64,000 nucleotides of DNA from Bacteroidales bacterium (lineage in GTDB: Bacteria; Bacteroidota; Bacteroidia; Bacteroidales; VadinHA17): positions 4,499 through 68,498 of the forward strand of contig JARKQN010000089.1 in NCBI GenBank assembly GCA_029974835.1. The letters are read 5' to 3'. Below are positions 1-64,000 of this stretch, one piece after another. Position 1 is the stretch's first letter, and each line of letters starts with the position of its first letter. Below the pieces are notes generated by a model, which had not been told where the DNA came from, did no database searches, and was given only the letters and a program-made list of their open reading frames with translations. The position numbers and the translations under genes were made by a program.

Positions 1-314
1 TCCTGCAGGCTGGTAAGGAGGCCTGCAAGGTCTCCGGGTTTGTCAAGAACAGGTCCGGAAGTAGTTTTCATTCCCGAACCCATTTCATTTGCGATTATGG
101 CAGCAAGAGTTGTTTTACCAAGACCGGGAGGACCATGGAGCAAGACGTGGTCAAGTGCTTCTTTTCTTTGTTTTGCGGCAGTAACAAAAATGCGCAGATT
201 ATCTATTATCTGATTTTGACCTTTAAAATCCCTGAAGGAAAGAGGCCGCAATTGTTTCTCAAATTCTCTTTCATTAATGTCCAGGTTATCTTTCCTGACA
301 GAGATTTTATCCAT
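1..314 (-). CDS. ruvB: Holliday junction branch migration helicase RuvB, N-terminal part (open at window start)
   Basis: My own minus-strand translation from the ATG at 312-314 gives [79 protein letters not shown]... It has the Walker A motif GPPGLGKTT in a typical RuvB N-terminal context. It is absent from the ORF track because it runs off the window edge. Confidence 0.9.
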
Positions 315-324
315 TATGCCGTTA

Positions 325-1881
325 CTATTTTATAAGTTTTACATCGCTTTCGGGAAGTCTGATTCTTATTCCGTTAATGCTTACTTCCATGTCATTTCTG
401 TAAGAAATGGTAAGGAAAACCGAACCATCCTCGTTGTATTTTTTCCATGTTTTTTCTCTTATCCCATTACGGTAATATCGCTCCTCTTTCACCCTGCCGT
501 TGTCGTAATAGTATACATGCAGGCCATCGGCATTTCCCTGCACATAATTTCCTTTATATCTCAATTTTCCGTCAGGATAATATGATTTCCACAGACCATC
601 CCGCAGACCCATAATAAACTTTCCCTCTTCAGCTGACTCTCCTGATCTGAATATCCATTCGCCGTTTCTTTCTCCGTCTGAATATTGTCCCTGGGCAATT
701 ATATCGCCGGCTCTTGAATATTCGGTATACATTCCATCCCTCTGACCCTGGAAATATTCTTCCTCCCTTAAGATAGAACCGTTTTCATAATACCATTTCC
801 AGAGTCCGTTTGGTCTGTCATTTAAAAATGAACCCGTCTGTTCAATTTTTCCTTCTCCGTTATAAAATTTCCAGACTCCTGTTTTTCTGTTATCGGTATA
901 TTGTCCTTCAGCGTTTATTTTACCATCAGGAAAGAAATCTTTCCAGGCTCCGTTTCTGTTTCCGGATTCATCAACTATTCCTTCAGAAATCAGAACTCCG
1001 TTATCGCTGTAAATCTTCGCGTTAATTACCCTGCCGTCGGAGTATTCCCTGTGTGTTCCCACAGGGACCTGATTTCTGTAAGGTCCGCTGTAAATAAGTT
1101 TTCCTGACTGATCGTAACGATTTACTATTTCTATATCGGGAGTATCTTCAACGTTTGATTTTACTATTCTTCCGTTTTCATACAACATTGTAAGAGTCAG
1201 GTTGCCTTTTGTGTCGTATTCTTTATAATATCCATGAAGAAGATCGTTTCTGTAAGAATATTCGGCTTTTACAGCGCCATTTGCATAGAATTCCTTCCAG
1301 ATACCCTGTCTTAAGCCTGAAGCATCCCTGCTGTTTATTTTTTCCCTGCTTACAAGAAAATCATTACTGTATTCCAGCAGGTTAATAATCTGTCCGTTTT
1401 GATCATATTCTTTCGAAAGACCCTCTTTTTTACCATTCCTGTAATTTATTACCTGCCGGACCTTGCCGTCGGGATAATAGATATATGCCGTTCCTTCCTT
1501 TTTATCTCCTGCAAAAAGTTCCTTTGAAAATATGTAAACACCGTATGCCGGATCCTTTTTATATTTCAGGTAATAACCATTCTTTTTACCGTAGAGGTAG
1601 CTTATTTTTTCAATTGTATCGCCCACCTGGTCATAAAAGACCCATATACTGTCAAGCAGGAAATTGTTTCTTTTCCCTTCCGATTTTAATACTCCTGTTA
1701 CATAATAACTTTTCCAGTAACCGTCAGGTTTTCCGTTTCTTATTAAACCTTCACCTGATATGCTTCCGTTCGGATAACGGAAAATATGATAGCCGTCAGG
1801 AAGTGTTTCGGTATTTTGTGCGAATAAATTTCCCGTAATAAAAATAAAAAATAAAACCCAACCTAACCTGCTCATTATCAA
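325..1881 (-). CDS. Secreted MORN-variant (YwqK-like) repeat protein
   Basis: 518-aa ORF with signal peptide [22 protein letters not shown]. It contains many tandem ~23-aa repeats of the form G.W..YY.NG....EG.Y..G...G. Its start overlaps the nadA stop by 4 nt. Confidence 0.7.
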
Positions 1882-2822
1882 ATATTAAGTTTTTCCGAGA
1901 TTTCCATCATCCTTACCAAAGGTTTCGCTGCTTTTTCCATCAGCTCTTCTTCAAGGATTATTTCAAACTTTTCATCCCGCAAAGATTCATATATTTTTTT
2001 TATTGTAATCAGTTTCATAAAATTACATTCACTGCATGCACATGTTGAATCTTTTGGCGGAACAGGAATAAATTTTTTGTCCGGATTGAATTTGATCATC
2101 TGATGGAAGATACCTGGTTCGGTTGCAACGATAAAAACTTTTTCACTGCTTTGTTTTGTATAATTCAGAAGTGCCGAAGTTGATCCTATAAAGTCGGCCA
2201 CCATTCTTACAGGCAGTTCACATTCAGGATGTACAATGATTTTAGCAGATTGAAATTCTTCTTTTAACTTAATTATACCTTCAAGGGAAAATGCCTCATG
2301 AACATGACAGGTTCCTTCCCATACTATTATGTCTCTTGTGGTTTTGCTTTTTATGTAATTTCCAAGATTTCTGTCTGGTGCAAATATTATTTTTTCCCCG
2401 GGAGGCAAAGACTCAATAATTTTCAGTGCATTTGATGAAGTACAGATTATGTCAGACAATGCTTTTATTTCAGCTGTTGTATTTACATATGTAACCACAG
2501 TACGACCGGGATTGTCATTTATAAATTTCTTAAATTCTTCGGGTTTGCACGAATCGGCAAGTGAACAGCCTGCTTCGGTATCAGGAATAAGTACCTTTTT
2601 CTGTGGTGAAAGTATTTTTGCTGTTTCGGCCATAAATTTTACACCTGCAAGAACAATTATCTGTGCATCAGTCATCCTGGCTCTTCTGGCCAGCTCCAGA
2701 CTGTCGCCAATATGATCAGCTATATCCTGTATGTCACCGGTCTGATAATAATGAGCCAGTATTACAGCATTCTTTTTAGACCTGAGTTTATTAATTTCAA
2801 ATATGTAATCTGAAATTTCCAT
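1878..2822 (-). CDS. nadA: Quinolinate synthase A
   Basis: 314-aa ORF. The N-terminus KNAVILAHYYQ..DIQDIADHIGDSLELAR, conserved Cys-containing segments (GCSLADSC, VHPEC, TCACSECNFM) and overall length fit NadA. Confidence 0.88.
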   Translation of the reverse strand: MEISDYIFEINKLRSKKNAVILAHYYQTGDIQDIADHIGDSLELARRARMTDAQIIVLAGVKFMAETAKILSPQKKVLIPDTEAGCSLADSCKPEEFKKFINDNPGRTVVTYVNTTAEIKALSDIICTSSNALKIIESLPPGEKIIFAPDRNLGNYIKSKTTRDIIVWEGTCHVHEAFSLEGIIKLKEEFQSAKIIVHPECELPVRMVADFIGSTSALLNYTKQSSEKVFIVATEPGIFHQMIKFNPDKKFIPVPPKDSTCACSECNFMKLITIKKIYESLRDEKFEIILEEELMEKAAKPLVRMMEISEKLNI

Positions 2823-3246
2823 TAGTTTTCAACTTATTTACTTTCCACATTAATATCAAATAAAAAGTAAATTTAATTTTTATGAGTAATATGATATCCT
2901 GTTAATAGTGTTAAAAAATTTTATGGTTAAAGACAATATTAATTTATTCATATTTTATGCAACGCTTTATTAACATGACAAAAAACATACCAATTCTGAA
3001 AATCAAATTTTTACACAAGAAATAAACAATTGTTAACTTAAAAAAATATTCATAATATAAAAAACAAATTTACGGTTTCTGGTGTTCATAAATGTCAGAA
3101 AGAATATTGAAATAAAATCATAATTTCCGTGAAGAATCAAAAATTGGTTGGTATAAAGCAAAAATGAAAGTTTTTAAACAACTTTTAATATCAATATTAA
3201 CAGCAGCGGGTTAAAAATAAAATTTGAATATTTTATCAATGGTATA

Positions 3247-3254
3247 TACCTTTG
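3247..3254 (+). promoter_or_regulatory. Candidate Bacteroidota -7 promoter box (TAccTTTG) for rpiB-rrf2
   Basis: TACCTTTG matches the TAnnTTTG consensus and lies 16 nt upstream of the ATG at 3270. A TTTG at 3223-3226 could serve as the -33 element. Confidence 0.35.
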
Positions 3255-3269
3255 GGCGATTACGGATTT

Positions 3270-3737
3270 ATGAACGAATCAGTCATTAAGGTGGAAAAAA
3301 CGACAATAGGGATTGCTTCTGACCACGCGGGGTATTTTCTTAAATGCAGGATAATAGATTATTTCAGAAAAAATAATATAGATTTTAAGGATTTTGGCGC
3401 ATACAATGACGAAAGTTCAGATTATCCTGAATATGCACATTTGCTGGCAACGGCAGTATTATCGGGGGAGTGCAGACTGGGAATATCCATTTGCGGTACA
3501 GGGAACGGAATAAATATGACGGTAAACAAACATCAGGGAATCAGAAGCGCCCTTTGCTGGAATGAAGAGATTGCCAGACTTGCAAGAGCACATAATGACG
3601 CAAATATATGTGCACTTCCCGGGAGATATATTTCGGAACCTGAGGCTATACTGATGGTTCGGACTTTTCTGTCAACCGAATTTGAAGGAGGCAGACATCT
3701 GAGACGAATATTGAAAATACCCTTAAAGAGTAACTGA
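3270..3737 (+). CDS. rpiB: Ribose-5-phosphate isomerase B (LacAB/RpiB family)
   Basis: Motifs IGIASDHAGY and ICGTGNGINM (catalytic Cys loop) are present. The track start at 3252 is a TTG; I prefer the ATG at 3270 (MNESVIK...). The TGA stop abuts the next ATG (TGAATG). Confidence 0.85.
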   Translation: MNESVIKVEKTTIGIASDHAGYFLKCRIIDYFRKNNIDFKDFGAYNDESSDYPEYAHLLATAVLSGECRLGISICGTGNGINMTVNKHQGIRSALCWNEEIARLARAHNDANICALPGRYISEPEAILMVRTFLSTEFEGGRHLRRILKIPLKSN

Positions 3738-4169
3738 ATGTTATCGAATACCTGTAAATATGGTATCAGGGCGCTTTCATATATTGCCGGAAGATCTGAC
3801 GGAAAAAAGATCATTGGAATAAAAAAGATTTCGGAAGATCTCAATCTTCCGACCCCTTTTCTGTCAAAAGTTTTACAGCAGCTTGTTAAGAATAAAATAC
3901 TTAAGTCATCAAAAGGCCCGCATGGCGGTTTCGTATTCCTTAAGGATCCCGGCCAGGTATCATTATTTGACGTAATACTGATTATTGACGGTGACGATTT
4001 TTTCCAGACCTGCGTTATACACAACAGGTCGTGTGAATCGGAAGGAAAACTTTGTCCGGTTCACAATGAATTTACAAGGATAAGGGATGAAATAACGGAA
4101 CTGTTCAAAAACACATCGATTCGTGATCTTGTAAAAAATGAGTCAGGTTCGGAAAACATTATTTTTTGA
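3738..4169 (+). CDS. Rrf2-family transcriptional regulator with a putative Fe-S ligand set
   Basis: The N-terminal wHTH MLSNTCKYGIRALSYIA...PFLSKVLQQLVKNKIL is typical of Rrf2. Cys92, Cys99, Cys106 and His109 are spaced much like the IscR/NsrR cluster ligands. Confidence 0.85.
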   Translation: MLSNTCKYGIRALSYIAGRSDGKKIIGIKKISEDLNLPTPFLSKVLQQLVKNKILKSSKGPHGGFVFLKDPGQVSLFDVILIIDGDDFFQTCVIHNRSCESEGKLCPVHNEFTRIRDEITELFKNTSIRDLVKNESGSENIIF

Positions 4170-4541
4170 ATTTTTTTCCGGGCTCATGATAAGATACCAT
4201 GACAACATTGCAAGAAATATTCCTGCGAGATTGAAAAGTTCGTCATAAATTTCTCCGCTTCTTGTTTTTGTAACAAGAGGTTGCAGAACCTCTATTATCA
4301 GGCCGAATATCACCGGAATGAGGCCGAGATAGAAATAATTTCGTTTGCGGAAAAGCTTTCTCCGGTTTTCGTAAAACATGGTGAAAGTAAATGAAAAGTA
4401 CATTAAGGCATGAATGATTTTATCGGCTCCGTGTACTTTTAACAGTTTTATTTTACCAAGTTCCGAAGGATTGATAAAGCTCGCGGTTATTATTGCCAGA
4501 GCCATAAGAATAGAAAGGATATTATTTCTTATGAATTTCAT
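4143..4541 (-). CDS. VanZ-like family membrane protein
   Basis: 132 aa with four hydrophobic segments. The ADKIIHALMYF and DELFNLAG motifs resemble the VanZ family. Its end overlaps the Rrf2 3' end in a convergent arrangement. Confidence 0.6.
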   Translation of the reverse strand: MKFIRNNILSILMALAIITASFINPSELGKIKLLKVHGADKIIHALMYFSFTFTMFYENRRKLFRKRNYFYLGLIPVIFGLIIEVLQPLVTKTRSGEIYDELFNLAGIFLAMLSWYLIMSPEKNSKNNVFRT

Positions 4542-4604
4542 GATTGTAAAAATAACAATTGATGCTGAAAGGGAATAAATTTTTAAATTTAATGCAGGAA
4601 ATTA

Positions 4605-5735
4605 ATGGCAGGGATATATATACACATACCGTTTTGCAAAACCATCTGCCCGTACTGTGACTTTTACAGTATTGTTGAAAGCGACGGGCATGATACCTTT
4701 GTTGAAGCGCTTCTTAAGGAAGCTGATCAGAGAAGAGATTACCTGGGAGGGGAATCAGTATCTACTATTTATTTCGGGGGTGGAACACCGTCGGTGCTTC
4801 CGGTTGAACTTCTGGATTTGATTCTGAACAGGCTGCGGAAACTATTTCCGGTTACCGGTAATCCCGAAATTACTATTGAGCTGAATCCGGATGATGTAAA
4901 TACCGGATACCTGAAAAACTTGAAAAAAGCGGGATTTACAAGGCTCAGTTACGGAATACAGTCGTGGGACGAAAAAATTCTGAAATTTCTCAGGAGAAGA
5001 CATACGGCGGAACAATCGGCAGAAGCTATTGAGAATGCATTAAAAGCAGGATTTGAAAATATTTCGGCAGACCTGATTTATGGTATCCCTGGCCAGACCA
5101 ATGAATTATGGTCTGAAACACTTGATATTACGCTGGGTTTTGATCTGAAGCATATTTCCGCGTATCATCTTACAATTGAGCCAGGGACTCCTTTCGGGAA
5201 ATTGAAGGAAGCCGGAAAACTGGCAGAAGCAGATGAAGAAACAAGCAATGCCCAGTTTGAAATACTTGTTGAAAAAACCGGAAAAGCAGGATTTATCCAG
5301 TATGAGATTTCCAATTTCGGAAAAGAGGGGTGGTTCTCGGAGCATAACAGCAATTACTGGAAGCAGATCAGTTATCTGGGGCTCGGCCCGTCGGCACATT
5401 CATTCAATAAAATTTCCCGCCAGTGGAATATTAAAAGTGTGGCTAAATATGTGAAAGCTGTAAACCAGGGTAAAAGTTACTTTGAATACGAGGAACTTGA
5501 CTCAAGAAAAAGGTTTAATGAATACATTATCACTTCTCTCAGGACAATGTGGGGACTGGACCTGGATTTTATTGAGCAGAATTTCGAAAAAGAAGGTTAC
5601 GATTATGTAATGAACCTTTCTTCAAGATTTATTAATTACGGGTTAATGAGGAAAGAAGATAACAGACTTGTACTGACCAATCAGGGCAAGGTAATCTCGG
5701 ACAATATTATTACGGAGTTTATAATGGTTTCCTGA
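4605..5735 (+). CDS. hemW: Radical SAM heme chaperone HemW (HemN-like, coproporphyrinogen III oxidase family)
   Basis: YIHIPFCKTICPYCDF contains the radical SAM CxxxCxxC motif. GGGTPS is present, and the 376-aa length with a HemN_C-like tail fits HemW. Confidence 0.85.
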   Translation: MAGIYIHIPFCKTICPYCDFYSIVESDGHDTFVEALLKEADQRRDYLGGESVSTIYFGGGTPSVLPVELLDLILNRLRKLFPVTGNPEITIELNPDDVNTGYLKNLKKAGFTRLSYGIQSWDEKILKFLRRRHTAEQSAEAIENALKAGFENISADLIYGIPGQTNELWSETLDITLGFDLKHISAYHLTIEPGTPFGKLKEAGKLAEADEETSNAQFEILVEKTGKAGFIQYEISNFGKEGWFSEHNSNYWKQISYLGLGPSAHSFNKISRQWNIKSVAKYVKAVNQGKSYFEYEELDSRKRFNEYIITSLRTMWGLDLDFIEQNFEKEGYDYVMNLSSRFINYGLMRKEDNRLVLTNQGKVISDNIITEFIMVS

Positions 5736-5744
5736 CAAAGGGAA

Positions 5745-6644
5745 TCAGCGGCCTGTGAGCATGAATTTTGTTGTCCCTATCATATTTCCTTCGAGGTATA
5801 GTTCGGCAGTATAATTACCCGGGATAAAATCACCGGTGTTGTCTACAAAAATGCACATGTCAATATCCTGATTCATATAGTCCACGCTACGGCTTTCGGT
5901 GAATACCATTTTTGTTTCACCGAAATCAAAAAGGTTATCCGGACTTATTGCAATTACCAGCTGATCGGGGCGTATAATTCTGAGATATACGGTTTTTTTA
6001 CCTGCCTGTGCAATCGGATTCTCCCTAAGGGTGAAGCAGACACGCAGTTTATCAAGCCTGTCTGTCCTGGTTGTTTCCTTCCGGTTTTTATTCAGGGCAA
6101 CTGCAATTATGTCTTTTGCCATGATAACGGAAGCAATTTCCACCTTGGTAGAAAGTTCGGCTTTTACTTTTTCAAGTTCAACATTGGTTTTTTCTACCTG
6201 GTTAATTTTTTGTCTTATATTCTGATTTTCAGCACTAAGAAGCTTATTCCGTGTATTGAGGGAGTCAATCTGCACAATATAGCTTTTCATTATTTCCCTC
6301 ATTGTTGTTATCTCGGCCCTGTAGGTTTTTATTAGCTGCACGTTCGACGCATTTATTTCGAGCAGTCGACGTATTCTTTCACGCTCTTTTAATAGCCGGG
6401 CATTAAGGGTATCATTGCTGCTTTTTAACGTATCGTACCCGTGCATAAGCTTTCTAAGTTCGTTTGCGAGGCTGTCTTTTTCGTGAGTAAGAACAGCTTC
6501 CATCTCAACCATCCTGTTTTTCTGAGAAAAATAGCTGAAGATCATCACAGCAAGAATAATAGTCAGAACGACAGTTGAAAAGATCAGAAAAACAGGTGCT
6601 TTTCTTTCACTGTTTTCGCTATTTATGCGGCCCGGTTCATTCAT
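5745..6644 (-). CDS. Membrane-anchored coiled-coil protein, function unknown
   Basis: 299 aa with an N-terminal TM segment (APVFLIFSTVVLTIILAVMIFSYF). A long heptad-like charged region follows, then a C-terminal beta-rich domain. I recognise no family motif. Confidence 0.5.
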   Translation of the reverse strand: MNEPGRINSENSERKAPVFLIFSTVVLTIILAVMIFSYFSQKNRMVEMEAVLTHEKDSLANELRKLMHGYDTLKSSNDTLNARLLKERERIRRLLEINASNVQLIKTYRAEITTMREIMKSYIVQIDSLNTRNKLLSAENQNIRQKINQVEKTNVELEKVKAELSTKVEIASVIMAKDIIAVALNKNRKETTRTDRLDKLRVCFTLRENPIAQAGKKTVYLRIIRPDQLVIAISPDNLFDFGETKMVFTESRSVDYMNQDIDMCIFVDNTGDFIPGNYTAELYLEGNMIGTTKFMLTGR

Positions 6645-6774
6645 TTTCAGAAAATTGTTTATAGAGCTGGTAAAAATAATAATATCCGATTATATTTATG
6701 ATCTCATGGTAAAGAAATAACGTTATTTGCAAGCTTATTGATATAAAACGGTTTAATTAAAATCATCTTTCTGA

Positions 6775-8178
6775 ATGAGTGGATTTTTTGGAGTCATATC
6801 CGGAAATAATTGTGTAAACGAGGTATTTTACGGTACAGATTATCATTCACATCTAGGAACCAGGCGGGCCGGGCTGGTGTTTAATCTGGCCGGCAAAGGC
6901 TTCTGGCGTTCAATCCATAACATTGAAAACGCATATTTCAGGAATAAGTTTGAATCTGAACTGGCAGGGCTGGAAAGCAATTCAGGAATAGGTATTATCA
7001 GCGATACCGACCCTCAACCGCTTGTTTTTAATTCCCATCTTGGCCGTTTTGCAATAGTAACCGTAAGCAGACTTGTTAATATTTTTGATCTCGAAAAATA
7101 TTTTCTTGATAAAAAGGAACATTTTACAGAACATTTTGAGGGTAATATCAATCCGACCGAAATTGTATCGAAACTGATTTGTGAGAAGAATGACTTTGTG
7201 GAAGGAATTGAAAATGTGTTCGGGAGAATCAAGGGATCCTGTTCGCTTCTGATCCTTACGGAAAATGGCATAATTGCCGCCCGGGACAAACTGGGAAGAA
7301 CACCCGTGGTGATAGGAAAACGGGAAGGGGCTTTTGCTGTAGCCACAGAATCAAGTTCTTTTGCAAATACAGGATTTTCCACCGAATATTTTCTGGGACC
7401 TTCGGAGATAGTTCTTATCACAGCCGAAGGAATTACACAACTGAAAAAACCTGCCGAAAAAATGCAGATATGTGCATTCCTGTGGGTTTATTTCGGATAT
7501 CCGCCATCATATTATGAAGGGATAAATGTTGAAGAATGCCGTAACAGGTGTGGTGCAGCTCTAGCAAAAAGGGACAAAACCGAAGCAGACTTTGTTTGCG
7601 GCATACCCGATTCGGGGATAGGTCATGCAGTCGGGTACAGCAACGAGAAAAAGCTTCCCTATAAACGGGCTTATTCAAAATATACCCCTACATGGCCCAG
7701 AAGTTTTATGCCACAGGACCAGAACCAGAGAGACCTGGTGGCAAAGATGAAACTCATTACAAATGATCAGATTATCAGGGATAAAAAGATAATATTCCTT
7801 GACGACAGTATAGTAAGGGGAACCCAGTTAAAAGAGTGTACTGAAGAACTCAGAAAATCGGGAGCAAAAGAAGTTCACATGCGAATAGCCTGTCCCCCGC
7901 TTCTTTATCCCTGCATTTTCCTGAACTTTTCACAGTCCAGGTCTATCTATGAACTTGCCGGCAGAAAAGCCATAAGGCAGCTCGGGGGTGAAGACAAAGA
8001 CATAGCAGAATACTCCGATCCTGATTCGGAGAAGTACAGGAAGATGGTTGATTGCATAACCCAAAACCTTGGACTTGATTCGTTACTTTACCAGCGGCTC
8101 GACGACCTGGTTGAGGCTATCGGCTTACCCAGGGAAAAACTTTGCATGCACTGCTGGGACGGATCGGGTTATTTTTAA
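6775..8178 (+). CDS. Amidophosphoribosyltransferase-like protein (class II GATase-like N-domain plus PRTase domain) lacking the N-terminal Cys
   Basis: The PRPP loop IIFLDDSIVRGTQ is present. The N-domain resembles PurF but begins MSGFFGV. C-terminal Cys residues (CPPLLYPC, CMHCWDG) are present. An in-frame TGA sits immediately upstream of the ATG. Confidence 0.75.
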   Translation: MSGFFGVISGNNCVNEVFYGTDYHSHLGTRRAGLVFNLAGKGFWRSIHNIENAYFRNKFESELAGLESNSGIGIISDTDPQPLVFNSHLGRFAIVTVSRLVNIFDLEKYFLDKKEHFTEHFEGNINPTEIVSKLICEKNDFVEGIENVFGRIKGSCSLLILTENGIIAARDKLGRTPVVIGKREGAFAVATESSSFANTGFSTEYFLGPSEIVLITAEGITQLKKPAEKMQICAFLWVYFGYPPSYYEGINVEECRNRCGAALAKRDKTEADFVCGIPDSGIGHAVGYSNEKKLPYKRAYSKYTPTWPRSFMPQDQNQRDLVAKMKLITNDQIIRDKKIIFLDDSIVRGTQLKECTEELRKSGAKEVHMRIACPPLLYPCIFLNFSQSRSIYELAGRKAIRQLGGEDKDIAEYSDPDSEKYRKMVDCITQNLGLDSLLYQRLDDLVEAIGLPREKLCMHCWDGSGYF

Positions 8179-8193
8179 ACTTTAAAAGATTTC

Positions 8194-9039
8194 ATGATGA
8201 AATACATAGGTGCACATGTAAGTGCCGAAGGCGGTGTACAGAATGCCCCGTTAAATGCCGCTGCCATTGGAGCAAAAGCTTTTGCACTATTTACAAAGAA
8301 CCAGAAACAATGGTTTGCGAAACCGCTTTCCAAAGAAGCCGTAAAACAATTCAGGGATAATTGTGAAAAACTTAATTTCAGGCCATTCCAGATACTTCCG
8401 CACGACAGTTACCTGATAAATCTCGGTAATCCTGAAAGAGAAGCTCTTGAAAAATCCAGGGAATCATTTCTGGATGAGATGAGACGCTGTGAAATACTCG
8501 GGCTCGACAGGCTGAACTTCCACCCGGGAAGCCACCTTGGGAAAACAGATGAGGAAAGCTGCCTGAGGACAATTGCCGAATCGATAAATATTTCACTTGA
8601 TAAGACAAAGGGAGTGACAGCGGTAATAGAGAACACGGCAGGCCAGGGAACAAACCTGGGTCACCGTTTCGAACAAATCAGGTATATTATAGATCACGTG
8701 GAAGATAAATCGAGGGTTGGCGTATGCTTCGATACCTGTCATGCTTTTACCGCCGGATATGAAATCAGAACAGGGGAGGGATTCAAACGGACCTTTGAGG
8801 ATTTTGATAATATAATTGGTTTAGAGTACCTTAAGGGAATGCATATCAATGATTCCAAAAAAGACCACGCCTCAAGGGTTGACAGGCATGAGAACCTCGG
8901 GAAAGGATTTCTCGGGGAAGAGGTTTTCAGGCTGATCGTAAATGATCCAAGGTTTGATGATATGCCTCTTATTCTGGAAACGCCGGAAGATTCATTATGG
9001 CAAGAAGAAATTGAACGTCTCTACTCATTCATCGGCTGA
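8194..9039 (+). CDS. nfo: Endonuclease IV (deoxyribonuclease IV)
   Basis: Motifs [29 protein letters not shown] and MHINDSK match the Nfo metal-binding pattern. The start could be 8194 or 8197 (MMKY). Confidence 0.9.
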
Positions 9040-9836
9040 CCGGTTTTTTCTATTCCTGACAATATTTTTTCGACGATGTCTGTTGAATTCAATAATCTGA
9101 CAGTGGTTTCGTAACCGATCCTGAACACTTCCTCCGATTTTTCCGGATCAAGCAGGGGATATTTAATCAGTTCGGAAGGCGCAATCAGCAGGTCAAACTT
9201 GTTTTTCTTGGAGATCACCTCCCTGGAAAGGTTCAGCAGGAAGGTTCTTTCAGCAATTTTTATCAGATTGCTGAAACTTTTTTCCGGTCCTGTGGGATTT
9301 ACATACGATCCGATTTTTATCCTGCATATCTTTTCGAGAGGTTTTACCGGGAGATTATCAAGAACCCCGCCGTCAACATAAGTGATATTATCAATTACTA
9401 CCGGTTTGAACAGGACAGGTATGCTGGCCGAGGCAATGACGCATTTTACCAGATCTCCTGAAGAGAAATAAACGGCCTGACCGTTATTGAAATCGGTTGC
9501 AGTGACAAAAAGCTTATATTTCAGTTCGTCAAAAGTTTTTGCTCTCAGGCACTGTTTCAGTTTTTTCTGTACACCCGATATTTCGAGTAATCCGGTCTTG
9601 CCGACAGAAGGTTTCATAAAATCAAGCCAGCGGGGTGAACCCATGATTTCGAGTATCTCATCAGGCTTATAGCCGTCGGCGTAAAGGACTCCGGCAATAG
9701 CACCGGCACTTGTCCCTGATATTACCTCGGGGTATATGCCGGCTTCGTTAAGTGCTTTCAGAACACCGGCGTGCGCAAATCCTCTTGCACCTCCGCCGCT
9801 TAAGGCAATCCCGGTATTAAACATTTTCTGGACCAT
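9021..9836 (-). CDS. Patatin-like phospholipase
   Basis: It has the GGGARG oxyanion motif, the GTSAG nucleophile elbow and the DGGVLDN catalytic Asp motif. I prefer the internal Met ([16 protein letters not shown]) over the track start at 9929. Confidence 0.8.
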
Positions 9837-9965
9837 ATAGAGACACTGTAAACTTTTATAAGTCAAAGATAATACAAAAGACCGGAGCCTGTGAATAAAA
9901 TCGAGTGGAACTGTAATGAATTCTGCCATTTATTGCTAATTTGGCAGCAATTGAAAGGAGTTTCT

Positions 9966-10265
9966 ATGAAAGAGCAGTATTTACTTATTGCCCGCGACGG
10001 AAAAGATTCCGGTGCGGAAGAGAGAAGACTCAATGTTCGTCCCGCCCATCTGGACAAGATCCGGGAATTGAAGAAAAGCGGAGAATTTTTATTCGGCGGA
10101 GCCATTCTCGATGAAAATGGGATAATGAGGGGCTCAATGATACTTTATGAAGTATCAGGCAGAGAGAGGCTGGACGAAATCCTGAAGGATGAGCCATATA
10201 TTTCAGGCGGTGTCTGGAAAGATATTGAGATTGTACCCTTCAGGCTTGCGAAAATAGATGTTTAA
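9966..10265 (+). CDS. YciI-family protein
   Basis: About 99 aa from the ATG at 9966 (MKEQYLLIARDGKD...RPAHLD...GGA...PY). The size and pattern fit YciI-like proteins. The track extension from 9891 lacks family features. Confidence 0.6.
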   Translation: MKEQYLLIARDGKDSGAEERRLNVRPAHLDKIRELKKSGEFLFGGAILDENGIMRGSMILYEVSGRERLDEILKDEPYISGGVWKDIEIVPFRLAKIDV

Positions 10266-10277
10266 AATAATATCAGT

Positions 10278-10859
10278 ATGGCTTTTACACTTCAACCGGG
10301 CAGCAGGGCGGTAGATTTTAAACTGCCTGCAACAGACGGAAACACTTATTCCCTTTCCGATTTTGACAAGTACAGGTACCTGGTAATTTTTTTTACCTGC
10401 AATCACTGTCCGTACGTTATAGGATCAGATGAGATAACGCGCATGACGGCTGAAAAATACAGGGAAAAAGGAGTGCAGTTTGTCGGAATAAATTCAAACA
10501 GTGAGAACACTTATTCCGAAGATAGTTTTCCGGATATGGTAAAAAGGATGGAGAAATTCAGATTTCCATGGATTTATCTTTATGATAAAAGCCAGGAAGT
10601 TGCTCTTGCCTACGGAGCCCTGAAAACACCTCATTTTTTTGTTTTTAATGAGAAAAGGATACTGGAATACACAGGGCGGGGAGTGGATAATCCCAGGGAC
10701 ACCTCAAAAATGACCGTAAATGACCTTGACAGGGTGCTTGATGAGCTTACTTCGGGCCGGCCGGTTTCGGTGAGACTTACAAACCCGATAGGGTGTACAA
10801 TAAAATGGGAAGGTAAAGATTCTCACTGGATGCCGCCCGAGGCATGCGACCTCGTCTGA
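10278..10859 (+). CDS. Thioredoxin-fold redoxin (AhpC/TSA-like) protein
   Basis: 193 aa with FTCNHCPYV (CxxC-type motif) in a thioredoxin-fold context ([16 protein letters not shown]...VIFF). Confidence 0.6.
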
Positions 10860-10893
10860 TTAAAAAATGTCCGCATAAACCCGGAACAGGTCC

Positions 10894-11649
10894 ATGATAA
10901 ACGGGAAAAAAATAGCGGTTGTTCTTCCGGCCTATAATGCTGAAAAGACTCTCCGGCAAACATGTTCGGAAATACCGCCGGGACTCGTCGATATTCTGAT
11001 TCTGACTGATGATAAAAGCGACGACCGCACTCTTGAAATTGCACAGGAGCTTTCCATAGATCATATCATCCGGCACGATTCAAACAGGGGTTACGGGGCC
11101 AACCAGAAAAGCTGCTACAATAAAGCACTGGAATCGGGTGCCGGCATAATCGTAATGCTCCACCCCGATTATCAATATACGCCTCTGCTTATTCCTGCCA
11201 TGTGCCATATGATTGCCTCAGGCCTGTATGATGTCGTACTCGGTTCAAGGATTCTTGGCAAAGGAGCACTGAAAGGAGGAATGCCACTCTACAAGTATGT
11301 TGCCAACCGGATTCTTACATTTATACAGAACATATTTCTTAATCAGAAACTTTCCGAATATCACACCGGTTACAGGGCCTTTTCTGCTGAAATTCTTAGA
11401 AAAATCCGTTACAATAATAATTCGGACGACTATATTTTTGATAATGAAATCCTTGCCCAGATAATTTTTCTGAAAGGAAAAATAGGGGAGATTTCATGTC
11501 CGACAAAATACACGAAGGAAAGTTCTTCAATAGGATTCCTTAAAAGCATAATTTACGGTACCAGGGTGATTTTTGTTTCGCTGGGATTCATTTTTCATAA
11601 AACGGGGTTGATTAAAAATTCATTGTTCATTTTTGATGAAGAGAATTAA
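10894..11649 (+). CDS. Family 2 glycosyltransferase (polyprenol-phosphate sugar synthase-like)
   Basis: VVLPAYNAE is followed by TDDKSDDRT (a DxD-type region) and MLHPDYQY. It is short (251 aa) like DPM1/Ppm1-type GT2 enzymes. It overlaps the next gene by 17 nt. Confidence 0.75.
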   Translation: MINGKKIAVVLPAYNAEKTLRQTCSEIPPGLVDILILTDDKSDDRTLEIAQELSIDHIIRHDSNRGYGANQKSCYNKALESGAGIIVMLHPDYQYTPLLIPAMCHMIASGLYDVVLGSRILGKGALKGGMPLYKYVANRILTFIQNIFLNQKLSEYHTGYRAFSAEILRKIRYNNNSDDYIFDNEILAQIIFLKGKIGEISCPTKYTKESSSIGFLKSIIYGTRVIFVSLGFIFHKTGLIKNSLFIFDEEN

Positions 11650-13591
11650 AACCGGTCCTGAGGAAGTTAAAACCGGCGTGAATAAAACCGGATTCCGGAA
11701 ATTAACTGCAATCCTTGCTTTAATAATCCTGGTTTTAACATCTTACAGCAGGGTTTTCGACAATGAATTTGTCGACTGGGACGATTTTACCTATGTAGTG
11801 GACAACGAACTGGTAAGAAATTCTTCCGGCAGTATGCTTAAGGAAATTTTTACGACCCCGGTCTCGTCCAACTATCATCCTCTGACAGTTTTATCGCTGC
11901 ACCTGAACAACAATAACTGCCCCGGCTGTCCTCACGGTATTTCACCGGCACCATTTATAAGGTGGAACCTGATACTGCATATAATCAACATATTACTGGT
12001 TTTCTGGTTTATCTCCCTTCTTTGCGGGAGGAGTCTGTTCATTCCGTTTTTTACTGCTGCCGTATTCGGAATACACCCTATGCATGTTGAGTCGGTAGCC
12101 TGGATTTCGGAGCGCAAGGATGTGCTTTATTCGTTTTTTTTCCTGGCGGGACTTGTTTCCTGGATTTATTACAGGAAAAATCATAATAAAAAGGTTGTTT
12201 TCTACCTGCTGACGTTAATACTGTTCATTTCATCATGCCTTTCAAAAGCTGTTGCGGTCGTTTTTCCTGTAGTATTGATACTGATAGATTACTGGCTGGA
12301 GCCTGAGACCGAAAAGGCCGGCTTCCTTAAAGTTGCAAGGCATCTGATTTCAGGACGCAGGCTGTTGCTTCTTCTGCCTTTTCTGGCTGTTTCACTTTTT
12401 ATAGGGCTGCAGGCCTATTTTCTTCAGGATGGCCGTAACTTTCCGGGTTTGCTTCATGTAGAGAAGAGACTGCCCGACATGGTCAACACGGCTGTAAATC
12501 TTAATTTATCGCAGAGAATCGGCACAGGATTTTACGGGTTGGCGGCATATATGCTAAAGTTCTTTTTACCTTTCGGCCTCTCGGCAATATATCCGTATCC
12601 TTCAACGGAGATTCTAAACAGCTTTCGATATTCGCTTATGCTTTCGGGGATGGCTGTAATTGCAGTAGTGTCAGCTGTTCTGATAATCCGTTCCATGGGA
12701 AAAACAAAAATATTTGCATTCGGGACGGGGCTCTATCTGGTCACGGTTATTCTTGTATTACAGATAATTTCGGTTGGTATTGCCATAAGAGCCGACAGAT
12801 ATACTTATCTTCCCTATATAGGGCCCGCTTTCGTTCTGGCATCCATAATTCAGGCGGGATTCGGGGAGAAAATAAGAAGAGTGCTTTTCGTGGCAGCCGG
12901 AGTTTTTCTTATTCTTTTGTGGTTTTTAACCTTCAGGCGGGTGGATGTATGGCAAAACACTGAAGTACTTTGGTCGGATACGATAAAAAGATTTCCTGAA
13001 CTGGAGACACCGCGTTCATCAAGGGGTAAGTATTATACGCGTATGTCGCTGAAGGCAAAGAGTGAATCTGAAAAAAAATTGTATGAAGAAAAGGCTCTTG
13101 CCGATTTTCTTGTTGCCATAAAATCGAAACCGCTGAAAACTGACGTATACGAGGGAACCGGGTACCTTTATGCCCTGAAAGGAGACTTCAGGAAAGCCGT
13201 TGAATTTTTTAATGCAGCACTGATAATTGATAATGAAAACGGAAGTGCCTATTATAACAGGGCACTTGCCTATACTTCGCTCGGGATGGTGAAAGAGGCA
13301 ATAAACGATTATGATATGGCCCTAAGGTACAGGCCGCAGCAGGCAAGGGCGATAATTACCAACCGTTCCAGTCTTCTGCTTGAAACCGGCAGATTCAGCG
13401 AGGCAATATCCGACCTTGATTATCTGATAAGTATAGAACCCCTTAACCCCGATCATTACTTTAACAGGTCAACTGCCAGAATAGTAACGGGCAACCGGGC
13501 CGGAGCTGTTGACGACCTCCGGGCAGTACTGAAATTATCTCCCGGTGACAGAGAAGCAGCGGAACGTCTGAAGATGCTTACACAGCAGTGA
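11633..13591 (+). CDS. GT-C-type polytopic membrane protein with C-terminal TPR repeats (TMTC/PMT_2-like, DUF1736-like region)
   Basis: 652 aa. The first-loop acidic motif is NEFVDWDDFTYVVDNELV. The segment HPMHVESVAWISERKDVLYSFFFLAG is DUF1736-like. About 10 or more TM segments are followed by roughly 4-5 TPR-like repeats (e.g. AYYNRALAYTSLGMVKEAINDYDMAL). Confidence 0.7.
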   Translation: MMKRIKTGPEEVKTGVNKTGFRKLTAILALIILVLTSYSRVFDNEFVDWDDFTYVVDNELVRNSSGSMLKEIFTTPVSSNYHPLTVLSLHLNNNNCPGCPHGISPAPFIRWNLILHIINILLVFWFISLLCGRSLFIPFFTAAVFGIHPMHVESVAWISERKDVLYSFFFLAGLVSWIYYRKNHNKKVVFYLLTLILFISSCLSKAVAVVFPVVLILIDYWLEPETEKAGFLKVARHLISGRRLLLLLPFLAVSLFIGLQAYFLQDGRNFPGLLHVEKRLPDMVNTAVNLNLSQRIGTGFYGLAAYMLKFFLPFGLSAIYPYPSTEILNSFRYSLMLSGMAVIAVVSAVLIIRSMGKTKIFAFGTGLYLVTVILVLQIISVGIAIRADRYTYLPYIGPAFVLASIIQAGFGEKIRRVLFVAAGVFLILLWFLTFRRVDVWQNTEVLWSDTIKRFPELETPRSSRGKYYTRMSLKAKSESEKKLYEEKALADFLVAIKSKPLKTDVYEGTGYLYALKGDFRKAVEFFNAALIIDNENGSAYYNRALAYTSLGMVKEAINDYDMALRYRPQQARAIITNRSSLLLETGRFSEAISDLDYLISIEPLNPDHYFNRSTARIVTGNRAGAVDDLRAVLKLSPGDREAAERLKMLTQQ

Positions 13592-13592
13592 T

Positions 13593-14966
13593 TTATTCCT
13601 TCATAAGCCATTTCTCGGTAAATACAGCGTGTGCAATATTCTTCACATTTGATTTACCATCCTCTGAAGGAACCTGGTTTGTAAAGGTGACGTGAATAAA
13701 TCCGTTTGCATCCTGAATTATTGCAGGATAATGTGCTCTTGTCTGACTCCCGGGAGCTCCGTCGACAAGATTCCTGCTGTATGGCCATGTTTTTCCCTCG
13801 TCGGCCGAAAGCTTAACGGCAAGCCTGTGCCTGCCTTCCTCAAGGTCGTTTGAAACAAGCACCCAGTTCCCGCTTTTCAGGACTATCATGTCGGCAGCCG
13901 AGCCGGGATTGGGTATTCCGGTGTCTTTAACAGTACTCCAGGTTTTTCCCGTGTCGGCAGAAATGCTGACCATAATCCTTTGGGGAGGAGGTCCGTTGTC
14001 GCGCATATAAGCCGTTATTTCGCCATTCCGGCACAATGCCAGAGCAGGCTGAATCGAACCTGCACCAACAACAGGTTCGCTGAACCGCCAGGAATTTCCG
14101 TTATTGTCGGATATTGCAATCAGCGAGAAGTCAAAGCCATCTGAATACAGAGGGAGCAGAATACGATTGTTAACAAACAGCGGCTTATTTCTTGTCTGCC
14201 ATCCTATTCTTCTCATTAACGGATAGCCAAGCCGGGTACGGATTTTTTCTCCCTTCTCATTAATTTCGATACCGTCTGCCATAAAATTCATTCCTTTTGC
14301 AATATCCATGTATCTCTGCAAAGCGCCGTTCCATGTCTCATCAGTAACAGGTCCTTCTCCGTTCTTTGAAATATAGCCGGCAGAAACCAGGTAATCGTAA
14401 TAGTCTGAATATTTTCTTTCGAGTGTTTTCACGAAAGTATCGCGGCTGTTAATTCCGTCAGTGGCGGAACCGTCGGCTTTGACATGGAGCACATCCTGCC
14501 ACGACCAGACGGGGGGTCCCTCTTTCTGCATAAAATTGCTGCTTATCCTGTACTTGATAAGTGATGACTCCCACTGGTAGGCCATAACGGTATACCATAC
14601 GAGCCAAAGCCTTGAAAGTCCGTCGATAAAGAGGACGGGATTAATATCGGGGAACCCTTCAGTATCTGCCATTATGAAAGGCTCAGACCATTTGCCGCTT
14701 TTATGGTTGTAGCGGGCGCCTTTTATTGCAACATCTTCGGCGGTCCGTTCACCGCTTCCCTGGAACCAGGCGACGAGAAGATCATGATTCGGGAGTTCAA
14801 CAATGGTGGAGGCATGACAGTGCCGGGTCTGGAAAGGGAATATGTTTTCTGTCAACATGGTATCCCCGTTTTTAAGAATACCGGAAAATGCCCCGAGCTC
14901 AGGCCTTTTGCAGGAAAATATGTTAAGAAATATTAAAATGAGAAGAGAACTGATCAAAGGTTTCAT
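13593..14966 (-). CDS. BNR/Asp-box repeat lipoprotein (sialidase-fold, substrate unknown)
   Basis: It has a lipoprotein signal (LNIFSC) and Asp-box motifs SADTGKTW, SADEGKTW and SDNNGNSW. I could not verify canonical sialidase catalytic residues. Confidence 0.6.
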   Translation of the reverse strand: MKPLISSLLILIFLNIFSCKRPELGAFSGILKNGDTMLTENIFPFQTRHCHASTIVELPNHDLLVAWFQGSGERTAEDVAIKGARYNHKSGKWSEPFIMADTEGFPDINPVLFIDGLSRLWLVWYTVMAYQWESSLIKYRISSNFMQKEGPPVWSWQDVLHVKADGSATDGINSRDTFVKTLERKYSDYYDYLVSAGYISKNGEGPVTDETWNGALQRYMDIAKGMNFMADGIEINEKGEKIRTRLGYPLMRRIGWQTRNKPLFVNNRILLPLYSDGFDFSLIAISDNNGNSWRFSEPVVGAGSIQPALALCRNGEITAYMRDNGPPPQRIMVSISADTGKTWSTVKDTGIPNPGSAADMIVLKSGNWVLVSNDLEEGRHRLAVKLSADEGKTWPYSRNLVDGAPGSQTRAHYPAIIQDANGFIHVTFTNQVPSEDGKSNVKNIAHAVFTEKWLMKE

Positions 14967-15068
14967 TTTTCCTGAATATTAAAAGCTTATAACTTTAAAA
15001 AAGTTTATATTAGCAAAGGTCCTTAATAACATTCTCCGGAGATTAAAAGTAACATTAAAATTTAAGCT

Positions 15069-16187
15069 ATGAAAACAAATCTTATTAAATGCAGAACCCT
15101 GACATTTTTTGTATCGGTTTCAATTGCAGCCCTGGTTTTGTCAACTTCAGGTTGCGGAAAAGGGGGCGGAGGTCTTGCAGGTGAGGTTGATTCCACAAAA
15201 GGCCTCAAGGATTTCTACAAGCAATATTTTCCGATAGGTGTTGCTGTTGCGCCCAACAATCTGGAAGGTGATGAAGCTGAGCTTATTAAAAAACATTTTA
15301 ACAGCCTGACTGCTGAAAATGTAATGAAACCGGCCCTGATACATCCCGAAGAGAACCGTTACGACTGGGCGAATGCTGACAAAATAATTGAATTTGCCGA
15401 GGCAAACGGAATGAAGGTGCGCGGGCACACCCTCTGCTGGCACAGTCAGACAGGCCAGTGGATGTTTGTTGATGCTGAAGGAAATCCTGCATCGAAAGAG
15501 CTGGCCCTTCAAAGGCTTAAAGATCATATAACCACCGTGGTGTCAAGATACAAGGGTAAAATTTATGCATGGGATGTTTTAAACGAAGTGATCACAGACA
15601 GTGACACAGCGGCGTCAATATACAGGCAGACTCCCTGGCTGAAGATATGCGGTGAAGAGTATATTCCCAAAATATTTCAATGGGCGCACGAAGCCGATCC
15701 GCAAGCCATTCTTTATTACAACGACTATAATACTGAAAACCCCGGTAAGCGGGAGAGGATATATAAGATGCTGAAGAAACTCCTTGATGACGGCATCCCG
15801 GTACACGGAGTAGGCCTGCAGGGTCACTGGAATATCGGCGGTCCTGCAGAAGCGGCTATCAGGGAGTCTATTGAAAAGTTTGCATCACTCGGTCTGGATG
15901 TTCAGATAACTGAGCTTGATGTCTCGATATATACCTCCAGAAATGACACGATTAATATAGGATTTACCCCCGAAAGAGAACAGAAGCAGATAGATTTCTA
16001 TAAGATGGCCTTCAAGGTATTTCGTGAGAAAAAAGATAATATTACGGGGGTTACCTTCTGGAATGTATCGGACAGGCGCAGCTGGCTCGACAGGAGAGGT
16101 CCTGCCGCAGCAACAAAAGCGTACCCCCTGCTTTTCGATACAGAACTTAAGCCCAAAAAGGCATTCTGGGAGGTTGTGAAATTCTGA
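15069..16187 (+). CDS. GH10 endo-1,4-beta-xylanase (lipoprotein)
   Basis: WDVLNEV (acid/base Glu) and ITELDV (nucleophile Glu) are present with a GH10-like overall pattern. The lipoprotein signal is LSTSGC. Confidence 0.88.
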   Translation: MKTNLIKCRTLTFFVSVSIAALVLSTSGCGKGGGGLAGEVDSTKGLKDFYKQYFPIGVAVAPNNLEGDEAELIKKHFNSLTAENVMKPALIHPEENRYDWANADKIIEFAEANGMKVRGHTLCWHSQTGQWMFVDAEGNPASKELALQRLKDHITTVVSRYKGKIYAWDVLNEVITDSDTAASIYRQTPWLKICGEEYIPKIFQWAHEADPQAILYYNDYNTENPGKRERIYKMLKKLLDDGIPVHGVGLQGHWNIGGPAEAAIRESIEKFASLGLDVQITELDVSIYTSRNDTINIGFTPEREQKQIDFYKMAFKVFREKKDNITGVTFWNVSDRRSWLDRRGPAAATKAYPLLFDTELKPKKAFWEVVKF

Positions 16188-16245
16188 TCCGGAATAAGAC
16201 TGCAGTAATTTTTATTAAAGGGCAGTATATTAAATGCCCCGTTAA

Positions 16246-17967
16246 TCAGTGAAGGTCTCTTGACACTACAGAACCCGAGCCGCCTTTAAGGAAGTCAAAA
16301 TCACAGCCCTTATCGGCCTGTTCAACATGTTTTATAAACATGCTTACGTACCCGCGGTCTGCTGCCGGCAGGGGCGGAGTCCATGATTTCTTTCGCCGGG
16401 CAAGTTCTTCTGCCGGAACGAGCAGATTAAGGGTTCTTTTTTCGACATCCAGTTCAATTATATCACCTGTTTTCACAAGGGCCAGGGTACCGCCCACTGC
16501 CGATTCGGGCGATATATGAAGAACCGCGGTTCCGTATGCCGTTCCGCTCATGCGCGCATCGGAAATACGCACCATATCTGTAATACCTTTTCTGATCAGT
16601 TTTGCCGGCAGGTCCATATTGCCGACTTCCGGCATCCCGGGGTAACCGACAGGACCGGCACCCTTGAGAACCATAACACAGTTTTCATCGATATCAAGAT
16701 CCGGATCGTCAATCTTTTCGTGGTATTCCTCTATGTTTTCAAAAACCACCGCTCTTCCCCTGTGCTTCAGTAATTTGCCCGAGGTTGCACAAGGTTTGAT
16801 TACGGCACCGTTTTCACACAGGTTTCCCTTCAGGACAACGATACCGGCATTTTCCTTTAACGGTTTATCGGCAGTTCTGATCACATCGTTATTGTAACAA
16901 ACTGCATCCCTGCAGTTTTCGGAGATGGTTTTGCCGTTAACGGTAATCGCGTCGGCATGGATATATTTAATCATTTCCCTGATAATTACCGGCAGGCCTC
17001 CTGCATAGTAAAAATCCTCCATAAGATATTTACCCGACGGCATGAGGTTCAGCAAAAGAGGTATATGACTTCCGAGACGGTCGAAATCGTCGAGAGTAAG
17101 GTCAACTCCTATTCTTCCGGCAATTGCCAGCAGATGGATTATAAAGTTTGTTGAACCGCCGACAGCAGAGTTGATGATTATCGAATTCTCAAAAGCTTTT
17201 CTTGTAAGAATATCTGACATTTTAAGGTTTTCGCGCACCATTTCGACTATTCTGTTGCCTGACAGGTGAGCCATTACTTTTTTTCTTGAATCGACAGCCG
17301 GTATTGCCGATGCGCCGGGGAGTGTAAGGCCAAGTGCTTCAACCATTGTGGCCATGGTGGAAGCAGTTCCCATGGTCATACAGTGTCCGGCACTTCTCGA
17401 CATGCAGGTTTCGGCTTCAATCAGATCTTCTCTTGAGAAGGTCCCGGCTTTCAGCGCTTCAGATATCTGCCATGTGGCGGTGCCGGATCCGATATCCCTG
17501 CCTCTGAATTTGCCGTTAAGCATGGGGCCGCCGGGGACCACGATAGTTGGAAGGTTAACACTTGCTGCCCCCATCAGTGTTGAAGGAGTGGTTTTGTCGC
17601 AGCCTGTAAGGAGAACAATACCATCGAGAGGATTGGCTCTGATGGATTCTTCCACGTCCATGCTTGCCAGGTTCCTCCACAGCATGGTGGTGGGCTTCAT
17701 GATAGTTTCGCCGAGTGACATCACCGGGAATTCCAGAGGGAATCCTCCTGCCTCATAAACACCGCGTTTGACAATTTCTGCAAATTCGCGAAGATGTCCG
17801 TTGCATGGTGTCAGATCAGACCATGTATTACATATGCCGATAACTGGCTTGCCGCGGAACATATGGTCGGGATGCCCCTGATTTTTAAGCCAGCTTCTGT
17901 GTACAAAACCCATTTTGTCGTCTTTGCCAAACCATTCACTGCTTCTCAGATAAACTTTCTTTTCCAT
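16246..17967 (-). CDS. IlvD/Edd-family dehydratase (pentonate/aldonate dehydratase-like)
   Basis: 573 aa with GCDKTTPS and DARMSGTAYGTAVLHISPE motifs characteristic of the IlvD/Edd family. There is no signal peptide. Confidence 0.8.
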   Translation of the reverse strand: MEKKVYLRSSEWFGKDDKMGFVHRSWLKNQGHPDHMFRGKPVIGICNTWSDLTPCNGHLREFAEIVKRGVYEAGGFPLEFPVMSLGETIMKPTTMLWRNLASMDVEESIRANPLDGIVLLTGCDKTTPSTLMGAASVNLPTIVVPGGPMLNGKFRGRDIGSGTATWQISEALKAGTFSREDLIEAETCMSRSAGHCMTMGTASTMATMVEALGLTLPGASAIPAVDSRKKVMAHLSGNRIVEMVRENLKMSDILTRKAFENSIIINSAVGGSTNFIIHLLAIAGRIGVDLTLDDFDRLGSHIPLLLNLMPSGKYLMEDFYYAGGLPVIIREMIKYIHADAITVNGKTISENCRDAVCYNNDVIRTADKPLKENAGIVVLKGNLCENGAVIKPCATSGKLLKHRGRAVVFENIEEYHEKIDDPDLDIDENCVMVLKGAGPVGYPGMPEVGNMDLPAKLIRKGITDMVRISDARMSGTAYGTAVLHISPESAVGGTLALVKTGDIIELDVEKRTLNLLVPAEELARRKKSWTPPLPAADRGYVSMFIKHVEQADKGCDFDFLKGGSGSVVSRDLH

Positions 17968-18406
17968 TCTCAGATATGTTTATATGATCAATTTAATTAC
18001 CCAGCAGCCCGGGAGTGATATTTTACCGGCAATTTACTGACTTTTTATAAAGTAAAACGTTAAACTCATAAAAACAATGTACAGGAATAATCATTCTGCA
18101 GAATAACAGTTAACAATGGGGGAAATCAGTTTTAGAGTGAAAAAATTCAGGCCCGGGAAGGGCATGGGTCTTCAGCTTAATGCAATTTGACATTAAATTG
18201 ATATTTATGACAAGAAATTTAAAGGAAAATAAAGTTCCGGACTATCAATTTACGGCCTGAAATGTTTAATTTACATTGCCCGGTTCAGGAAGGTTTTTTA
18301 TATGGACTGAAAGGGAACATAAGTTTTCAGAAGTAAGATGGCCTGAGGGCCAAAATGATTCAGGTAACAACCCGGAAGACGGCGTTAAAAAGTAAAAAAT
18401 AAAGTC

Positions 18407-19573
18407 ATGAAAAGATCAGTTTACAGGATTTTGTTGCTCCTTTTTGCCACCTCCCTGGCAGCTTTTTCACAAAGCCCCAATATTCCGCAGGGCGCTGTGC
18501 CGGCACCTACGAACATAAGGCCAGGAGATTGTCCCTGCATATTCAGCGATCTCAGGGTTTTTTTCCGTGTTTCTGCACCCGAGGCCGGGAAAGTGCAGGT
18601 AGATATAGGGAAGGTTTATGATATGCAACGCGACGAAAAGGGAATATGGAGCGTAACGACCGACCCGCTGGATCCCGGGTTTCATTATTATTCCCTTGTA
18701 ATAAACGGGGTAAGAGTATCAGATCCCGCCAGTGAATCATTCTACGGAACAGGCAGAATGTCGAGTGCCATAGATATTCCTGAAAAAGGGGTGGATTTTT
18801 ATTCGATTAAAGATGTTCCTCACGGGGAAATAAGAAACAGGATATATTATTCAAAAACCACGGGTACGTGGAGAAGCCTGAACATTTACACACCGCCAGG
18901 CTACGATAAATCGGTCAGTGAGAGATATCCGGTTCTTTACATTCAGCACGGAGGAGGAGAGGATGAAAGAGGATGGGCCGTGCAGGGCAAAACAGGGTTA
19001 ATCCTCGATAACCTCATAGCTGAAGGGAAAGCCGCACCTATGCTGGTGGTTATTCCAAACGGCAATGTGTCGAGGCCGGGGATGACTGCAGGAGGATATA
19101 ATGATGAGGCCATGGCTCTTTTCAGGGAGGAATTGTTCGGGAATGTGATCCCTTTTATTGAAAGCAACTACAGGGTCAAACCGGGAGCCGCAAACAGAGC
19201 CATTGCCGGGTTATCGATGGGAGGGGGGCAGGCGTTTTATACCGGGCTCCGCAATACTGATATGTTTGCAAATGTCGGCGTGTTCAGTACAGGACTTTTC
19301 GGAGGTATTTCACGCCAGCCCGGGGCAGCAGAGTTTAACCCCGAAACGGTTATCCCGGGCATATTAACAAATCCGGCCTCTTTCAACAGCAAACTCAAAG
19401 TATTCTATATCTCGGTTGGAGAGCAGGACCCCAGAGTCGAAGCAACAAAAAAATTGGTTCAGACTTTTAAGGAAAAAGGGCTTAAAGTCGAATTTGCATC
19501 CTTTCCCGGAGCTCATGAATGGCAGGTATGGAGGAAATCCCTTCATGATTTTGCACAGAGAATATTCAAGTAG
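18407..19573 (+). CDS. Secreted esterase (esterase D / CE1-like, feruloyl or acetyl-xylan esterase candidate)
   Basis: A signal peptide and an N-terminal Ig-like region are present, with HGGGEDE and the GLSMGG serine elbow. The context is next to GH10 and SusC/D. Confidence 0.7.
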   Translation: MKRSVYRILLLLFATSLAAFSQSPNIPQGAVPAPTNIRPGDCPCIFSDLRVFFRVSAPEAGKVQVDIGKVYDMQRDEKGIWSVTTDPLDPGFHYYSLVINGVRVSDPASESFYGTGRMSSAIDIPEKGVDFYSIKDVPHGEIRNRIYYSKTTGTWRSLNIYTPPGYDKSVSERYPVLYIQHGGGEDERGWAVQGKTGLILDNLIAEGKAAPMLVVIPNGNVSRPGMTAGGYNDEAMALFREELFGNVIPFIESNYRVKPGAANRAIAGLSMGGGQAFYTGLRNTDMFANVGVFSTGLFGGISRQPGAAEFNPETVIPGILTNPASFNSKLKVFYISVGEQDPRVEATKKLVQTFKEKGLKVEFASFPGAHEWQVWRKSLHDFAQRIFK

Positions 19574-19948
19574 CTTTATATCAACAAAAAAGAATCGTAA
19601 TACTTAATTTAAGGCACGATTTATTTTCCAAATTCCCTTTAATTCTTTCCCTATAAGGGATTATAAATTTTTTAGCTTAATATTTTTATATCTCACATTT
19701 TCAGGATGATATGTATTCCTGATAGATTTTAGTTTTCTCCCGGTTTCCGGATTTTTGAATGTTTTATTAAACTATTTGACATAAAATTTAACATCTGTTA
19801 ACATAATAAGTGTTAAATTTCTTAGTCTGGTAATCAAGTTTTTTCTCACAATGTAATCGGAATTAATGTTTGCAGACGAAATTAACTATGATAATACATT
19901 AATTAATTAATAATCAAAACCATATGCCTATGAAACACTACTGACTTT

Positions 19949-19956
19949 TAATTTTG
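19949..19956 (+). promoter_or_regulatory. Candidate -7 promoter box (TAatTTTG) upstream of susC-like gene 1
   Basis: TAATTTTG matches TAnnTTTG and lies 66 nt upstream of the ATG at 20022. Confidence 0.3.
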
Positions 19957-20021
19957 AAACAGACCCAGGTAAATAGTCTGAAATCTTAAACAGTAACAGT
20001 TTAATAATTAACCTATTAACT

Positions 20022-23000
20022 ATGAAAAAATTATTTTTCTGCATTTTACCAATTTTTCGACCAGGCTTAAAAAAGCTACTGGTATTTATTATTGTACTAA
20101 TGACGGGTACAGTTCTGACCAGTCCTCTAAAGGGATCTGCTTCGGATGGAAATTCTTTTTCAGCGACAGAACAACAACTTACCGTTACCGGAACAATTAA
20201 AGATGAAGCAGGTCAGCCAATGCCGGGTGTCAACATAAGGGTTGACGGGACTACTGTTGGTGCTATATCGGATGCCAACGGCCGGTATACTATTAATGTT
20301 CCCGGGGCTGATGCTGTCCTGATTTTCTCATTTGTCGGGTATAACGATCTTAGAGTATCAGTGGGAGGCAGAAGTACTGTGGATGTCACTTTGCAGCCTT
20401 CTACAGAAGCCCTTGAGGAGATTGTTGTAATCGGTTATGGAACACAGAGGAAGAAAGACGTGACTTCTTCTATTGCTGTAGTCGATGTTAATACGATAAC
20501 AAAGGCACCGGTTGCCAATGTGGCAAATGCTCTTGTCGGGGCTACAGCAGGTGTTGAGGTTCAGAGTAACCTCGGCCAGCCCGGGTCGCTGCCTACCATA
20601 AGGGTTCGCGGAACCGGCAGTGTAAATACAACAGATCCCCTCTATGTGATTGACGGGATACCAATGAGCTCCCCGGATGTAAATATGAGTGATGTGGAAA
20701 GCATCCAGGTTTTAAAAGATGCTGCCTCATGTGCCATATATGGATCGCGCGGTGCAAACGGAGTGATTATAATTACAACAAAGGGAGGAAAAAAGGGTGC
20801 CCCGAAAGTAAGTTATAACGGCTACTATGGTCTGGAGAAAGCGTGGAAGACCCTGGATCTTCTTAATATACAGCAGTGGGCAGAAATGGTGGTGGAAAAC
20901 AACACTGCCGGAGGTACTACTCCTCCACCGTTAGCTTCAGATATTGTTGCCCATAAGACGGACAAACAATATGCAATCTATGATGGTACCGTCACAGACT
21001 GGCAGAAGGAACTATTCCAGACAGGAGGCATTACGGAACATAATCTGAATATATCGGGAGGTTCTGATGCCGGCAACTATTATTTTTCAGTAGGTCAGTT
21101 TGGACAGGACGGTATAATTATTGACTCCAAGTACAAAAGGTATTCGGTCAGAATGAATTCCAACTGGCAAAGCAGGAAATTTAAATTCGGTGAAAATGTC
21201 TCTTTCATTTATTCCGAGAATGAGGAAGTTGACAATAACGGAGGCCGTACCCCTCTTGAAGAGACAATTAAGATTACCCCGAATATTAAGGTTTACAATC
21301 CGTTGAAACTGGGCGGTTTCTCCGGTTATGATGCCACCATTGTCGGTCATGATGCCAGTAATCCGATAGGTTCCCTGCTGAGAGCATCAAACAGGAATTT
21401 CAGGAAAGGTTTTACCGCAAACGCTTTTGGAGAATATGAGTTCATTAAAGGGCTGTCGTTGAGAAGTACATTTGGTATAATCAATTCAGATAACTCAAAC
21501 CGAAACCTGACCCTCAAAACTGACATGACGCCAAAGAATTATGCAAATACAACTTTAAGTGAGAGTTCAACCTGGTCATATAACTGGGTTTGGGAGAATA
21601 TGCTTACTTACAGCAAAACATTTGGCGATCATAATCTTACTGCGATGGCTGCCTATACTTCCGAATATTCAAAATGGCACAGCATGGGAGCATCGGGTAC
21701 AACCATCCAGACAGAAACGAATGATGTATTATCAAAGACAGAGACCGGATTCACCGTCAATGGCAACGAATCTGAAACTTCAAGAATTTCGATGCTGGGC
21801 CGGTTAATGTATATATTCAAGGGCAAGTACATGTTAACCGCCAACGTAAGGCGTGATGGTTCGTCAAAATTCGGCCCGGGCAACAAGTGGGGAACTTTCC
21901 CTTCAGCTTCATTAGCCTGGAGAGTAAGTGACGAATCTTTTATGTCAGGTATCAGTGCAATCAACAATTTAAAACTCAGAACCAGCTACGGAGTTGTCGG
22001 AAACGATGCACCCGTTGGTGCATATTCATATGTCAGCGGATTGTCTTCGGGTCTTGACTATGTCTTTAACGGAGTGAAATATTCCGGAGTTTCCGTCACG
22101 AGTTTTAACAACCCGAGTCTTACCTGGGAAACAGTTAAGCAATTTGATGCCGGGTTTGACATAGGTCTTTTCAAGGGAGCAGTTGAAGCAACTGTTGATT
22201 TCTTTGATAAGCGTACCGTAGATATGATTATTCCCGTTCCCCTGCCTCCTTCAAGCGGATCATCAGGATCAATCTACAAAAATGTGGGAGAGATTCTTAA
22301 CAGGGGTCTGGAATTTTCCGCAACATTCCGTAAAAATTTTGGTGGCCTGGATGTATCAGTTACCGGGAACCTCACCACCCTTCATAATGAAATTCTCAGC
22401 CTGGGAGGTGCTGCACCATGGGATGCAGGCGCAACTGAACCAGGCAACGCTTCAAGGATAGCCGAGGGTCAGCCGGTAGGTGCATTTTACGGGTACAAAA
22501 TGCTGGATGTTTTTGACGACCAGGCAGCAATAGATGCATATAAAGATGAAAACGGCAATGTGATCCAGCCTGGAGCCAAACCCGGAGATATTAAATGGGC
22601 TGACCTTGACGGGAGTGGATCGATAACTACGGCAGATCGTTATTTTATGGGTAGTCCCATTCCGAAAATAACATACAGTTTCTCCGGTAACTTTGCTTAC
22701 AAGGGATTAGATCTGTCATTGTTTTTCCAGGGAGTATCAGGAAATGATATTTTTGCCGAGCTGGTTATGTGGACCGAGGGAATGCATAATAACTTCAATT
22801 GCGGTACGGCAGCACTTGACAGATGGACGCCTACAAATAAAACCTCAAATATTCCGAGAGCGGTACGAAATGATCCGAACGGCAATATCACAAAAGTGTC
22901 AGACCGTTATCTTAAGGATGGTTCATACCTGAGGTTAAAGAATGCTTCTCTGGGATATAATGTACCGAAAAGCATTACAGACCAGATTAAGTTAAACGGT

Positions 23001-23180
23001 ATCAGAATATATCTTACCGGCAGGAATCTTCTTACTTTTACGAAATATCCTTTCTATGATCCTGAAATTGGATCTTTTGCCGTAGGAGCAGGCGGAACAG
23101 CCAACACCTCCAGAGGTATTGATAACGGATATTACCCGCAGGCACGTACCTTAATAATGGGAATTCAGCTTGATTTTTAA
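20022..23180 (+). CDS. SusC/RagA-family TonB-dependent outer membrane transporter
   Basis: 1052 aa with a carboxypeptidase-regulatory-like N-domain (VTGTIKDEAGQPMPGVNIRV). Plug motifs are EEIVVIGYGTQRKKDVTSS and VLKDAASCAIYGSRGANGVIIITTK. The C-terminus ends in aromatic ...IQLDF. Confidence 0.92.
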   Translation: MKKLFFCILPIFRPGLKKLLVFIIVLMTGTVLTSPLKGSASDGNSFSATEQQLTVTGTIKDEAGQPMPGVNIRVDGTTVGAISDANGRYTINVPGADAVLIFSFVGYNDLRVSVGGRSTVDVTLQPSTEALEEIVVIGYGTQRKKDVTSSIAVVDVNTITKAPVANVANALVGATAGVEVQSNLGQPGSLPTIRVRGTGSVNTTDPLYVIDGIPMSSPDVNMSDVESIQVLKDAASCAIYGSRGANGVIIITTKGGKKGAPKVSYNGYYGLEKAWKTLDLLNIQQWAEMVVENNTAGGTTPPPLASDIVAHKTDKQYAIYDGTVTDWQKELFQTGGITEHNLNISGGSDAGNYYFSVGQFGQDGIIIDSKYKRYSVRMNSNWQSRKFKFGENVSFIYSENEEVDNNGGRTPLEETIKITPNIKVYNPLKLGGFSGYDATIVGHDASNPIGSLLRASNRNFRKGFTANAFGEYEFIKGLSLRSTFGIINSDNSNRNLTLKTDMTPKNYANTTLSESSTWSYNWVWENMLTYSKTFGDHNLTAMAAYTSEYSKWHSMGASGTTIQTETNDVLSKTETGFTVNGNESETSRISMLGRLMYIFKGKYMLTANVRRDGSSKFGPGNKWGTFPSASLAWRVSDESFMSGISAINNLKLRTSYGVVGNDAPVGAYSYVSGLSSGLDYVFNGVKYSGVSVTSFNNPSLTWETVKQFDAGFDIGLFKGAVEATVDFFDKRTVDMIIPVPLPPSSGSSGSIYKNVGEILNRGLEFSATFRKNFGGLDVSVTGNLTTLHNEILSLGGAAPWDAGATEPGNASRIAEGQPVGAFYGYKMLDVFDDQAAIDAYKDENGNVIQPGAKPGDIKWADLDGSGSITTADRYFMGSPIPKITYSFSGNFAYKGLDLSLFFQGVSGNDIFAELVMWTEGMHNNFNCGTAALDRWTPTNKTSNIPRAVRNDPNGNITKVSDRYLKDGSYLRLKNASLGYNVPKSITDQIKLNGIRIYLTGRNLLTFTKYPFYDPEIGSFAVGAGGTANTSRGIDNGYYPQARTLIMGIQLDF

Positions 23181-23191
23181 CTCTAAAAACT

Positions 23192-24871
23192 ATGAAGATG
23201 AAAACTAAAATATTAATTCTCATAACAGGATTATTATTCTTCATTTCCTGCAGTGAAGATTTTATTACCAGGGATTTTGATAAATCAAGATACGTTCCCG
23301 GAACCTTTTATGATACAAAGGACCATGCCAATCAGGCTCTGAATGCCGCCTATTCAACTCTGAACGGATGGGCAAACGGATATACCTGGTTTGTCGGTAT
23401 TATGCATTTTGTGCTCGGGGACGACCTCTATGAGACAGGCTATGCAGCAGGATTTAACCCGTGGGGACCTATAAGCAACTTTGATATTCAGGCGAATCAA
23501 AGTGCTGTAAGCGATGTATGGAATAATTATTATTACAACATTCTTATATGCAACAATGCCATTGAAGAAATGCCCAAAGCCCAGCAGGCAGCAAATGATC
23601 CTACATTTACAGAAGATGTATTGAAGCTAATGATGGGTCAGGCATATTTCTTAAGAGCTTTTTATTACTATAACCTGGCTCAGTATTTTGGAGATGACAA
23701 AATAGTAATCAGGAGAACAAAACCAAAAACAGAAGCAGATTTCTATCAGAATCCTGCTCCCCCTGACAGCGTTTTTGCATTTATTGAATCAGACCTGAAA
23801 AAAGCACAGACATTACTTACCGCCGGCCTTAATACAACTCCCGGTTACGAGAAAGGAAGAGTCACCCGTGGTGCGGCAGCAGCTCTTCTTGGTAAATTCT
23901 ATATAAACAGGGAGAAATACGCTGAAGCTGCAGCTGAATTCAGAAAAATCCTTCCGGGCGTGGGAGATGCTGCTTACGGAACTTATTCTCTTTGTAACAA
24001 TTTCAGGGATAATTTCAAGAGAACAACCGAAAACAACAGTGAATCAATCTTTGAGATACAGTTCACGAACATGAACTCGCAGGGAGCCTGGAGCAACAAT
24101 GATGTTAACTGGGTGTTCCAGAATTTTACCCTGAACCGCACCTCCTGGAGCATTATGTGGTGGAATTTTGCAGTTCCAAATTTCAAGCTGAATGATTTTG
24201 AAAGCTGGACGGAAAATATCAGCGGCACCCCGACAACCGTTTATGATTACAGGGTGTATGATACTTTCTGGGGTGTTCCAAACGGAGCAAATTTCACAGA
24301 TCAGAATGGAGTTACAAAAGACTGGCAGCAACAGGGCTGGGCTGATGAGACAGTTATCGGACAGCAGGGTGTTTACGGCATAAGGAAGTATGCCCTAGAC
24401 AGAGCAGCCGATGCTCCTGCCGGGCTGGATCCTTTGTGGTCGGATAATAACATAAGATTAATCAGGCTCGGGGATATTATGCTGCTTTATGCCGAATGTA
24501 TGGCAAAACTGAATCCATCAAATGTCACGCCATCCGATCCCAACAGTGCTGTTTACTGGGTCGATCAGATCAGGAACAGGGCAAATCTGGTGAGAGACGA
24601 TCAGGCCCATCTCTACAGTGCACGTGCCGGAGTCCCTGGTCAGTTACCGACCGCAACAGACCTGATGACTGCCAAAGGCTGGACATTAATGCAGCTGATT
24701 GAACATGAACGCTATGCCGAAGGGTATTGCGAAGGGTGGAGGAAAGAAGACCTGAAACGCTGGAAAAAAGATGCCAGCTTCGTTCAGTACAAAAGCGGCT
24801 GGAAAGGTTATCAATCTCTTACTCTGCCGGTACCCCTTTCGGAGACCGACAGAAATCCTAATTTTCAGTAA
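23192..24871 (+). CDS. SusD/RagB-family nutrient-binding lipoprotein
   Basis: 559 aa located directly after susC. The lipoprotein signal is LLFFISC. The RagB/SusD pattern includes AYFLRAFYYYNLAQYFG and ERYAEGYCEGWRKEDLKRW. Confidence 0.9.
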   Translation: MKMKTKILILITGLLFFISCSEDFITRDFDKSRYVPGTFYDTKDHANQALNAAYSTLNGWANGYTWFVGIMHFVLGDDLYETGYAAGFNPWGPISNFDIQANQSAVSDVWNNYYYNILICNNAIEEMPKAQQAANDPTFTEDVLKLMMGQAYFLRAFYYYNLAQYFGDDKIVIRRTKPKTEADFYQNPAPPDSVFAFIESDLKKAQTLLTAGLNTTPGYEKGRVTRGAAAALLGKFYINREKYAEAAAEFRKILPGVGDAAYGTYSLCNNFRDNFKRTTENNSESIFEIQFTNMNSQGAWSNNDVNWVFQNFTLNRTSWSIMWWNFAVPNFKLNDFESWTENISGTPTTVYDYRVYDTFWGVPNGANFTDQNGVTKDWQQQGWADETVIGQQGVYGIRKYALDRAADAPAGLDPLWSDNNIRLIRLGDIMLLYAECMAKLNPSNVTPSDPNSAVYWVDQIRNRANLVRDDQAHLYSARAGVPGQLPTATDLMTAKGWTLMQLIEHERYAEGYCEGWRKEDLKRWKKDASFVQYKSGWKGYQSLTLPVPLSETDRNPNFQ

Positions 24872-24896
24872 AATAGGATAAATTCTGAGAACTTTT

Positions 24897-24935
24897 AAGC
24901 ATCCATGTCTGCAAAGACATGGATGCTTTTTCTTT
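24897..24935 (+). terminator. Rho-independent terminator after susD-like gene 1
   Basis: There is a perfect 14-bp stem, AAGCATCCATGTCT / AGACATGGATGCTT, with a GCAA loop. It is followed by TTTTTCTTT. Confidence 0.85.
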
Positions 24936-25136
24936 CAGTATTTCAGACCTGAAATAAGAACCCATATAAATAAGAATTAAACCTGTTATCCTTCAAGAAG
25001 AAAAAAACAGGCGTTTTAAGAGAATTTAACAGGCGGATTGTTTTATCTTGTTATGAAAAGCATAAATTGGTATTTTAAAATAATTGATTAACCGGTTCAG
25101 AAAGAGAGAGTAAATTTCTAAATAATCAGCAGCAAA

Positions 25137-26771
25137 ATGAAAACACATTTACTAACCATTATCATGCTTTTAGGTTTTCATGGCTTTCACACGGCCGGAC
25201 AGGATATACCTCCCACAACTTCCCTGGTTTATCCGGGTACCGACGGAAAACTGGTTTATGTTGCCGACAGCCTTGGCAACAGAATCCCCGACTTCTCAAA
25301 TGCCGGTTATAAAGGCGGGGGCGTACCAATACCATATGTGCCGGTAAAAAAATCCATCTGGCCCGTTCCGGGAGATAATTCTGCAAGCATTCAGGCTGCA
25401 ATTGATGAGGTGTCTGCTCTTCCGCCCGACGCCGCAGGCTTCAGAGGGGCTGTTCTTCTCAAAGCAGGTATTTATGAACTTGAAAAACCTGTTACAATAA
25501 AAGAATCGGGTGTTGTACTGAGGGGTGAAGGGATGAGCGACTTGGGAACAATCCTTGTCGGTAAAATTCCAAAAGACCGGCAGGCTTACGGACGGGGAGG
25601 TATGATCAACATCAGCGGTAAATCAGCAATAATACCCATGGAAGAAACAAAACAAAGGATTACCGATAACTATGTCCCCGTTGGTTCAAGAAAGTTTGGC
25701 GTAGTTTCGGCCAAAGGGTTCAGGGTGGGCGATAAGGTAATTATCAGGCGATTCGGCAACCAGGACTGGATAAAGGAGATAGGTCAGGACAGTTCGAGCG
25801 TTGGCAGAAAAATGTGGAGGCCTTTTACCATCACTTATGACAGAATCATTGTAAATATTGAAGGGAACAGCATTACTGTCGATGCACCTGTATTCACCGC
25901 TGTTGAAACACGGTGGGGCGGAGGAGAAGTATTAAAATACACCGAAACACGTATTGAACAGGCCGGGGTCGAAAACCTGCGCGGAATATCGGAGTATAAT
26001 CCAACGGTCAGGACAAAAGCTTATGGAAATATGGACCGTGACAACCTGGGTGCGGCTTATCAGTATGAAGGGGAGGAGTATTATTCCGATGAAAACCACG
26101 TGGCAAATTTTATAGTCATTTCAAATGCCCAAAATGTATGGGTCAGGAACATCTCAGCCCTTCATTTTGTAACAAGCGTGGTGCTTGCCAATGCCGGCAC
26201 AAAATGGATTACCGTTCAGGACTGTGAGTCGAGGGAACCTGTTTCCCAGAGATGGGGCGGAAGAAGGTTCATATACCAAATGAACGGACAACTTATCCTG
26301 GTGCAGAGATGTTTTTCGCAAAAGGGAAGGCACTCTTTTGTACTCCAGAATGCGGAGGCAAGCGGAAATGTGTTCCTCGACTGTAAGGCAGTTAATCCTT
26401 ATTCAACAAGCGAACCCCATAACCACTGGGTCAACGGTGTTTTGTACGATAATGTTCAGGCTCCCCTTACTGCAAGGTTCTGGGATTATATCATCGGCTG
26501 GGCTGGTGCAAATATCGTTTTCTGGAACTGTGAAGGGGATTTTCTTATTCAGAAACCTCCCACGGCTCAAAATTACTCTTTCGGTCACATAGGGATTAAT
26601 GCTGTAATTTTCAATGCCGCCCTGCAGGATCTTAAAAAACCCAACGGCCATGTTGAGTCGATGGATAAACATGTTGCGCCCAGGAGCCTTTATCTTACAC
26701 AGCTTAAAGAAAGACTTGGTGAAGGTGCTGTTGTGAATATAACAAAAGAGAAACAGAAACCTGACTGGTAA
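25137..26771 (+). CDS. Secreted right-handed beta-helix (pectate-lyase-fold-like) protein, candidate unclassified carbohydrate-active enzyme
   Basis: 544 aa with a signal peptide. The N-terminal segment AGYKGGGVPIPYVP...SIQAAIDEVS...GAVLLKAGIYEL resembles the Pectate_lyase_3 type start of beta-helix enzymes. Repetitive V.N/V.D rungs occur later. Confidence 0.45.
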   Translation: MKTHLLTIIMLLGFHGFHTAGQDIPPTTSLVYPGTDGKLVYVADSLGNRIPDFSNAGYKGGGVPIPYVPVKKSIWPVPGDNSASIQAAIDEVSALPPDAAGFRGAVLLKAGIYELEKPVTIKESGVVLRGEGMSDLGTILVGKIPKDRQAYGRGGMINISGKSAIIPMEETKQRITDNYVPVGSRKFGVVSAKGFRVGDKVIIRRFGNQDWIKEIGQDSSSVGRKMWRPFTITYDRIIVNIEGNSITVDAPVFTAVETRWGGGEVLKYTETRIEQAGVENLRGISEYNPTVRTKAYGNMDRDNLGAAYQYEGEEYYSDENHVANFIVISNAQNVWVRNISALHFVTSVVLANAGTKWITVQDCESREPVSQRWGGRRFIYQMNGQLILVQRCFSQKGRHSFVLQNAEASGNVFLDCKAVNPYSTSEPHNHWVNGVLYDNVQAPLTARFWDYIIGWAGANIVFWNCEGDFLIQKPPTAQNYSFGHIGINAVIFNAALQDLKKPNGHVESMDKHVAPRSLYLTQLKERLGEGAVVNITKEKQKPDW

Positions 26772-26790
26772 TTATCCGGTTATCCGAAAT

Positions 26791-26824
26791 AAAAAAGCCC
26801 GCTTATCCTGAGCGGGCTTTTATT
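26791..26824. terminator. Bidirectional intrinsic terminator between convergent genes
   Basis: The stem AAAGCCCGCT / AGCGGGCTTT has a 7-nt loop. An A-tract lies upstream and a T-tract downstream, so it can act on both strands. Confidence 0.85.
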
Positions 26825-26840
26825 ATTATCAGGCTATCAT

Positions 26841-28769
26841 CTAAAGATAGTTTACATAGCCCTCCATGTTTGTGCGGATTTTGTAAATCCGGCTGTAGCT
26901 TACAATATAAAGGGTTTTCATGTCGTCGTCGCCAAAGCAGAGACTAACGGGGAAGGTTGGAAGATTAATCATTCCGACAAATTCCCCTTTTGCATTGAAA
27001 ATCTGGACGCCGTAATGGGTTGCAACGTAAATATTTCCCATCTTATCAATAGCCATTCCGTCGGCACTTGACGATTTGCCTTTTCGGTCGAGGACATTAT
27101 CGACGAGGAAAAGTCTGGCGAACTTTCTTCCGTTAGTGATAGTTCCGTCATCCTTTACATCGTATGCCCAGACATAATTTTCTTTATCGCTGTTTACCGG
27201 ATACCACGATTCATCATCATAACAGTTATTGATATACAAAGTTTTGCCGTCGGGAGAAAGAAGGATTCCATTCGGCATTGCGAATTCATTGGGTTCGGTT
27301 ATACGGATTATTTTACCTTCAGGGTTCACGTAATAAACAGCACGTCCGGGCTGGTTTTTGACGGCCTGAGGAGTAAACTGCGGGTCGGTGAAATAAATGC
27401 CGCCTTTCGTATCGGTAATTATGTCATTAGGTCCGTCGATTGGTTTCCCGTCATAACTATCGGCTACCACTCTTACAACCTGTCCTTTGGTGGTCATTTC
27501 AATAACCCTGTGACCAAACATGTCGCATACAAGCAGGTTGCCGTTTTTATACGGATAAAGTCCGTTTGTCTGCATTTTACCTTCCACGATATTCCTGTAG
27601 GAACCGTCGGGATTCAGTTCGACGAGGGAACTCTTTTTCGGGTCACCGTTCCATCCCTGATCGAAAAACATATTTGAAAGATAAACCTTTCCGTTCAGCC
27701 ATTTTGGTCCTTCGGTAAAGGTCAGATTAGGTTTTGTAACTTTACCGTCGACAAGCAGTTCGGGTTTTGCACCTTCAGGGATAATGGCGTGGAATGCAGT
27801 GAGCCTGGCTTTCTCCTTTTCGGTGTAGTCGGCTCTGGCCGGCCAGAAAATATCTATGGCATCACATCCAAGGTCTCCTACCTTTGCACCGTGAACCATA
27901 TTTCCCGGAATAAGAACAACGTTATCCTTTGCCATAGGCTGCTCGGTGTCGAGAAGAATCTCGTCACAGCCTCCGCGAAGCACCAGCATTGTCTGCTCTT
28001 CGGGATGTATATGTTTGTCGAAAAGAGCTCCCGGATCCATTGAGATAAAGCTAATCTGAACATTTTTTCCGGTTATCAGCCTTGAATTGGCGCCCGTCGT
28101 AAGTTCGGTAAGCTGTAAGTCATAAAGGTCATATACCTGGTTTGGTTTGATATTCGGGGTTGCAGGGCTGGGAATATCAGCATTTGACCCGGGGATATTT
28201 TCTACCCCTGCTTTCCGGAGGTAATCGAGTCTCACGGGGCTGTAGACCTCAACAATTTTTGCACCCGAAGGTCCTGCCGTCAGAGCATTTGTACTGCCTT
28301 TTTCAAGATAAACAAAATCGACCCTGGGAGTTCCGCTGTGGGTTCCATCCTGTTCTTCTCTCCTGAGAGCAATCATTTTGACATTCTCGCCGTTGATAAG
28401 CTGATTTACTTCTCCTTCCAGCACGAACATAAATCTGTCGGCCGTAAGGGTCTCCTCAGGTATCCGGGCATCAGGGTCAAGGTTAACAACACTGGTCATT
28501 ACGCCGGTTCCCCAATAGAGTTTTGCATTTACACCGGGATACAAAGGTGTTGCAGGCAATGATTCGAGACCTGCAACTTTTCCGGCCTCAAGGTTGGAAA
28601 CAATTCCTGTTTTCGGAAGGCCTTTGATTTTTCTTACGGTTAAGGCATTCTGACTGATAAGCTCGTTGTTCTTTTTCTGCCATTCGGGGCCTGATGTACA
28701 GCATGGCATGAGCAGAATCAATGCCAGCAGCCCTGTAAAAACTGTGAGTTTTGAAAATGCCGGTTTCAT
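26841..28769 (-). CDS. Lipoprotein fusing a bicupin region to an SMP-30/gluconolactonase/LRE-like beta-propeller
   Basis: 642 aa with the signal ILLMPCC. The second cupin has an intact metal motif (FDKHIHPEEQTMLVLRG ... IPGNMVHG), while the first is degenerate. The C-terminal ~300 aa carry SGL-type motifs (GPNDIITDTKGGIYFTD, MPNGILLSPDGKTLY, ADGMAIDKMGNIYVA). Confidence 0.7.
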   Translation of the reverse strand: MKPAFSKLTVFTGLLALILLMPCCTSGPEWQKKNNELISQNALTVRKIKGLPKTGIVSNLEAGKVAGLESLPATPLYPGVNAKLYWGTGVMTSVVNLDPDARIPEETLTADRFMFVLEGEVNQLINGENVKMIALRREEQDGTHSGTPRVDFVYLEKGSTNALTAGPSGAKIVEVYSPVRLDYLRKAGVENIPGSNADIPSPATPNIKPNQVYDLYDLQLTELTTGANSRLITGKNVQISFISMDPGALFDKHIHPEEQTMLVLRGGCDEILLDTEQPMAKDNVVLIPGNMVHGAKVGDLGCDAIDIFWPARADYTEKEKARLTAFHAIIPEGAKPELLVDGKVTKPNLTFTEGPKWLNGKVYLSNMFFDQGWNGDPKKSSLVELNPDGSYRNIVEGKMQTNGLYPYKNGNLLVCDMFGHRVIEMTTKGQVVRVVADSYDGKPIDGPNDIITDTKGGIYFTDPQFTPQAVKNQPGRAVYYVNPEGKIIRITEPNEFAMPNGILLSPDGKTLYINNCYDDESWYPVNSDKENYVWAYDVKDDGTITNGRKFARLFLVDNVLDRKGKSSSADGMAIDKMGNIYVATHYGVQIFNAKGEFVGMINLPTFPVSLCFGDDDMKTLYIVSYSRIYKIRTNMEGYVNYL

Positions 28770-28808
28770 AGATTTTAAAGTTTAAATGATAGTTGATAGT
28801 ATTTTAAG

Positions 28809-30206
28809 TTATTTCTGTTTTTCGGTAGTAACGTTTCTTTTTCCAAGAGGATCGTCAGACTGGTCCATCCCGACCACATCGTAGCCAAACCACTGGTATG
28901 CTTTGGCAAGAGCAGCCGTTTTGGGCCATGCCTCATCATGTTCTTTTGTTTTTGTCCATGCCTGGCGATGTTCTTCGGTATCGAACATCAGTTCCATTTC
29001 GAAGTTGAAATTCGTTGAAGGGGAGCCAATTTTCCTTGAAAAATCATCGGGGAAGCGCCGGAGCAGTTTAGAACCGAGATAGCCCACCTGTTTTCTGAGG
29101 GCGGGCACGTAAACCTCGATATAGTTTTTCTCGAATGCCTCAAAATTCTTGGGTTCCACTTCGAAAAACATCTGAAGCTTGGCCATAGTAAGAGGGACAT
29201 CAACAACATCGAGTTTCCCTTTTTCGAGGGCAACGCCGTAAACGATCATTTCAAGAGGTTCGTTTGCCGAGCTTTCGAGTGAATGAATTTCACCCGCCTT
29301 TACGGGCACGGCATCGCCATAGGCTATTTCGGCCCATTCGTCATTTACATAAACCTTTCCCTTGCCTTTAATAACAAAATAAACTTCATCAACACCTGCA
29401 TGGTAATGTCTTCCGACAGAGGCACCGACAGGTATCAGGAGATGATCGACAAATGCCCAGTTTGAAACGAATGCTCCCGGGCCAAGGGCTCTCCTGTAAA
29501 AAACGGTATCCTTTCCTCCGTTCATACCCGCCACCGGACGCAATGAAGCTTTTGTTAGCTGACCGGTACTGATGAATGTAGGCTTTTTATCAAGTGTAAC
29601 TCCAACGCGGTCATCACCTATGTCGAAAGTACCTGTGGGGTCGGCAGAGTAGTTAAATCCGCCTCTGCGGACCGGAGGAGCCGAAGTTCCTGAGGGAGCG
29701 GCAGGGGTCGCATAAGTTGTGACCGGAGCAGATGTAGTTACTGCCACGTTAAAATTAACCCAGTCGGCCGGTTTGGCTGAAGGGTTATAGACAGCATGTG
29801 AGTTACCCGAACTGCAGGGTACACCTACCGGTCCTTTAAGAAGAGCCGTCCTTCCGTTGACGGTAAATTCGCAGTCGGCATCAAGGATGAGGAACATTTC
29901 ATCGGAGTTGGTATGAAAATGATGGCCTATAGAACTTTTTGGTCCGAGGGGTCCGTGATGCATGAAGTTAAGACCCGTAATGGCACCCCTCCCGAGTAAT
30001 GTCTGCATTTGCAACGTTCCTGCACCCTGGTGGACATTTTTACTTACCATCGCCCTGGAGGGGTCTGAATGTCCAATACGGTTTGCAAGGGGCACTGTTT
30101 TGGATTTTTCCTGAGCTCCGAGAGGAGCAGCGGCGATCAATAAAATAGTCAGAAAAATGGAGGCAATTATTGACGCCCTTTCATTAATATTTCTTTTTCT
30201 TTTCAT
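28809..30206 (-). CDS. Secreted bicupin metalloprotein with a C-terminal ABM/Dabb-like domain
   Basis: 465 aa with a signal peptide ending APLGAQE. There are two complete cupin metal motifs: GHHFHTNSDEMFLILDADCEF...SGNSHAVYN and GRHYHAGVDEVYFVIKGKG...AGEIHSLE. The ~100-aa tail (MFFEVEPKNFEAFEK...) resembles antibiotic-biosynthesis-monooxygenase-like domains. Confidence 0.65.
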   Translation of the reverse strand: MKRKRNINERASIIASIFLTILLIAAAPLGAQEKSKTVPLANRIGHSDPSRAMVSKNVHQGAGTLQMQTLLGRGAITGLNFMHHGPLGPKSSIGHHFHTNSDEMFLILDADCEFTVNGRTALLKGPVGVPCSSGNSHAVYNPSAKPADWVNFNVAVTTSAPVTTYATPAAPSGTSAPPVRRGGFNYSADPTGTFDIGDDRVGVTLDKKPTFISTGQLTKASLRPVAGMNGGKDTVFYRRALGPGAFVSNWAFVDHLLIPVGASVGRHYHAGVDEVYFVIKGKGKVYVNDEWAEIAYGDAVPVKAGEIHSLESSANEPLEMIVYGVALEKGKLDVVDVPLTMAKLQMFFEVEPKNFEAFEKNYIEVYVPALRKQVGYLGSKLLRRFPDDFSRKIGSPSTNFNFEMELMFDTEEHRQAWTKTKEHDEAWPKTAALAKAYQWFGYDVVGMDQSDDPLGKRNVTTEKQK

Positions 30207-30261
30207 AAGTTGTAAATTTCAGGTTATATTATAAATAAATACAGAGACAAAATACTGAAGG

Positions 30262-31794
30262 TTATATCCAGAGCTTATCGTATGTTCTTCCCGGATTATC
30301 CCATTCGGGCGTAGCGTCGAAATATACGGCTCCTTTTGTCATTCTTGCCTTTAGGTTCTCGTCGTTAAGCTCGATTCCGAGTCCGGGAGCATCGAGAGGT
30401 ACGTTTGCAAACCCCTTGGTGATCATAGGCTGTGAGCCGGTCATTTTCACGAGGCCTTCCCACCACGGGTTATCGGTATTATGATGTTCAAGAGCCAGGA
30501 AGTTTTCGGTGGCGGCGGCACAATGAACGTTAGCCATGAAGGCGACGGGTGTGCTGTTTGCATGGAGGGCCATTGCTATGCCGGCCTCTTCGGCATAGTC
30601 GCCTATTTTCTTGGTTTCAAGAATTCCTCCTGCGCTTACAAGGTCGGGGTGAATTATATCGACAGCCTGTGAGTCGATCAGTTTCTTAAATCCGCCGAGC
30701 ATGCCTCCGAGCATATAAATATCCTCACCGGTGCAGATGGGTGTTTCAAGGGCATCCTTGATGGATTTGAGCTGGTCGGTATAATACCAAGCGACGCAAT
30801 CCTCGAGCCAGGCAAGCCTGTATTTTTCGACCGCGCGGCCGATACGTATAATCTGGTTCATGTCCATATGTCCGAAATGGTCTACGGAAAGAGGGACCTC
30901 AGTGCCAACGACATTTCTTACATCCTCAACTACCTTTACAATTTCTTCAATGCCCTTGTCGGTAACCTGAACCTGTGTGAAAGGATGGTCGAGTTTCCAG
31001 TAATCGAGATATCCGCCGTTTGCATAACCGCGTCCCATGTACCAGTTATTAATGCCTCCGCCGTTCTGGTCCCAGTATTTGTAATTTACTATTCCCTGTT
31101 CCTTGTTACTGATTTGATGGATTCCCAGGTCCATTTTGAGCCATGTGAAGCCCTGTTCGGTCAGGCGCTTTTTCAGCATATCCATCTGCACTTTAGGATC
31201 CCTGGCTTCAGGTGTATCTGCATAGAGCCGGATTTTGTCGCGGTATCTGCCGCCGAGGAGCTGCCAGACCGGAACACCCAGTGCTTTTCCGCACAGGTCC
31301 CAGCAGGCCATTTCAACGGCGCTCACCCCGCAACCCTGGCGGCCATGAAAGCCGAACTGTTTAATCACCTTGAATATCATTTCGACATTACAGGGATTCA
31401 GTCCTACTATTTTGCTTTTAAGAAACAGAGCCAGACGCTGGTCGGAGCCATCCCTGATATCGCCGATACCGTAAATGCCCTGGTTGGTGTCGATACGGAT
31501 AATGCGGTTCGCCATAGTTCCCCTGTTGCCTTTTTCGGCCACACGGAGATCAGTAATTTTAAGGTCGGAAGGACTTGAGGCCCTGGATACTTTCTGGGTT
31601 GTCTGGGCAATAGTGTCTTCTATTGAAAGATGGACAAGACCTCCCAGAGCAATACCACCCAGGGCGGCTTTTTTCAGGAAATTCCTGCGGTCATTCGGTG
31701 TGGCGGGGTTGGCTATTTCCGCATCTATGGCAGCCCTTTGAGCCCGTTCTTCTTTTCTTGTTTTTTCACCAATTTCTTTAAGAATGTTTTTCAT
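30262..31794 (-). CDS. Enolase-superfamily (mandelate racemase/muconate lactonizing enzyme family) protein with a twin-arginine export signal
   Basis: 510 aa. The Tat-like motif DRRNFLKKAALGGIALGGL is present. Candidate metal ligand motifs are WLKMDLG, LAWLEDC and CTGEDIY, together with IIHPDL and MALHANS, as in acid-sugar dehydratase subgroups. Confidence 0.75.
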   Translation of the reverse strand: MKNILKEIGEKTRKEERAQRAAIDAEIANPATPNDRRNFLKKAALGGIALGGLVHLSIEDTIAQTTQKVSRASSPSDLKITDLRVAEKGNRGTMANRIIRIDTNQGIYGIGDIRDGSDQRLALFLKSKIVGLNPCNVEMIFKVIKQFGFHGRQGCGVSAVEMACWDLCGKALGVPVWQLLGGRYRDKIRLYADTPEARDPKVQMDMLKKRLTEQGFTWLKMDLGIHQISNKEQGIVNYKYWDQNGGGINNWYMGRGYANGGYLDYWKLDHPFTQVQVTDKGIEEIVKVVEDVRNVVGTEVPLSVDHFGHMDMNQIIRIGRAVEKYRLAWLEDCVAWYYTDQLKSIKDALETPICTGEDIYMLGGMLGGFKKLIDSQAVDIIHPDLVSAGGILETKKIGDYAEEAGIAMALHANSTPVAFMANVHCAAATENFLALEHHNTDNPWWEGLVKMTGSQPMITKGFANVPLDAPGLGIELNDENLKARMTKGAVYFDATPEWDNPGRTYDKLWI

Positions 31795-31831
31795 GGTTGT
31801 TAGATTAATTTGGGTTAAAATGATGAGGGGT

Positions 31832-32764
31832 TTACCAGTTTCTCTCTCTCATGTACCTCTCGAACTGTTCGGGGGTCATAGGAAGGGTACCGTGGTATTT
31901 TTTGACAAATTCAAGGAAATCCTTTTTGATTTCTTCTGACCACTGACTATCTATCTGGCCAGGGGTGTACCTGCCTTCCTTCAGGCGGGCCCATCCGAAT
32001 TCGTCGCGTATCTGTGTTACTTCGGAGGTCACGACCACCTCTTCCAGAAGATGGGCAGGGATAAAGAGCACGCCATGGCTTTTGGCCAGTACGGCATCGC
32101 CAGGCAGCACTGTTGCATGACCGATGCGTATAGGAGTGTTTATAGAGGTAAGCATCATCTTCTGGAGGAATGACGCATCAATTCCTTTCGACCAGCTGTT
32201 GAAGCCATCTATCATTTTCAAGCCTTCAGGATCCCGGACTGTACCGTAAACGATTACTCCCCTTTTGGATTTGGCATAAATTGCGTTTCCGAGATTATCG
32301 CCGAGGATAGGTCCATCCTGCACCTTGCCGTAGGAATCGGCGACATAGACATCTCCGTTTTTAAGAATATCGATTGGCCATGAATTAGTGGGGGGATTTG
32401 ATCTGTTTTCCTTTTTTCCCTGGGCCTTCACCCACTCGTCGAGGTCGGGTCGCAGAGGCATATACTGGGCAGTGACCACCCGGCCGGTCATGGCCTGGTC
32501 GGGAAAGAGGACCGTCCAGTCGCCTTCGAACTGGCATTCGTAGCCTCTGTTACGGAGAACCGACCATGCAGCTTCGATGGGAACTTTCTTAAGTCGTTCG
32601 AGGAGGTCATCCGGAACTTTTGGCCGCCCGTCGTCAAAGCGTTCACCCTTCCACTGGTAAGTAATGGCTTTGATATATTCAGGAGGGGCCCCCACATTCT
32701 GGGCAAATGCAGTAATACTTAGTATTAAAAGGAAACCGATAATTACAGGCTTGTTTGGTTTCAT
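31832..32764 (-). CDS. Secreted RraA-like / HMG-aldolase-fold protein (paralog 1)
   Basis: 310 aa with signal peptide ILSITAFAQ. It has an N-terminal extension conserved with the ORF at 43674-44729 (W.GERF.DGRPKV.DD...R......EAW). The RraA-type core includes GDNLGN..., GTVRD and ATVLPGDAVLA..HGVLFIPAHL. Confidence 0.65.
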   Translation of the reverse strand: MKPNKPVIIGFLLILSITAFAQNVGAPPEYIKAITYQWKGERFDDGRPKVPDDLLERLKKVPIEAAWSVLRNRGYECQFEGDWTVLFPDQAMTGRVVTAQYMPLRPDLDEWVKAQGKKENRSNPPTNSWPIDILKNGDVYVADSYGKVQDGPILGDNLGNAIYAKSKRGVIVYGTVRDPEGLKMIDGFNSWSKGIDASFLQKMMLTSINTPIRIGHATVLPGDAVLAKSHGVLFIPAHLLEEVVVTSEVTQIRDEFGWARLKEGRYTPGQIDSQWSEEIKKDFLEFVKKYHGTLPMTPEQFERYMRERNW

Positions 32765-32808
32765 AGGTGACGGGAATTATAAAGTTATAATACCAAATAC
32801 TGTTAATT

Positions 32809-32840
32809 AAAAAATAAGGAGCCGTAAAAAACGGCTCCTT
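32809..32840 (-). terminator. Intrinsic terminator/attenuator downstream of susD-like gene 2
   Basis: On the minus strand the sequence reads AAGGAGCCGT-TTTTT-ACGGCTCCTT followed by ATTTTTT. This is a 10-bp stem lying 57 nt after the susD stop. Confidence 0.75.
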
Positions 32841-32896
32841 ATAATTGTTTCATTTTAAAACATGATTACATTGCACAAAATGAATATACCTCAGTG

Positions 32897-34531
32897 TTAC
32901 TGTACATCCCAAAAAACCCTGGTAGTCACAAAATCTCCACCTATTTTGGCCGCAGCAGCTTCAACATTTACTTTATTTCTTCTATATTCAGCATCAGTAT
33001 AACGATATCTGTGAACAAATCCATCCCCTCCGTTTAGCAGAAAATTATCGTTATATTTATTGCGCTCTAACACAGGATAACCGCTTCTTCTCCAGTTATA
33101 CCAGGCTTCCCTGGGGTCCCATATATTGACAACCCAATATTGAGTATTTATAAGTTTAAGTGCATCGGCACTATTCCATGCTACTAACGGGTGAGCAAGA
33201 TAAGTCGCTTTTTCGGCATCAGTAATTTTGGTAGGAAATGGTATAATTGCCGAGCTTAACGTAGTAGTTGCTATTAATTCATACCTGTCCATATCTGCTT
33301 TTATGGCATTTTCGTAATATACCTGAGCTTGTGCATCGCCTCCGGGTATCCATCCTCTAAAGGCAGCTTCGGCAAGATTGAGCGAAACTTGCGAATACAT
33401 AAGCCAGTACTGCGGCGTTAACGTCGACGCACCTGCCTGTACATTCATCTGAGAATAATCCAGCCCGTTGGTTATGGGATGCTTCCCTCTGTATAAACCT
33501 GCATTAGCAGGATCCGTAATCACATCAGCCGGTACTCCTACAGGTACTCCAAACTGATCCGCCCAGTCAAGACTTCCGGTTGCTTTCTGAGGGTTAACAG
33601 CGTCATCAAATTTTGCAATAATATACTTGCTCCTCGGATCTTGGGTATTTTTTAACTGATTTACAAACGGCTCGGCTGCATAATAATAGTACGGATTGGT
33701 TGCGGGATTTACAAGATTAGCGTGTCTTCCGTTTGAAAAATTTGGTGGCGTAAAAGTTACCATTACATTATCATCGTTAGACGTCATTACTCCGGCATTA
33801 AACGCTTCAAGCGCAAGTGCGGCACCTTTTGTCGGATTCAACTTGGAATAACGCAGGGCCATGCGCAACAACAGAGAATTGCCAACCTTTTTCCACTTAG
33901 CCACCTGATCTGCAGCATTCGTTGTTTTATTATAGCCATTTGGTCCAAAGAAAACATCGTATGTCAAGAAATCTTTATTTGGATCTAACGCTGCAACTGC
34001 TTCCCTGATTTCTTTTTCAAGGTCGTTGTAAATTTCCTGAGCATCGTCATATTTGGGCCTCCAATACTCCGGGCCTTCAGCGGCTCTTAATGCATCAAAG
34101 TAGGGAACATCGCCATGTTTGTCAACTATGTTCATATACACAAAGGCTCTCCATATACGGATAACGCTTTTGAGGTTTGTTCTTTCAGGATATTTTTCAT
34201 CAATTATTTCCAGAAGATTTTTAAATGTCATAAGAGTACCTGTATAATTACCCCATTCCGCATTTTGTTGCCCCTGGACATCGTAATTAAAATTAAACCC
34301 TGCTGTAGCGCCCAAATTATATGCAAGCTCAAAATATTGAACTACAGTAGCTTCAGATTCCCAGCCGTTACCTTGCCCGACACGTTGCGATCCGGCAAAA
34401 ACCATTCCGGGATCCAAATCTGTTATGGTATATTTTTGATTTTTAAGTGCTAATTCATCAAAACCCTTGTCGCATCCCACAAATAAAAGCAGGAAAGCAC
34501 TCATGAATGTTATTATCTTAAACTTTTTCAT
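32897..34531 (-). CDS. SusD-like nutrient-binding lipoprotein (SusD-like_2 type)
   Basis: 544 aa located directly downstream of susC-like gene 2. The lipoprotein signal is LLLFVGC, with TPR-like helical SusD features. Confidence 0.8.
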   Translation of the reverse strand: MKKFKIITFMSAFLLLFVGCDKGFDELALKNQKYTITDLDPGMVFAGSQRVGQGNGWESEATVVQYFELAYNLGATAGFNFNYDVQGQQNAEWGNYTGTLMTFKNLLEIIDEKYPERTNLKSVIRIWRAFVYMNIVDKHGDVPYFDALRAAEGPEYWRPKYDDAQEIYNDLEKEIREAVAALDPNKDFLTYDVFFGPNGYNKTTNAADQVAKWKKVGNSLLLRMALRYSKLNPTKGAALALEAFNAGVMTSNDDNVMVTFTPPNFSNGRHANLVNPATNPYYYYAAEPFVNQLKNTQDPRSKYIIAKFDDAVNPQKATGSLDWADQFGVPVGVPADVITDPANAGLYRGKHPITNGLDYSQMNVQAGASTLTPQYWLMYSQVSLNLAEAAFRGWIPGGDAQAQVYYENAIKADMDRYELIATTTLSSAIIPFPTKITDAEKATYLAHPLVAWNSADALKLINTQYWVVNIWDPREAWYNWRRSGYPVLERNKYNDNFLLNGGDGFVHRYRYTDAEYRRNKVNVEAAAAKIGGDFVTTRVFWDVQ

Positions 34532-34558
34532 AGTATTATTTACTTAGGAATTTAACTA

Positions 34559-37500
34559 TTAAAATCTCACATTTAGCCCAAAAGAATAATCACGGGTTAC
34601 TGGTAGTGTCGCGCCTTCATAGCCATTGTCTCCTGTTGTTGATATTTGTTCAGGGTCAACATTGGGTATTACTTTGTAAAGAGTTGCCAGGTTCCTAACT
34701 GATGCTGTAAGTGTTATACCCTTAACAAATCTAAGAAAATTGACTTTACTAACCGCACTTGTCAGGTTATAGCTTAACGAAACGTTCCTTATCTTAATAT
34801 AATCTGTCGAATATATAAATGGATCCCCGATTTGAAGGCTTCGGTAGTCAGTATAAAAGGTTTGTAGGTCGGTAACTACTGATTCATTTTTATCTCCTGC
34901 ATGGTGTGATACCGTTGCACCAGTCACAGGATCAATATGTGTTCCATCATATGCATAAACGCCATCAAATATGAGATAGTGTTTTGCACTTCCGTCTGGG
35001 TTCACCATTGGCTTGCCGTTTTCATCAACGCGACCTATGAGCGACATCTTTGAGAACCCTTGCCTTGTCATATTAAGGTTTGTTGATGAAATTACTTTGC
35101 CTCCTTGTCTGTAAGCTATAAATATGCTGGCTGAAAGATTTTTATAGGTGAATGAATTGTTCCATCCTCCAATGAAAAACGGATTTCCGGAACCAAAACT
35201 GTACATCCCGTTACCATTATTTCCCTCCTTAGGAGCATTTGCATTATTGTATGTTGAAACCAACCTTCCGTTGTTTTGTACCAATTTATTACCCTGGGCA
35301 TCTCTCATATAAGTCCCTACGAATATTTGGCCTTCCCTCTTCCCTACTACATCATACGACATTCCCATAAAAGTGTTGGCACCACCGTTATTCCACCAGT
35401 CGGCTGTTTGTACCATCATAATTGGATTTCCTGATTCATCAACACCTAAAGAAAGCACTTTACTTGACTGCCAGGTATTATTCCACGAAGTGGTCCATCT
35501 AAAATTTCTAGTAACAACCGGATCATATTCAATTAACGATTCAACACCAAAGTATTTTCTCGAACCGACATTGTCAAGGATGGAACCGGTTCCCGACAAA
35601 TTGGAAATTTGAACGCCATATATTTGTTTATCCATGCGCTTTTCATATAGTGCAAGGTCAACATGAAGTCTGTTTTTAAACATCCTCATTTCTAATCCTA
35701 TTTCCTTTTCGGTAACATTATAAGGCGTAAGATTATAATTAACTACCGGAGATGAAAGACTACCTGTTGGAATTCCGTTAAACTGGTTGGCTGCAAGACT
35801 GTATGTAACAAGACCATAGCTATCACTAATGCCGCCTGCGTTACCTACCTGGGTCCACCCACCTCTTAGTTTACCAAAATCAAGCCAGTTCTGCTTTATT
35901 AATTCGGAAAATATAATACTGCCCGATACCGAAGGATAGAATTGATAGGTTCTCTTAACTCTTACCAGGTTCGAGAACCAGTCGGTCCTTCCCGTAACAT
36001 TAAGAAAAAACGTAGAGTTATACGAAATTTCTGCCATTCCGTAAAGCGAATTCGTCCTGCTGATGCTATAAGAAGGATTACCCGGAGTTTTGCTTGTAGC
36101 ATTAGCTATCGAGAAAAAATCACGGACAATAAAACTCGAACCGCTTAAGCTTACCCCATTGTACTCAACCCTGCGAGTGTTTCCACCGAAGTTTGCAATT
36201 GTCGTTAATTTACCGAACCGTTTGTCATAGCCCAATAGAAAATCGGCATCTATGTTTTTTGACCAATTGCTGCCGAAGTTGTAGCTTCCCTTATATGTAC
36301 CGTCAGAATTCTGTGGGTTGCTTGTACCTATACCAGCCGGAGTTTTAGTTTCGTAAGAGGTATTTGATTGGTTGTAGTTGTACCTGCCCTGAATATACAG
36401 CCAGTCAGTGAAATCGTAGCGTAATGTGGTGGTTGCCAATAGATTATTTCCATCACGAATATTACTATAACCTGCTAACACAGCATAATATGGGTTCAGA
36501 AGCGTACCCTGAAAGCCCGAAGTTACCCTTTCGGTACCTGTTACCGGGTTGATTGAATTTTGACCTTGGAATTTTGATAACGGAATACACAAGGACATAC
36601 GGGTAAGGAAGTTCATTGAACCAAAGCCCTGTCCCCCTGTATTCGGTGGATTGATGCGTCGCTCTTTGGCATAGTTAGCACTCAAAGAAAACTTGAGTTT
36701 TGGTAAAATTTGATGATTAAGATTAAGGTTCACGACGTCTCTCTTGTACTCGTTGTCCGGTTCAAGACCTTTCTCAGAAGCATTCGAATAAGAAAACCTG
36801 AACCTGTTTTTCGGGTCACTCCCACCAGTACTACCTGAAAATGCTACAGTATTCGTTAACATTTGTCCTAATCTGTAGTACTCTTTAATCCTTGGTCCAA
36901 CATATGAATAAGGAATTTCGGTTCCATCAAAAATAGGATATGGTTGTCCATCATACGGAGCACCCCACATAAACTGAGCGTTACCTGTTGAAGCTCCCAC
37001 AGTAGTAGGTTTTTTCCCACCACTTCCCTGTCCAAATAATTTCTGGAAATCGTAGTAATCCAGCATTCTTTGTGCCTGAAAGTTTGAAGTAAACTCAAGA
37101 CCGATTCCCTGTCCTGCCCCCGATTTTGTAGTAATAAGTATAGCACCGTTTGTCGCACGCGAACCGTATAGAGCTGCTGCAGTAGCCCCCCTTAATACTA
37201 CCATCTCTTCAATATCATCAGGATTAAGGCGGTTTAAATCATTACCATAGTCTCGGCCAATGCCACTATTACCTCCGCCTGCCGTACCCATAGGAAGGCC
37301 GTTAATAACAAGAAGTGGATTACCACTTCCGCGCAATTCAATAGCCACACTGGAGCCAGCTCCGGAGGTAGGTACATTGATGTTCAACCCTGCAATCCTG
37401 CCATCGAGCGATTGCGCTAAATTAAGTGCCCTGTTTTCCATTAAAACGTTATTGTTTACAGTTGCAACCGCATAACCAAGACTCTTTGATTCTCTTGAAA

Positions 37501-37831
37501 TACCAAGTGCGGTCACAACCACCTCCTCCAATCCTATAGTTGATTCTTCCAGGGAAATGGCTATGTTGGATTGTGTTCCAACCGGAATTTCCTTGGTTTT
37601 AAAACCGATGAAGGAGAATTGTAAAACTGCCTGTTCGTTTGGTACAGCGATGGAAAACCTTCCGTTGACATCGGTGACAACACCGGAAGTAGTCCCCTTA
37701 ATCAGCACAGTTACACCTGCAATAGGCGTATTGTCCGCAGCGGCAGTTACAACTCCCGTAACTGTCCGTTGAGCAAATGCGGCTTGCAGTGCAAATAGCA
37801 CACATACAAGCAATGTTGTAAGTTTTCTCAT
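34559..37831 (-). CDS. SusC/RagA-family TonB-dependent outer membrane transporter
   Basis: 1090 aa with N-domain VTGVVTAAADNTPIAGVTVLIKGT. Plug motifs are EEVVVTALGISRESKSLGY and VLRGATAAALYGSRATNGAILITTK. The C-terminus ends ...GLNVRF. Confidence 0.92.
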   Translation of the reverse strand: MRKLTTLLVCVLFALQAAFAQRTVTGVVTAAADNTPIAGVTVLIKGTTSGVVTDVNGRFSIAVPNEQAVLQFSFIGFKTKEIPVGTQSNIAISLEESTIGLEEVVVTALGISRESKSLGYAVATVNNNVLMENRALNLAQSLDGRIAGLNINVPTSGAGSSVAIELRGSGNPLLVINGLPMGTAGGGNSGIGRDYGNDLNRLNPDDIEEMVVLRGATAAALYGSRATNGAILITTKSGAGQGIGLEFTSNFQAQRMLDYYDFQKLFGQGSGGKKPTTVGASTGNAQFMWGAPYDGQPYPIFDGTEIPYSYVGPRIKEYYRLGQMLTNTVAFSGSTGGSDPKNRFRFSYSNASEKGLEPDNEYKRDVVNLNLNHQILPKLKFSLSANYAKERRINPPNTGGQGFGSMNFLTRMSLCIPLSKFQGQNSINPVTGTERVTSGFQGTLLNPYYAVLAGYSNIRDGNNLLATTTLRYDFTDWLYIQGRYNYNQSNTSYETKTPAGIGTSNPQNSDGTYKGSYNFGSNWSKNIDADFLLGYDKRFGKLTTIANFGGNTRRVEYNGVSLSGSSFIVRDFFSIANATSKTPGNPSYSISRTNSLYGMAEISYNSTFFLNVTGRTDWFSNLVRVKRTYQFYPSVSGSIIFSELIKQNWLDFGKLRGGWTQVGNAGGISDSYGLVTYSLAANQFNGIPTGSLSSPVVNYNLTPYNVTEKEIGLEMRMFKNRLHVDLALYEKRMDKQIYGVQISNLSGTGSILDNVGSRKYFGVESLIEYDPVVTRNFRWTTSWNNTWQSSKVLSLGVDESGNPIMMVQTADWWNNGGANTFMGMSYDVVGKREGQIFVGTYMRDAQGNKLVQNNGRLVSTYNNANAPKEGNNGNGMYSFGSGNPFFIGGWNNSFTYKNLSASIFIAYRQGGKVISSTNLNMTRQGFSKMSLIGRVDENGKPMVNPDGSAKHYLIFDGVYAYDGTHIDPVTGATVSHHAGDKNESVVTDLQTFYTDYRSLQIGDPFIYSTDYIKIRNVSLSYNLTSAVSKVNFLRFVKGITLTASVRNLATLYKVIPNVDPEQISTTGDNGYEGATLPVTRDYSFGLNVRF

Positions 37832-37983
37832 AGATAATGGGTTAGGTTAGTAATAAAAAATTTAATTAAAAGTACTAAAATTTAAAGTTAAGGTCAATAT
37901 TTAATATGTTAAAAATAATTTATAAAAACCTGAATAAGATATAAATATCTTTCAAAAACGTTTAAAAATCATTCAAAAGTGCA

Positions 37984-39042
37984 TCAGCGAACGACTCTGG
38001 CGCTGCCGCCCTTCATTACCTTCTCGGCCTCGGCCCTGGTTGCCCAGTTCCAATCGCCCATGAACCCATGGCAGAGAGCTGAGTAAGCGGCAGAGAACTC
38101 AATCATTTCCTGCGGATCCTTACCTTCAAGCATGCCGGCTATAAGGGCTGAAGCAAAACTGTCGCCTCCGCCTGTCCTGTCGAGTATTTCAAGGTTTTCA
38201 TATTTCCTTGATGTATAGAACTTCCCGTTGTAAAGCATGACCGTCTGCCAGTCGTTCAGCAGTGCAGTTTTTACATGCCTGAGGGTGGTTCCGACAACCT
38301 GAACATTCGGATATTGTCTTACGACCTCAAGGGCTACTTTTCGGTAGCCTTCAGGATCAAGATCGGAATAGGATTCCGTAGCGCCTTCAGTCTTAATGCC
38401 CAGCATCTTTTCAAAATCTTCCTCATTACCAATGATAACATCGATGTAAGGCATCACTTTTTTCATTGTCTCCCTGGCTTTTTCGGACGACCAGAGAGTT
38501 GACCGGAAGTTGAGATCAAAACTCGTTGTAACGCCGAGCTTTTTGGCTGTTTTCAATGAGGTAATAGCTTCATTGGCAGCATTTTCTGATATTGCTGTGG
38601 TGATTCCGGTGGTATGGAACCAGCGGGTCTGGCTCAGGGTTTTTTCCCAGTCGATATCGCCCGGCTGTATTAGGCTGATAGCAGAGTGGGCCCTGTCGTA
38701 CATTTGTTTGCTGGCCCTTGGGCCTATTCCTACTTCGAGGTAACAAAGGCCGTTGCGGACAGTTCCTTTTCCGTCGAAAGGCACAAGGATGACTCCGGAC
38801 ATATCGACACCGTGTTCCCTGCCCTTGTTTATTATATACTGCCCCGACCAGATATCAACAAGTTTTGATACCCATGCAGTCTTATGGCCCAGGCGGGATG
38901 TGTTTACTGAAACATTTAATTCTGCTGCTGCAATGGCAATAAGCAGATACGACGATTGTTCGAGCCTGGCATGATCAGGTGCTGTGAACCTTATCATAGC
39001 CTCGCCGAAACCAATAAGATCATACTTTTTTTCGGTACTCAT
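37984..39042 (-). CDS. PfkB-family sugar(-acid) kinase, 2-dehydro-3-deoxygluconokinase-like
   Basis: 352 aa with IGFGEAMIRF at the N-terminus and DRTGGGDSFASALIAG (PfkB signature 2) near the C-terminus. Confidence 0.75.
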   Translation of the reverse strand: MSTEKKYDLIGFGEAMIRFTAPDHARLEQSSYLLIAIAAAELNVSVNTSRLGHKTAWVSKLVDIWSGQYIINKGREHGVDMSGVILVPFDGKGTVRNGLCYLEVGIGPRASKQMYDRAHSAISLIQPGDIDWEKTLSQTRWFHTTGITTAISENAANEAITSLKTAKKLGVTTSFDLNFRSTLWSSEKARETMKKVMPYIDVIIGNEEDFEKMLGIKTEGATESYSDLDPEGYRKVALEVVRQYPNVQVVGTTLRHVKTALLNDWQTVMLYNGKFYTSRKYENLEILDRTGGGDSFASALIAGMLEGKDPQEMIEFSAAYSALCHGFMGDWNWATRAEAEKVMKGGSARVVR

Positions 39043-39053
39043 ATTTTAAAGTG

Positions 39054-40019
39054 TTAGAGATTAAGACCTTTCCTGTTGAAAATTGACTTTGGCATTCTGC
39101 CTTCGAGATAATCCACGATACCCTGTGCTGCTTCGCAGGCGACCCGAACTGTGCATTCGTTTGTAAGAGCAGCGCTGTGCGGGCTCACAATTGTTTTTGG
39201 GTTTTTAAGAAACAGTTCATCATCGAGAGGCGGCTCATTGGCGAGCACGTCAAAACCGGCACCAGCAAGTCTGCCCTCATCGAGCATTTTGCACACGTAC
39301 GCTTCGTCGACAATGTTTCCGCGGGCTGTATTTACAAGGTATGCCGAAGGTTTCATTAAAGAAAGAAGGTTTTCTCCCACATGGTTCCTGGTTTCGTCGG
39401 TCATAGGTACATGCAGCGACACTATATCTGCTTCCTGGTAGACTTTCCGTTCGTCGGTATATCGGATCACCCCGGGAGCTATCACATCGTCACTTATGTA
39501 TGGATCGTATATTATCACCTTCATATTGAAGGCGGCCATGCATTTTCTGGCAACCTGCTTTCCGATTCTTCCATATCCGATAATACCAAGGGTTTTACCG
39601 TCGAGGTCAACCGGCAGGTAATATCTTCTTGCAACCTTGAACTTACCCTTTCTTGTTTCGGAATCAAGGAAAAGAAGGTGTTTTGTCAGGGCGCCGATGA
39701 GTGCAACAGTATGTTCGGCAACGGTTACGGTGTTGGCGTCAGGGGTATGGAGAACAAGGATGCCTCTTTCGGTGGCGGCAGGAACATCCACGTTATCAAC
39801 TCCTGTGCCTGTACGGCTTATCACTTTAAGATTTGGGGCCGAATCCATCAGCTCTCCCGTGAACTTAATGGTAGTATCGAGCATTATGGCGGTGATGTCG
39901 TGAAGGGCCTTTTTGATTTCCTCATGATCACCTGAAGGGATATAGACCACTTCGGCAGCCTTCCTCAGGATATTAAGCGCATCAGGGCTTACTTTCTCAT
40001 TTACGATTACTTTTTTCAT
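39054..40019 (-). CDS. D-isomer-specific 2-hydroxyacid dehydrogenase family protein
   Basis: 321 aa with the NAD-binding GIIGYGRIGKQVA motif and a catalytic-region pattern NTARG..VDE...H. It overlaps the upstream gene by 4 nt (ATGA). Confidence 0.8.
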   Translation of the reverse strand: MKKVIVNEKVSPDALNILRKAAEVVYIPSGDHEEIKKALHDITAIMLDTTIKFTGELMDSAPNLKVISRTGTGVDNVDVPAATERGILVLHTPDANTVTVAEHTVALIGALTKHLLFLDSETRKGKFKVARRYYLPVDLDGKTLGIIGYGRIGKQVARKCMAAFNMKVIIYDPYISDDVIAPGVIRYTDERKVYQEADIVSLHVPMTDETRNHVGENLLSLMKPSAYLVNTARGNIVDEAYVCKMLDEGRLAGAGFDVLANEPPLDDELFLKNPKTIVSPHSAALTNECTVRVACEAAQGIVDYLEGRMPKSIFNRKGLNL

Positions 40020-40903
40020 ATCAGATTCTCTTTTTTAAGGTAGTCCTGTATTTTCTTCTTAATTTCGTCTGCCAGGGGCAGTAGCGGCAGTCTTGGATTT
40101 CCCCCGTAAAGGCCTGCAAGGTCCATAGCATATTTTACGGCTGCAACGCCTCCGGTACCTGAAACGGTTTTGTTAAGCTGGATAACTCTTTCATTAAGTT
40201 TAAATGCTTCCTCGTACTGCTTCGACACGGTCAGTTCGTAAAGACGGCAGGTGATGTCGGGGAATACATTTGCCAGGGAAATAACGCCCCCCGGTGCTCC
40301 CATGATAAGTCCGTTGACGAAGAAATTTGCCGAACCCGGCATCACGTTAAAAACATCTCTGACCGCAAACAGGAAACTTTCGATATTTCCCGTTGAGGAA
40401 TCTTTCAGTCCCACAATATTCGGATGTTTTGCCAGTTCTTTTACCAGGCTTACCGAAAGGGTGGTACCGCCGCAGAACTGCGGTGCATTGTAAACAAGGC
40501 AAGGAGTATTTAAGCTGTCGGCCACATCGGTAAAATACCTGAGAAGAACAGGATCTGTCATTTCCTTTTTAAAATAGGAGGGGGGGAGGAGTGTGATAAA
40601 ATCTGCCCCGAGTCCCTGCGCTATTTTGGCAAATTCGATGGTTTCCTTTGTCGATTCGAAAATACAACCTGCCATTACGACTTGTCCGGCACCCTTGTTT
40701 TTGATAATTGTTTCCAGGACCTTCTCCTTTTCGGAGTTGGTAAGGCTTTTATTTTCGCCGTTTGAACCAAGGGCAAGGTATCCCTTCAGTTTTGACTTGG
40801 CATAAAATGCCATGTTTTCACGGAGTTTATCATACGCCACTTCGCCCTTATCGTCGAAAGGGGTTGTAACAGGCGCAAATACTCCCATTAATTTTTTTTC
40901 CAT
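40016..40903 (-). CDS. DapA/NAL-family class I aldolase (dihydrodipicolinate synthase-like; 2-keto-3-deoxy acid aldolase or dehydratase candidate)
   Basis: 295 aa with GVFAPVTTPF, GSNGE and the Schiff-base Lys context VGLKDSS. Confidence 0.75.
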   Translation of the reverse strand: MEKKLMGVFAPVTTPFDDKGEVAYDKLRENMAFYAKSKLKGYLALGSNGENKSLTNSEKEKVLETIIKNKGAGQVVMAGCIFESTKETIEFAKIAQGLGADFITLLPPSYFKKEMTDPVLLRYFTDVADSLNTPCLVYNAPQFCGGTTLSVSLVKELAKHPNIVGLKDSSTGNIESFLFAVRDVFNVMPGSANFFVNGLIMGAPGGVISLANVFPDITCRLYELTVSKQYEEAFKLNERVIQLNKTVSGTGGVAAVKYAMDLAGLYGGNPRLPLLPLADEIKKKIQDYLKKENLI

Positions 40904-40927
40904 GATCAGATATTTTTTGGTTAGTAC

Positions 40928-42262
40928 TTATTTTTGTCCCTTAGCTGCATTCATGAACCTCCTCTGGTAAGTGATCACCTGAGGCGTAGTGGTGAATTTG
41001 GCAAGATATTCAGGTTCGGCAGTTATAATTACCCTGTCGGTCATGTCGGCAAATTCGGGTTCTGCAAGAAGCTTGTCAATATCAGGATAAATTTCCTCTC
41101 CCTCCATGCTGCAGATAATTAGCCGGGTATCGGGGAGGTTGGCGCTGCGCAGAAGTCTCAGGTTATGGCGAACGGCATCCAGTCCGTCGCTTCCTTCAGG
41201 GTTTTCATAATTTCTGTATTTCAGAATCCTTTCAGCGGTTTTTCTCACATCATCAGGATCCATTGAGGAACCTGAAGGCGGGAAAAAATCCTTTTCAATG
41301 AAAAAAGTCCTGAGTTCTTCAAGGATTTTTTTGTCGCCGGTAAGCCTGAATTCATCAAGATAGTTTTTTATAGCCCTGCTGGTTGCTGCGCGGTGCCTTA
41401 CAAATGAATTGATAAAATAAGGTTTTGCCTGGAGGGCAAGGGCTGTCTGGTAGGGTTCAAACATCAGTGTGAAATTAATCCTGAATCCTTTTTCGTGGAG
41501 CAGGAGGGCGAGATTATGCCCCCTGAATTTATCCTTTGTTGTTCCACCGTCGTATGGTGTGTGGAATTTTTTATCGCCTTCCAGAAGCTCTTTTACATTT
41601 TCACTGTTAACGGGGCCGGTATGAGGAACTTTAATTACAACGCGGTATTTTGAGAGCATTTCCCTGAATTTCTCGGCTTCTTCAATCAGTTCGTCAACAG
41701 AATCCGAGAACGGATTGTTAAGTTCAACGGAGATATCGCATCCGGGGCCCAGTATGTTGCCAATCTCCTGTATTACCTCATCCCTGGTTTTAAATTTGTT
41801 TCCAATGTTTGCCTTTGGATTTTTGATGAAGAGGTCATAAATAATACCCGGGTTACAGGTCAGGTTTGAGATAATGTTTTTAACAGAGATGATTTCATAC
41901 GGATTGGCGCTGTCGGCAGAAAAGAGAACCCTGGTGGGTCGTTTTATGCCGTTTTTATCGTATGAGATATTCCGCACAAGATCTATACGCAGAAGATTGT
42001 GGCCGCTTAATTCATACTGAATTTTAAATCCTGCGGGGGTTTCGCCGGCCGGGGTTTTGAAAAAATCTATTATTTCACGAAAGTTACGGGTGACTCCGAC
42101 GTATTTCACATGGTTTTTGAGGAAAGTGAAATGTTCTTCGGAAAGGGGGGTGTTCAAAACCCTGTTTACATATTCCTCTTCGCCGTTTATTACTGAAACA
42201 GTATTTTCCCTGTTATCGTAAGACTCCAGAAGAGTTTTAAGATAAATATTCATTTTGTTCAT
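40928..42262 (-). CDS. Divergent transaldolase/fructose-6-phosphate-aldolase-like protein with N- and C-terminal extensions
   Basis: 444 aa. The core aligns by eye to Tal/FSA motifs: FSADSANPYEI...LTCNPGII (compare FLDTAN...TTNPSL), VVIKVPHTGP (compare IKIPxT with the Schiff-base Lys) and INFTLMFEPYQTALALQA (compare N.TLIFS..QA). Confidence 0.5.
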   Translation of the reverse strand: MNKMNIYLKTLLESYDNRENTVSVINGEEEYVNRVLNTPLSEEHFTFLKNHVKYVGVTRNFREIIDFFKTPAGETPAGFKIQYELSGHNLLRIDLVRNISYDKNGIKRPTRVLFSADSANPYEIISVKNIISNLTCNPGIIYDLFIKNPKANIGNKFKTRDEVIQEIGNILGPGCDISVELNNPFSDSVDELIEEAEKFREMLSKYRVVIKVPHTGPVNSENVKELLEGDKKFHTPYDGGTTKDKFRGHNLALLLHEKGFRINFTLMFEPYQTALALQAKPYFINSFVRHRAATSRAIKNYLDEFRLTGDKKILEELRTFFIEKDFFPPSGSSMDPDDVRKTAERILKYRNYENPEGSDGLDAVRHNLRLLRSANLPDTRLIICSMEGEEIYPDIDKLLAEPEFADMTDRVIITAEPEYLAKFTTTPQVITYQRRFMNAAKGQK

Positions 42263-42384
42263 AGAAAGGCGATGTAAATATTAGCAAAACATGTTAATAT
42301 CACTTTAAAAGACAACCCTTTATACCCGGACCGATTTTTATCCCTGAACCTTGATCACACAGGGACCTGTAATTATCCTGAAGT

Positions 42385-42414
42385 AAAAAAGGGCAGGCAG
42401 ATTATTGCTGCCTG
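42385..42414 (-). terminator. Intrinsic terminator overlapping the stop codon of the DUF362 gene
   Basis: On the minus strand the sequence reads CAGGCAG-CAATAAT-CTGCCTG then CCCTTTTTT. The 7-bp GC-rich stem is followed by a T6 tract. Confidence 0.6.
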
Positions 42415-43553
42415 TTCCGGTTGTCGGGCTGTGCGGGAGCCTGTTGCGGTGGCCTCTGTGGCTGCGGCAGATTCAGGGGGTCTTTCCATTCGAGCTGTGA
42501 GGCAATGTTTGATCCCATTTTATAGTTAATAATACTTTTATCGGGATCCTTATCGCCTATGATTTCAATTTTGTCCCTGTCCATATTACCTATTCCTGCA
42601 GCAGCGCAGTAATTGATATATCCCACATTTTCAAGCGGTATCCCCATAAGGCGGGCGCACATGCTGTCGATGGCAACGGCGTCAAAACCGGCCAGGGCAA
42701 CCCTGTGATCAACCGGAGTGCCGCTGATGGGGCCGTTACCTTCCATGCCTTCAACACCATCGATAATTGTAAAATCGGGCCTGACCCCCTGGGCCATCAG
42801 AAACATGTTATAGTGCAGCCAGCGCGAACCGCCTGCGTGCATGTTTCTTTTATAGCTTATCGGTCTGCCTCCATTCACCACGGTGCCGGGATTCAGGGGG
42901 GCTGCCATGGTTATGTTTTTTATACCACCGGTCATTACCACGGTATTATGGGTTTTAAGCCTTGAAAGAGAAATGATATAATAATCGGGATTGGCGAAAA
43001 TATCTGCGATTTCAATTTTATCGAGGTGAAGATTCCGGTCGATGATAAAATATGGTTTCCCTTTGTTTTCTGCATTAAGGTCTACAAATCTGATATTATA
43101 GTCCTTCTCAAGGTCGGTGTAACCGTAGTTTTTAAAGCCGTCGGAAGAATTGACGCTGGAGCTTGATTCGGCTATAATGATCTGGCCCTTGTAGAAGGGT
43201 TTGACATATTCAAGCAGGGCGCGCAGGGCATCTTTGTGTGTTGCACACAGGTCCCTGTTTGTAACCACCATATTTGGTTTGATCACCAGTTGTTTTTTCT
43301 TCAGGCCGGCCTTTAATTCCTTATCGAAAGGTTTGATTACCTCGAACATCATATGCATGCGGTCGGTTCCTGTGGTAAATGATACGGGGCTGCGTCCGGA
43401 AAAATTTGTGGGTTTGGCAGGAGCATTTTTCACGGAGGGATCTGCAGCGAGTACGTCGCCGAATCCGGATGACAACATTGCTGCGGAGCCTAAACCCAGC
43501 ATCCTGAGGGCATTTCTCCGTCCTATAACCAGTTGTTTTTCAGATGAACTCAT
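42402..43553 (-). CDS. Tat-exported DUF362-domain protein with a Pro/Gln-rich C-terminal tail
   Basis: 383 aa with Tat-like GRRNALRMLGLGSAAML. The DUF362-like core is QLVIKPNMV...IIIAESSS. The tail is LPQPQRPPQQAPAQPDNRNRQQ. Confidence 0.6.
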   Translation of the reverse strand: MSSSEKQLVIGRRNALRMLGLGSAAMLSSGFGDVLAADPSVKNAPAKPTNFSGRSPVSFTTGTDRMHMMFEVIKPFDKELKAGLKKKQLVIKPNMVVTNRDLCATHKDALRALLEYVKPFYKGQIIIAESSSSVNSSDGFKNYGYTDLEKDYNIRFVDLNAENKGKPYFIIDRNLHLDKIEIADIFANPDYYIISLSRLKTHNTVVMTGGIKNITMAAPLNPGTVVNGGRPISYKRNMHAGGSRWLHYNMFLMAQGVRPDFTIIDGVEGMEGNGPISGTPVDHRVALAGFDAVAIDSMCARLMGIPLENVGYINYCAAAGIGNMDRDKIEIIGDKDPDKSIINYKMGSNIASQLEWKDPLNLPQPQRPPQQAPAQPDNRNRQQ

Positions 43554-43673
43554 AATCCTGTTTTTTATTTATTGACTTTATATAATTTAAAAACCATATA
43601 ATGTGTAATTTCCAGCCTGCCAAAGCCTCCCCGGATATAAAAGGGGTTTCAGGAAGGCTGGTTTCCCGTGTAA

Positions 43674-44729
43674 TTATCTCTGCTGGGGTCTTGCCTTGGC
43701 TGCCTCCATCCGCTCTTTTGCGTAAGCCTTTATAAATTCGGGAGAAGGAGCGGCCTCAGGTTCATCTTCAAAGAATTTCTTCATATTGTCGGCATTCTTG
43801 ATGAGCCACTGGGTGAATTCCTCATTCATAGCGGGAGTAAAACCGCCGTCGGCCTGCTGGGCAGTCCATCTGCCTTCCCTTAAGCCTGCATGAGCAAATA
43901 CATCCTGAAGCCTTGTTCTTTCAGATGTTTCAACAACTCTCTGTGCAAGGTGAGGAGGGATGAAAACAACCCCTTCGCGGGTACCGAGAACAATGTCGCC
44001 CGGCATTACTGTGGCATAACCGATCTGAATGGGACAATTAATCCCAACCACCAGGTTGGAACTGTTTGCCTGCGGTCTGAAGTCGCGTACCATTACGTTC
44101 CATTTCGGATCAACACCCAGGTTACCGTACAGATCGCGGAGAGTTCCTCTGATTACTGCCCCGTTTCCTGTCTTGGTCCAGATTGTTGTTCCAAGGTTAT
44201 CTCCCACATGTGATGCGTCGAGTATGCCCTCACACACATTTGCAACGTAGACGTCGCCTGCCTGAAGCTGGTCGATACCCCATACATACTGTCCTCTGGA
44301 TCTGCCTTCCTTGTCGCCTTTCTGCTGGATAAAAGCATTCAGGTCGGGCCGGTAGGGCATGAACTGGATTGTGGAAGCCCTTCCGCAGATGACGACATCC
44401 TCTCTCATCATTTTGAATCCGCCGTAATACTGGTTTGAATAAGTTGGTCTTCTCATTTCGCCGAAGCTTATGGCTCCCTGTCCTTCGTTATCGCTCATCC
44501 CGTTAAGAATCTGCCAGGCCTCGGTAACTGAAACATATCTCATACGTCTGATGATATCGTCAGAAACCTTAGGCCTTCCGTCGGGAAAACGTTCGCCCTG
44601 CCAGCGGCCCGTATAATACTCCATTTCCTCTTTTGTAAGTGAAAAGGGTTGGGCTGTAGCAGAAATATCAAATATCAACCCTGCAAGAACAGCAAGGAAA
44701 AACGAATAAAGCGGGAATCTGATTTTCAT
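43674..44729 (-). CDS. Secreted RraA-like / HMG-aldolase-fold protein (paralog 2)
   Basis: 351 aa with a signal peptide (FFLAVLAGLIFDISATAQ). It shares the N-terminal extension motif with 31832-32764 (RWQGERFPDGRPKVSDDIIRR...EAWQIL) and the core motifs GDNLGT, GTLRD and ATVMPGDIVLG..EGVVFIPPHL. Confidence 0.65.
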   Translation of the reverse strand: MKIRFPLYSFFLAVLAGLIFDISATAQPFSLTKEEMEYYTGRWQGERFPDGRPKVSDDIIRRMRYVSVTEAWQILNGMSDNEGQGAISFGEMRRPTYSNQYYGGFKMMREDVVICGRASTIQFMPYRPDLNAFIQQKGDKEGRSRGQYVWGIDQLQAGDVYVANVCEGILDASHVGDNLGTTIWTKTGNGAVIRGTLRDLYGNLGVDPKWNVMVRDFRPQANSSNLVVGINCPIQIGYATVMPGDIVLGTREGVVFIPPHLAQRVVETSERTRLQDVFAHAGLREGRWTAQQADGGFTPAMNEEFTQWLIKNADNMKKFFEDEPEAAPSPEFIKAYAKERMEAAKARPQQR

Positions 44730-44837
44730 GGTATGTCCTCCGTTATTTGGTTATGTTTACTAAGTGGATGTTGCCGCAATACATGTTTATTAAGATTTAT
44801 TGTTGAAGTCTGTTAAATTATACCAAATTATCTATAA

Positions 44838-44851
44838 TGCAACCGGTTGCA
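44838..44851. promoter_or_regulatory. Perfect 14-bp palindrome TGCAACCGGTTGCA (LacI/GalR-type operator candidate)
   Basis: It lies in the 168-bp gap upstream of the RraA-like gene (start 44729). It fits the TGnAAnCGnTTnCA pattern. Confidence 0.4.
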
Positions 44852-44897
44852 AAATGAAAGGGGGATATTTTAATTATTATTAACATTTATCGGGTAG

Positions 44898-46193
44898 TTA
44901 CTTCCTGATCTTTTGCTCCTTTGGTTTTGGTTCTCTCTGGCTCCAGAAGCTGGCAAGGGAAGAGGCTGCTATATTCATCCAGGTGCCGAAAATAAGAGGT
45001 GCAAGAGCTGCGGCCTGGCTTTTAAGCACGTCGTATGCCAGCCCTACTGCAAGCCCTGAATTCTTCAGTCCGACCTCGATGGTGAGAGCTCTTACATCCT
45101 CGTCACTTAGCCTCAACAGCCTGGAAGTTCCGTAACCCAGGCCGAACCCTATTAAGTTATGCATAATTGTAGCGATAAAAAGCGCAGGTCCTATTGTGAG
45201 CAGGGTGGCCTTATTGTGCGCCGCAACTATGACAATATAAAGCATAATTGCGCCGAGGGATAGTTTCGGCAGAACGAGGTCCATCCAGTTTTCAGGACCC
45301 TGTGTGCGGCGTATTACGATAATGGTTACTGATACAATGGTGACTGCCCATGAAACAAGAATCAGACCTGTCTGAAGAGATTTAACAACGGCCGGGAAAG
45401 GAATAAAGATTATTATCAGGCCTGCGATGAAGGTGGCAATTCCGAGGATAATCATATTTGCATCCTTTTTGACCCACTCCATTTTGCCGTAAAGGATTTT
45501 ATTCGCAATTATACCGGCAAAAATCGGGATCAGTATCATGTTGACGATGCTGAGCATCATATTGGTGGCATTAACCTCAATAAGCTGGCCGGCAAATGCC
45601 ATCATTAACAGGGGTGTTACAACCGGGGAGAGGAGAGTGGCGAAAGTTGTAACCGTAACCGACAGTGCCAGGTTTCCTTTAGCAAGGTATGTCATTACGT
45701 TTGAGGCAACACCTCCGGGGCAGGCTCCTACCAGGATAATACCGGCTGCAACTTCGGGAGGAAAATTCCATACCTTTATTATAAGAATGGCTGCAAGAGG
45801 CATCAGGATAAAAACCATTACGGTTCCGGCAATCACCACCAGGGGTTTTGAAAGTTCCTTTATGAAATCGCCTATGTTCAGCTTTGTGCCCATCCCGAAC
45901 ATAATCACCTGAATTGAGGGTACAATAAGTTTATTTGTGTTGAAGCCCCAGTTGGTGAACATTTCGGGAAAGTAGAGTGTGAATGAGACAAATGCAAAGA
46001 TTTGCAGGGTAAATGACAATCCTTTGAATTTCTCTGATTTCTGCGCGCTGAAAGCCAGAGCGTAAAACATTGCAAACAGTACCAGTCCGGAGACGGGCAG
46101 ATTACCGTTACGGGTGGCAAGAAGGAGGATTTCAGCTATGGCCAGCAGGCCTGCAAATGCAAGATACATTTTTACTGCGCCGGAGTTTTTCAT
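44898..46193 (-). CDS. Bile acid:sodium symporter (BASS)-family inner-membrane transporter
   Basis: 431 aa and polytopic. The segments GIILVGACPGGVASNVMTYLAKGN and TIEVGLKNSGLAVGLA resemble the two BASS core repeats. Confidence 0.65.
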   Translation of the reverse strand: MKNSGAVKMYLAFAGLLAIAEILLLATRNGNLPVSGLVLFAMFYALAFSAQKSEKFKGLSFTLQIFAFVSFTLYFPEMFTNWGFNTNKLIVPSIQVIMFGMGTKLNIGDFIKELSKPLVVIAGTVMVFILMPLAAILIIKVWNFPPEVAAGIILVGACPGGVASNVMTYLAKGNLALSVTVTTFATLLSPVVTPLLMMAFAGQLIEVNATNMMLSIVNMILIPIFAGIIANKILYGKMEWVKKDANMIILGIATFIAGLIIIFIPFPAVVKSLQTGLILVSWAVTIVSVTIIVIRRTQGPENWMDLVLPKLSLGAIMLYIVIVAAHNKATLLTIGPALFIATIMHNLIGFGLGYGTSRLLRLSDEDVRALTIEVGLKNSGLAVGLAYDVLKSQAAALAPLIFGTWMNIAASSLASFWSQREPKPKEQKIRK

Positions 46194-46209
46194 ATTGAAT
46201 TAAGGTTTT

Positions 46210-47145
46210 TCAGGTGGATAAAAACTTAATCACAGTATCCTTAATCTGTTCAGGTTGTAGTCCGTATTTACCAAGAAGTTCTTCATAAGGGCCGTTGCTT
46301 GCGTAGAAATCACCGATTCCGATCATTTTCATTTTTACCGGGTATTCCTGGCTGCATAATTCTGCAATTGCACTGCCAAGACCTCCGGCTATGAAATGTT
46401 CCTCCACTGTTACTATCCGGCCTGTTTCCCTGGCAGCCTTAAGAATAAGGTCCCTGTCGAGAGGTTTGACGGTATGAATATCAATAAGTCTGACGCTGAT
46501 GCCTGATTTTTCAAGAAGCCCGGCTGCTGCGACGGCCTTTGAGAGAACGGTCCCTGTTCCTACAAGGGTCACATCACTACCCTCTTTCATTACTATTCCC
46601 CTGCCTGTGGTAAAGGTTACGTCTTCAGGATATAGGACCGGCATTTTAGGGCTTCCTATTTTCATATAGCAGGGCCCTGTATGATTTATCATGGCATGCA
46701 CGGCTTTCCTGATTGTGACCGGATCTCCGGGATTGAATATAGTAACGCCCGGAATTGTTCGTATAATGGCGACGTCATCAATTGAATGGTGTGTTGACCC
46801 CAGCTGGTCGTAGGTGAGTCCGGCGCACCTCCCCACCACTTTCACGTTCTGATTCATATAACCGAGGTCGTTGCGGAACATTTCAAAAGGTCTGGCAGTG
46901 ACAAAGGGGGCGATGGCGGCGAAAACAGGTATTTTTCCCGTTGTGGCAAGTCCGGAAGCAAAACCGATTACACCCTGTTCCATTATGCCGAATTCAAAAT
47001 GTCTGTCCGGGAATCTTTCGGGGAAGGCTCCCAGTCCCGATCCGGAACTGCTGTCGGCAGACAGGACCACCACATTGGGATTTTTCTCTGCAGCTTCAAT
47101 GACAGCCTCACCGAAAGTTTTTCTTGGATCTTTCAGTTCATTCAT
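46210..47145 (-). CDS. Transketolase, C-terminal (pyrimidine-binding) subunit
   Basis: 311 aa with FGIMEQGVIGFASGLA and GSTHHSIDDVAIIRTIPG motifs. It overlaps the N-terminal subunit gene by 8 nt. Confidence 0.88.
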   Translation of the reverse strand: MNELKDPRKTFGEAVIEAAEKNPNVVVLSADSSSGSGLGAFPERFPDRHFEFGIMEQGVIGFASGLATTGKIPVFAAIAPFVTARPFEMFRNDLGYMNQNVKVVGRCAGLTYDQLGSTHHSIDDVAIIRTIPGVTIFNPGDPVTIRKAVHAMINHTGPCYMKIGSPKMPVLYPEDVTFTTGRGIVMKEGSDVTLVGTGTVLSKAVAAAGLLEKSGISVRLIDIHTVKPLDRDLILKAARETGRIVTVEEHFIAGGLGSAIAELCSQEYPVKMKMIGIGDFYASNGPYEELLGKYGLQPEQIKDTVIKFLST

Positions 47146-48007
47146 TTCCGGTAATACTTTTCAGTTTCTTTTTCAGTGAATTTTCTATTTCATCGAGGTC
47201 CTGTTCAGCCCGGGTCATTTCCTCCGGGGTAGCTTTCCAGTAATGGTAGTTAACTTTTCTTTCGGCAAAGCTCAGGCCTTTTGATTTTATAGTGTCCGCA
47301 ATAATTACGGAAGGTTTTCCCTTTTCAAAAGGTAACTCCCGGGCATTACTTATGATAGAATTGAAGTCATGGCCGTCGATTGTTCTGACACTCCATCCGA
47401 AGGAGCGCCATCTTTCCTCAAGAGGCTCATAGTTCATAACCTTTGTGGTAGGGCCGCTTATCTGCAGCTGGTTTCTGTCGACAAATACAAGTATATTTTC
47501 TATTTTGTGCATTGATGCAGCGGCGGCAGCTTCCCAGTTTGAACCTTCTGCAAGTTCACCGTCTCCCATTAAAACAAAAACTCTGGCAGGTGATTTGTCC
47601 ATTCTAATTCCCAGAGCCATTCCTCCGGCAATTGAAAGGCCATGCCCCAGAGCTCCGGTATTTGTTTCAACACCCGGAAGTTTATGCATATTCGGATGGC
47701 CTGGAACCGGGCTGTCGAGAGCACCGTAGGTATCGAGGATAGATAAATCAAAATAACCTCGTTCTGCAAGGGCAGCGTAAAGGACAAGGCATTTATGGCC
47801 TGCAGAAAGAACAAAACGATCTCTTTCCGGCCACCGTGGGTTGGAAGGATCGTTGTTCATAATATTAAAATAGAGTGCGGTTACGATTTCGACTGATGAA
47901 AGGGCGCCGCCTACATGGCCGGCTTCTCCGGCTCTTATAAGCCTCAGGATATGCCTTCTGATTTTAAGGGCTGTAAATTCAAGATTCAGTAATTCCAATT
48001 GATCCAT
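47138..48007 (-). CDS. Transketolase, N-terminal (thiamine diphosphate-binding) subunit
   Basis: Motifs GHVGGALSS, SAGH and GDGELAEGSNWEAA (ThDP/Mg motif) are present. I prefer Met35 (MDQLELLN...) because the track start at 48109 would overlap rpiB2 by 73 nt. Confidence 0.85.
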   Translation of the reverse strand: MDQLELLNLEFTALKIRRHILRLIRAGEAGHVGGALSSVEIVTALYFNIMNNDPSNPRWPERDRFVLSAGHKCLVLYAALAERGYFDLSILDTYGALDSPVPGHPNMHKLPGVETNTGALGHGLSIAGGMALGIRMDKSPARVFVLMGDGELAEGSNWEAAAAASMHKIENILVFVDRNQLQISGPTTKVMNYEPLEERWRSFGWSVRTIDGHDFNSIISNARELPFEKGKPSVIIADTIKSKGLSFAERKVNYHYWKATPEEMTRAEQDLDEIENSLKKKLKSITGNE

Positions 48008-48036
48008 CTGAAAACCTGGTTGCTGCGAATAAATAT

Positions 48037-48510
48037 TCAGATCTGATGTTTCCGGGCATATTCCATATAACATGCCACCTTGGGTTCCGAAGGTGTTCCG
48101 GGCTGCCATTTTGATTCCATCCAGACTCTTACAATCTGTTTGGCAACTTCGGTTCCTGTGGTGAAGGCGCCCATTGTAAGCACATTGGCATTATTACTTT
48201 TTATGGCTCTTTCCGCCGAATAGGTGTCGGAGCAGAGTGCTGCATAAACTCCGGGAACTTTGTTTGCCGCGATACTCATGCCGATGCCTGTCCCGCAAAG
48301 AAGTATACCCCTGTCAAATTCACCCGCAGCCACTGCTTCACCAACTTTAAATGCAACCCTTGCATATATCGGATCATCACTGCCAAAATCCTTTACTGCA
48401 AATCCCATCTCTTTCAGCAGCGAAATAATTATCTCTTTAAGAGATGATGCATTCGGGTCGCAACCGATTGCCACACTAATTTTTTTCTCTCCTGAAGGTA
48501 AATTACTCAT
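48037..48510 (-). CDS. RpiB/LacA/LacB-family sugar-phosphate isomerase (second copy in window)
   Basis: 157 aa with IGCDPNA and LCGTGIGMSIAANK (catalytic Cys loop). It is the first gene of the minus-strand operon facing the HTCS gene. Confidence 0.8.
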   Translation of the reverse strand: MSNLPSGEKKISVAIGCDPNASSLKEIIISLLKEMGFAVKDFGSDDPIYARVAFKVGEAVAAGEFDRGILLCGTGIGMSIAANKVPGVYAALCSDTYSAERAIKSNNANVLTMGAFTTGTEVAKQIVRVWMESKWQPGTPSEPKVACYMEYARKHQI

Positions 48511-48591
48511 TACTTAAATAGTTTTGGTAAATTAAAAATGCATTTTTCCCCTCATGCCCGTGTGCAATAATAGTGAAAATTAAGTTGACCG

Positions 48592-48633
48592 GATTCATAA
48601 ATTATGTTAATTGATTCATAAATTATGTTAATT
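48592..48633. repeat. Perfect tandem direct repeat, 2 x 21 bp (GATTCATAAATTATGTTAATT)
   Basis: I counted base by base: copy 1 is 48592-48612 and copy 2 is 48613-48633, and they are identical. It lies in the divergent intergenic region, 82-123 bp upstream of the rpiB2 start. Confidence 0.95.
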
Positions 48634-48790
48634 TTAGCCGCAGAAGGCGCAGAATGGCATGATTTATCTGCCCTGAAAAGTCTAAAAATTACCTGATGAA
48701 TGATTTTTTAAAGGAATAGCGGAAATATTATACGGCTATATTCGTAATATCATTAATTTTCAAGCTGTCAAATTCAGGGTATATTTTTAA

Positions 48791-51700
48791 ATGAGGAATT
48801 TGTTTTTTACGCTGATATTCACGCTGTTAGCATCATCCATTGCGGGGAAGCCCTACTATTTCAGGCATTACAGGATTGATAACGGCCTCCCTAATAATAC
48901 AGTCGTTGATTGCATCCAGGACAGCAGGGGATTTCTATGGTTTGGGACAAAAGAGGGTCTGGCCAGATTTGACGGGTACCAGTTTAAGGTATTTCTTCAT
49001 AATCCCACGGCCAAAAACAGTGTGATCAGCAATTTTATCACGGCTCTTGCCGAGGACCGTGACGGTTGGATATGGATAGGAACTCCGGACGGCCTGTGCT
49101 ATTACCTGCCGGATAACGATTATTTCGGGGTCTTGGTTGCAGGTGAAAATCAGAAAATAAAAGAGATGGTTCTTGATGTGGAAGCAGACCATGAAAACAA
49201 TTTATGGATAGCAACCTTTCTGGGAGTATATAAACATAACAAGAAAACCGGTGAGACGGAATACTTCTCTTCAGCCGGGAACTTTTTCCCCCGGAGTATC
49301 ACTGTTTCCAGAAAGGGGGAAGTCTGGATCTCATCACTTAATGGCAGAATCTACAATTACATCAGTCAGACAAATTCGTTTGAGGGATACACAATTCTGA
49401 CGGAAAAGGAACTGGAAGCCTCAGTCAGACCCGGCAATATCCTTGACGCCGGTGATTATGGATTAATCATTACTACAGATATTGCCGGGTTAAGGCATTT
49501 CAACCGGAATACCGGATCAGTTGAAACTTTATTCCCAAACGATGACAGGCTGAAAAGTACTTATATCAGGACAACTTTTCTTAACCAGGAGGGTGAAATC
49601 TGGGTTGGCACTGAAACCGGGATTTACATTTACAATCTTTCAACTGGTTTTGTAAAGAACCTCAGCATGGTTAATACGGATCCATTCTCGCTTTCAAACA
49701 ACGCAGTCAGAAGAATTATCAGGGATAAGGAGGGAGGAATATGGGTTGCAACTTTCTACGGAGGGGTAAATTACCTGCCTCAGGAAAGCAAGTATTTCGA
49801 GAAATATTATCCCACCGGAGAAGCGGGTTCGTTAAACGGGAATGTAGTAAGGGAGATCAGGGATGACTCATTTGGGAATATCTGGCTCGGGACAGAAGAT
49901 GCAGGGCTGATAAAACTTGACAGGAAGACCGGTTATTTTTCCAACATAACTGCCGACAGGAATAACGTCATGATTGAGAGCCGTAATGTGCAGGGCATTC
50001 TTGTTGACGGGAACGACCTCTGGATTGGCACCTACGATGAAGGAATATATGTTCTGAATATTCCGTCAATGAGAATAAGAAATCATTTTAGTTTTAATGA
50101 CAAAAAGAGCGGCCTGAGAACAAATTCAGTAATAACATTTCTGAAAACCCACGACGGGGTTATATTTGCCGGCAGCGCCAACGGAATATACCAGTATAAC
50201 CGCGATACAGGCACATTCAGGTATCTCGATGATGTAGCTGCAGGTACATTTATCCACGTTCTTTTTGAGGCAAGTGACAATACAGTATGGATAGGCACTT
50301 ATGGACGGGGGCTATATAAATTTGACAGACTAAGCGGGTTATGCCGGAAAATCGTATCGGAAAAAGGAGATTACGATAAGCTGAGGAATGAATACATAAC
50401 TTCAATTTCTGAGGATAACCAAAAAAGGATCTGGTTTACAACGGAAGGAAACGGGTTCAGTTCACTTAATCCAAGTTCCGAGGAAATTGTCAGATATATC
50501 CCCGGCCGTAACGTTGATTTTTCCATATACTGCGCCATGCTCCATGATGGCAGGGGTAACCTCTGGATAACATCCACCAGGGGCCTACTGCGGTTTGACC
50601 CCGGTACCGGAGAATACGTTACCTTCACGAAAGATGACGGTCTTCTTGATAACACTTTCAGTTACAACTCGGCCTTCAGGGACAAGGATGGCAAAATGTA
50701 CTTCGGCACAATGAAGGGCCTGGTCTCCTTTTACCCTGAGCAGATAAAGGAAAACTCCTATAATCCGCCTGTGTTTCTGACCGGCCTCCAGGTAAACGGC
50801 AGGGAATATTTTATTAATACCGAAGGCGTGCCGGAAAACAAATCTTCGCTTATAGCCGACAGGATAACCCTGAAACATTTCCAGTCCTCAATCAGTATAG
50901 ATTTTGTATCACCCACATTCACCAATCCTAACCAGACGAAATACAAATACATTATGGAAGGATCGGACCATGACTGGATTATGATTTCGGGGAACAGGAA
51001 AGTGTACTATACAAACATGGCACCGGGCAAATACAGGTTTAAGGTTTTATCCTCAAATGACGGCAGGAACTGGAACCAGCAGCCTGCAATCCTTAATATC
51101 AGGATTACCCCGCCTTTATGGTTTTCGGGCCCGGCTTATGCTGTTTATGCACTGATTTTCTTGTTGCTGATTTACACCATATTTAGTTTCTATTTAAAAA
51201 AGAAAGCCCTGGAGCAGCAGCGAAAAATAGATATTCTCGAAACGAACAGGGAGAGGGAGATACTGAACGCGAAAATTAATTTCTTCACCAACATCACCCA
51301 CGAAGTAAGAACCCCCCTTACCTTAATTAAAGGACCACTGGAGAGAATATTAAAGAACGGATTGAAAAACACAAAGGACAATGAAGAGAATCTCCAGATA
51401 ATAAAAAGAAATACCGACAGGCTGCTGCATCTGACAAACCAGCTTCTTGATTTCAGGAAGACTGAAAAGGAGATGTTGCGTCTCAGCCTTACAAAGGCTG
51501 ATTTGTGTGAGGTCATTGAATCAGCTTTTAATGTGTTTTTGCCGTACAGCAGTGAAAGGATGATTTCACTGCAGTTTCATTCACCGGTAAAACAATATTA
51601 TTTTGCACTCGACAGGGAGATAATCACCAAGATAATCAGTAACCTGCTCTCTAATGCGGTTAAATTTGCAAATTCAAAAGTTGACCTTTTTCTCGAGGCA

Positions 51701-52792
51701 GAGACAGGAACGGAAAAATATATAAGGATCAGGGTTAACAGCGACGGACCGCTGATACCGGCTGAACAGAGTGAAAAGATTTTCGAACCGTTTTTCCAGC
51801 TTGGTTCTGAAAAATCCACGGAGAAGGGAACCGGTCTCGGCCTTTCACTGGCACGCTCCCTTGCAGAGCTGCATCACGGCAGGCTCTATCTTGACACAAA
51901 AGTCAGGGAGTTTAATTCTTTTGTACTCGAACTGGAGAAAGACCAGGGAGAACCGATTCAGACGGGAGCCAGTCAGCAGGAAGAGACATCATTTGAACAG
52001 CATGATTTTGATTTTTTCGGCGCACTCGACAACCTTAAGCCCAATATATTGCTGGTGGAGGATGAGGTTGAAATGGGGAAGTTTATTGCGAAGGAATTAT
52101 CGGCTGATTATAATGTTATACTGGTATACAGCGGAATGGAAGCCCTCAAGGCACTTAAAAAATATAATATCGCTCTTATTGTAAGTGATGTCATTATGCC
52201 GGTTATGAACGGGTATGAACTTTGCAGGCAGGTAAAGGCAGATATTGAGTACAGCCACATACCGGTTATCCTTCTTACGGCAACGATTCATCTTAATGCC
52301 AAGATTGAAGGCCTGGACGCAGGGGCCGACGCATATATTGAAAAGCCTTTCTCGACGGAGCTCCTTCTTGCCCAGATAGCAAACCTGATAAAGAACCGAA
52401 GCCTCGACCGGCAGAATTTTATTAATACACCACTCGCCCATTTTAAAACGGTGGCAATGAATAAGACTGATGAAGAATTTCTTAAGAAGCTTCACGGGAT
52501 CCTTATGGAGAATATTTCGGAAAACGACCTGAGTGTGGAAAAAATTGCCGATTTAATGGGGATAAGCGTATCAACTCTTTACCGCAAGGTAAAAGCCCTT
52601 ACCGATCTGAACACGGTGGAATACATAAGATTTGCCAGGCTAAAGAAGGCAGCCGAATTATTGTCGGAAGGTAATTACAGAATAAATGAAATATCCTATC
52701 TCGTAGGATTTTCATCACCCTCATATTTCGCCACAAGTTTCCAGAAACAATTTGGGATTTCTCCCTCACAGTTTGTCAGGAAGCTGAAGTAA
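48791..52792 (+). CDS. Hybrid two-component system sensor kinase/response regulator with AraC-type HTH (HTCS)
   Basis: 1333 aa. Reg_prop beta-propeller repeats (e.g. G.LWFGT..GL) and a Y_Y_Y-like region are followed by a TM segment. Further motifs are HisKA ITHEVRTPLTLI, HATPase GTGLGLSL, REC ILLVEDE...SDVIMPVMNG, and an AraC HTH tail GFSSPSYFATSFQKQFGISPSQF. Confidence 0.93.
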   Translation: MRNLFFTLIFTLLASSIAGKPYYFRHYRIDNGLPNNTVVDCIQDSRGFLWFGTKEGLARFDGYQFKVFLHNPTAKNSVISNFITALAEDRDGWIWIGTPDGLCYYLPDNDYFGVLVAGENQKIKEMVLDVEADHENNLWIATFLGVYKHNKKTGETEYFSSAGNFFPRSITVSRKGEVWISSLNGRIYNYISQTNSFEGYTILTEKELEASVRPGNILDAGDYGLIITTDIAGLRHFNRNTGSVETLFPNDDRLKSTYIRTTFLNQEGEIWVGTETGIYIYNLSTGFVKNLSMVNTDPFSLSNNAVRRIIRDKEGGIWVATFYGGVNYLPQESKYFEKYYPTGEAGSLNGNVVREIRDDSFGNIWLGTEDAGLIKLDRKTGYFSNITADRNNVMIESRNVQGILVDGNDLWIGTYDEGIYVLNIPSMRIRNHFSFNDKKSGLRTNSVITFLKTHDGVIFAGSANGIYQYNRDTGTFRYLDDVAAGTFIHVLFEASDNTVWIGTYGRGLYKFDRLSGLCRKIVSEKGDYDKLRNEYITSISEDNQKRIWFTTEGNGFSSLNPSSEEIVRYIPGRNVDFSIYCAMLHDGRGNLWITSTRGLLRFDPGTGEYVTFTKDDGLLDNTFSYNSAFRDKDGKMYFGTMKGLVSFYPEQIKENSYNPPVFLTGLQVNGREYFINTEGVPENKSSLIADRITLKHFQSSISIDFVSPTFTNPNQTKYKYIMEGSDHDWIMISGNRKVYYTNMAPGKYRFKVLSSNDGRNWNQQPAILNIRITPPLWFSGPAYAVYALIFLLLIYTIFSFYLKKKALEQQRKIDILETNREREILNAKINFFTNITHEVRTPLTLIKGPLERILKNGLKNTKDNEENLQIIKRNTDRLLHLTNQLLDFRKTEKEMLRLSLTKADLCEVIESAFNVFLPYSSERMISLQFHSPVKQYYFALDREIITKIISNLLSNAVKFANSKVDLFLEAETGTEKYIRIRVNSDGPLIPAEQSEKIFEPFFQLGSEKSTEKGTGLGLSLARSLAELHHGRLYLDTKVREFNSFVLELEKDQGEPIQTGASQQEETSFEQHDFDFFGALDNLKPNILLVEDEVEMGKFIAKELSADYNVILVYSGMEALKALKKYNIALIVSDVIMPVMNGYELCRQVKADIEYSHIPVILLTATIHLNAKIEGLDAGADAYIEKPFSTELLLAQIANLIKNRSLDRQNFINTPLAHFKTVAMNKTDEEFLKKLHGILMENISENDLSVEKIADLMGISVSTLYRKVKALTDLNTVEYIRFARLKKAAELLSEGNYRINEISYLVGFSSPSYFATSFQKQFGISPSQFVRKLK

Positions 52793-52812
52793 GGAGGGAG
52801 AAACCCCGGTTG

Positions 52813-54333
52813 TTATTTTAATGGTATTTCAAATTGTGTAAGCGAGTGTGCAGGGAATGTATGGCGAATTGAGTTACCTTTAAATTTAATCTCCCTGGTT
52901 ACAATTTTTACTTCCTCCTTTGTTGGAGTGTTGGTCGAATTGATAGTTTCTCCGTTTATTTCATGAGCCTTCGCAATGCCGGTATATTCACCCGACTGCA
53001 ATACAATATCTGCCGGGATGGCTTTTGTTTCGTGCTTGTTGATTACGTTAAGGACTATAGTCTTTTTTGATTCGTTCAGCGAAGCAGAAACGTCAAGATA
53101 CGGAATATCCTTATAGAGCGGAGTGCTGTATTTCTCGCACATAGTCAGAACATCAAGGGAGGTCCCGAGGCAGTTTTTTGAATAGAGGTAAAAAGGATAA
53201 AAGAGGGTATTTTTGTAAACGCCGTCGGGAGAGCTGCCCGCCAGGCTGGTAAGGAATGTAAGATTTGCCATTTTAACCACGTCGGCATTGCGGATGAATG
53301 AGTTCAGGTGCTGTGCCAGCATAAGTGAACCTGCAAGGCTGTTGCCTCGTGCGCTGTATTCGTCAAATGATATATACACCGGCCTTTTTGAACCTGATTT
53401 TTCCATTGCCTTCTCAATAAGCCCCTTGGTAATTTTTATCAGCTTATCAATTTCGGCGCCAAGCGACATCTGGTTTGCAAAGCTCTGCTGATCCTGCAAC
53501 CCTCTCAGGGCCTGTGTTGCATACCTGTGTATGGATATATAGTCTATATTGCCAACCATCCTGTCGAGCACATAATCATTCCAGTCGATCCACCCGTCTT
53601 TCGGGTCGTAGTCGGATGTTACAAGAGGATAATTTGACGAGCCTGAAGCAATAATTTTTATGTCCTTATCTACCAGCTGCATAAGTTTGGCAGCCTCATT
53701 TGCAAATTTCACATAATCCTCCTTGTTCTTATGACCCAGCTGCCAGGGCCCGTCAAGTTCGTTTCCGAGAGCCCAGTATTTTACTTTAAACGGCTGTTCA
53801 TTGCCGTATTTTATCCTGAGGTCGGAATAGTATGTACCTTTCGGATAATTGCAGTATTCAACCCAGTGCCGGGCATCGTCGAGTGTTCCGGTACCGGCAT
53901 TGATGCATACAAAATTCTCGGCCCCGATGAGCTTACAGAATTTTACATATTCGTCGGTTCCCATCTGGTTCGTTTCAATACGGTTCCAGGCAATGTCGAG
54001 CCTGGCCGGTCTCTTATCTTTCGGACCTATACCGTCTTCCCAGTTATAGCCGGAAACAAAATTACCCCCGGGCCATCTGATTACGGGCACATTCAGCTCC
54101 CTGATCAGTGCGATCAGATCTTTTCTGAACCCGTTTTCATCAGCGAACCTGGATTCGGGTTCATAAAGACCCCGTCTGGGAGATTCAAGAAAACTGCCGT
54201 AAATGTTCTGGTCAATCGCCCCGATTTTACGGTCGGGGTCAATTTTAATCACGGCAGGTTCCTGCGAAAGCAGCACACCGGAAAACAATCCGTATAAAAT
54301 GATACAAAAAGAAAACATCATCAGCTTTTTCAT
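52813..54333 (-). CDS. GH51 alpha-L-arabinofuranosidase
   Basis: 506 aa with a signal peptide. RWPGGNFVSGYNWEDGIGP and WALGNELDGPWQLGH (acid/base Glu motif) are typical of GH51. Confidence 0.85.
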   Translation of the reverse strand: MKKLMMFSFCIILYGLFSGVLLSQEPAVIKIDPDRKIGAIDQNIYGSFLESPRRGLYEPESRFADENGFRKDLIALIRELNVPVIRWPGGNFVSGYNWEDGIGPKDKRPARLDIAWNRIETNQMGTDEYVKFCKLIGAENFVCINAGTGTLDDARHWVEYCNYPKGTYYSDLRIKYGNEQPFKVKYWALGNELDGPWQLGHKNKEDYVKFANEAAKLMQLVDKDIKIIASGSSNYPLVTSDYDPKDGWIDWNDYVLDRMVGNIDYISIHRYATQALRGLQDQQSFANQMSLGAEIDKLIKITKGLIEKAMEKSGSKRPVYISFDEYSARGNSLAGSLMLAQHLNSFIRNADVVKMANLTFLTSLAGSSPDGVYKNTLFYPFYLYSKNCLGTSLDVLTMCEKYSTPLYKDIPYLDVSASLNESKKTIVLNVINKHETKAIPADIVLQSGEYTGIAKAHEINGETINSTNTPTKEEVKIVTREIKFKGNSIRHTFPAHSLTQFEIPLK

Positions 54334-54765
54334 AGGAGCAGTTTTGGTTTCAACTATTTAAGTTTAAACAAACAATTCACATGCAAGAGTATTTGTTTCT
54401 GAGCTTATAAAGGTAGTAATTCCTGTAAATAAACTTTCTGCTAAAAAATATGTCCGGTTTTATCTTTTTTCCGGGACCCTGAAGAGCAAGCCATAAAATT
54501 CAAGTCTGAGCACATCTGCAGAATCATTTTAAGCAAAATCATTAAAAAGCAAGAAAGGGATTTTTGATTTTCTATTAATGAATTCAGCTTTTTTAACGGT
54601 TATAATTAAATAAAAATGATAAAATTACTTATCATTGCTAAAGATTCATTTATAATCTTTCAGAATGCAATCTTCCCTCTTGCTCCATACCTCCGGAGCG
54701 GGACATTATAAATAATGCAGAGAAGATTTAAGTAATCATCTGCAGTTAATATAAACTGTATACGA

Positions 54766-55572
54766 ATGAAAAACATTGTTAAACAGATAACAGCGGCAGT
54801 TCAGGTAAGGATATTTCTGGTAATGGTCATGTCATTTACGGGATCCGCAATATATTCACAGCAGAATGTTCAGCTTGTAATCGGACAGCAGCCTGTATAT
54901 AAAGTTGCCAGGGCAGGAGAGACAATGAACATAGACGGAAGGATGGATGAGGCTTCCTGGAAAAATGCCGAGGTGCGTTCTCTCGATCATTTCTTCCGGC
55001 TTGATAAGCCTGTTGAAAAACAAAACACAAAATTCAGGATGCTCTGGGACAATGCCGGGCTTTATCTCTTTTTTGAATGCGAGGATACATCACTAACAGC
55101 AAGGGAAACAAATTTTGACGGCAGAACCTATCTCGACGACTGTGCAGAGTTTTTTGTCGTCCCGGTACCCGACAGTATTTATATGCATTTCGGATTTGAA
55201 ATAAATATTACCGAAGTAAGATATGACTATATTGTTTTATGGCGTTACTATAACAACAGGACTTTTTTTATCAGCGGTTATAATCCGCAATATCAGGTAA
55301 AGGCTGTTTGTGACGGTACGATTAATAACGACAAGGACCGTGACAGGGGCTGGACAATGGAATTCGCAATACCTTTTTCGGCATTCAGCAACATAAGCAG
55401 CCTTACACGCCCGGCCCCCGGTGCAAAATGGGCTTTCCAGGCTGTGAGACAGGACAGGAACGCTGTTGATGACAGGTTCCGTTCAACATCCACACTATAT
55501 CCCATTTACAACTACAAGCTGGATGTTCACCAGCCATCACAATTCGGCCTTATGGAATTCGTTGATAAATAA
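54766..55572 (+). CDS. Secreted CBM9-like (carbohydrate-binding family 9 / DOMON-like) protein
   Basis: 268 aa with a signal peptide. The IDGRMDEASWKNAE opening and the LWDNAGLYLFFECED, DCAEFFV and WTMEFAIPF pattern fit CBM9-like domains. Confidence 0.6.
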   Translation: MKNIVKQITAAVQVRIFLVMVMSFTGSAIYSQQNVQLVIGQQPVYKVARAGETMNIDGRMDEASWKNAEVRSLDHFFRLDKPVEKQNTKFRMLWDNAGLYLFFECEDTSLTARETNFDGRTYLDDCAEFFVVPVPDSIYMHFGFEINITEVRYDYIVLWRYYNNRTFFISGYNPQYQVKAVCDGTINNDKDRDRGWTMEFAIPFSAFSNISSLTRPAPGAKWAFQAVRQDRNAVDDRFRSTSTLYPIYNYKLDVHQPSQFGLMEFVDK

Positions 55573-55677
55573 AATAACAGAGACAGACGGTCATTATGAC
55601 CCGGAAAACACAATTACTAATAAAAAACAGCAGAATTTATGCAAAAACATTTCTCCGGTAAAAATGCAGAAAACCTG

Positions 55678-56724
55678 ATGAGATTCAAAAATAAGATTGC
55701 AGTATTTGTTTTATTTATATATTCCTGTTTCTCTGCACAAAGAGCAGAAGCCCAGCAGAATGTGGCAAACATTCCTATGGGAGAAGGCATTACGGCCGTC
55801 AGGTTTTTTGCCTCAACGGTTGATGATGATAACAATGTATGGTTTCTTACTGAATCGGGAATAGTAAGCTTTAACGGTACCAAATGGACATTACATAACA
55901 GGAACAGGAAAGTATCCTCTTCCGGCCTCAAGGGCGTGGTATATGATTTCTCTTCATATGGACCCGAATTGTGGCTTGCCACCGGGAAGGGTGCCACAGT
56001 TGTGAGTCTGCCGGTTGATGCACGTTCGGGGGCCACGACATATTATCCCGACAACTCAAATTTACTCAGCGAAAATGTTCTTGCCGTAGCGGTAGGCAGG
56101 AAGGAACTCAGGTGGTTTGGTACTGACAAGGGTATTGCAGCTTTCAAAGGCAGAAAATGGCTGACAAACAGCTATGCCAGAAAATACCCCGACGGTACAT
56201 TCGAGGATTTTCCTATAACATCACTTGCCACAAGTCCTGACGGAGATTCATTATACATCGGTACCATTGGAGGTGGGGTTTTAAGAGTATACCGCAATGA
56301 GGTTGATGCAGTTTCCGGCGCTTCGGAATACGCGGAATGGGGCCCGATACTTATGCCCTCCGACAATGTGTACAGCATTCATATCACAGCCGACGGCACC
56401 CAGTGGTTCGGCACCGACAAAGGGATTGCAAGGCATAAGGGATACAACACTCTTGAGGGCTGGAGTGTGTTTACCACAAAGGAGGGACTGGCAGATAATT
56501 TTGTGCAGGCAATTAATTCCGATTCAAAAGGTAATGTTTATTTCGGAACCAGAAACGGATTGTCTGTTTTTGACGGAAACAGGTGGGTTACATACAAAAC
56601 AGAAGACGGGCTGGCAAGTAATAATGTTCTGACAATCGCAATTGACAAAAAGGACAGAATATGGCTGGGCACCGATAACGGCGTCACCAGTATTGCCGAT
56701 GGTAAGTTTTTAATTTACAGGTAA
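55678..56724 (+). CDS. Stand-alone secreted two-component-regulator-type beta-propeller (Reg_prop repeats)
   Basis: There are seven repeats of the type xWFGTDKGIaxFxGxxW (VWFLTESGIVSF, LWLATGKGATVV, LRWFGTDKGIAAF, LYIGTIGGGVLRV, QWFGTDKGIARH, VYFGTRNGLSVF, IWLGTDNGVTSI). I prefer the start at MRFKNKIAVF (55678) over 55639. Confidence 0.7.
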   Translation: MRFKNKIAVFVLFIYSCFSAQRAEAQQNVANIPMGEGITAVRFFASTVDDDNNVWFLTESGIVSFNGTKWTLHNRNRKVSSSGLKGVVYDFSSYGPELWLATGKGATVVSLPVDARSGATTYYPDNSNLLSENVLAVAVGRKELRWFGTDKGIAAFKGRKWLTNSYARKYPDGTFEDFPITSLATSPDGDSLYIGTIGGGVLRVYRNEVDAVSGASEYAEWGPILMPSDNVYSIHITADGTQWFGTDKGIARHKGYNTLEGWSVFTTKEGLADNFVQAINSDSKGNVYFGTRNGLSVFDGNRWVTYKTEDGLASNNVLTIAIDKKDRIWLGTDNGVTSIADGKFLIYR

Positions 56725-56932
56725 ATATATCACACAACCTTTAAATGTGAGAAGTCTTCTCACATAAAGATGGATCTTTTTCCTTCAAGGGCTGTATCCA
56801 TATAATTTTACGAAATATTGCTTTTACAGGCATTTAGGAATAATCGTGATTAAATTTCTTCATTATAACGTTTAAAATAGATTAATTTTACGAAAGTTAA
56901 TTTTTACCGGCTGGAACAAATTTGAGTACCTG

Positions 56933-57499
56933 ATGGCACGCATTAACGCTCAGACAGGCGATGAAATCCTTGCAGCCAGGATAAGGCAAAACGACAAAGA
57001 GGCCTTCAGGATTCTGTATAACCGGTATAGTGACCGGATCTATCGCTTTTCCTTAAAGCATACCGGCAATGCCGATGAAGCCCGTGACGTTGTTCAAACG
57101 GTTTTTATAAACATATGGGAACACCGGACTAATCTCAATCCTGACGGGCAGTTAAAAAGCTATATATACCGGATTACGGTCAACATTTTAATTAATTACT
57201 TCAAAAAAAGATCTCAGCGTTTCAGGGTTATTGAGAGCATGAAGAAGAACGACCCGTCGGTTGCAGACATGACCTATGAACAGATTTTTTTTAAAGATCT
57301 TGAAAAGGCAATAGCAGAAATTGTAAAAACACTGCCGCCGGAAAGGCAGCGGATTTTTAACATGAGCCGCAACGACGGACTGTCGCATAAGGAAATAGCA
57401 GAGAGGCTTGATGTATCAGTCCGTACAGTAGAAAACCAGGTTTATCGTGCCGTGAAAGAGATCAGACTGATATTGAAACAGAGATACCTTTTTTATTAA
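56933..57499 (+). CDS. ECF-type RNA polymerase sigma-70 factor
   Basis: 188 aa with region 2 (YRFSLKHTGNADEARDVVQTVFINIWE) and the region 4 HTH (LSHKEIAERLDVSVRTVENQVYRAVKEIR). Confidence 0.9.
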   Translation: MARINAQTGDEILAARIRQNDKEAFRILYNRYSDRIYRFSLKHTGNADEARDVVQTVFINIWEHRTNLNPDGQLKSYIYRITVNILINYFKKRSQRFRVIESMKKNDPSVADMTYEQIFFKDLEKAIAEIVKTLPPERQRIFNMSRNDGLSHKEIAERLDVSVRTVENQVYRAVKEIRLILKQRYLFY

Positions 57500-57626
57500 A
57501 CCCACACCATCAGCCTGAAAAAATACTGCGGGTTGAGTCATTTCAGAAAAAATTTTTTCTAAACAGTGAGTAGACAAGGGCTGCTCATTGTATTAGGATA
57601 TATTGTTTAACAAATAAAACCATTAA

Positions 57627-58775
57627 ATGAAATCTGAATTATCTGCGGAGCTTGATTATCTCATAACAAGATATCTTGAAAAGAAATGTACGGATGAGGA
57701 GAAAATCAGGCTCTATAATCTTCTTGGCGACATTCATTTTGATTATATATCAAAGAGAGAATTGTTGTCGGATCTCAACGGCATGAAGCATGACGGGAGT
57801 GAAAATTACCGGGCCGGCCTGGATGAGATTTACAAAAGCATTGAAACTGAAATTGCATTACGGGAAATCAGGGCCGGCGAATCAGGTATCCGGACGTTAA
57901 GCAGGAAAACAAGACAAATCATTGTCAGAAGTATGGCTGCCGCCGCAATTGTTCTTGTTGCTTTTTTCACCGGGACATTGGTTACCAGGCAGAATGACCT
58001 TAAAAACGCGAATCAAACCACAGATCCGGATTCATATACAATGATTAAGGCGCCCCTCGGCTCGAAGTCGGAAATTACATTGGGGGATGGTACGGAAATA
58101 ATCCTTAATGCAGGGAGTTCGGTTACATATAACAACAGTTACAGCATAACCAACAGGGACCTTGTCCTCGAAGGGGAAGCATATTTCAGGGTCGCCGGAA
58201 ATAAAACAATTCCTCTGATAGTCTATGCCGGCAACCTTAATATCAGGGCAACAGGTACAGAATTCAATGTCAAGGCCTATACTGAGGATGGAATTATTGA
58301 AACGACACTGATCGAAGGAGAAGTCGAAATATCGCAGAAGAGCGACAGGAACAAGGAAAATGTGCTAGTATTGAAACCGAACCAGAAAGCTATCTATGCC
58401 CGGCAGGACGACCAGCTGACCCTGGAAAGAAAAAAAGAGATGGAACCCCAGACAATAGCGGATGCAAAAAGCGTCGCCGGCAACATGATGGTTTCATTAA
58501 AAACTGATGTTGAACAGGTGACCGCCTGGACTAAAAACAGGCTTATAATTAGAAGTGAAAATCTGGAAAGCCTGTGTACAAAACTTCAGCGCAAGTATAA
58601 TGTGACCTTTGTTTTCCGGGATGAGGAAATAAAAAAACACCGGTTCTCCGGCATACTCCTGGATGAAACCTTCAGCCAGGTAATGGATGTGATAATGCTT
58701 ACTGCACCTGTAACTTACAAGATGGACGGAAGAACAGTGTACCTTTTTGCACGAAACAGAGAAGAAAAACTATAA
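57627..58775 (+). CDS. FecR-family anti-sigma factor
   Basis: 382 aa with a single central TM segment (AAAAIVLVAFFTGTLV). A FecR-like periplasmic domain is present (LGDGTEIILNAGSSVTY...GEAYFRV). It lies between the ECF sigma and the STN-SusC. Confidence 0.88.
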   Translation: MKSELSAELDYLITRYLEKKCTDEEKIRLYNLLGDIHFDYISKRELLSDLNGMKHDGSENYRAGLDEIYKSIETEIALREIRAGESGIRTLSRKTRQIIVRSMAAAAIVLVAFFTGTLVTRQNDLKNANQTTDPDSYTMIKAPLGSKSEITLGDGTEIILNAGSSVTYNNSYSITNRDLVLEGEAYFRVAGNKTIPLIVYAGNLNIRATGTEFNVKAYTEDGIIETTLIEGEVEISQKSDRNKENVLVLKPNQKAIYARQDDQLTLERKKEMEPQTIADAKSVAGNMMVSLKTDVEQVTAWTKNRLIIRSENLESLCTKLQRKYNVTFVFRDEEIKKHRFSGILLDETFSQVMDVIMLTAPVTYKMDGRTVYLFARNREEKL

Positions 58776-58953
58776 AGAAAATAACCCTAAGTCTAACCTG
58801 ATTAAATTCTTTGCCTATGAAACAAAACGAGTGAAAAAACAGGGGGAAACAGTTCGCGGCCGTTTTCCCCCAAAATGAAGTCAAAGTTACCTGCAATCAA
58901 TTCCCCCGTAAGGGATTAATTATGTTTAACTCTAACTAACATCGCACAAAACT

Positions 58954-61900
58954 ATGGAAAAAAAACTGGTTTCTTATTTTTCCTTATGGAAAAAATGTAA
59001 AATCCTCTTAATCATGAAACTTTCAGCCATTTTAATGGTAGTTTTCACGCTTAATCTGACAGCGACGGGATTTGGCCAGTTCTCCTTCAAAGCTGAAGGA
59101 AAAACTGTCAGGGAAATCTTAGACATCATTGAACAGGGAAGCAACTACCGCTTCTTTTACAATGATGAGTTTGAGTCGGCCGGTAAAATAATGGACCTGG
59201 AAGTAAAGAACAAAAATATTAACCAGGTTCTCGACAGGATACTGGAATCGACTGATTATAAATATAAGGTGTTCGAGAACAACCTTATCGTTATTTCGCT
59301 TAAGGACGAGCTGCGGGCCCGGACCGACCTCCAGCAGAATATTGTAAGGGGAGTGGTTACGGATGAAGAAGGCAAGCCTCTCCCCGGTGTTTCTGTTGTC
59401 ATAAAAGGAACAACCCGCGGGACAACTTCAGATGTCAACGGTAATTATGTTCTTGAAGGAGTGACACCGGAGTCGGTTATTATAATCTCATTTATCGGAT
59501 TCCAGACACAGGAGATTCTGGTTGGCAACAGGGCGCAGATAAATGTTACGCTCAAACAGATGGTAACTGTGCTTGACGAAATTGTCGTGGTGGGTTACGG
59601 AACCGTAAAGAGAAGGGATCTTACCGGGTCAGTTTCATCGGTAAGGGCACAGGATCTTATTGCAACAGCCCCCACTACCATTCAGAAAGCTCTTCAGGGT
59701 AAGACAGCAGGCGTTCTTATTGCTTCAGGAAACCTTGTAAACTCAGGTACAACGATCAGGGTCAGAGGTAACCGTTCTGTGACGGCTACAAACGACCCCC
59801 TGTTTGTAATTGACGGAATACCCTCAACAGGGGGAATGGAAACAATAAACCCGACCGATGTGGAGTCGATAGAGATACTCAAGGATGCCTCGGCAACAGC
59901 CATATACGGTTCCCGTGGTGCCAACGGTGTGATTCTGGTCACAACAAAGAAAGGAGAGGCCGGGAAAGTAGCCGTTGATTATGATTCCTACTTCAGCGTA
60001 GGCTACATGGACCGTTTCCGCAGGGTGTTCAATGTTGCCGAGTACACCGACTATGTAAGGGAAGGCGGCAGGAAGTATATTTACGACGGCAACGGTGGAT
60101 GGCAGCTTGATCCGACAAGCGTATATTCCTCACTTAAGCCCGACTATGTTGAAGACCTTGCCATGACTTATTTTTCAAACGATCCTTATGTTCTGGAGTC
60201 ACTGAAACGCGGCTGGACAATTACACCTACCGACACAATCTGGAATCCGGCCAATCTGAGAGGATTTGACTGGCAGATGGCCGGCTACCGCAACAATGCA
60301 ACCTCAACAAATCACTCAATAAGTATAAGAGGCGGATCTGAAAACACAAAGGTCTATGTTTCCGGTTCCTACATGGATCTCCGCGATATACAGTTGCAGT
60401 CGCACAGGAAAAGATATACTCTCAGGTTAAATCTTGACCAGAACCTTGGCAAGAAAATGACAATGGGTGGAAATATCAACTTCGGATATGTTGACTGGCT
60501 GAACGGAAAAGGGATTTCATCAATTTTCAATCCTCTTGGTAATCCGTTTTACTCTCCTGATAATGACGTGACAAAAGACGGAGACCGGAAATATGGTATT
60601 ATTCCCAATCCGGCCGGGGAACCTCTTGCCACCAATCCGTTTTTTGACCTGGATGGTATTAAGGACAACAACAGAAACCAGAGGCTGCTGACGAACCTTT
60701 ATCTGACGATTAACCTTATCAAGGGCTTATCGTACAGGGCCAACTTTGGTTACAATATGAACGTCACTCAAAACCAGCATTTTGCCAGCAAATATTCAAC
60801 CGAGACAAATCTCGGCAACCCGGTCGCCTACCAGAATTTTGCCTTTGATCATGGCTGGACCTTCGAGAACATTCTTAACTATAACACTTCATTCAAGGAA
60901 CACACAATAGGTATAACCGCTGTTCAGACCAATGAAAAGTTCATTCAGGAACCGGTACGTGCCACAGGTAGTTCGCTTCCGATGGAAACGCAGCTATGGT
61001 ATGACCTCGGGGCGGCTTCCACACAGGCTGTTACCAGCAGCTATACGCAGTGGACCATGATGTCATGGCTGGGGCGTGTCAATTATTCATTCAGGGACAG
61101 ATATCTTCTGACTGCGTCAATCAGGTATGACGGATCATCGCGTCTTGCGGAAGGTCATAAATGGGTGGCATTCCCTTCGGCAGCACTGGCCTGACGTATT
61201 TCCGAGGAGAGTTTCATGAAAGGAATCAGTGTAATCGACAACATGAAGCTTCGCATAGGATATGGAATAACCGGAAACTCTGCGGTTGCTCCTTACAGTA
61301 CAGTCGGTACAATTACCTCGAGCCGTTACAACTGGGATAAAACAGCGGGAGTGATGGGTTATGCACCAAGTTCCCTCTCAAACCCCGGTTTGTCATGGGA
61401 AAAAACAGCCCAGTACAATGGTGGAATTGATTTCGGCATTCTCAAGGGACGCATTTCCGGATCTGTTGATGTGTACTGGCAGAAAACTTCCGACCTGCTT
61501 ATGACCAGGTCCCTCCCGACCGTGTCCGGCTTCAGTTCAATTGTTCAGAATGTCGGCGCAACAGAAAACAAGGGTTTGGAAGTAAGCCTTAATACTGTTA
61601 ATATCAGCACAAGTAAAATCTACTGGACAACCGATGTTACATTTTCAACCAACAAGGAGAAAGTGTCAAAACTTGCCACAGGATTACCCCAGGACCTCGT
61701 GAACAACTGGTTTGTTGGTTATCCGATCGACACATACTATGGGTATATCGCTTATCCTAGAGTGTGGGGATGCTCCAAGGAAGACATGGAGGAAATGGCA
61801 AAATTCAATGCAAACGGCACGAATTATAAACCCGGAGAGATCAGGCTTCAGGACCTCAACGGCGACTACAAGATCACTGATGTAGACCGCAAGATTATCG

Positions 61901-62397
61901 GGTCAAGGATGCCTAAATGGTCAATGAGCATGGCGAACAACTTCAAATACGGACCGTTTGACCTTTACGTTTTCTTCCACGGATCGTTTGGCCAGATGAT
62001 ATACTGGAACCCCGGGATTCAGATAATCGGCAGATATAACAGCATCAAGAACAATTACTGGACACCTACGAACCAGAATACCAAATATCTGAAACCGCAG
62101 CTGGATATCCAGATGCCATCCAATGTTTCTGCCATGTACTACTGGGACGGTGACTTCCTGAAGATTACCGACATCACGCTTGGATACACCCTGCCGGCCA
62201 ATGTAACTGAAAAAGTTACCATCAAGAGGGCACGGGTGTATGTGAAGGTTCAGAATCCGTATATGTGGACAAAATTTGAAGGTATTGATCCTGAAGGAGC
62301 CCTGGCTCAGACACGTTCGGGAGGCACTATCTCCACATATAATGATGCACCATTTACGATGAGAACCTATATGTTCGGATTAAATGTAACTTTCTAA
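58954..62397 (+). pseudogene. SusC/RagA-type TonB-dependent transducer with N-terminal STN signalling domain, interrupted by a single in-frame TGA (61192-61194)
   Basis: ORFs 58954-61194 and 61216-62397 are in the same frame. Joined, they give about 1147 aa with an STN domain, a CarbopepD_reg-like domain, a plug (DEIVVVGYGTVKRRDLTGS; ILKDASATAIYGSRGANGVILVTTK) and a barrel ending NVTF. The TGA replaces the Trp of the conserved FPSxxLAW-R(I/V)S-E-SFM motif. Compare FPSASLAWRVSDESFM in the SusC at 20022. Confidence 0.85.
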
Positions 62398-62408
62398 AAG
62401 GTATTCCT

Positions 62409-64000
62409 ATGAAAATCAAGATATTTAACAAAATTTTGATAACAGCAGTATTAACATCATTCTGCCTGTCATGCTCCGATTTCCTGGAGGAAAAATCCTA
62501 CAACGCTGACTATACATATTACAATACAACTGCCGGACTGAATGCTCTGGTTGCAGCAAGCTATCAGCAGACACGCTGGTGCGCAAACTCAGAGACAATG
62601 TACGCTCTTGAAGACCTCGGCACGGATATATGGATGGTAAGCGGGGACGGTTCTCATCGCGATGCTTTCGGCCAGTTTCTTTCCAACGCAATGGCTCCTC
62701 AAAACGGACTGCTTGCCAGTTTCTGGAATAATAATTATAGTGGTATAGCTTCCTGCAACCTGGGGCTAAAGATGATTGAGAGCAACACCGACATGGCTCC
62801 GGCCACAAAAGCAGTGCGTAAGGGTGAACTGCTGTTTCTGCGTGCATATTATTACTACGAACTTGTGGTTCAGTTTGGTGATATTCCCATTGTTACTGCC
62901 CCGCTGGATTATCCCAAAACAGATTTTGTCCGCGTACCCCAGAAACAGGTATGGGCTCAGATAATTTCTGATGCCCGACAGGCATGGGACCTTCTGCCAT
63001 GGGCCGATGTCAACGGGAAAGTGACCGGTGATTACGGCCGTGCATCTAAAGGTTCGGCAGGCCACCTGCTGGCAAAGGCTTATATGTTCAGGTATTGCGA
63101 TACCTATACCAAGAGCCAGTCGGATGCTAACATGAATGAGGACAGGGGAGGAAAGACAACCGATATAGATTCTGTTATTTATTTCGCCAGCCAGGTCTGC
63201 AAATTCGGTCCGGGGGCTACCAGTCAGAGCAATCACGCACTTGCTGCAAATTATTCAACACTCTGGGGGTGGAATCCCAAAACCGGACTGACTGCTGAAT
63301 ACATGGGGCCGGAGGTAGTATTTTCCATCAATTATTCCACTACCATGTTTTACAACAATACCACGGCAACAAACGTTAATGGCGGCAATCAGCTGCATCT
63401 GTATTACACAGGGCAGCTTGAAAATTATCCTCTGACCACCAAGCTCGAATCCGGGACATCCGTTATCCACGGAAGCAATGTCGGAGTTGTGCGCGACCTT
63501 ATTACAGGTCGCCCGTGGAGGAGAGTAGCACCGACGCCGTATTATTATTCCGAAACCGGCCTTTATGCCGCTAAAAATTATGCCACAGGCAAGTTAGGCA
63601 AGCTGATTGATTCCAGGCTTTATAAGTCGCATGTCTGGGTAGAATACTGCAACAGTGCCAACCGTAATTACCAGTGGGCCGCCTTTTCAAATGCTGCCGG
63701 ATCATTCGACCCTGCAGATATTGGTATGGTTGCCGGAACCCAGAAATATAATGTGGGAGACACTGCAATGCTCCTGACAATAGAAGATGTAAGCCAGCGG
63801 CCCGGACCCGGAACCAAGGCAGAAAAACTGGCTCTTGCCCGTGCTAAGGAAAAATACTGGCTGGTACCGATGCAATCGGTTAAGGTGCCATACACAAGAG
63901 CTGAAGTGTCAGGTTTCGACGTATGCACAAACAGCTTCCCTCCTCTGGCTAAATACCTCGATAACCGAAGGGCAGCCACCAATGACCAGGGAAGTTTCAG
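62409..64000 (+). CDS. SusD/RagB-family nutrient-binding lipoprotein, N-terminal ~530 aa (open at window end)
   Basis: My own translation from the ATG at 62409 gives MKIKIFNKILITAVLTSFCLSCSDFLEEKSYNADYTYYNTTAGLNALVAASYQQTRW...GELLFLRAYYYYELVVQFGDIPIV... The frame stays open to position 64000. The lipobox is LSC. It is absent from the ORF track because it has no stop in the window. Confidence 0.88.
   Translation, partial: MKIKIFNKILITAVLTSFCLSCSDFLEEKSYNADYTYYNTTAGLNALVAASYQQTRWCANSETMYALEDLGTDIWMVSGDGSHRDAFGQFLSNAMAPQNGLLASFWNNNYSGIASCNLGLKMIESNTDMAPATKAVRKGELLFLRAYYYYELVVQFGDIPIVTAPLDYPKTDFVRVPQKQVWAQIISDARQAWDLLPWADVNGKVTGDYGRASKGSAGHLLAKAYMFRYCDTYTKSQSDANMNEDRGGKTTDIDSVIYFASQVCKFGPGATSQSNHALAANYSTLWGWNPKTGLTAEYMGPEVVFSINYSTTMFYNNTTATNVNGGNQLHLYYTGQLENYPLTTKLESGTSVIHGSNVGVVRDLITGRPWRRVAPTPYYYSETGLYAAKNYATGKLGKLIDSRLYKSHVWVEYCNSANRNYQWAAFSNAAGSFDPADIGMVAGTQKYNVGDTAMLLTIEDVSQRPGPGTKAEKLALARAKEKYWLVPMQSVKVPYTRAEVSGFDVCTNSFPPLAKYLDNRRAATNDQGSF

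Follow-up and report, generated by a model that had tools for sequence, protein, structure and literature searches.

Results

Gene content of the locus

Sixteen co-oriented minus-strand genes lie between a divergent HTCS regulator and a strong bidirectional hairpin, within a window of 64,000 nt of a Bacteroidales bacterium genome (assembly GCA_029974835.1, contig JARKQN010000089.1, positions 4,499 to 68,498 of the forward strand). The genes are separated by gaps of -73 to 168 nt and are listed in Table 1 together with neighboring features. The observation made in the original prediction was confirmed. All of its family assignments were reproduced with Pfam and NCBIfam models: cupin+SGL, bicupin, MR_MLE enolase, two RraA-like proteins, SusD, SusC, PfkB, 2-Hacid_dh, DHDPS, TAL_FSA (a weak match), DUF362, SBF/BASS, split transketolase and RpiB. 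A significant match to a GH or PL family had been named in advance as an outcome that would overturn the prediction, but no Pfam or NCBIfam GH, PL or CE model matched any of the 16 proteins at E<=0.01; dbCAN profiles were not searched.

Some details of the prediction had to be corrected. The gene of the transketolase N-terminal half probably starts at 48007 rather than 48109, given that homologues are 287-289 aa and that this start removes the 73-nt overlap. The tail of the bicupin, which had been described as ABM-like, has no Pfam hit here, but it is supported by an alpha+beta ferredoxin-like fold in the structural model and by PF03992 hits in longer homologues. Strong hairpins are also present after susD and after the DUF362 gene, which means that a single transcript is not assured; co-transcription was not tested. 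Finally, conserved CAZyme-type genes were found just outside the 16-gene run.

Table 1. Features of the SusC/D locus and its surroundings. Coordinates are those of the window; L numbers denote related loci.
Coordinates	Strand	Gene	Assignment	Basis
26841..28769	-	g01	Predicted lipoprotein: degenerate cupin, metal cupin (H253, H255, Q259, H293), SMP-30/gluconolactonase beta-propeller	Pfam SGL 2.4e-34 and Cupin_2; PDB gluconolactonases 3e5z and 3dr2; cupin domain versus 4e2g 1e-10 and CelOCE 9bwf 2e-5, with aligned HxHPxxQ...H; Cys-containing signal peptide conserved in L172 and L173
28809..30206	-	g02	Secreted bicupin with C-terminal ferredoxin-like (ABM-like) domain; both cupins carry HxH..E..H	Pfam Cupin_2, two stretches; AF2 model (pLDDT 70) with cupin, cupin and alpha+beta domain; Foldseek returns generic bicupins
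30262..31794	-	g03	Tat-exported enolase-superfamily protein resembling an acid-sugar dehydratase	MR_MLE_N and MR_MLE_C; galactonate/ManD/arabinonate dehydratase models below their cut-offs; PDB ManD/GalD relatives; D305, E331 and E357 at 26/26 spacing
31832..32764	-	g04	Secreted RraA/HMG-aldolase-fold protein (type a)	Pfam RraA-like 3e-16; PDB 5x15 and 3noj with the VRD motif aligned
32814..32842	-		12-bp-stem hairpin followed by a T run after susD; possible internal terminator or attenuator
32897..34531	-	g05	SusD-like lipoprotein	Pfam SusD-like_2 3.7e-59
34559..37831	-	g06	SusC-like TonB-dependent transporter	CarbopepD_reg_2 and Plug domains
37984..39042	-	g07	PfkB kinase resembling KDG/KDGal kinase, cytoplasmic	Pfam PfkB; NCBIfam KDG_KDGal_kin 220 bits; kinase part of the KDPG-aldolase/kinase fusion model 345 bits; 85-97% identical in relatives
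39054..40019	-	g08	D-2-hydroxyacid dehydrogenase	Pfam and NCBIfam
40016..40903	-	g09	DHDPS/NAL-family class I aldolase or dehydratase	Pfam DHDPS 1.7e-45; weak matches to archaeal KD(P)G aldolase and KdgD models; GSNGE, YNAP and GLKDS motifs
40928..42262	-	g10	Long (444 aa) transaldolase-like protein	TAL_FSA 52 bits; motifs matching TalB D/E/K/N-T/S-F-R; absent from about half of the related loci
42394..42414			Strong hairpin after the DUF362 gene
42402..43553	-	g11	Tat-exported DUF362 protein (LarA clan)	Pfam DUF362 8.4e-39; Foldseek top hits on a low-confidence model (pLDDT 51) are LarA-superfamily structures; clan CL0471 (PMC11770544)
43674..44729	-	g12	Secreted RraA-fold protein, third paralogue type	Pfam RraA-like; 36% identical to g04; signal peptide conserved in 42 homologues
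44898..46193	-	g13	BASS/SBF-family inner-membrane symporter	Pfam SBF 1.5e-33; PanS-like 196 bits
46210..47145	-	g14	Transketolase C-terminal half	Pfam and NCBIfam
47138..48007	-	g15	Transketolase N-terminal (ThDP) half; ORF runs to 48109	Pfam and NCBIfam; start from homologue lengths
48037..48510	-	g16	RpiB/LacAB-family sugar-phosphate isomerase	Pfam 5.7e-45; RpiB subfamily model passes; D-erythrulose-4-P isomerase model 145 bits, below its cut-off
48791..52792	+		Divergent hybrid two-component system regulator	Reg_prop, Y_Y_Y, HisKA, HATPase, REC and HTH_AraC domains; divergent position conserved in L090, L092, L118 and L121
52813..54333	-		Secreted GH51-type alpha-L-arabinofuranosidase	Alpha-L-AF_C; ArfA model 412 bits, below its 625 cut-off; orthologues of 66-90% identity next to the operon in L090, L118, L172 and L173 at different positions
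54766..55572	+		Secreted CBM9-like protein	CBM9_1; homologues of 58-63% identity flank the operon in L170/L171
55639..56724	+		Secreted stand-alone Reg_prop beta-propeller protein	52% homologue inside the L171 operon; homologues of 54-65% identity in the RraA loci L030, L032, L044 and L059, directly next to the RraA gene in L044 and L059
25137..26771	+		Secreted 544-aa protein of an unclassified family, convergent on the operon end; candidate carbohydrate-active enzyme with weak beta-helix similarity	No Pfam hit; weak PL29-family match (BT_3328) 7.5e-8; pectin-lyase 7chu at E 0.13; 4256 representative relatives, often fused to CBM32-like, CBM6, CBM96 or dockerin domains; orthologues of 71-75% identity at the same place in L172 and L173
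26793..26821	.		13-bp-stem bidirectional hairpin, scoring as a terminator on both strands
16246..17967	-		IlvD/Edd-family dehydratase resembling L-arabinonate dehydratase	877 bits against a cut-off of 882 for L-arabinonate dehydratase; 87% orthologues directly upstream of RpiB in L133 and L137; 71-74% homologues beside SusC/D-RraA-enolase in three Chitinophagaceae/Sphingobacteriales loci

Export signals

The original prediction would also have failed had the export signals of the six enzymes from normally cytoplasmic families lacked support. These signals are visible in the sequence and were found to be conserved in homologues. A twin-arginine motif is carried by 97 of 104 enolases, and a hydrophobic N-terminus is present in 88 of 98 RraA proteins. 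R12 and R13 are invariant in 29 DUF362 homologues. The NCBIfam TAT_signal model scores 20.7 bits on the enolase, above its cut-off of 16.7. In contrast, the cytoplasmic members have no N-terminal extension, and all ATP-, NAD- or ThDP-dependent enzymes of the locus lack signals, which also holds in homologues.

Conservation and genomic context

The gene order RpiB-TK-TK-BASS-RraA-DUF362-(TAL)-DapA-2HADH-PfkB-SusC-SusD-(RraA)-Tat-enolase recurs in at least 25 metagenome contigs, at 62-97% identity and with indels. The cupins and the transaldolase-like gene are optional accessories. The core of the cluster, a secreted RraA-fold protein next to a Tat-exported enolase-superfamily dehydratase, is adjacent and co-oriented in 72 of 80 genome loci sampled from Bacteroidales, Cytophagales, Chitinophagales, Sphingobacteriales and Flavobacteriales, with BASS in 41 and SusC in 32 of these loci. 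The original prediction had not recognized this pair as a phylum-wide module. A KdgK-like kinase, Zn-ADHs, FGGY kinase, glycerate kinase, UxuA and a PQQ dehydrogenase occur as neighbors, and a relative carries a C4 acid-sugar kinase/PdxA unit next door. An IlvD resembling L-arabinonate dehydratase recurs beside the module in distant lineages.

The cluster had been regarded as an atypical PUL without CAZymes, but this is true only for the operon itself. The secreted GH51 arabinofuranosidase, the CBM9-like protein and the unclassified protein with weak beta-helix similarity keep their linkage to it in relatives, even when rearranged, alongside GH43, GH127, GH10 and esterase genes.

Discussion

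This study revealed a conserved operon in which a SusC/D pair is associated with six predicted exported enzymes and with a cytoplasmic KDG-like kinase/aldolase set, a split transketolase, RpiB and a transaldolase-like protein. Its substrate is unknown, and we found no characterization of the operon in the literature. In our best reading, to which we assign a probability of about 45%, this is an HTCS-controlled, SusC/D-fed operon for an acidic sugar or short acidic oligosaccharide of aldonate or uronate type, probably derived from arabinose-rich hemicellulose or pectin. The substrate would cross the outer membrane through SusC/D and be processed in the periplasm by the lactonase-cupin lipoprotein, the bicupin, the LarA-clan DUF362 protein, which is possibly a 2-hydroxy-acid epimerase, the Tat-exported enolase-superfamily dehydratase and the two RraA-fold class-II aldolase/lyase-type enzymes. 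The product would be a 2-keto-3-deoxy acid, or pyruvate plus a small aldehyde. The BASS symporter would import the keto acid, which would be cleaved by the KDG-kinase-like PfkB and the NAL/DapA-type aldolase, whereas the 2-hydroxyacid dehydrogenase, the split transketolase, RpiB and the optional transaldolase would feed the C2-C5 remainder, or released pentoses, into the pentose-phosphate pathway. Gene content, family membership, catalytic motifs, conserved export signals, conserved gene order and recurrent neighbors were established by our analysis, while the substrate class, the order of the reactions and the localization in vivo are inferred.

The interpretation given in the original prediction is partly supported. 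Two readings had been proposed without a choice between them: lactone hydrolysis and dehydration of an oxidized or acidic sugar leading to a keto-deoxy acid, or chemistry resembling aromatic ring cleavage. The former fits much better. The enolase scores 177 bits on galactonate dehydratase and 150 on ManD, against 57 on muconate cycloisomerase; it is closest to galactonate, mannonate and arabinonate dehydratases and has the acidic residue spacing of those enzymes. The kinase is closest to KDG/KDGal kinases, the DapA-family protein to NAL and KD(P)G aldolases, and the BASS protein to the keto-acid carrier PanS. Both RraA proteins keep the Arg-Asp motif aligned with CHA aldolase 3noj. The SGL domain is closest to gluconolactonases, including an exported one, and members of the LarA clan epimerize or racemize 2-hydroxy acids, including gluconate/mannonate. 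The recurrent neighbors are hemicellulose and arabinose enzymes and the L-arabinonate-dehydratase-like IlvD. The compartments are also consistent with this reading, as the six enzymes predicted to be exported come from families whose known chemistry uses a bound metal or, in the LarA clan, a tethered cofactor, and not ATP, free NAD(P)H or thiamine diphosphate.

Nevertheless, several features are not readily accounted for. No enzyme reaches an equivalog cut-off, and consequently no substrate can be named. A periplasmic dehydratase/aldolase route for free sugar acids has no obvious advantage and no described precedent that we know of, and if RraA cleaves the keto-deoxy acid in the periplasm, the cytoplasmic KdgK-like kinase and the second aldolase look redundant. 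SusC/D, the HTCS and the linked GH51, CBM9 and unclassified secreted-protein genes point to a glycan rather than a monomer. The roles of the cupins, of DUF362 and of the stand-alone propeller are guesses; the DUF362 model was poor and the fold search with the bicupin did not discriminate between functions. No oxidizing enzyme that would generate an aldonate was identified, unless the cupin of the lactonase fusion, which has the His/His/Gln/His spacing of the CelOCE copper site, does this.

The conserved Bacteroidales cluster pairs an outer-membrane glycan importer with exported enzymes from families that normally process small sugar acids inside the cell. These enzymes may show how these bacteria use acidic plant-wall fragments without glycosidases.

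Gene content and family assignments

The original prediction of a SusC/SusD operon without a recognisable GH, PL or CE enzyme holds as an observation. Sixteen ORFs fill the minus-strand run, with gaps from -73 to 168 nt, between a divergent 1333-aa hybrid two-component regulator (HTCS) and a 13-bp-stem hairpin that scores as a terminator in both directions. Pfam and NCBIfam reproduced every family that had been named: cupin plus SMP-30/gluconolactonase (g01), two Cupin_2 stretches (g02), the MR_MLE enolase superfamily (g03), RraA-like (g04 and g12), SusD and SusC (g05 and g06), PfkB (g07), D-2-hydroxyacid dehydrogenase (g08), DHDPS/NAL (g09), a long, weak TAL_FSA match (g10), DUF362 (g11), SBF/BASS (g13), split transketolase (g14 and g15) and RpiB (g16). 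A significant hit of any of these proteins to a known GH or PL family had been set beforehand as a result that would overturn the claim. No GH, PL or CE model matched any of the 16 proteins, although this holds only at the sensitivity of Pfam and NCBIfam, as dbCAN was not run. One small correction concerns g15, which most likely starts at 48007, given that its homologues are 287-289 aa and that this start removes the 73-nt overlap with g16.

Strong hairpins after susD and after DUF362 may divide the run into up to three transcription units. A sigma-70 promoter scan, which is uninformative for Bacteroidota, gave scores at the level of shuffled sequence, and an Rfam scan of the whole window found no riboswitch or other RNA.

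Coordinates of the features discussed (window positions unless a relative's locus is named)
Position	Strand	Feature
1-13600		Housekeeping region: MORN-repeat protein, NadA, HemN-like radical-SAM protein, xylose-isomerase-like TIM-barrel protein, patatin, peroxiredoxin, GT2 and TPR protein
13593-26771	+	Second PUL-like block
13593-14966	-	BNR_2 sialidase-fold lipoprotein
15069-16187		GH10-like xylanase
16246-17967	-	IlvD/Edd protein resembling L-arabinonate dehydratase
18407-19573		Feruloyl-esterase-like protein
20022-24871		SusC/SusD of the second block
25137-26771	+	Secreted 544-aa protein with no Pfam family, convergent on the 3' end of the operon
26793-26821	both	13-bp-stem terminator-like hairpin
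26841-48510	-	Sixteen-gene operon (g01-g16)
31832-32764	-	RraA-fold protein g04
32814-32842		Hairpin after susD
32897-34531	-	susD-like gene (g05)
34559-37831	-	susC-like gene (g06)
42394-42414		Hairpin after DUF362
48007	-	Probable start of g15
48791-52792	divergent	HTCS regulator
52813-54333		Secreted GH51-type arabinofuranosidase, 21 nt beyond the HTCS
54766-55572		Secreted CBM9-like protein
55639-56724		Stand-alone Reg_prop propeller
56933-62397	+	Third uptake unit
56933-57499		ECF sigma factor
57627-58775		FecR anti-sigma factor
58954-61194		STN-domain SusC-like ORF of only 746 aa
61216-62397		393-aa ORF with no Pfam hit
L087, 16240-19466		PdxA-like dehydrogenase and KdgT-transporter/DUF1537 kinase fusion, followed by a GH20-like gene
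L171, 11174-12925		Additional DUF362 paralogue

Export signals

The N-termini show a Cys-containing lipoprotein-type signal in g01, Sec-type signals in g02, g04 and g12, and twin-arginine signals in g03 (DRRNFLKKAALGG) and g11 (GRRNALRMLGLG). Lack of support for export had also been named in advance as grounds for rejecting the prediction. Although SignalP was not run, the signals were found to be conserved features of the families. Among 104 related enolases, 97 have a twin-arginine motif and 83 have RRxF[LIVM], whereas 88 of 98 related RraA proteins have a hydrophobic N-terminus ending around AQ/QNVG. R12 and R13 are invariant in 29 DUF362 homologues, and the NCBIfam TAT_signal model passes its cut-off on g03. 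Homologues of g01, g02 and g12 keep their signals, while homologues of the kinase, dehydrogenase, aldolase, TAL, TK and RpiB have none. The split is chemically coherent, since the exported set comes from families whose known chemistry uses a bound metal or, for the LarA clan, a tethered cofactor, whereas the set without signals needs ATP, NAD(P)H or thiamine diphosphate. This last point is an inference from the known chemistry of these families.

Conservation of the operon and of its core

The window matched metagenome contigs and relatives named Bacteroidales or Prolixibacteraceae MAGs. Conserved co-occurrence of these genes had been proposed as a check of the prediction, and a metagenome scan anchored on DUF362 returned 80 loci. 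In every one long enough to judge (at least 25), the order was RpiB-TKN-TKC-BASS-RraA2-[second DUF362]-DUF362-[TAL-like]-DapA-2HADH-PfkB-SusC-SusD-[RraA1]-Tat-enolase. Enzyme identities were 62-97%, while SusC/D were only 40-77% identical. The divergent HTCS is kept in four related loci (L090, L092, L118 and L121), and the bicupin and cupin-lactonase genes follow the enolase in two others (L172 and L173). At least nine bicupin homologues sit on contigs that match in size those carrying DUF362 homologues and are probably the same contigs. The TAL-like gene, RraA1, an FGGY kinase, a second enolase and a second DUF362 come and go. Additional DUF362 paralogues were seen in the related loci L171, L105, L106 and L157; one is a 583-aa membrane-anchored form, and another, 31-37% identical, lies directly upstream of the main DUF362 gene.

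A genome scan anchored on the secreted RraA protein found at least 585 loci. The 80 best come from Bacteroidales, Cytophagales (Algoriphagus, Dyadobacter, Chryseolinea, Spirosoma), Chitinophagales, Sphingobacteriales, Flavobacteriales and Saprospiraceae, plus one Planctomycetota MAG. In 72 of these 80 loci the RraA gene is adjacent to and co-oriented with a Tat-enolase gene, with a median gap of 56 nt and usually in the order RraA then enolase. BASS is present in 41 loci, SusC in 32 and SusD in 29. FecR anti-sigma, AraC regulators, KdgK-like and other PfkB kinases, two Zn-ADH families, an aldolase-II/SDR fusion and FGGY kinases recur. Many Cytophagales loci consist only of sigma/anti-sigma, SusC/D, two diverged RraA-enolase pairs and BASS. 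Cultured carriers of the core module include Algoriphagus aestuarii KCTC 42199, A. iocasae DSM 102044, Chryseolinea serpens DSM 24574, Saonia flava DSM 29762 and Dyadobacter spp. Three RraA paralogue types exist, of which g12 is the third, and at least 7998 homologues of the RraA protein were scored. The locus in the contig binned as Planctomycetota (L018) is a tandem RraA-enolase/RraA-enolase/BASS arrangement, 67% identical to the Bacteroidota type, which reflects either horizontal transfer or mis-binning. In L088 and L089, which carry a 65% RraA homologue, an IS21-type transposase pair (rve and IstB) is inserted immediately downstream of the RraA gene, where the enolase normally sits; toxin-antitoxin genes lie nearby, and L088 also has a GH78 rhamnosidase.

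The cupins, TK, RpiB, TAL and DapA genes are not part of this wider core. A pooled Pfam census of 99 neighbour families around the RraA/enolase pair across the phylum found no enriched GH family, and the hemicellulase link is therefore specific to this Bacteroidales lineage. Sugar-acid and sugar-oxidation genes appear occasionally among the neighbours, namely a PQQ dehydrogenase, GFO/MocA, UxuA, glycerate kinase, IlvD/Edd and DUF362.

Carbohydrate-related genes around the operon

The locus is not CAZyme-free in context, since several carbohydrate-related genes lie just outside the operon. The GH51-type arabinofuranosidase, the CBM9-like protein, the Reg_prop propeller and the 544-aa protein remain linked to it in relatives, sometimes at different positions. 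The GH51 protein is 90% identical beyond the HTCS in L090 and L118, and 66% identical on the other side of the operon in L172 and L173, next to orthologues (71-75%) of the 544-aa protein. CBM9-like and Reg_prop homologues lie beside and inside the operon in the related loci L170/L171, and Reg_prop homologues occur in four other RraA loci, directly next to the RraA gene in two of them. Relatives also carry two GH43 genes, GH3-CBM6, GH127, GH10 and esterases nearby. The window itself holds GH10-like and feruloyl-esterase-like genes and a second SusC/D pair upstream, and in its third uptake unit the transporter may be split by a stop or a frameshift. No alpha-glucuronidase (GH67 or GH115) was found anywhere in the window.

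The 544-aa protein belongs to a very large unclassified family with 4256 representative clusters. Many of its members are multidomain proteins with CBM32-like, CBM6 or CBM96 modules, dockerins or T9SS tails, and weak pectate-lyase-fold or PL29-family similarity was seen. It is a plausible uncharacterised carbohydrate-active enzyme, possibly with a beta-helix.

The IlvD/Edd protein scores 877 bits, just under the 882-bit cut-off for L-arabinonate dehydratase. Orthologues of 87% identity lie directly upstream of RpiB in the related loci L133 and L137, and homologues of 71-74% identity lie beside SusC/D-RraA-enolase in three distant loci. In L087, a relative with an 85% identical RraA, the PdxA-like dehydrogenase and the fusion with a four-carbon acid-sugar kinase form a C4 acid-sugar (threonate/erythronate-type) unit adjacent to the system.

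Individual proteins

With regard to the enolase g03, both the N-terminal capping domain (MR_MLE_N, 2.1e-11) and the C-terminal barrel domain (MR_MLE_C, 1.9e-44) are present. The three carboxylate metal ligands expected at the ends of barrel strands 3, 4 and 5 correspond to D305, E331 and E357, with the 26/26 spacing of DgoD and ManD. The protein is closest to galactonate, gluconate, mannonate and arabinonate dehydratases and its PDB relatives are ManD/GalD-type proteins. However, it scores below the equivalog cut-offs that would assign a substrate (galactonate dehydratase, 177 bits against 311; ManD, 150 against 550; arabinonate dehydratase, 114 against 650), and it is far from muconate cycloisomerase (56.6 against 335).

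Both RraA proteins have the Pfam RraA-like domain and keep the Arg-Asp motif of the metal and pyruvate site, as VRD and LRD aligned to the GVRD motif of CHA aldolase 3noj. Neither matches LigK/ProA at equivalog level (64.6 bits for g04 and 43.3 bits for g12 against a cut-off of 304.5). PDB entry 5ir2, named 'Cellulase' by its depositors, is an RraA-fold protein that aligns with the RraA-fold core of g04, including a GgIRD motif (E 7e-5). It is a lead only, as a search for this PDB code found no paper.

The DUF362 protein g11 has no solved relative by sequence. A model built from a shallow alignment (70-92% identity) was poor (pLDDT 51), yet its top Foldseek hits were LarA-superfamily structures (4nar, 6d6z and 9eia, at E 3e-3 to 2e-2). 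DUF362 and the LarA domain are stated to share Pfam clan CL0471 (PMC11770544). The model served only as a weak pointer to LarA and not for residue-level claims. These data neither place g11 in the LarA superfamily nor exclude it. DUF362-CBM9-dockerin fusions are reported in lignocellulose enrichments (PMC5742341), which echoes the CBM9 linkage seen here.

The SGL domain of the cupin-lactonase g01 matches gluconolactonases, including an exported one. Its second cupin aligns with the cellulose-oxidising CelOCE, H253, H255, Q259 and H293 corresponding at identical spacing to the copper ligands H44, H46, Q50 and H84 (PMC11946906), and thus has the 3 His + 1 Gln metal site. The match to CelOCE (9bwf) is E 2e-5, the closer hit is the uncharacterised 4e2g, and g01 has DKHIHP, so that the first Pro of the PXHXHP motif is absent; on these grounds we neither assign g01 to the CelOCE sequence cluster (>=30% identity) nor rule it out. 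The bicupin g02 has two HxH..E..H sites and an alpha+beta C-terminal domain. Its structural model was usable (pLDDT 70), but Foldseek returned every kind of bicupin (quercetinase, MncA, oxalate decarboxylase, vicilins) and gave no functional discrimination.

Among the cytoplasmic proteins, the TAL-like protein keeps motifs corresponding to the catalytic Asp, Glu and Lys of TalB, although a PDB sequence search with it returned nothing. BASS is closest to the keto-acid carrier PanS. The best hits of the PfkB protein are KDG/KDGal kinases, below their cut-offs, and the DapA-family protein is closest to NAL and KD(P)G aldolases (100 bits against 390 for the archaeal KD(P)G aldolase) and is not of the Eda type. 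These scores are compatible with a KDG catabolic module without being sufficient to assign one.

Comparison with known systems

As in canonical Sus-like polysaccharide utilization loci of Bacteroidota, there are an adjacent susC/susD pair, a divergent HTCS that is conserved in relatives, exported enzymes, an inner-membrane importer and, in the neighbourhood, CAZyme genes (GH51, and in relatives GH43, GH127 and GH10). In contrast to those loci, the operon encodes no recognisable GH, PL or CE, its exported enzymes belong to small-molecule families (enolase superfamily, RraA fold, DUF362, cupins, SGL), and half of it consists of cytoplasmic central-carbon enzymes. Use of a glycan as substrate was not assayed. 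The cytoplasmic acid-sugar pathways built on the enolase superfamily (D-galactonate DgoD/DgoK/DgoA and glucarate/galactarate GudD/GarL/GarR/GarK) share the enzyme logic and partly the families: an enolase-superfamily dehydratase, a PfkB KDG/KDGal-type kinase, a pyruvate-forming aldolase (class II in GarL, as in RraA-fold aldolases) and a hydroxy-acid dehydrogenase. Here, however, the dehydratase and the class-II aldolase-fold proteins are exported (Tat and Sec) and coupled to SusC/D, no model reaches its equivalog cut-off, and the aldolase fold is RraA rather than HpcH or KDPG.

Compared with HMG/CHA aldolase (LigK/ProA, 3noj) and the RraA family, the RraA-fold proteins have about 100 extra N-terminal residues, a signal peptide and a sugar-type genomic context. 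With regard to LarA, Tat export would suit a cofactor-loaded protein, but there is no sequence-level match, and we know of no characterised DUF362 member; NPN-binding residues and larBCE genes were not examined, as the data comprised a 64-kb window and no reliable structural alignment. The g01 cupin shares the HxHPxEQT motif with CelOCE, a copper cupin that oxidises cellulose to cellobionic acid, and its fusion to a lactonase would fit a C1-oxidised product. In contrast to CelOCE and KdgF, it sits in a three-domain lipoprotein, and its activity and metal are unknown.

Interpretation of the system

We favour an acid-sugar system, with a probability of about 45%. In this view, an aldonate- or uronate-type sugar, or a short acidic oligosaccharide from arabinose-rich plant-wall material, enters through SusC/D. 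In the periplasm, lactones would be opened by the SGL domain, 2-hydroxy-acid stereochemistry may be adjusted by DUF362, and the enolase-superfamily enzyme would dehydrate the acid to a 2-keto-3-deoxy acid. The RraA-fold enzymes would then perform class-II aldolase-type chemistry on it, either retro-aldol cleavage to pyruvate plus an aldehyde, or enolisation and elimination. BASS would import the keto acid, the KdgK-like kinase and the NAL-type aldolase would cleave it, and the dehydrogenase, transketolase, RpiB and transaldolase would dispose of the aldehyde or pentose carbon. The interpretation in the original prediction is supported in part. Of its two alternatives, this mechanism corresponds to the first, periplasmic processing of an oxidised glycan or oligomer followed by a KDG-like pathway, whereas the second, aromatic ring cleavage, is poorly supported.

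Three other readings remain open, two of them unlikely and the third less likely still. In one, the exported enolase, RraA, DUF362 and cupin enzymes are themselves the depolymerising machinery and attack the acidic end or side group of an imported oligosaccharide, for example an aldonic-acid reducing end or a (4-O-methyl)glucuronate branch. The enolase would abstract the proton alpha to the carboxylate and dehydrate, and the RraA-fold enzyme would enolise the resulting 2-keto acid and expel the glycosyl substituent by beta-elimination, the neutral sugars going to the pentose-phosphate enzymes and the keto-deoxy acid to KdgK and the aldolase. This is favoured by the SusC/D and HTCS genes (ECF/FecR in other lineages), which are usually tied to oligosaccharides, and by the several paralogues per operon (three RraA types, one or two enolases and one or two DUF362 genes), as different linkages would require. 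The minimal loci of Algoriphagus-type genomes without a GH, the extracellular DUF362-CBM9-dockerin fusions, the CelOCE-like ligand spacing beside a lactonase, the name of 5ir2, and the absence of GH67 and GH115 from a window otherwise rich in arabinoxylan enzymes point the same way. However, this is purely mechanistic inference: we know of no enolase-superfamily or RraA-fold glycan lyase, enolase-superfamily active sites are capped and suited to small molecules, the CelOCE similarity is weak, and the broad-phylum neighbours of the pair are small-molecule enzymes rather than CAZymes. The other reading, equally unlikely, is a uronate branch of an arabinoxylan, arabinogalactan or pectin system. 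The 544-aa protein and the GH51/GH43 enzymes would release uronate-containing or unsaturated-uronate oligosaccharides, the KdgF/CelOCE-type cupin and the bicupin would act like KdgF and KduI (ring opening and isomerisation), the 2-hydroxyacid dehydrogenase would substitute for KduD, the KdgK-like kinase and aldolase would finish the pathway, and TK, RpiB and TAL would handle xylose and arabinose carbon. GH51, the 544-aa protein, GH43, GH10, CE1-type esterases, GH3 and GH127 recur around the operon, g01 has a 3 His + 1 Gln cupin site of the type seen in CelOCE, whose closest characterised homologues are KdgF and BacB, the kinase is KdgK-like, and extra pentose-phosphate enzymes make sense for a pentose-rich glycan. 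Nevertheless, this reading gives no role to the most conserved exported proteins (enolase, both RraA proteins and DUF362) or to the lactonase domain, the bicupin has no specific similarity to KduI, and the cupins are optional in relatives.

The third is a mosaic of unrelated modules, in which a pentose-phosphate set, a KDG set and an orphan periplasmic set are adjacent by descent in one lineage but belong to separate pathways. The internal hairpins, the occurrence of the RraA/enolase pair elsewhere without TK, RpiB, TAL, DapA or the cupins, and the variable presence of the TAL-like, RraA1, cupin and FGGY genes are consistent with it. In contrast, the order is kept across contigs whose SusC/D are only 40-50% identical while the enzymes are 70-97% identical, the linked genes (GH51, the 544-aa protein, CBM9, Reg_prop and IlvD-like) stay nearby even when their positions change, and a single divergent HTCS is conserved. 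The least likely reading is cupin dioxygenase, cycloisomerase/lactonase and RraA-type CHA-aldolase chemistry in the periplasm on plant polyphenol or hydroxycinnamate glycosides. It rests on the CHA/HMG aldolase of the protocatechuate 4,5-cleavage pathway being the best characterised RraA-fold enzyme matched, on a bicupin fold resembling quercetinase YxaG and salicylate dioxygenase, among others, and on feruloyl-esterase-like genes nearby. Against it, the muconate cycloisomerase and LigK scores are far below their cut-offs, all cytoplasmic partners are sugar enzymes (KdgK-like, NAL-type, TK, RpiB, TAL), no hydratase, hydrolase, CoA-ligase or dehydrogenase of aromatic pathways is present, and the cupins are optional whereas RraA and enolase are core. 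Sulfoquinovose, apiose and erythritol pathways were considered for the TK/RpiB/TAL part and set aside, as no sulfoquinovosidase, apiose-specific or erythritol-specific gene is present and RpiB scores only 145 bits against a 240-bit cut-off on the erythrulose-4-P isomerase model. RG-II Kdo/Dha catabolism, considered because of GH127, GH78 and C4-acid genes in relatives, is still possible but has no specific support.

Novelty and significance

We found no report describing the exported RraA/Tat-enolase pair or this operon, although the literature collection searched has limits and PULDB was not queried. Searches on RraA, HMG-aldolase, mandelate racemase or 'menaquinone methyltransferase' proteins in connection with PULs or SusC/D found nothing relevant, a search on PULs with gluconolactonase or aldonic acid found nothing matching, and the Maribacter arabinogalactan proteome paper does not mention this module. 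Sus-like, regulator-equipped uptake operons are already known; what differs here is that the exported enzymes are not CAZymes but sugar-acid-type enzymes.

PUL prediction and glycan-substrate assignment rely almost entirely on CAZy families. This operon is conserved, SusC/D-linked and regulator-equipped, yet its exported proteins come from families known only for cytoplasmic small-molecule chemistry, and its core, a secreted RraA-fold protein plus a Tat-exported enolase-superfamily protein, is an orphan module spread across most orders of Bacteroidota. A stronger and slightly more doubtful version of the glycan-cleaving reading is also not excluded, in which the exported RraA-fold, Tat-enolase, DUF362 and cupin-lactonase proteins are new classes of non-hydrolytic carbohydrate-active enzymes. 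Together they would remove or degrade acidic sugar units, either aldonic-acid reducing ends left by oxidative enzymes or uronate branches, by carboxylate-assisted dehydration and beta-elimination, which would amount to a GH-independent 'acid-end peeling' route widespread in Bacteroidota. If the system processes sugar acids or acidic oligosaccharides, it would explain how these bacteria use oxidised or uronate-bearing plant-wall fragments, and it would also give functions to DUF362 and to large orphan branches of the enolase and RraA families.
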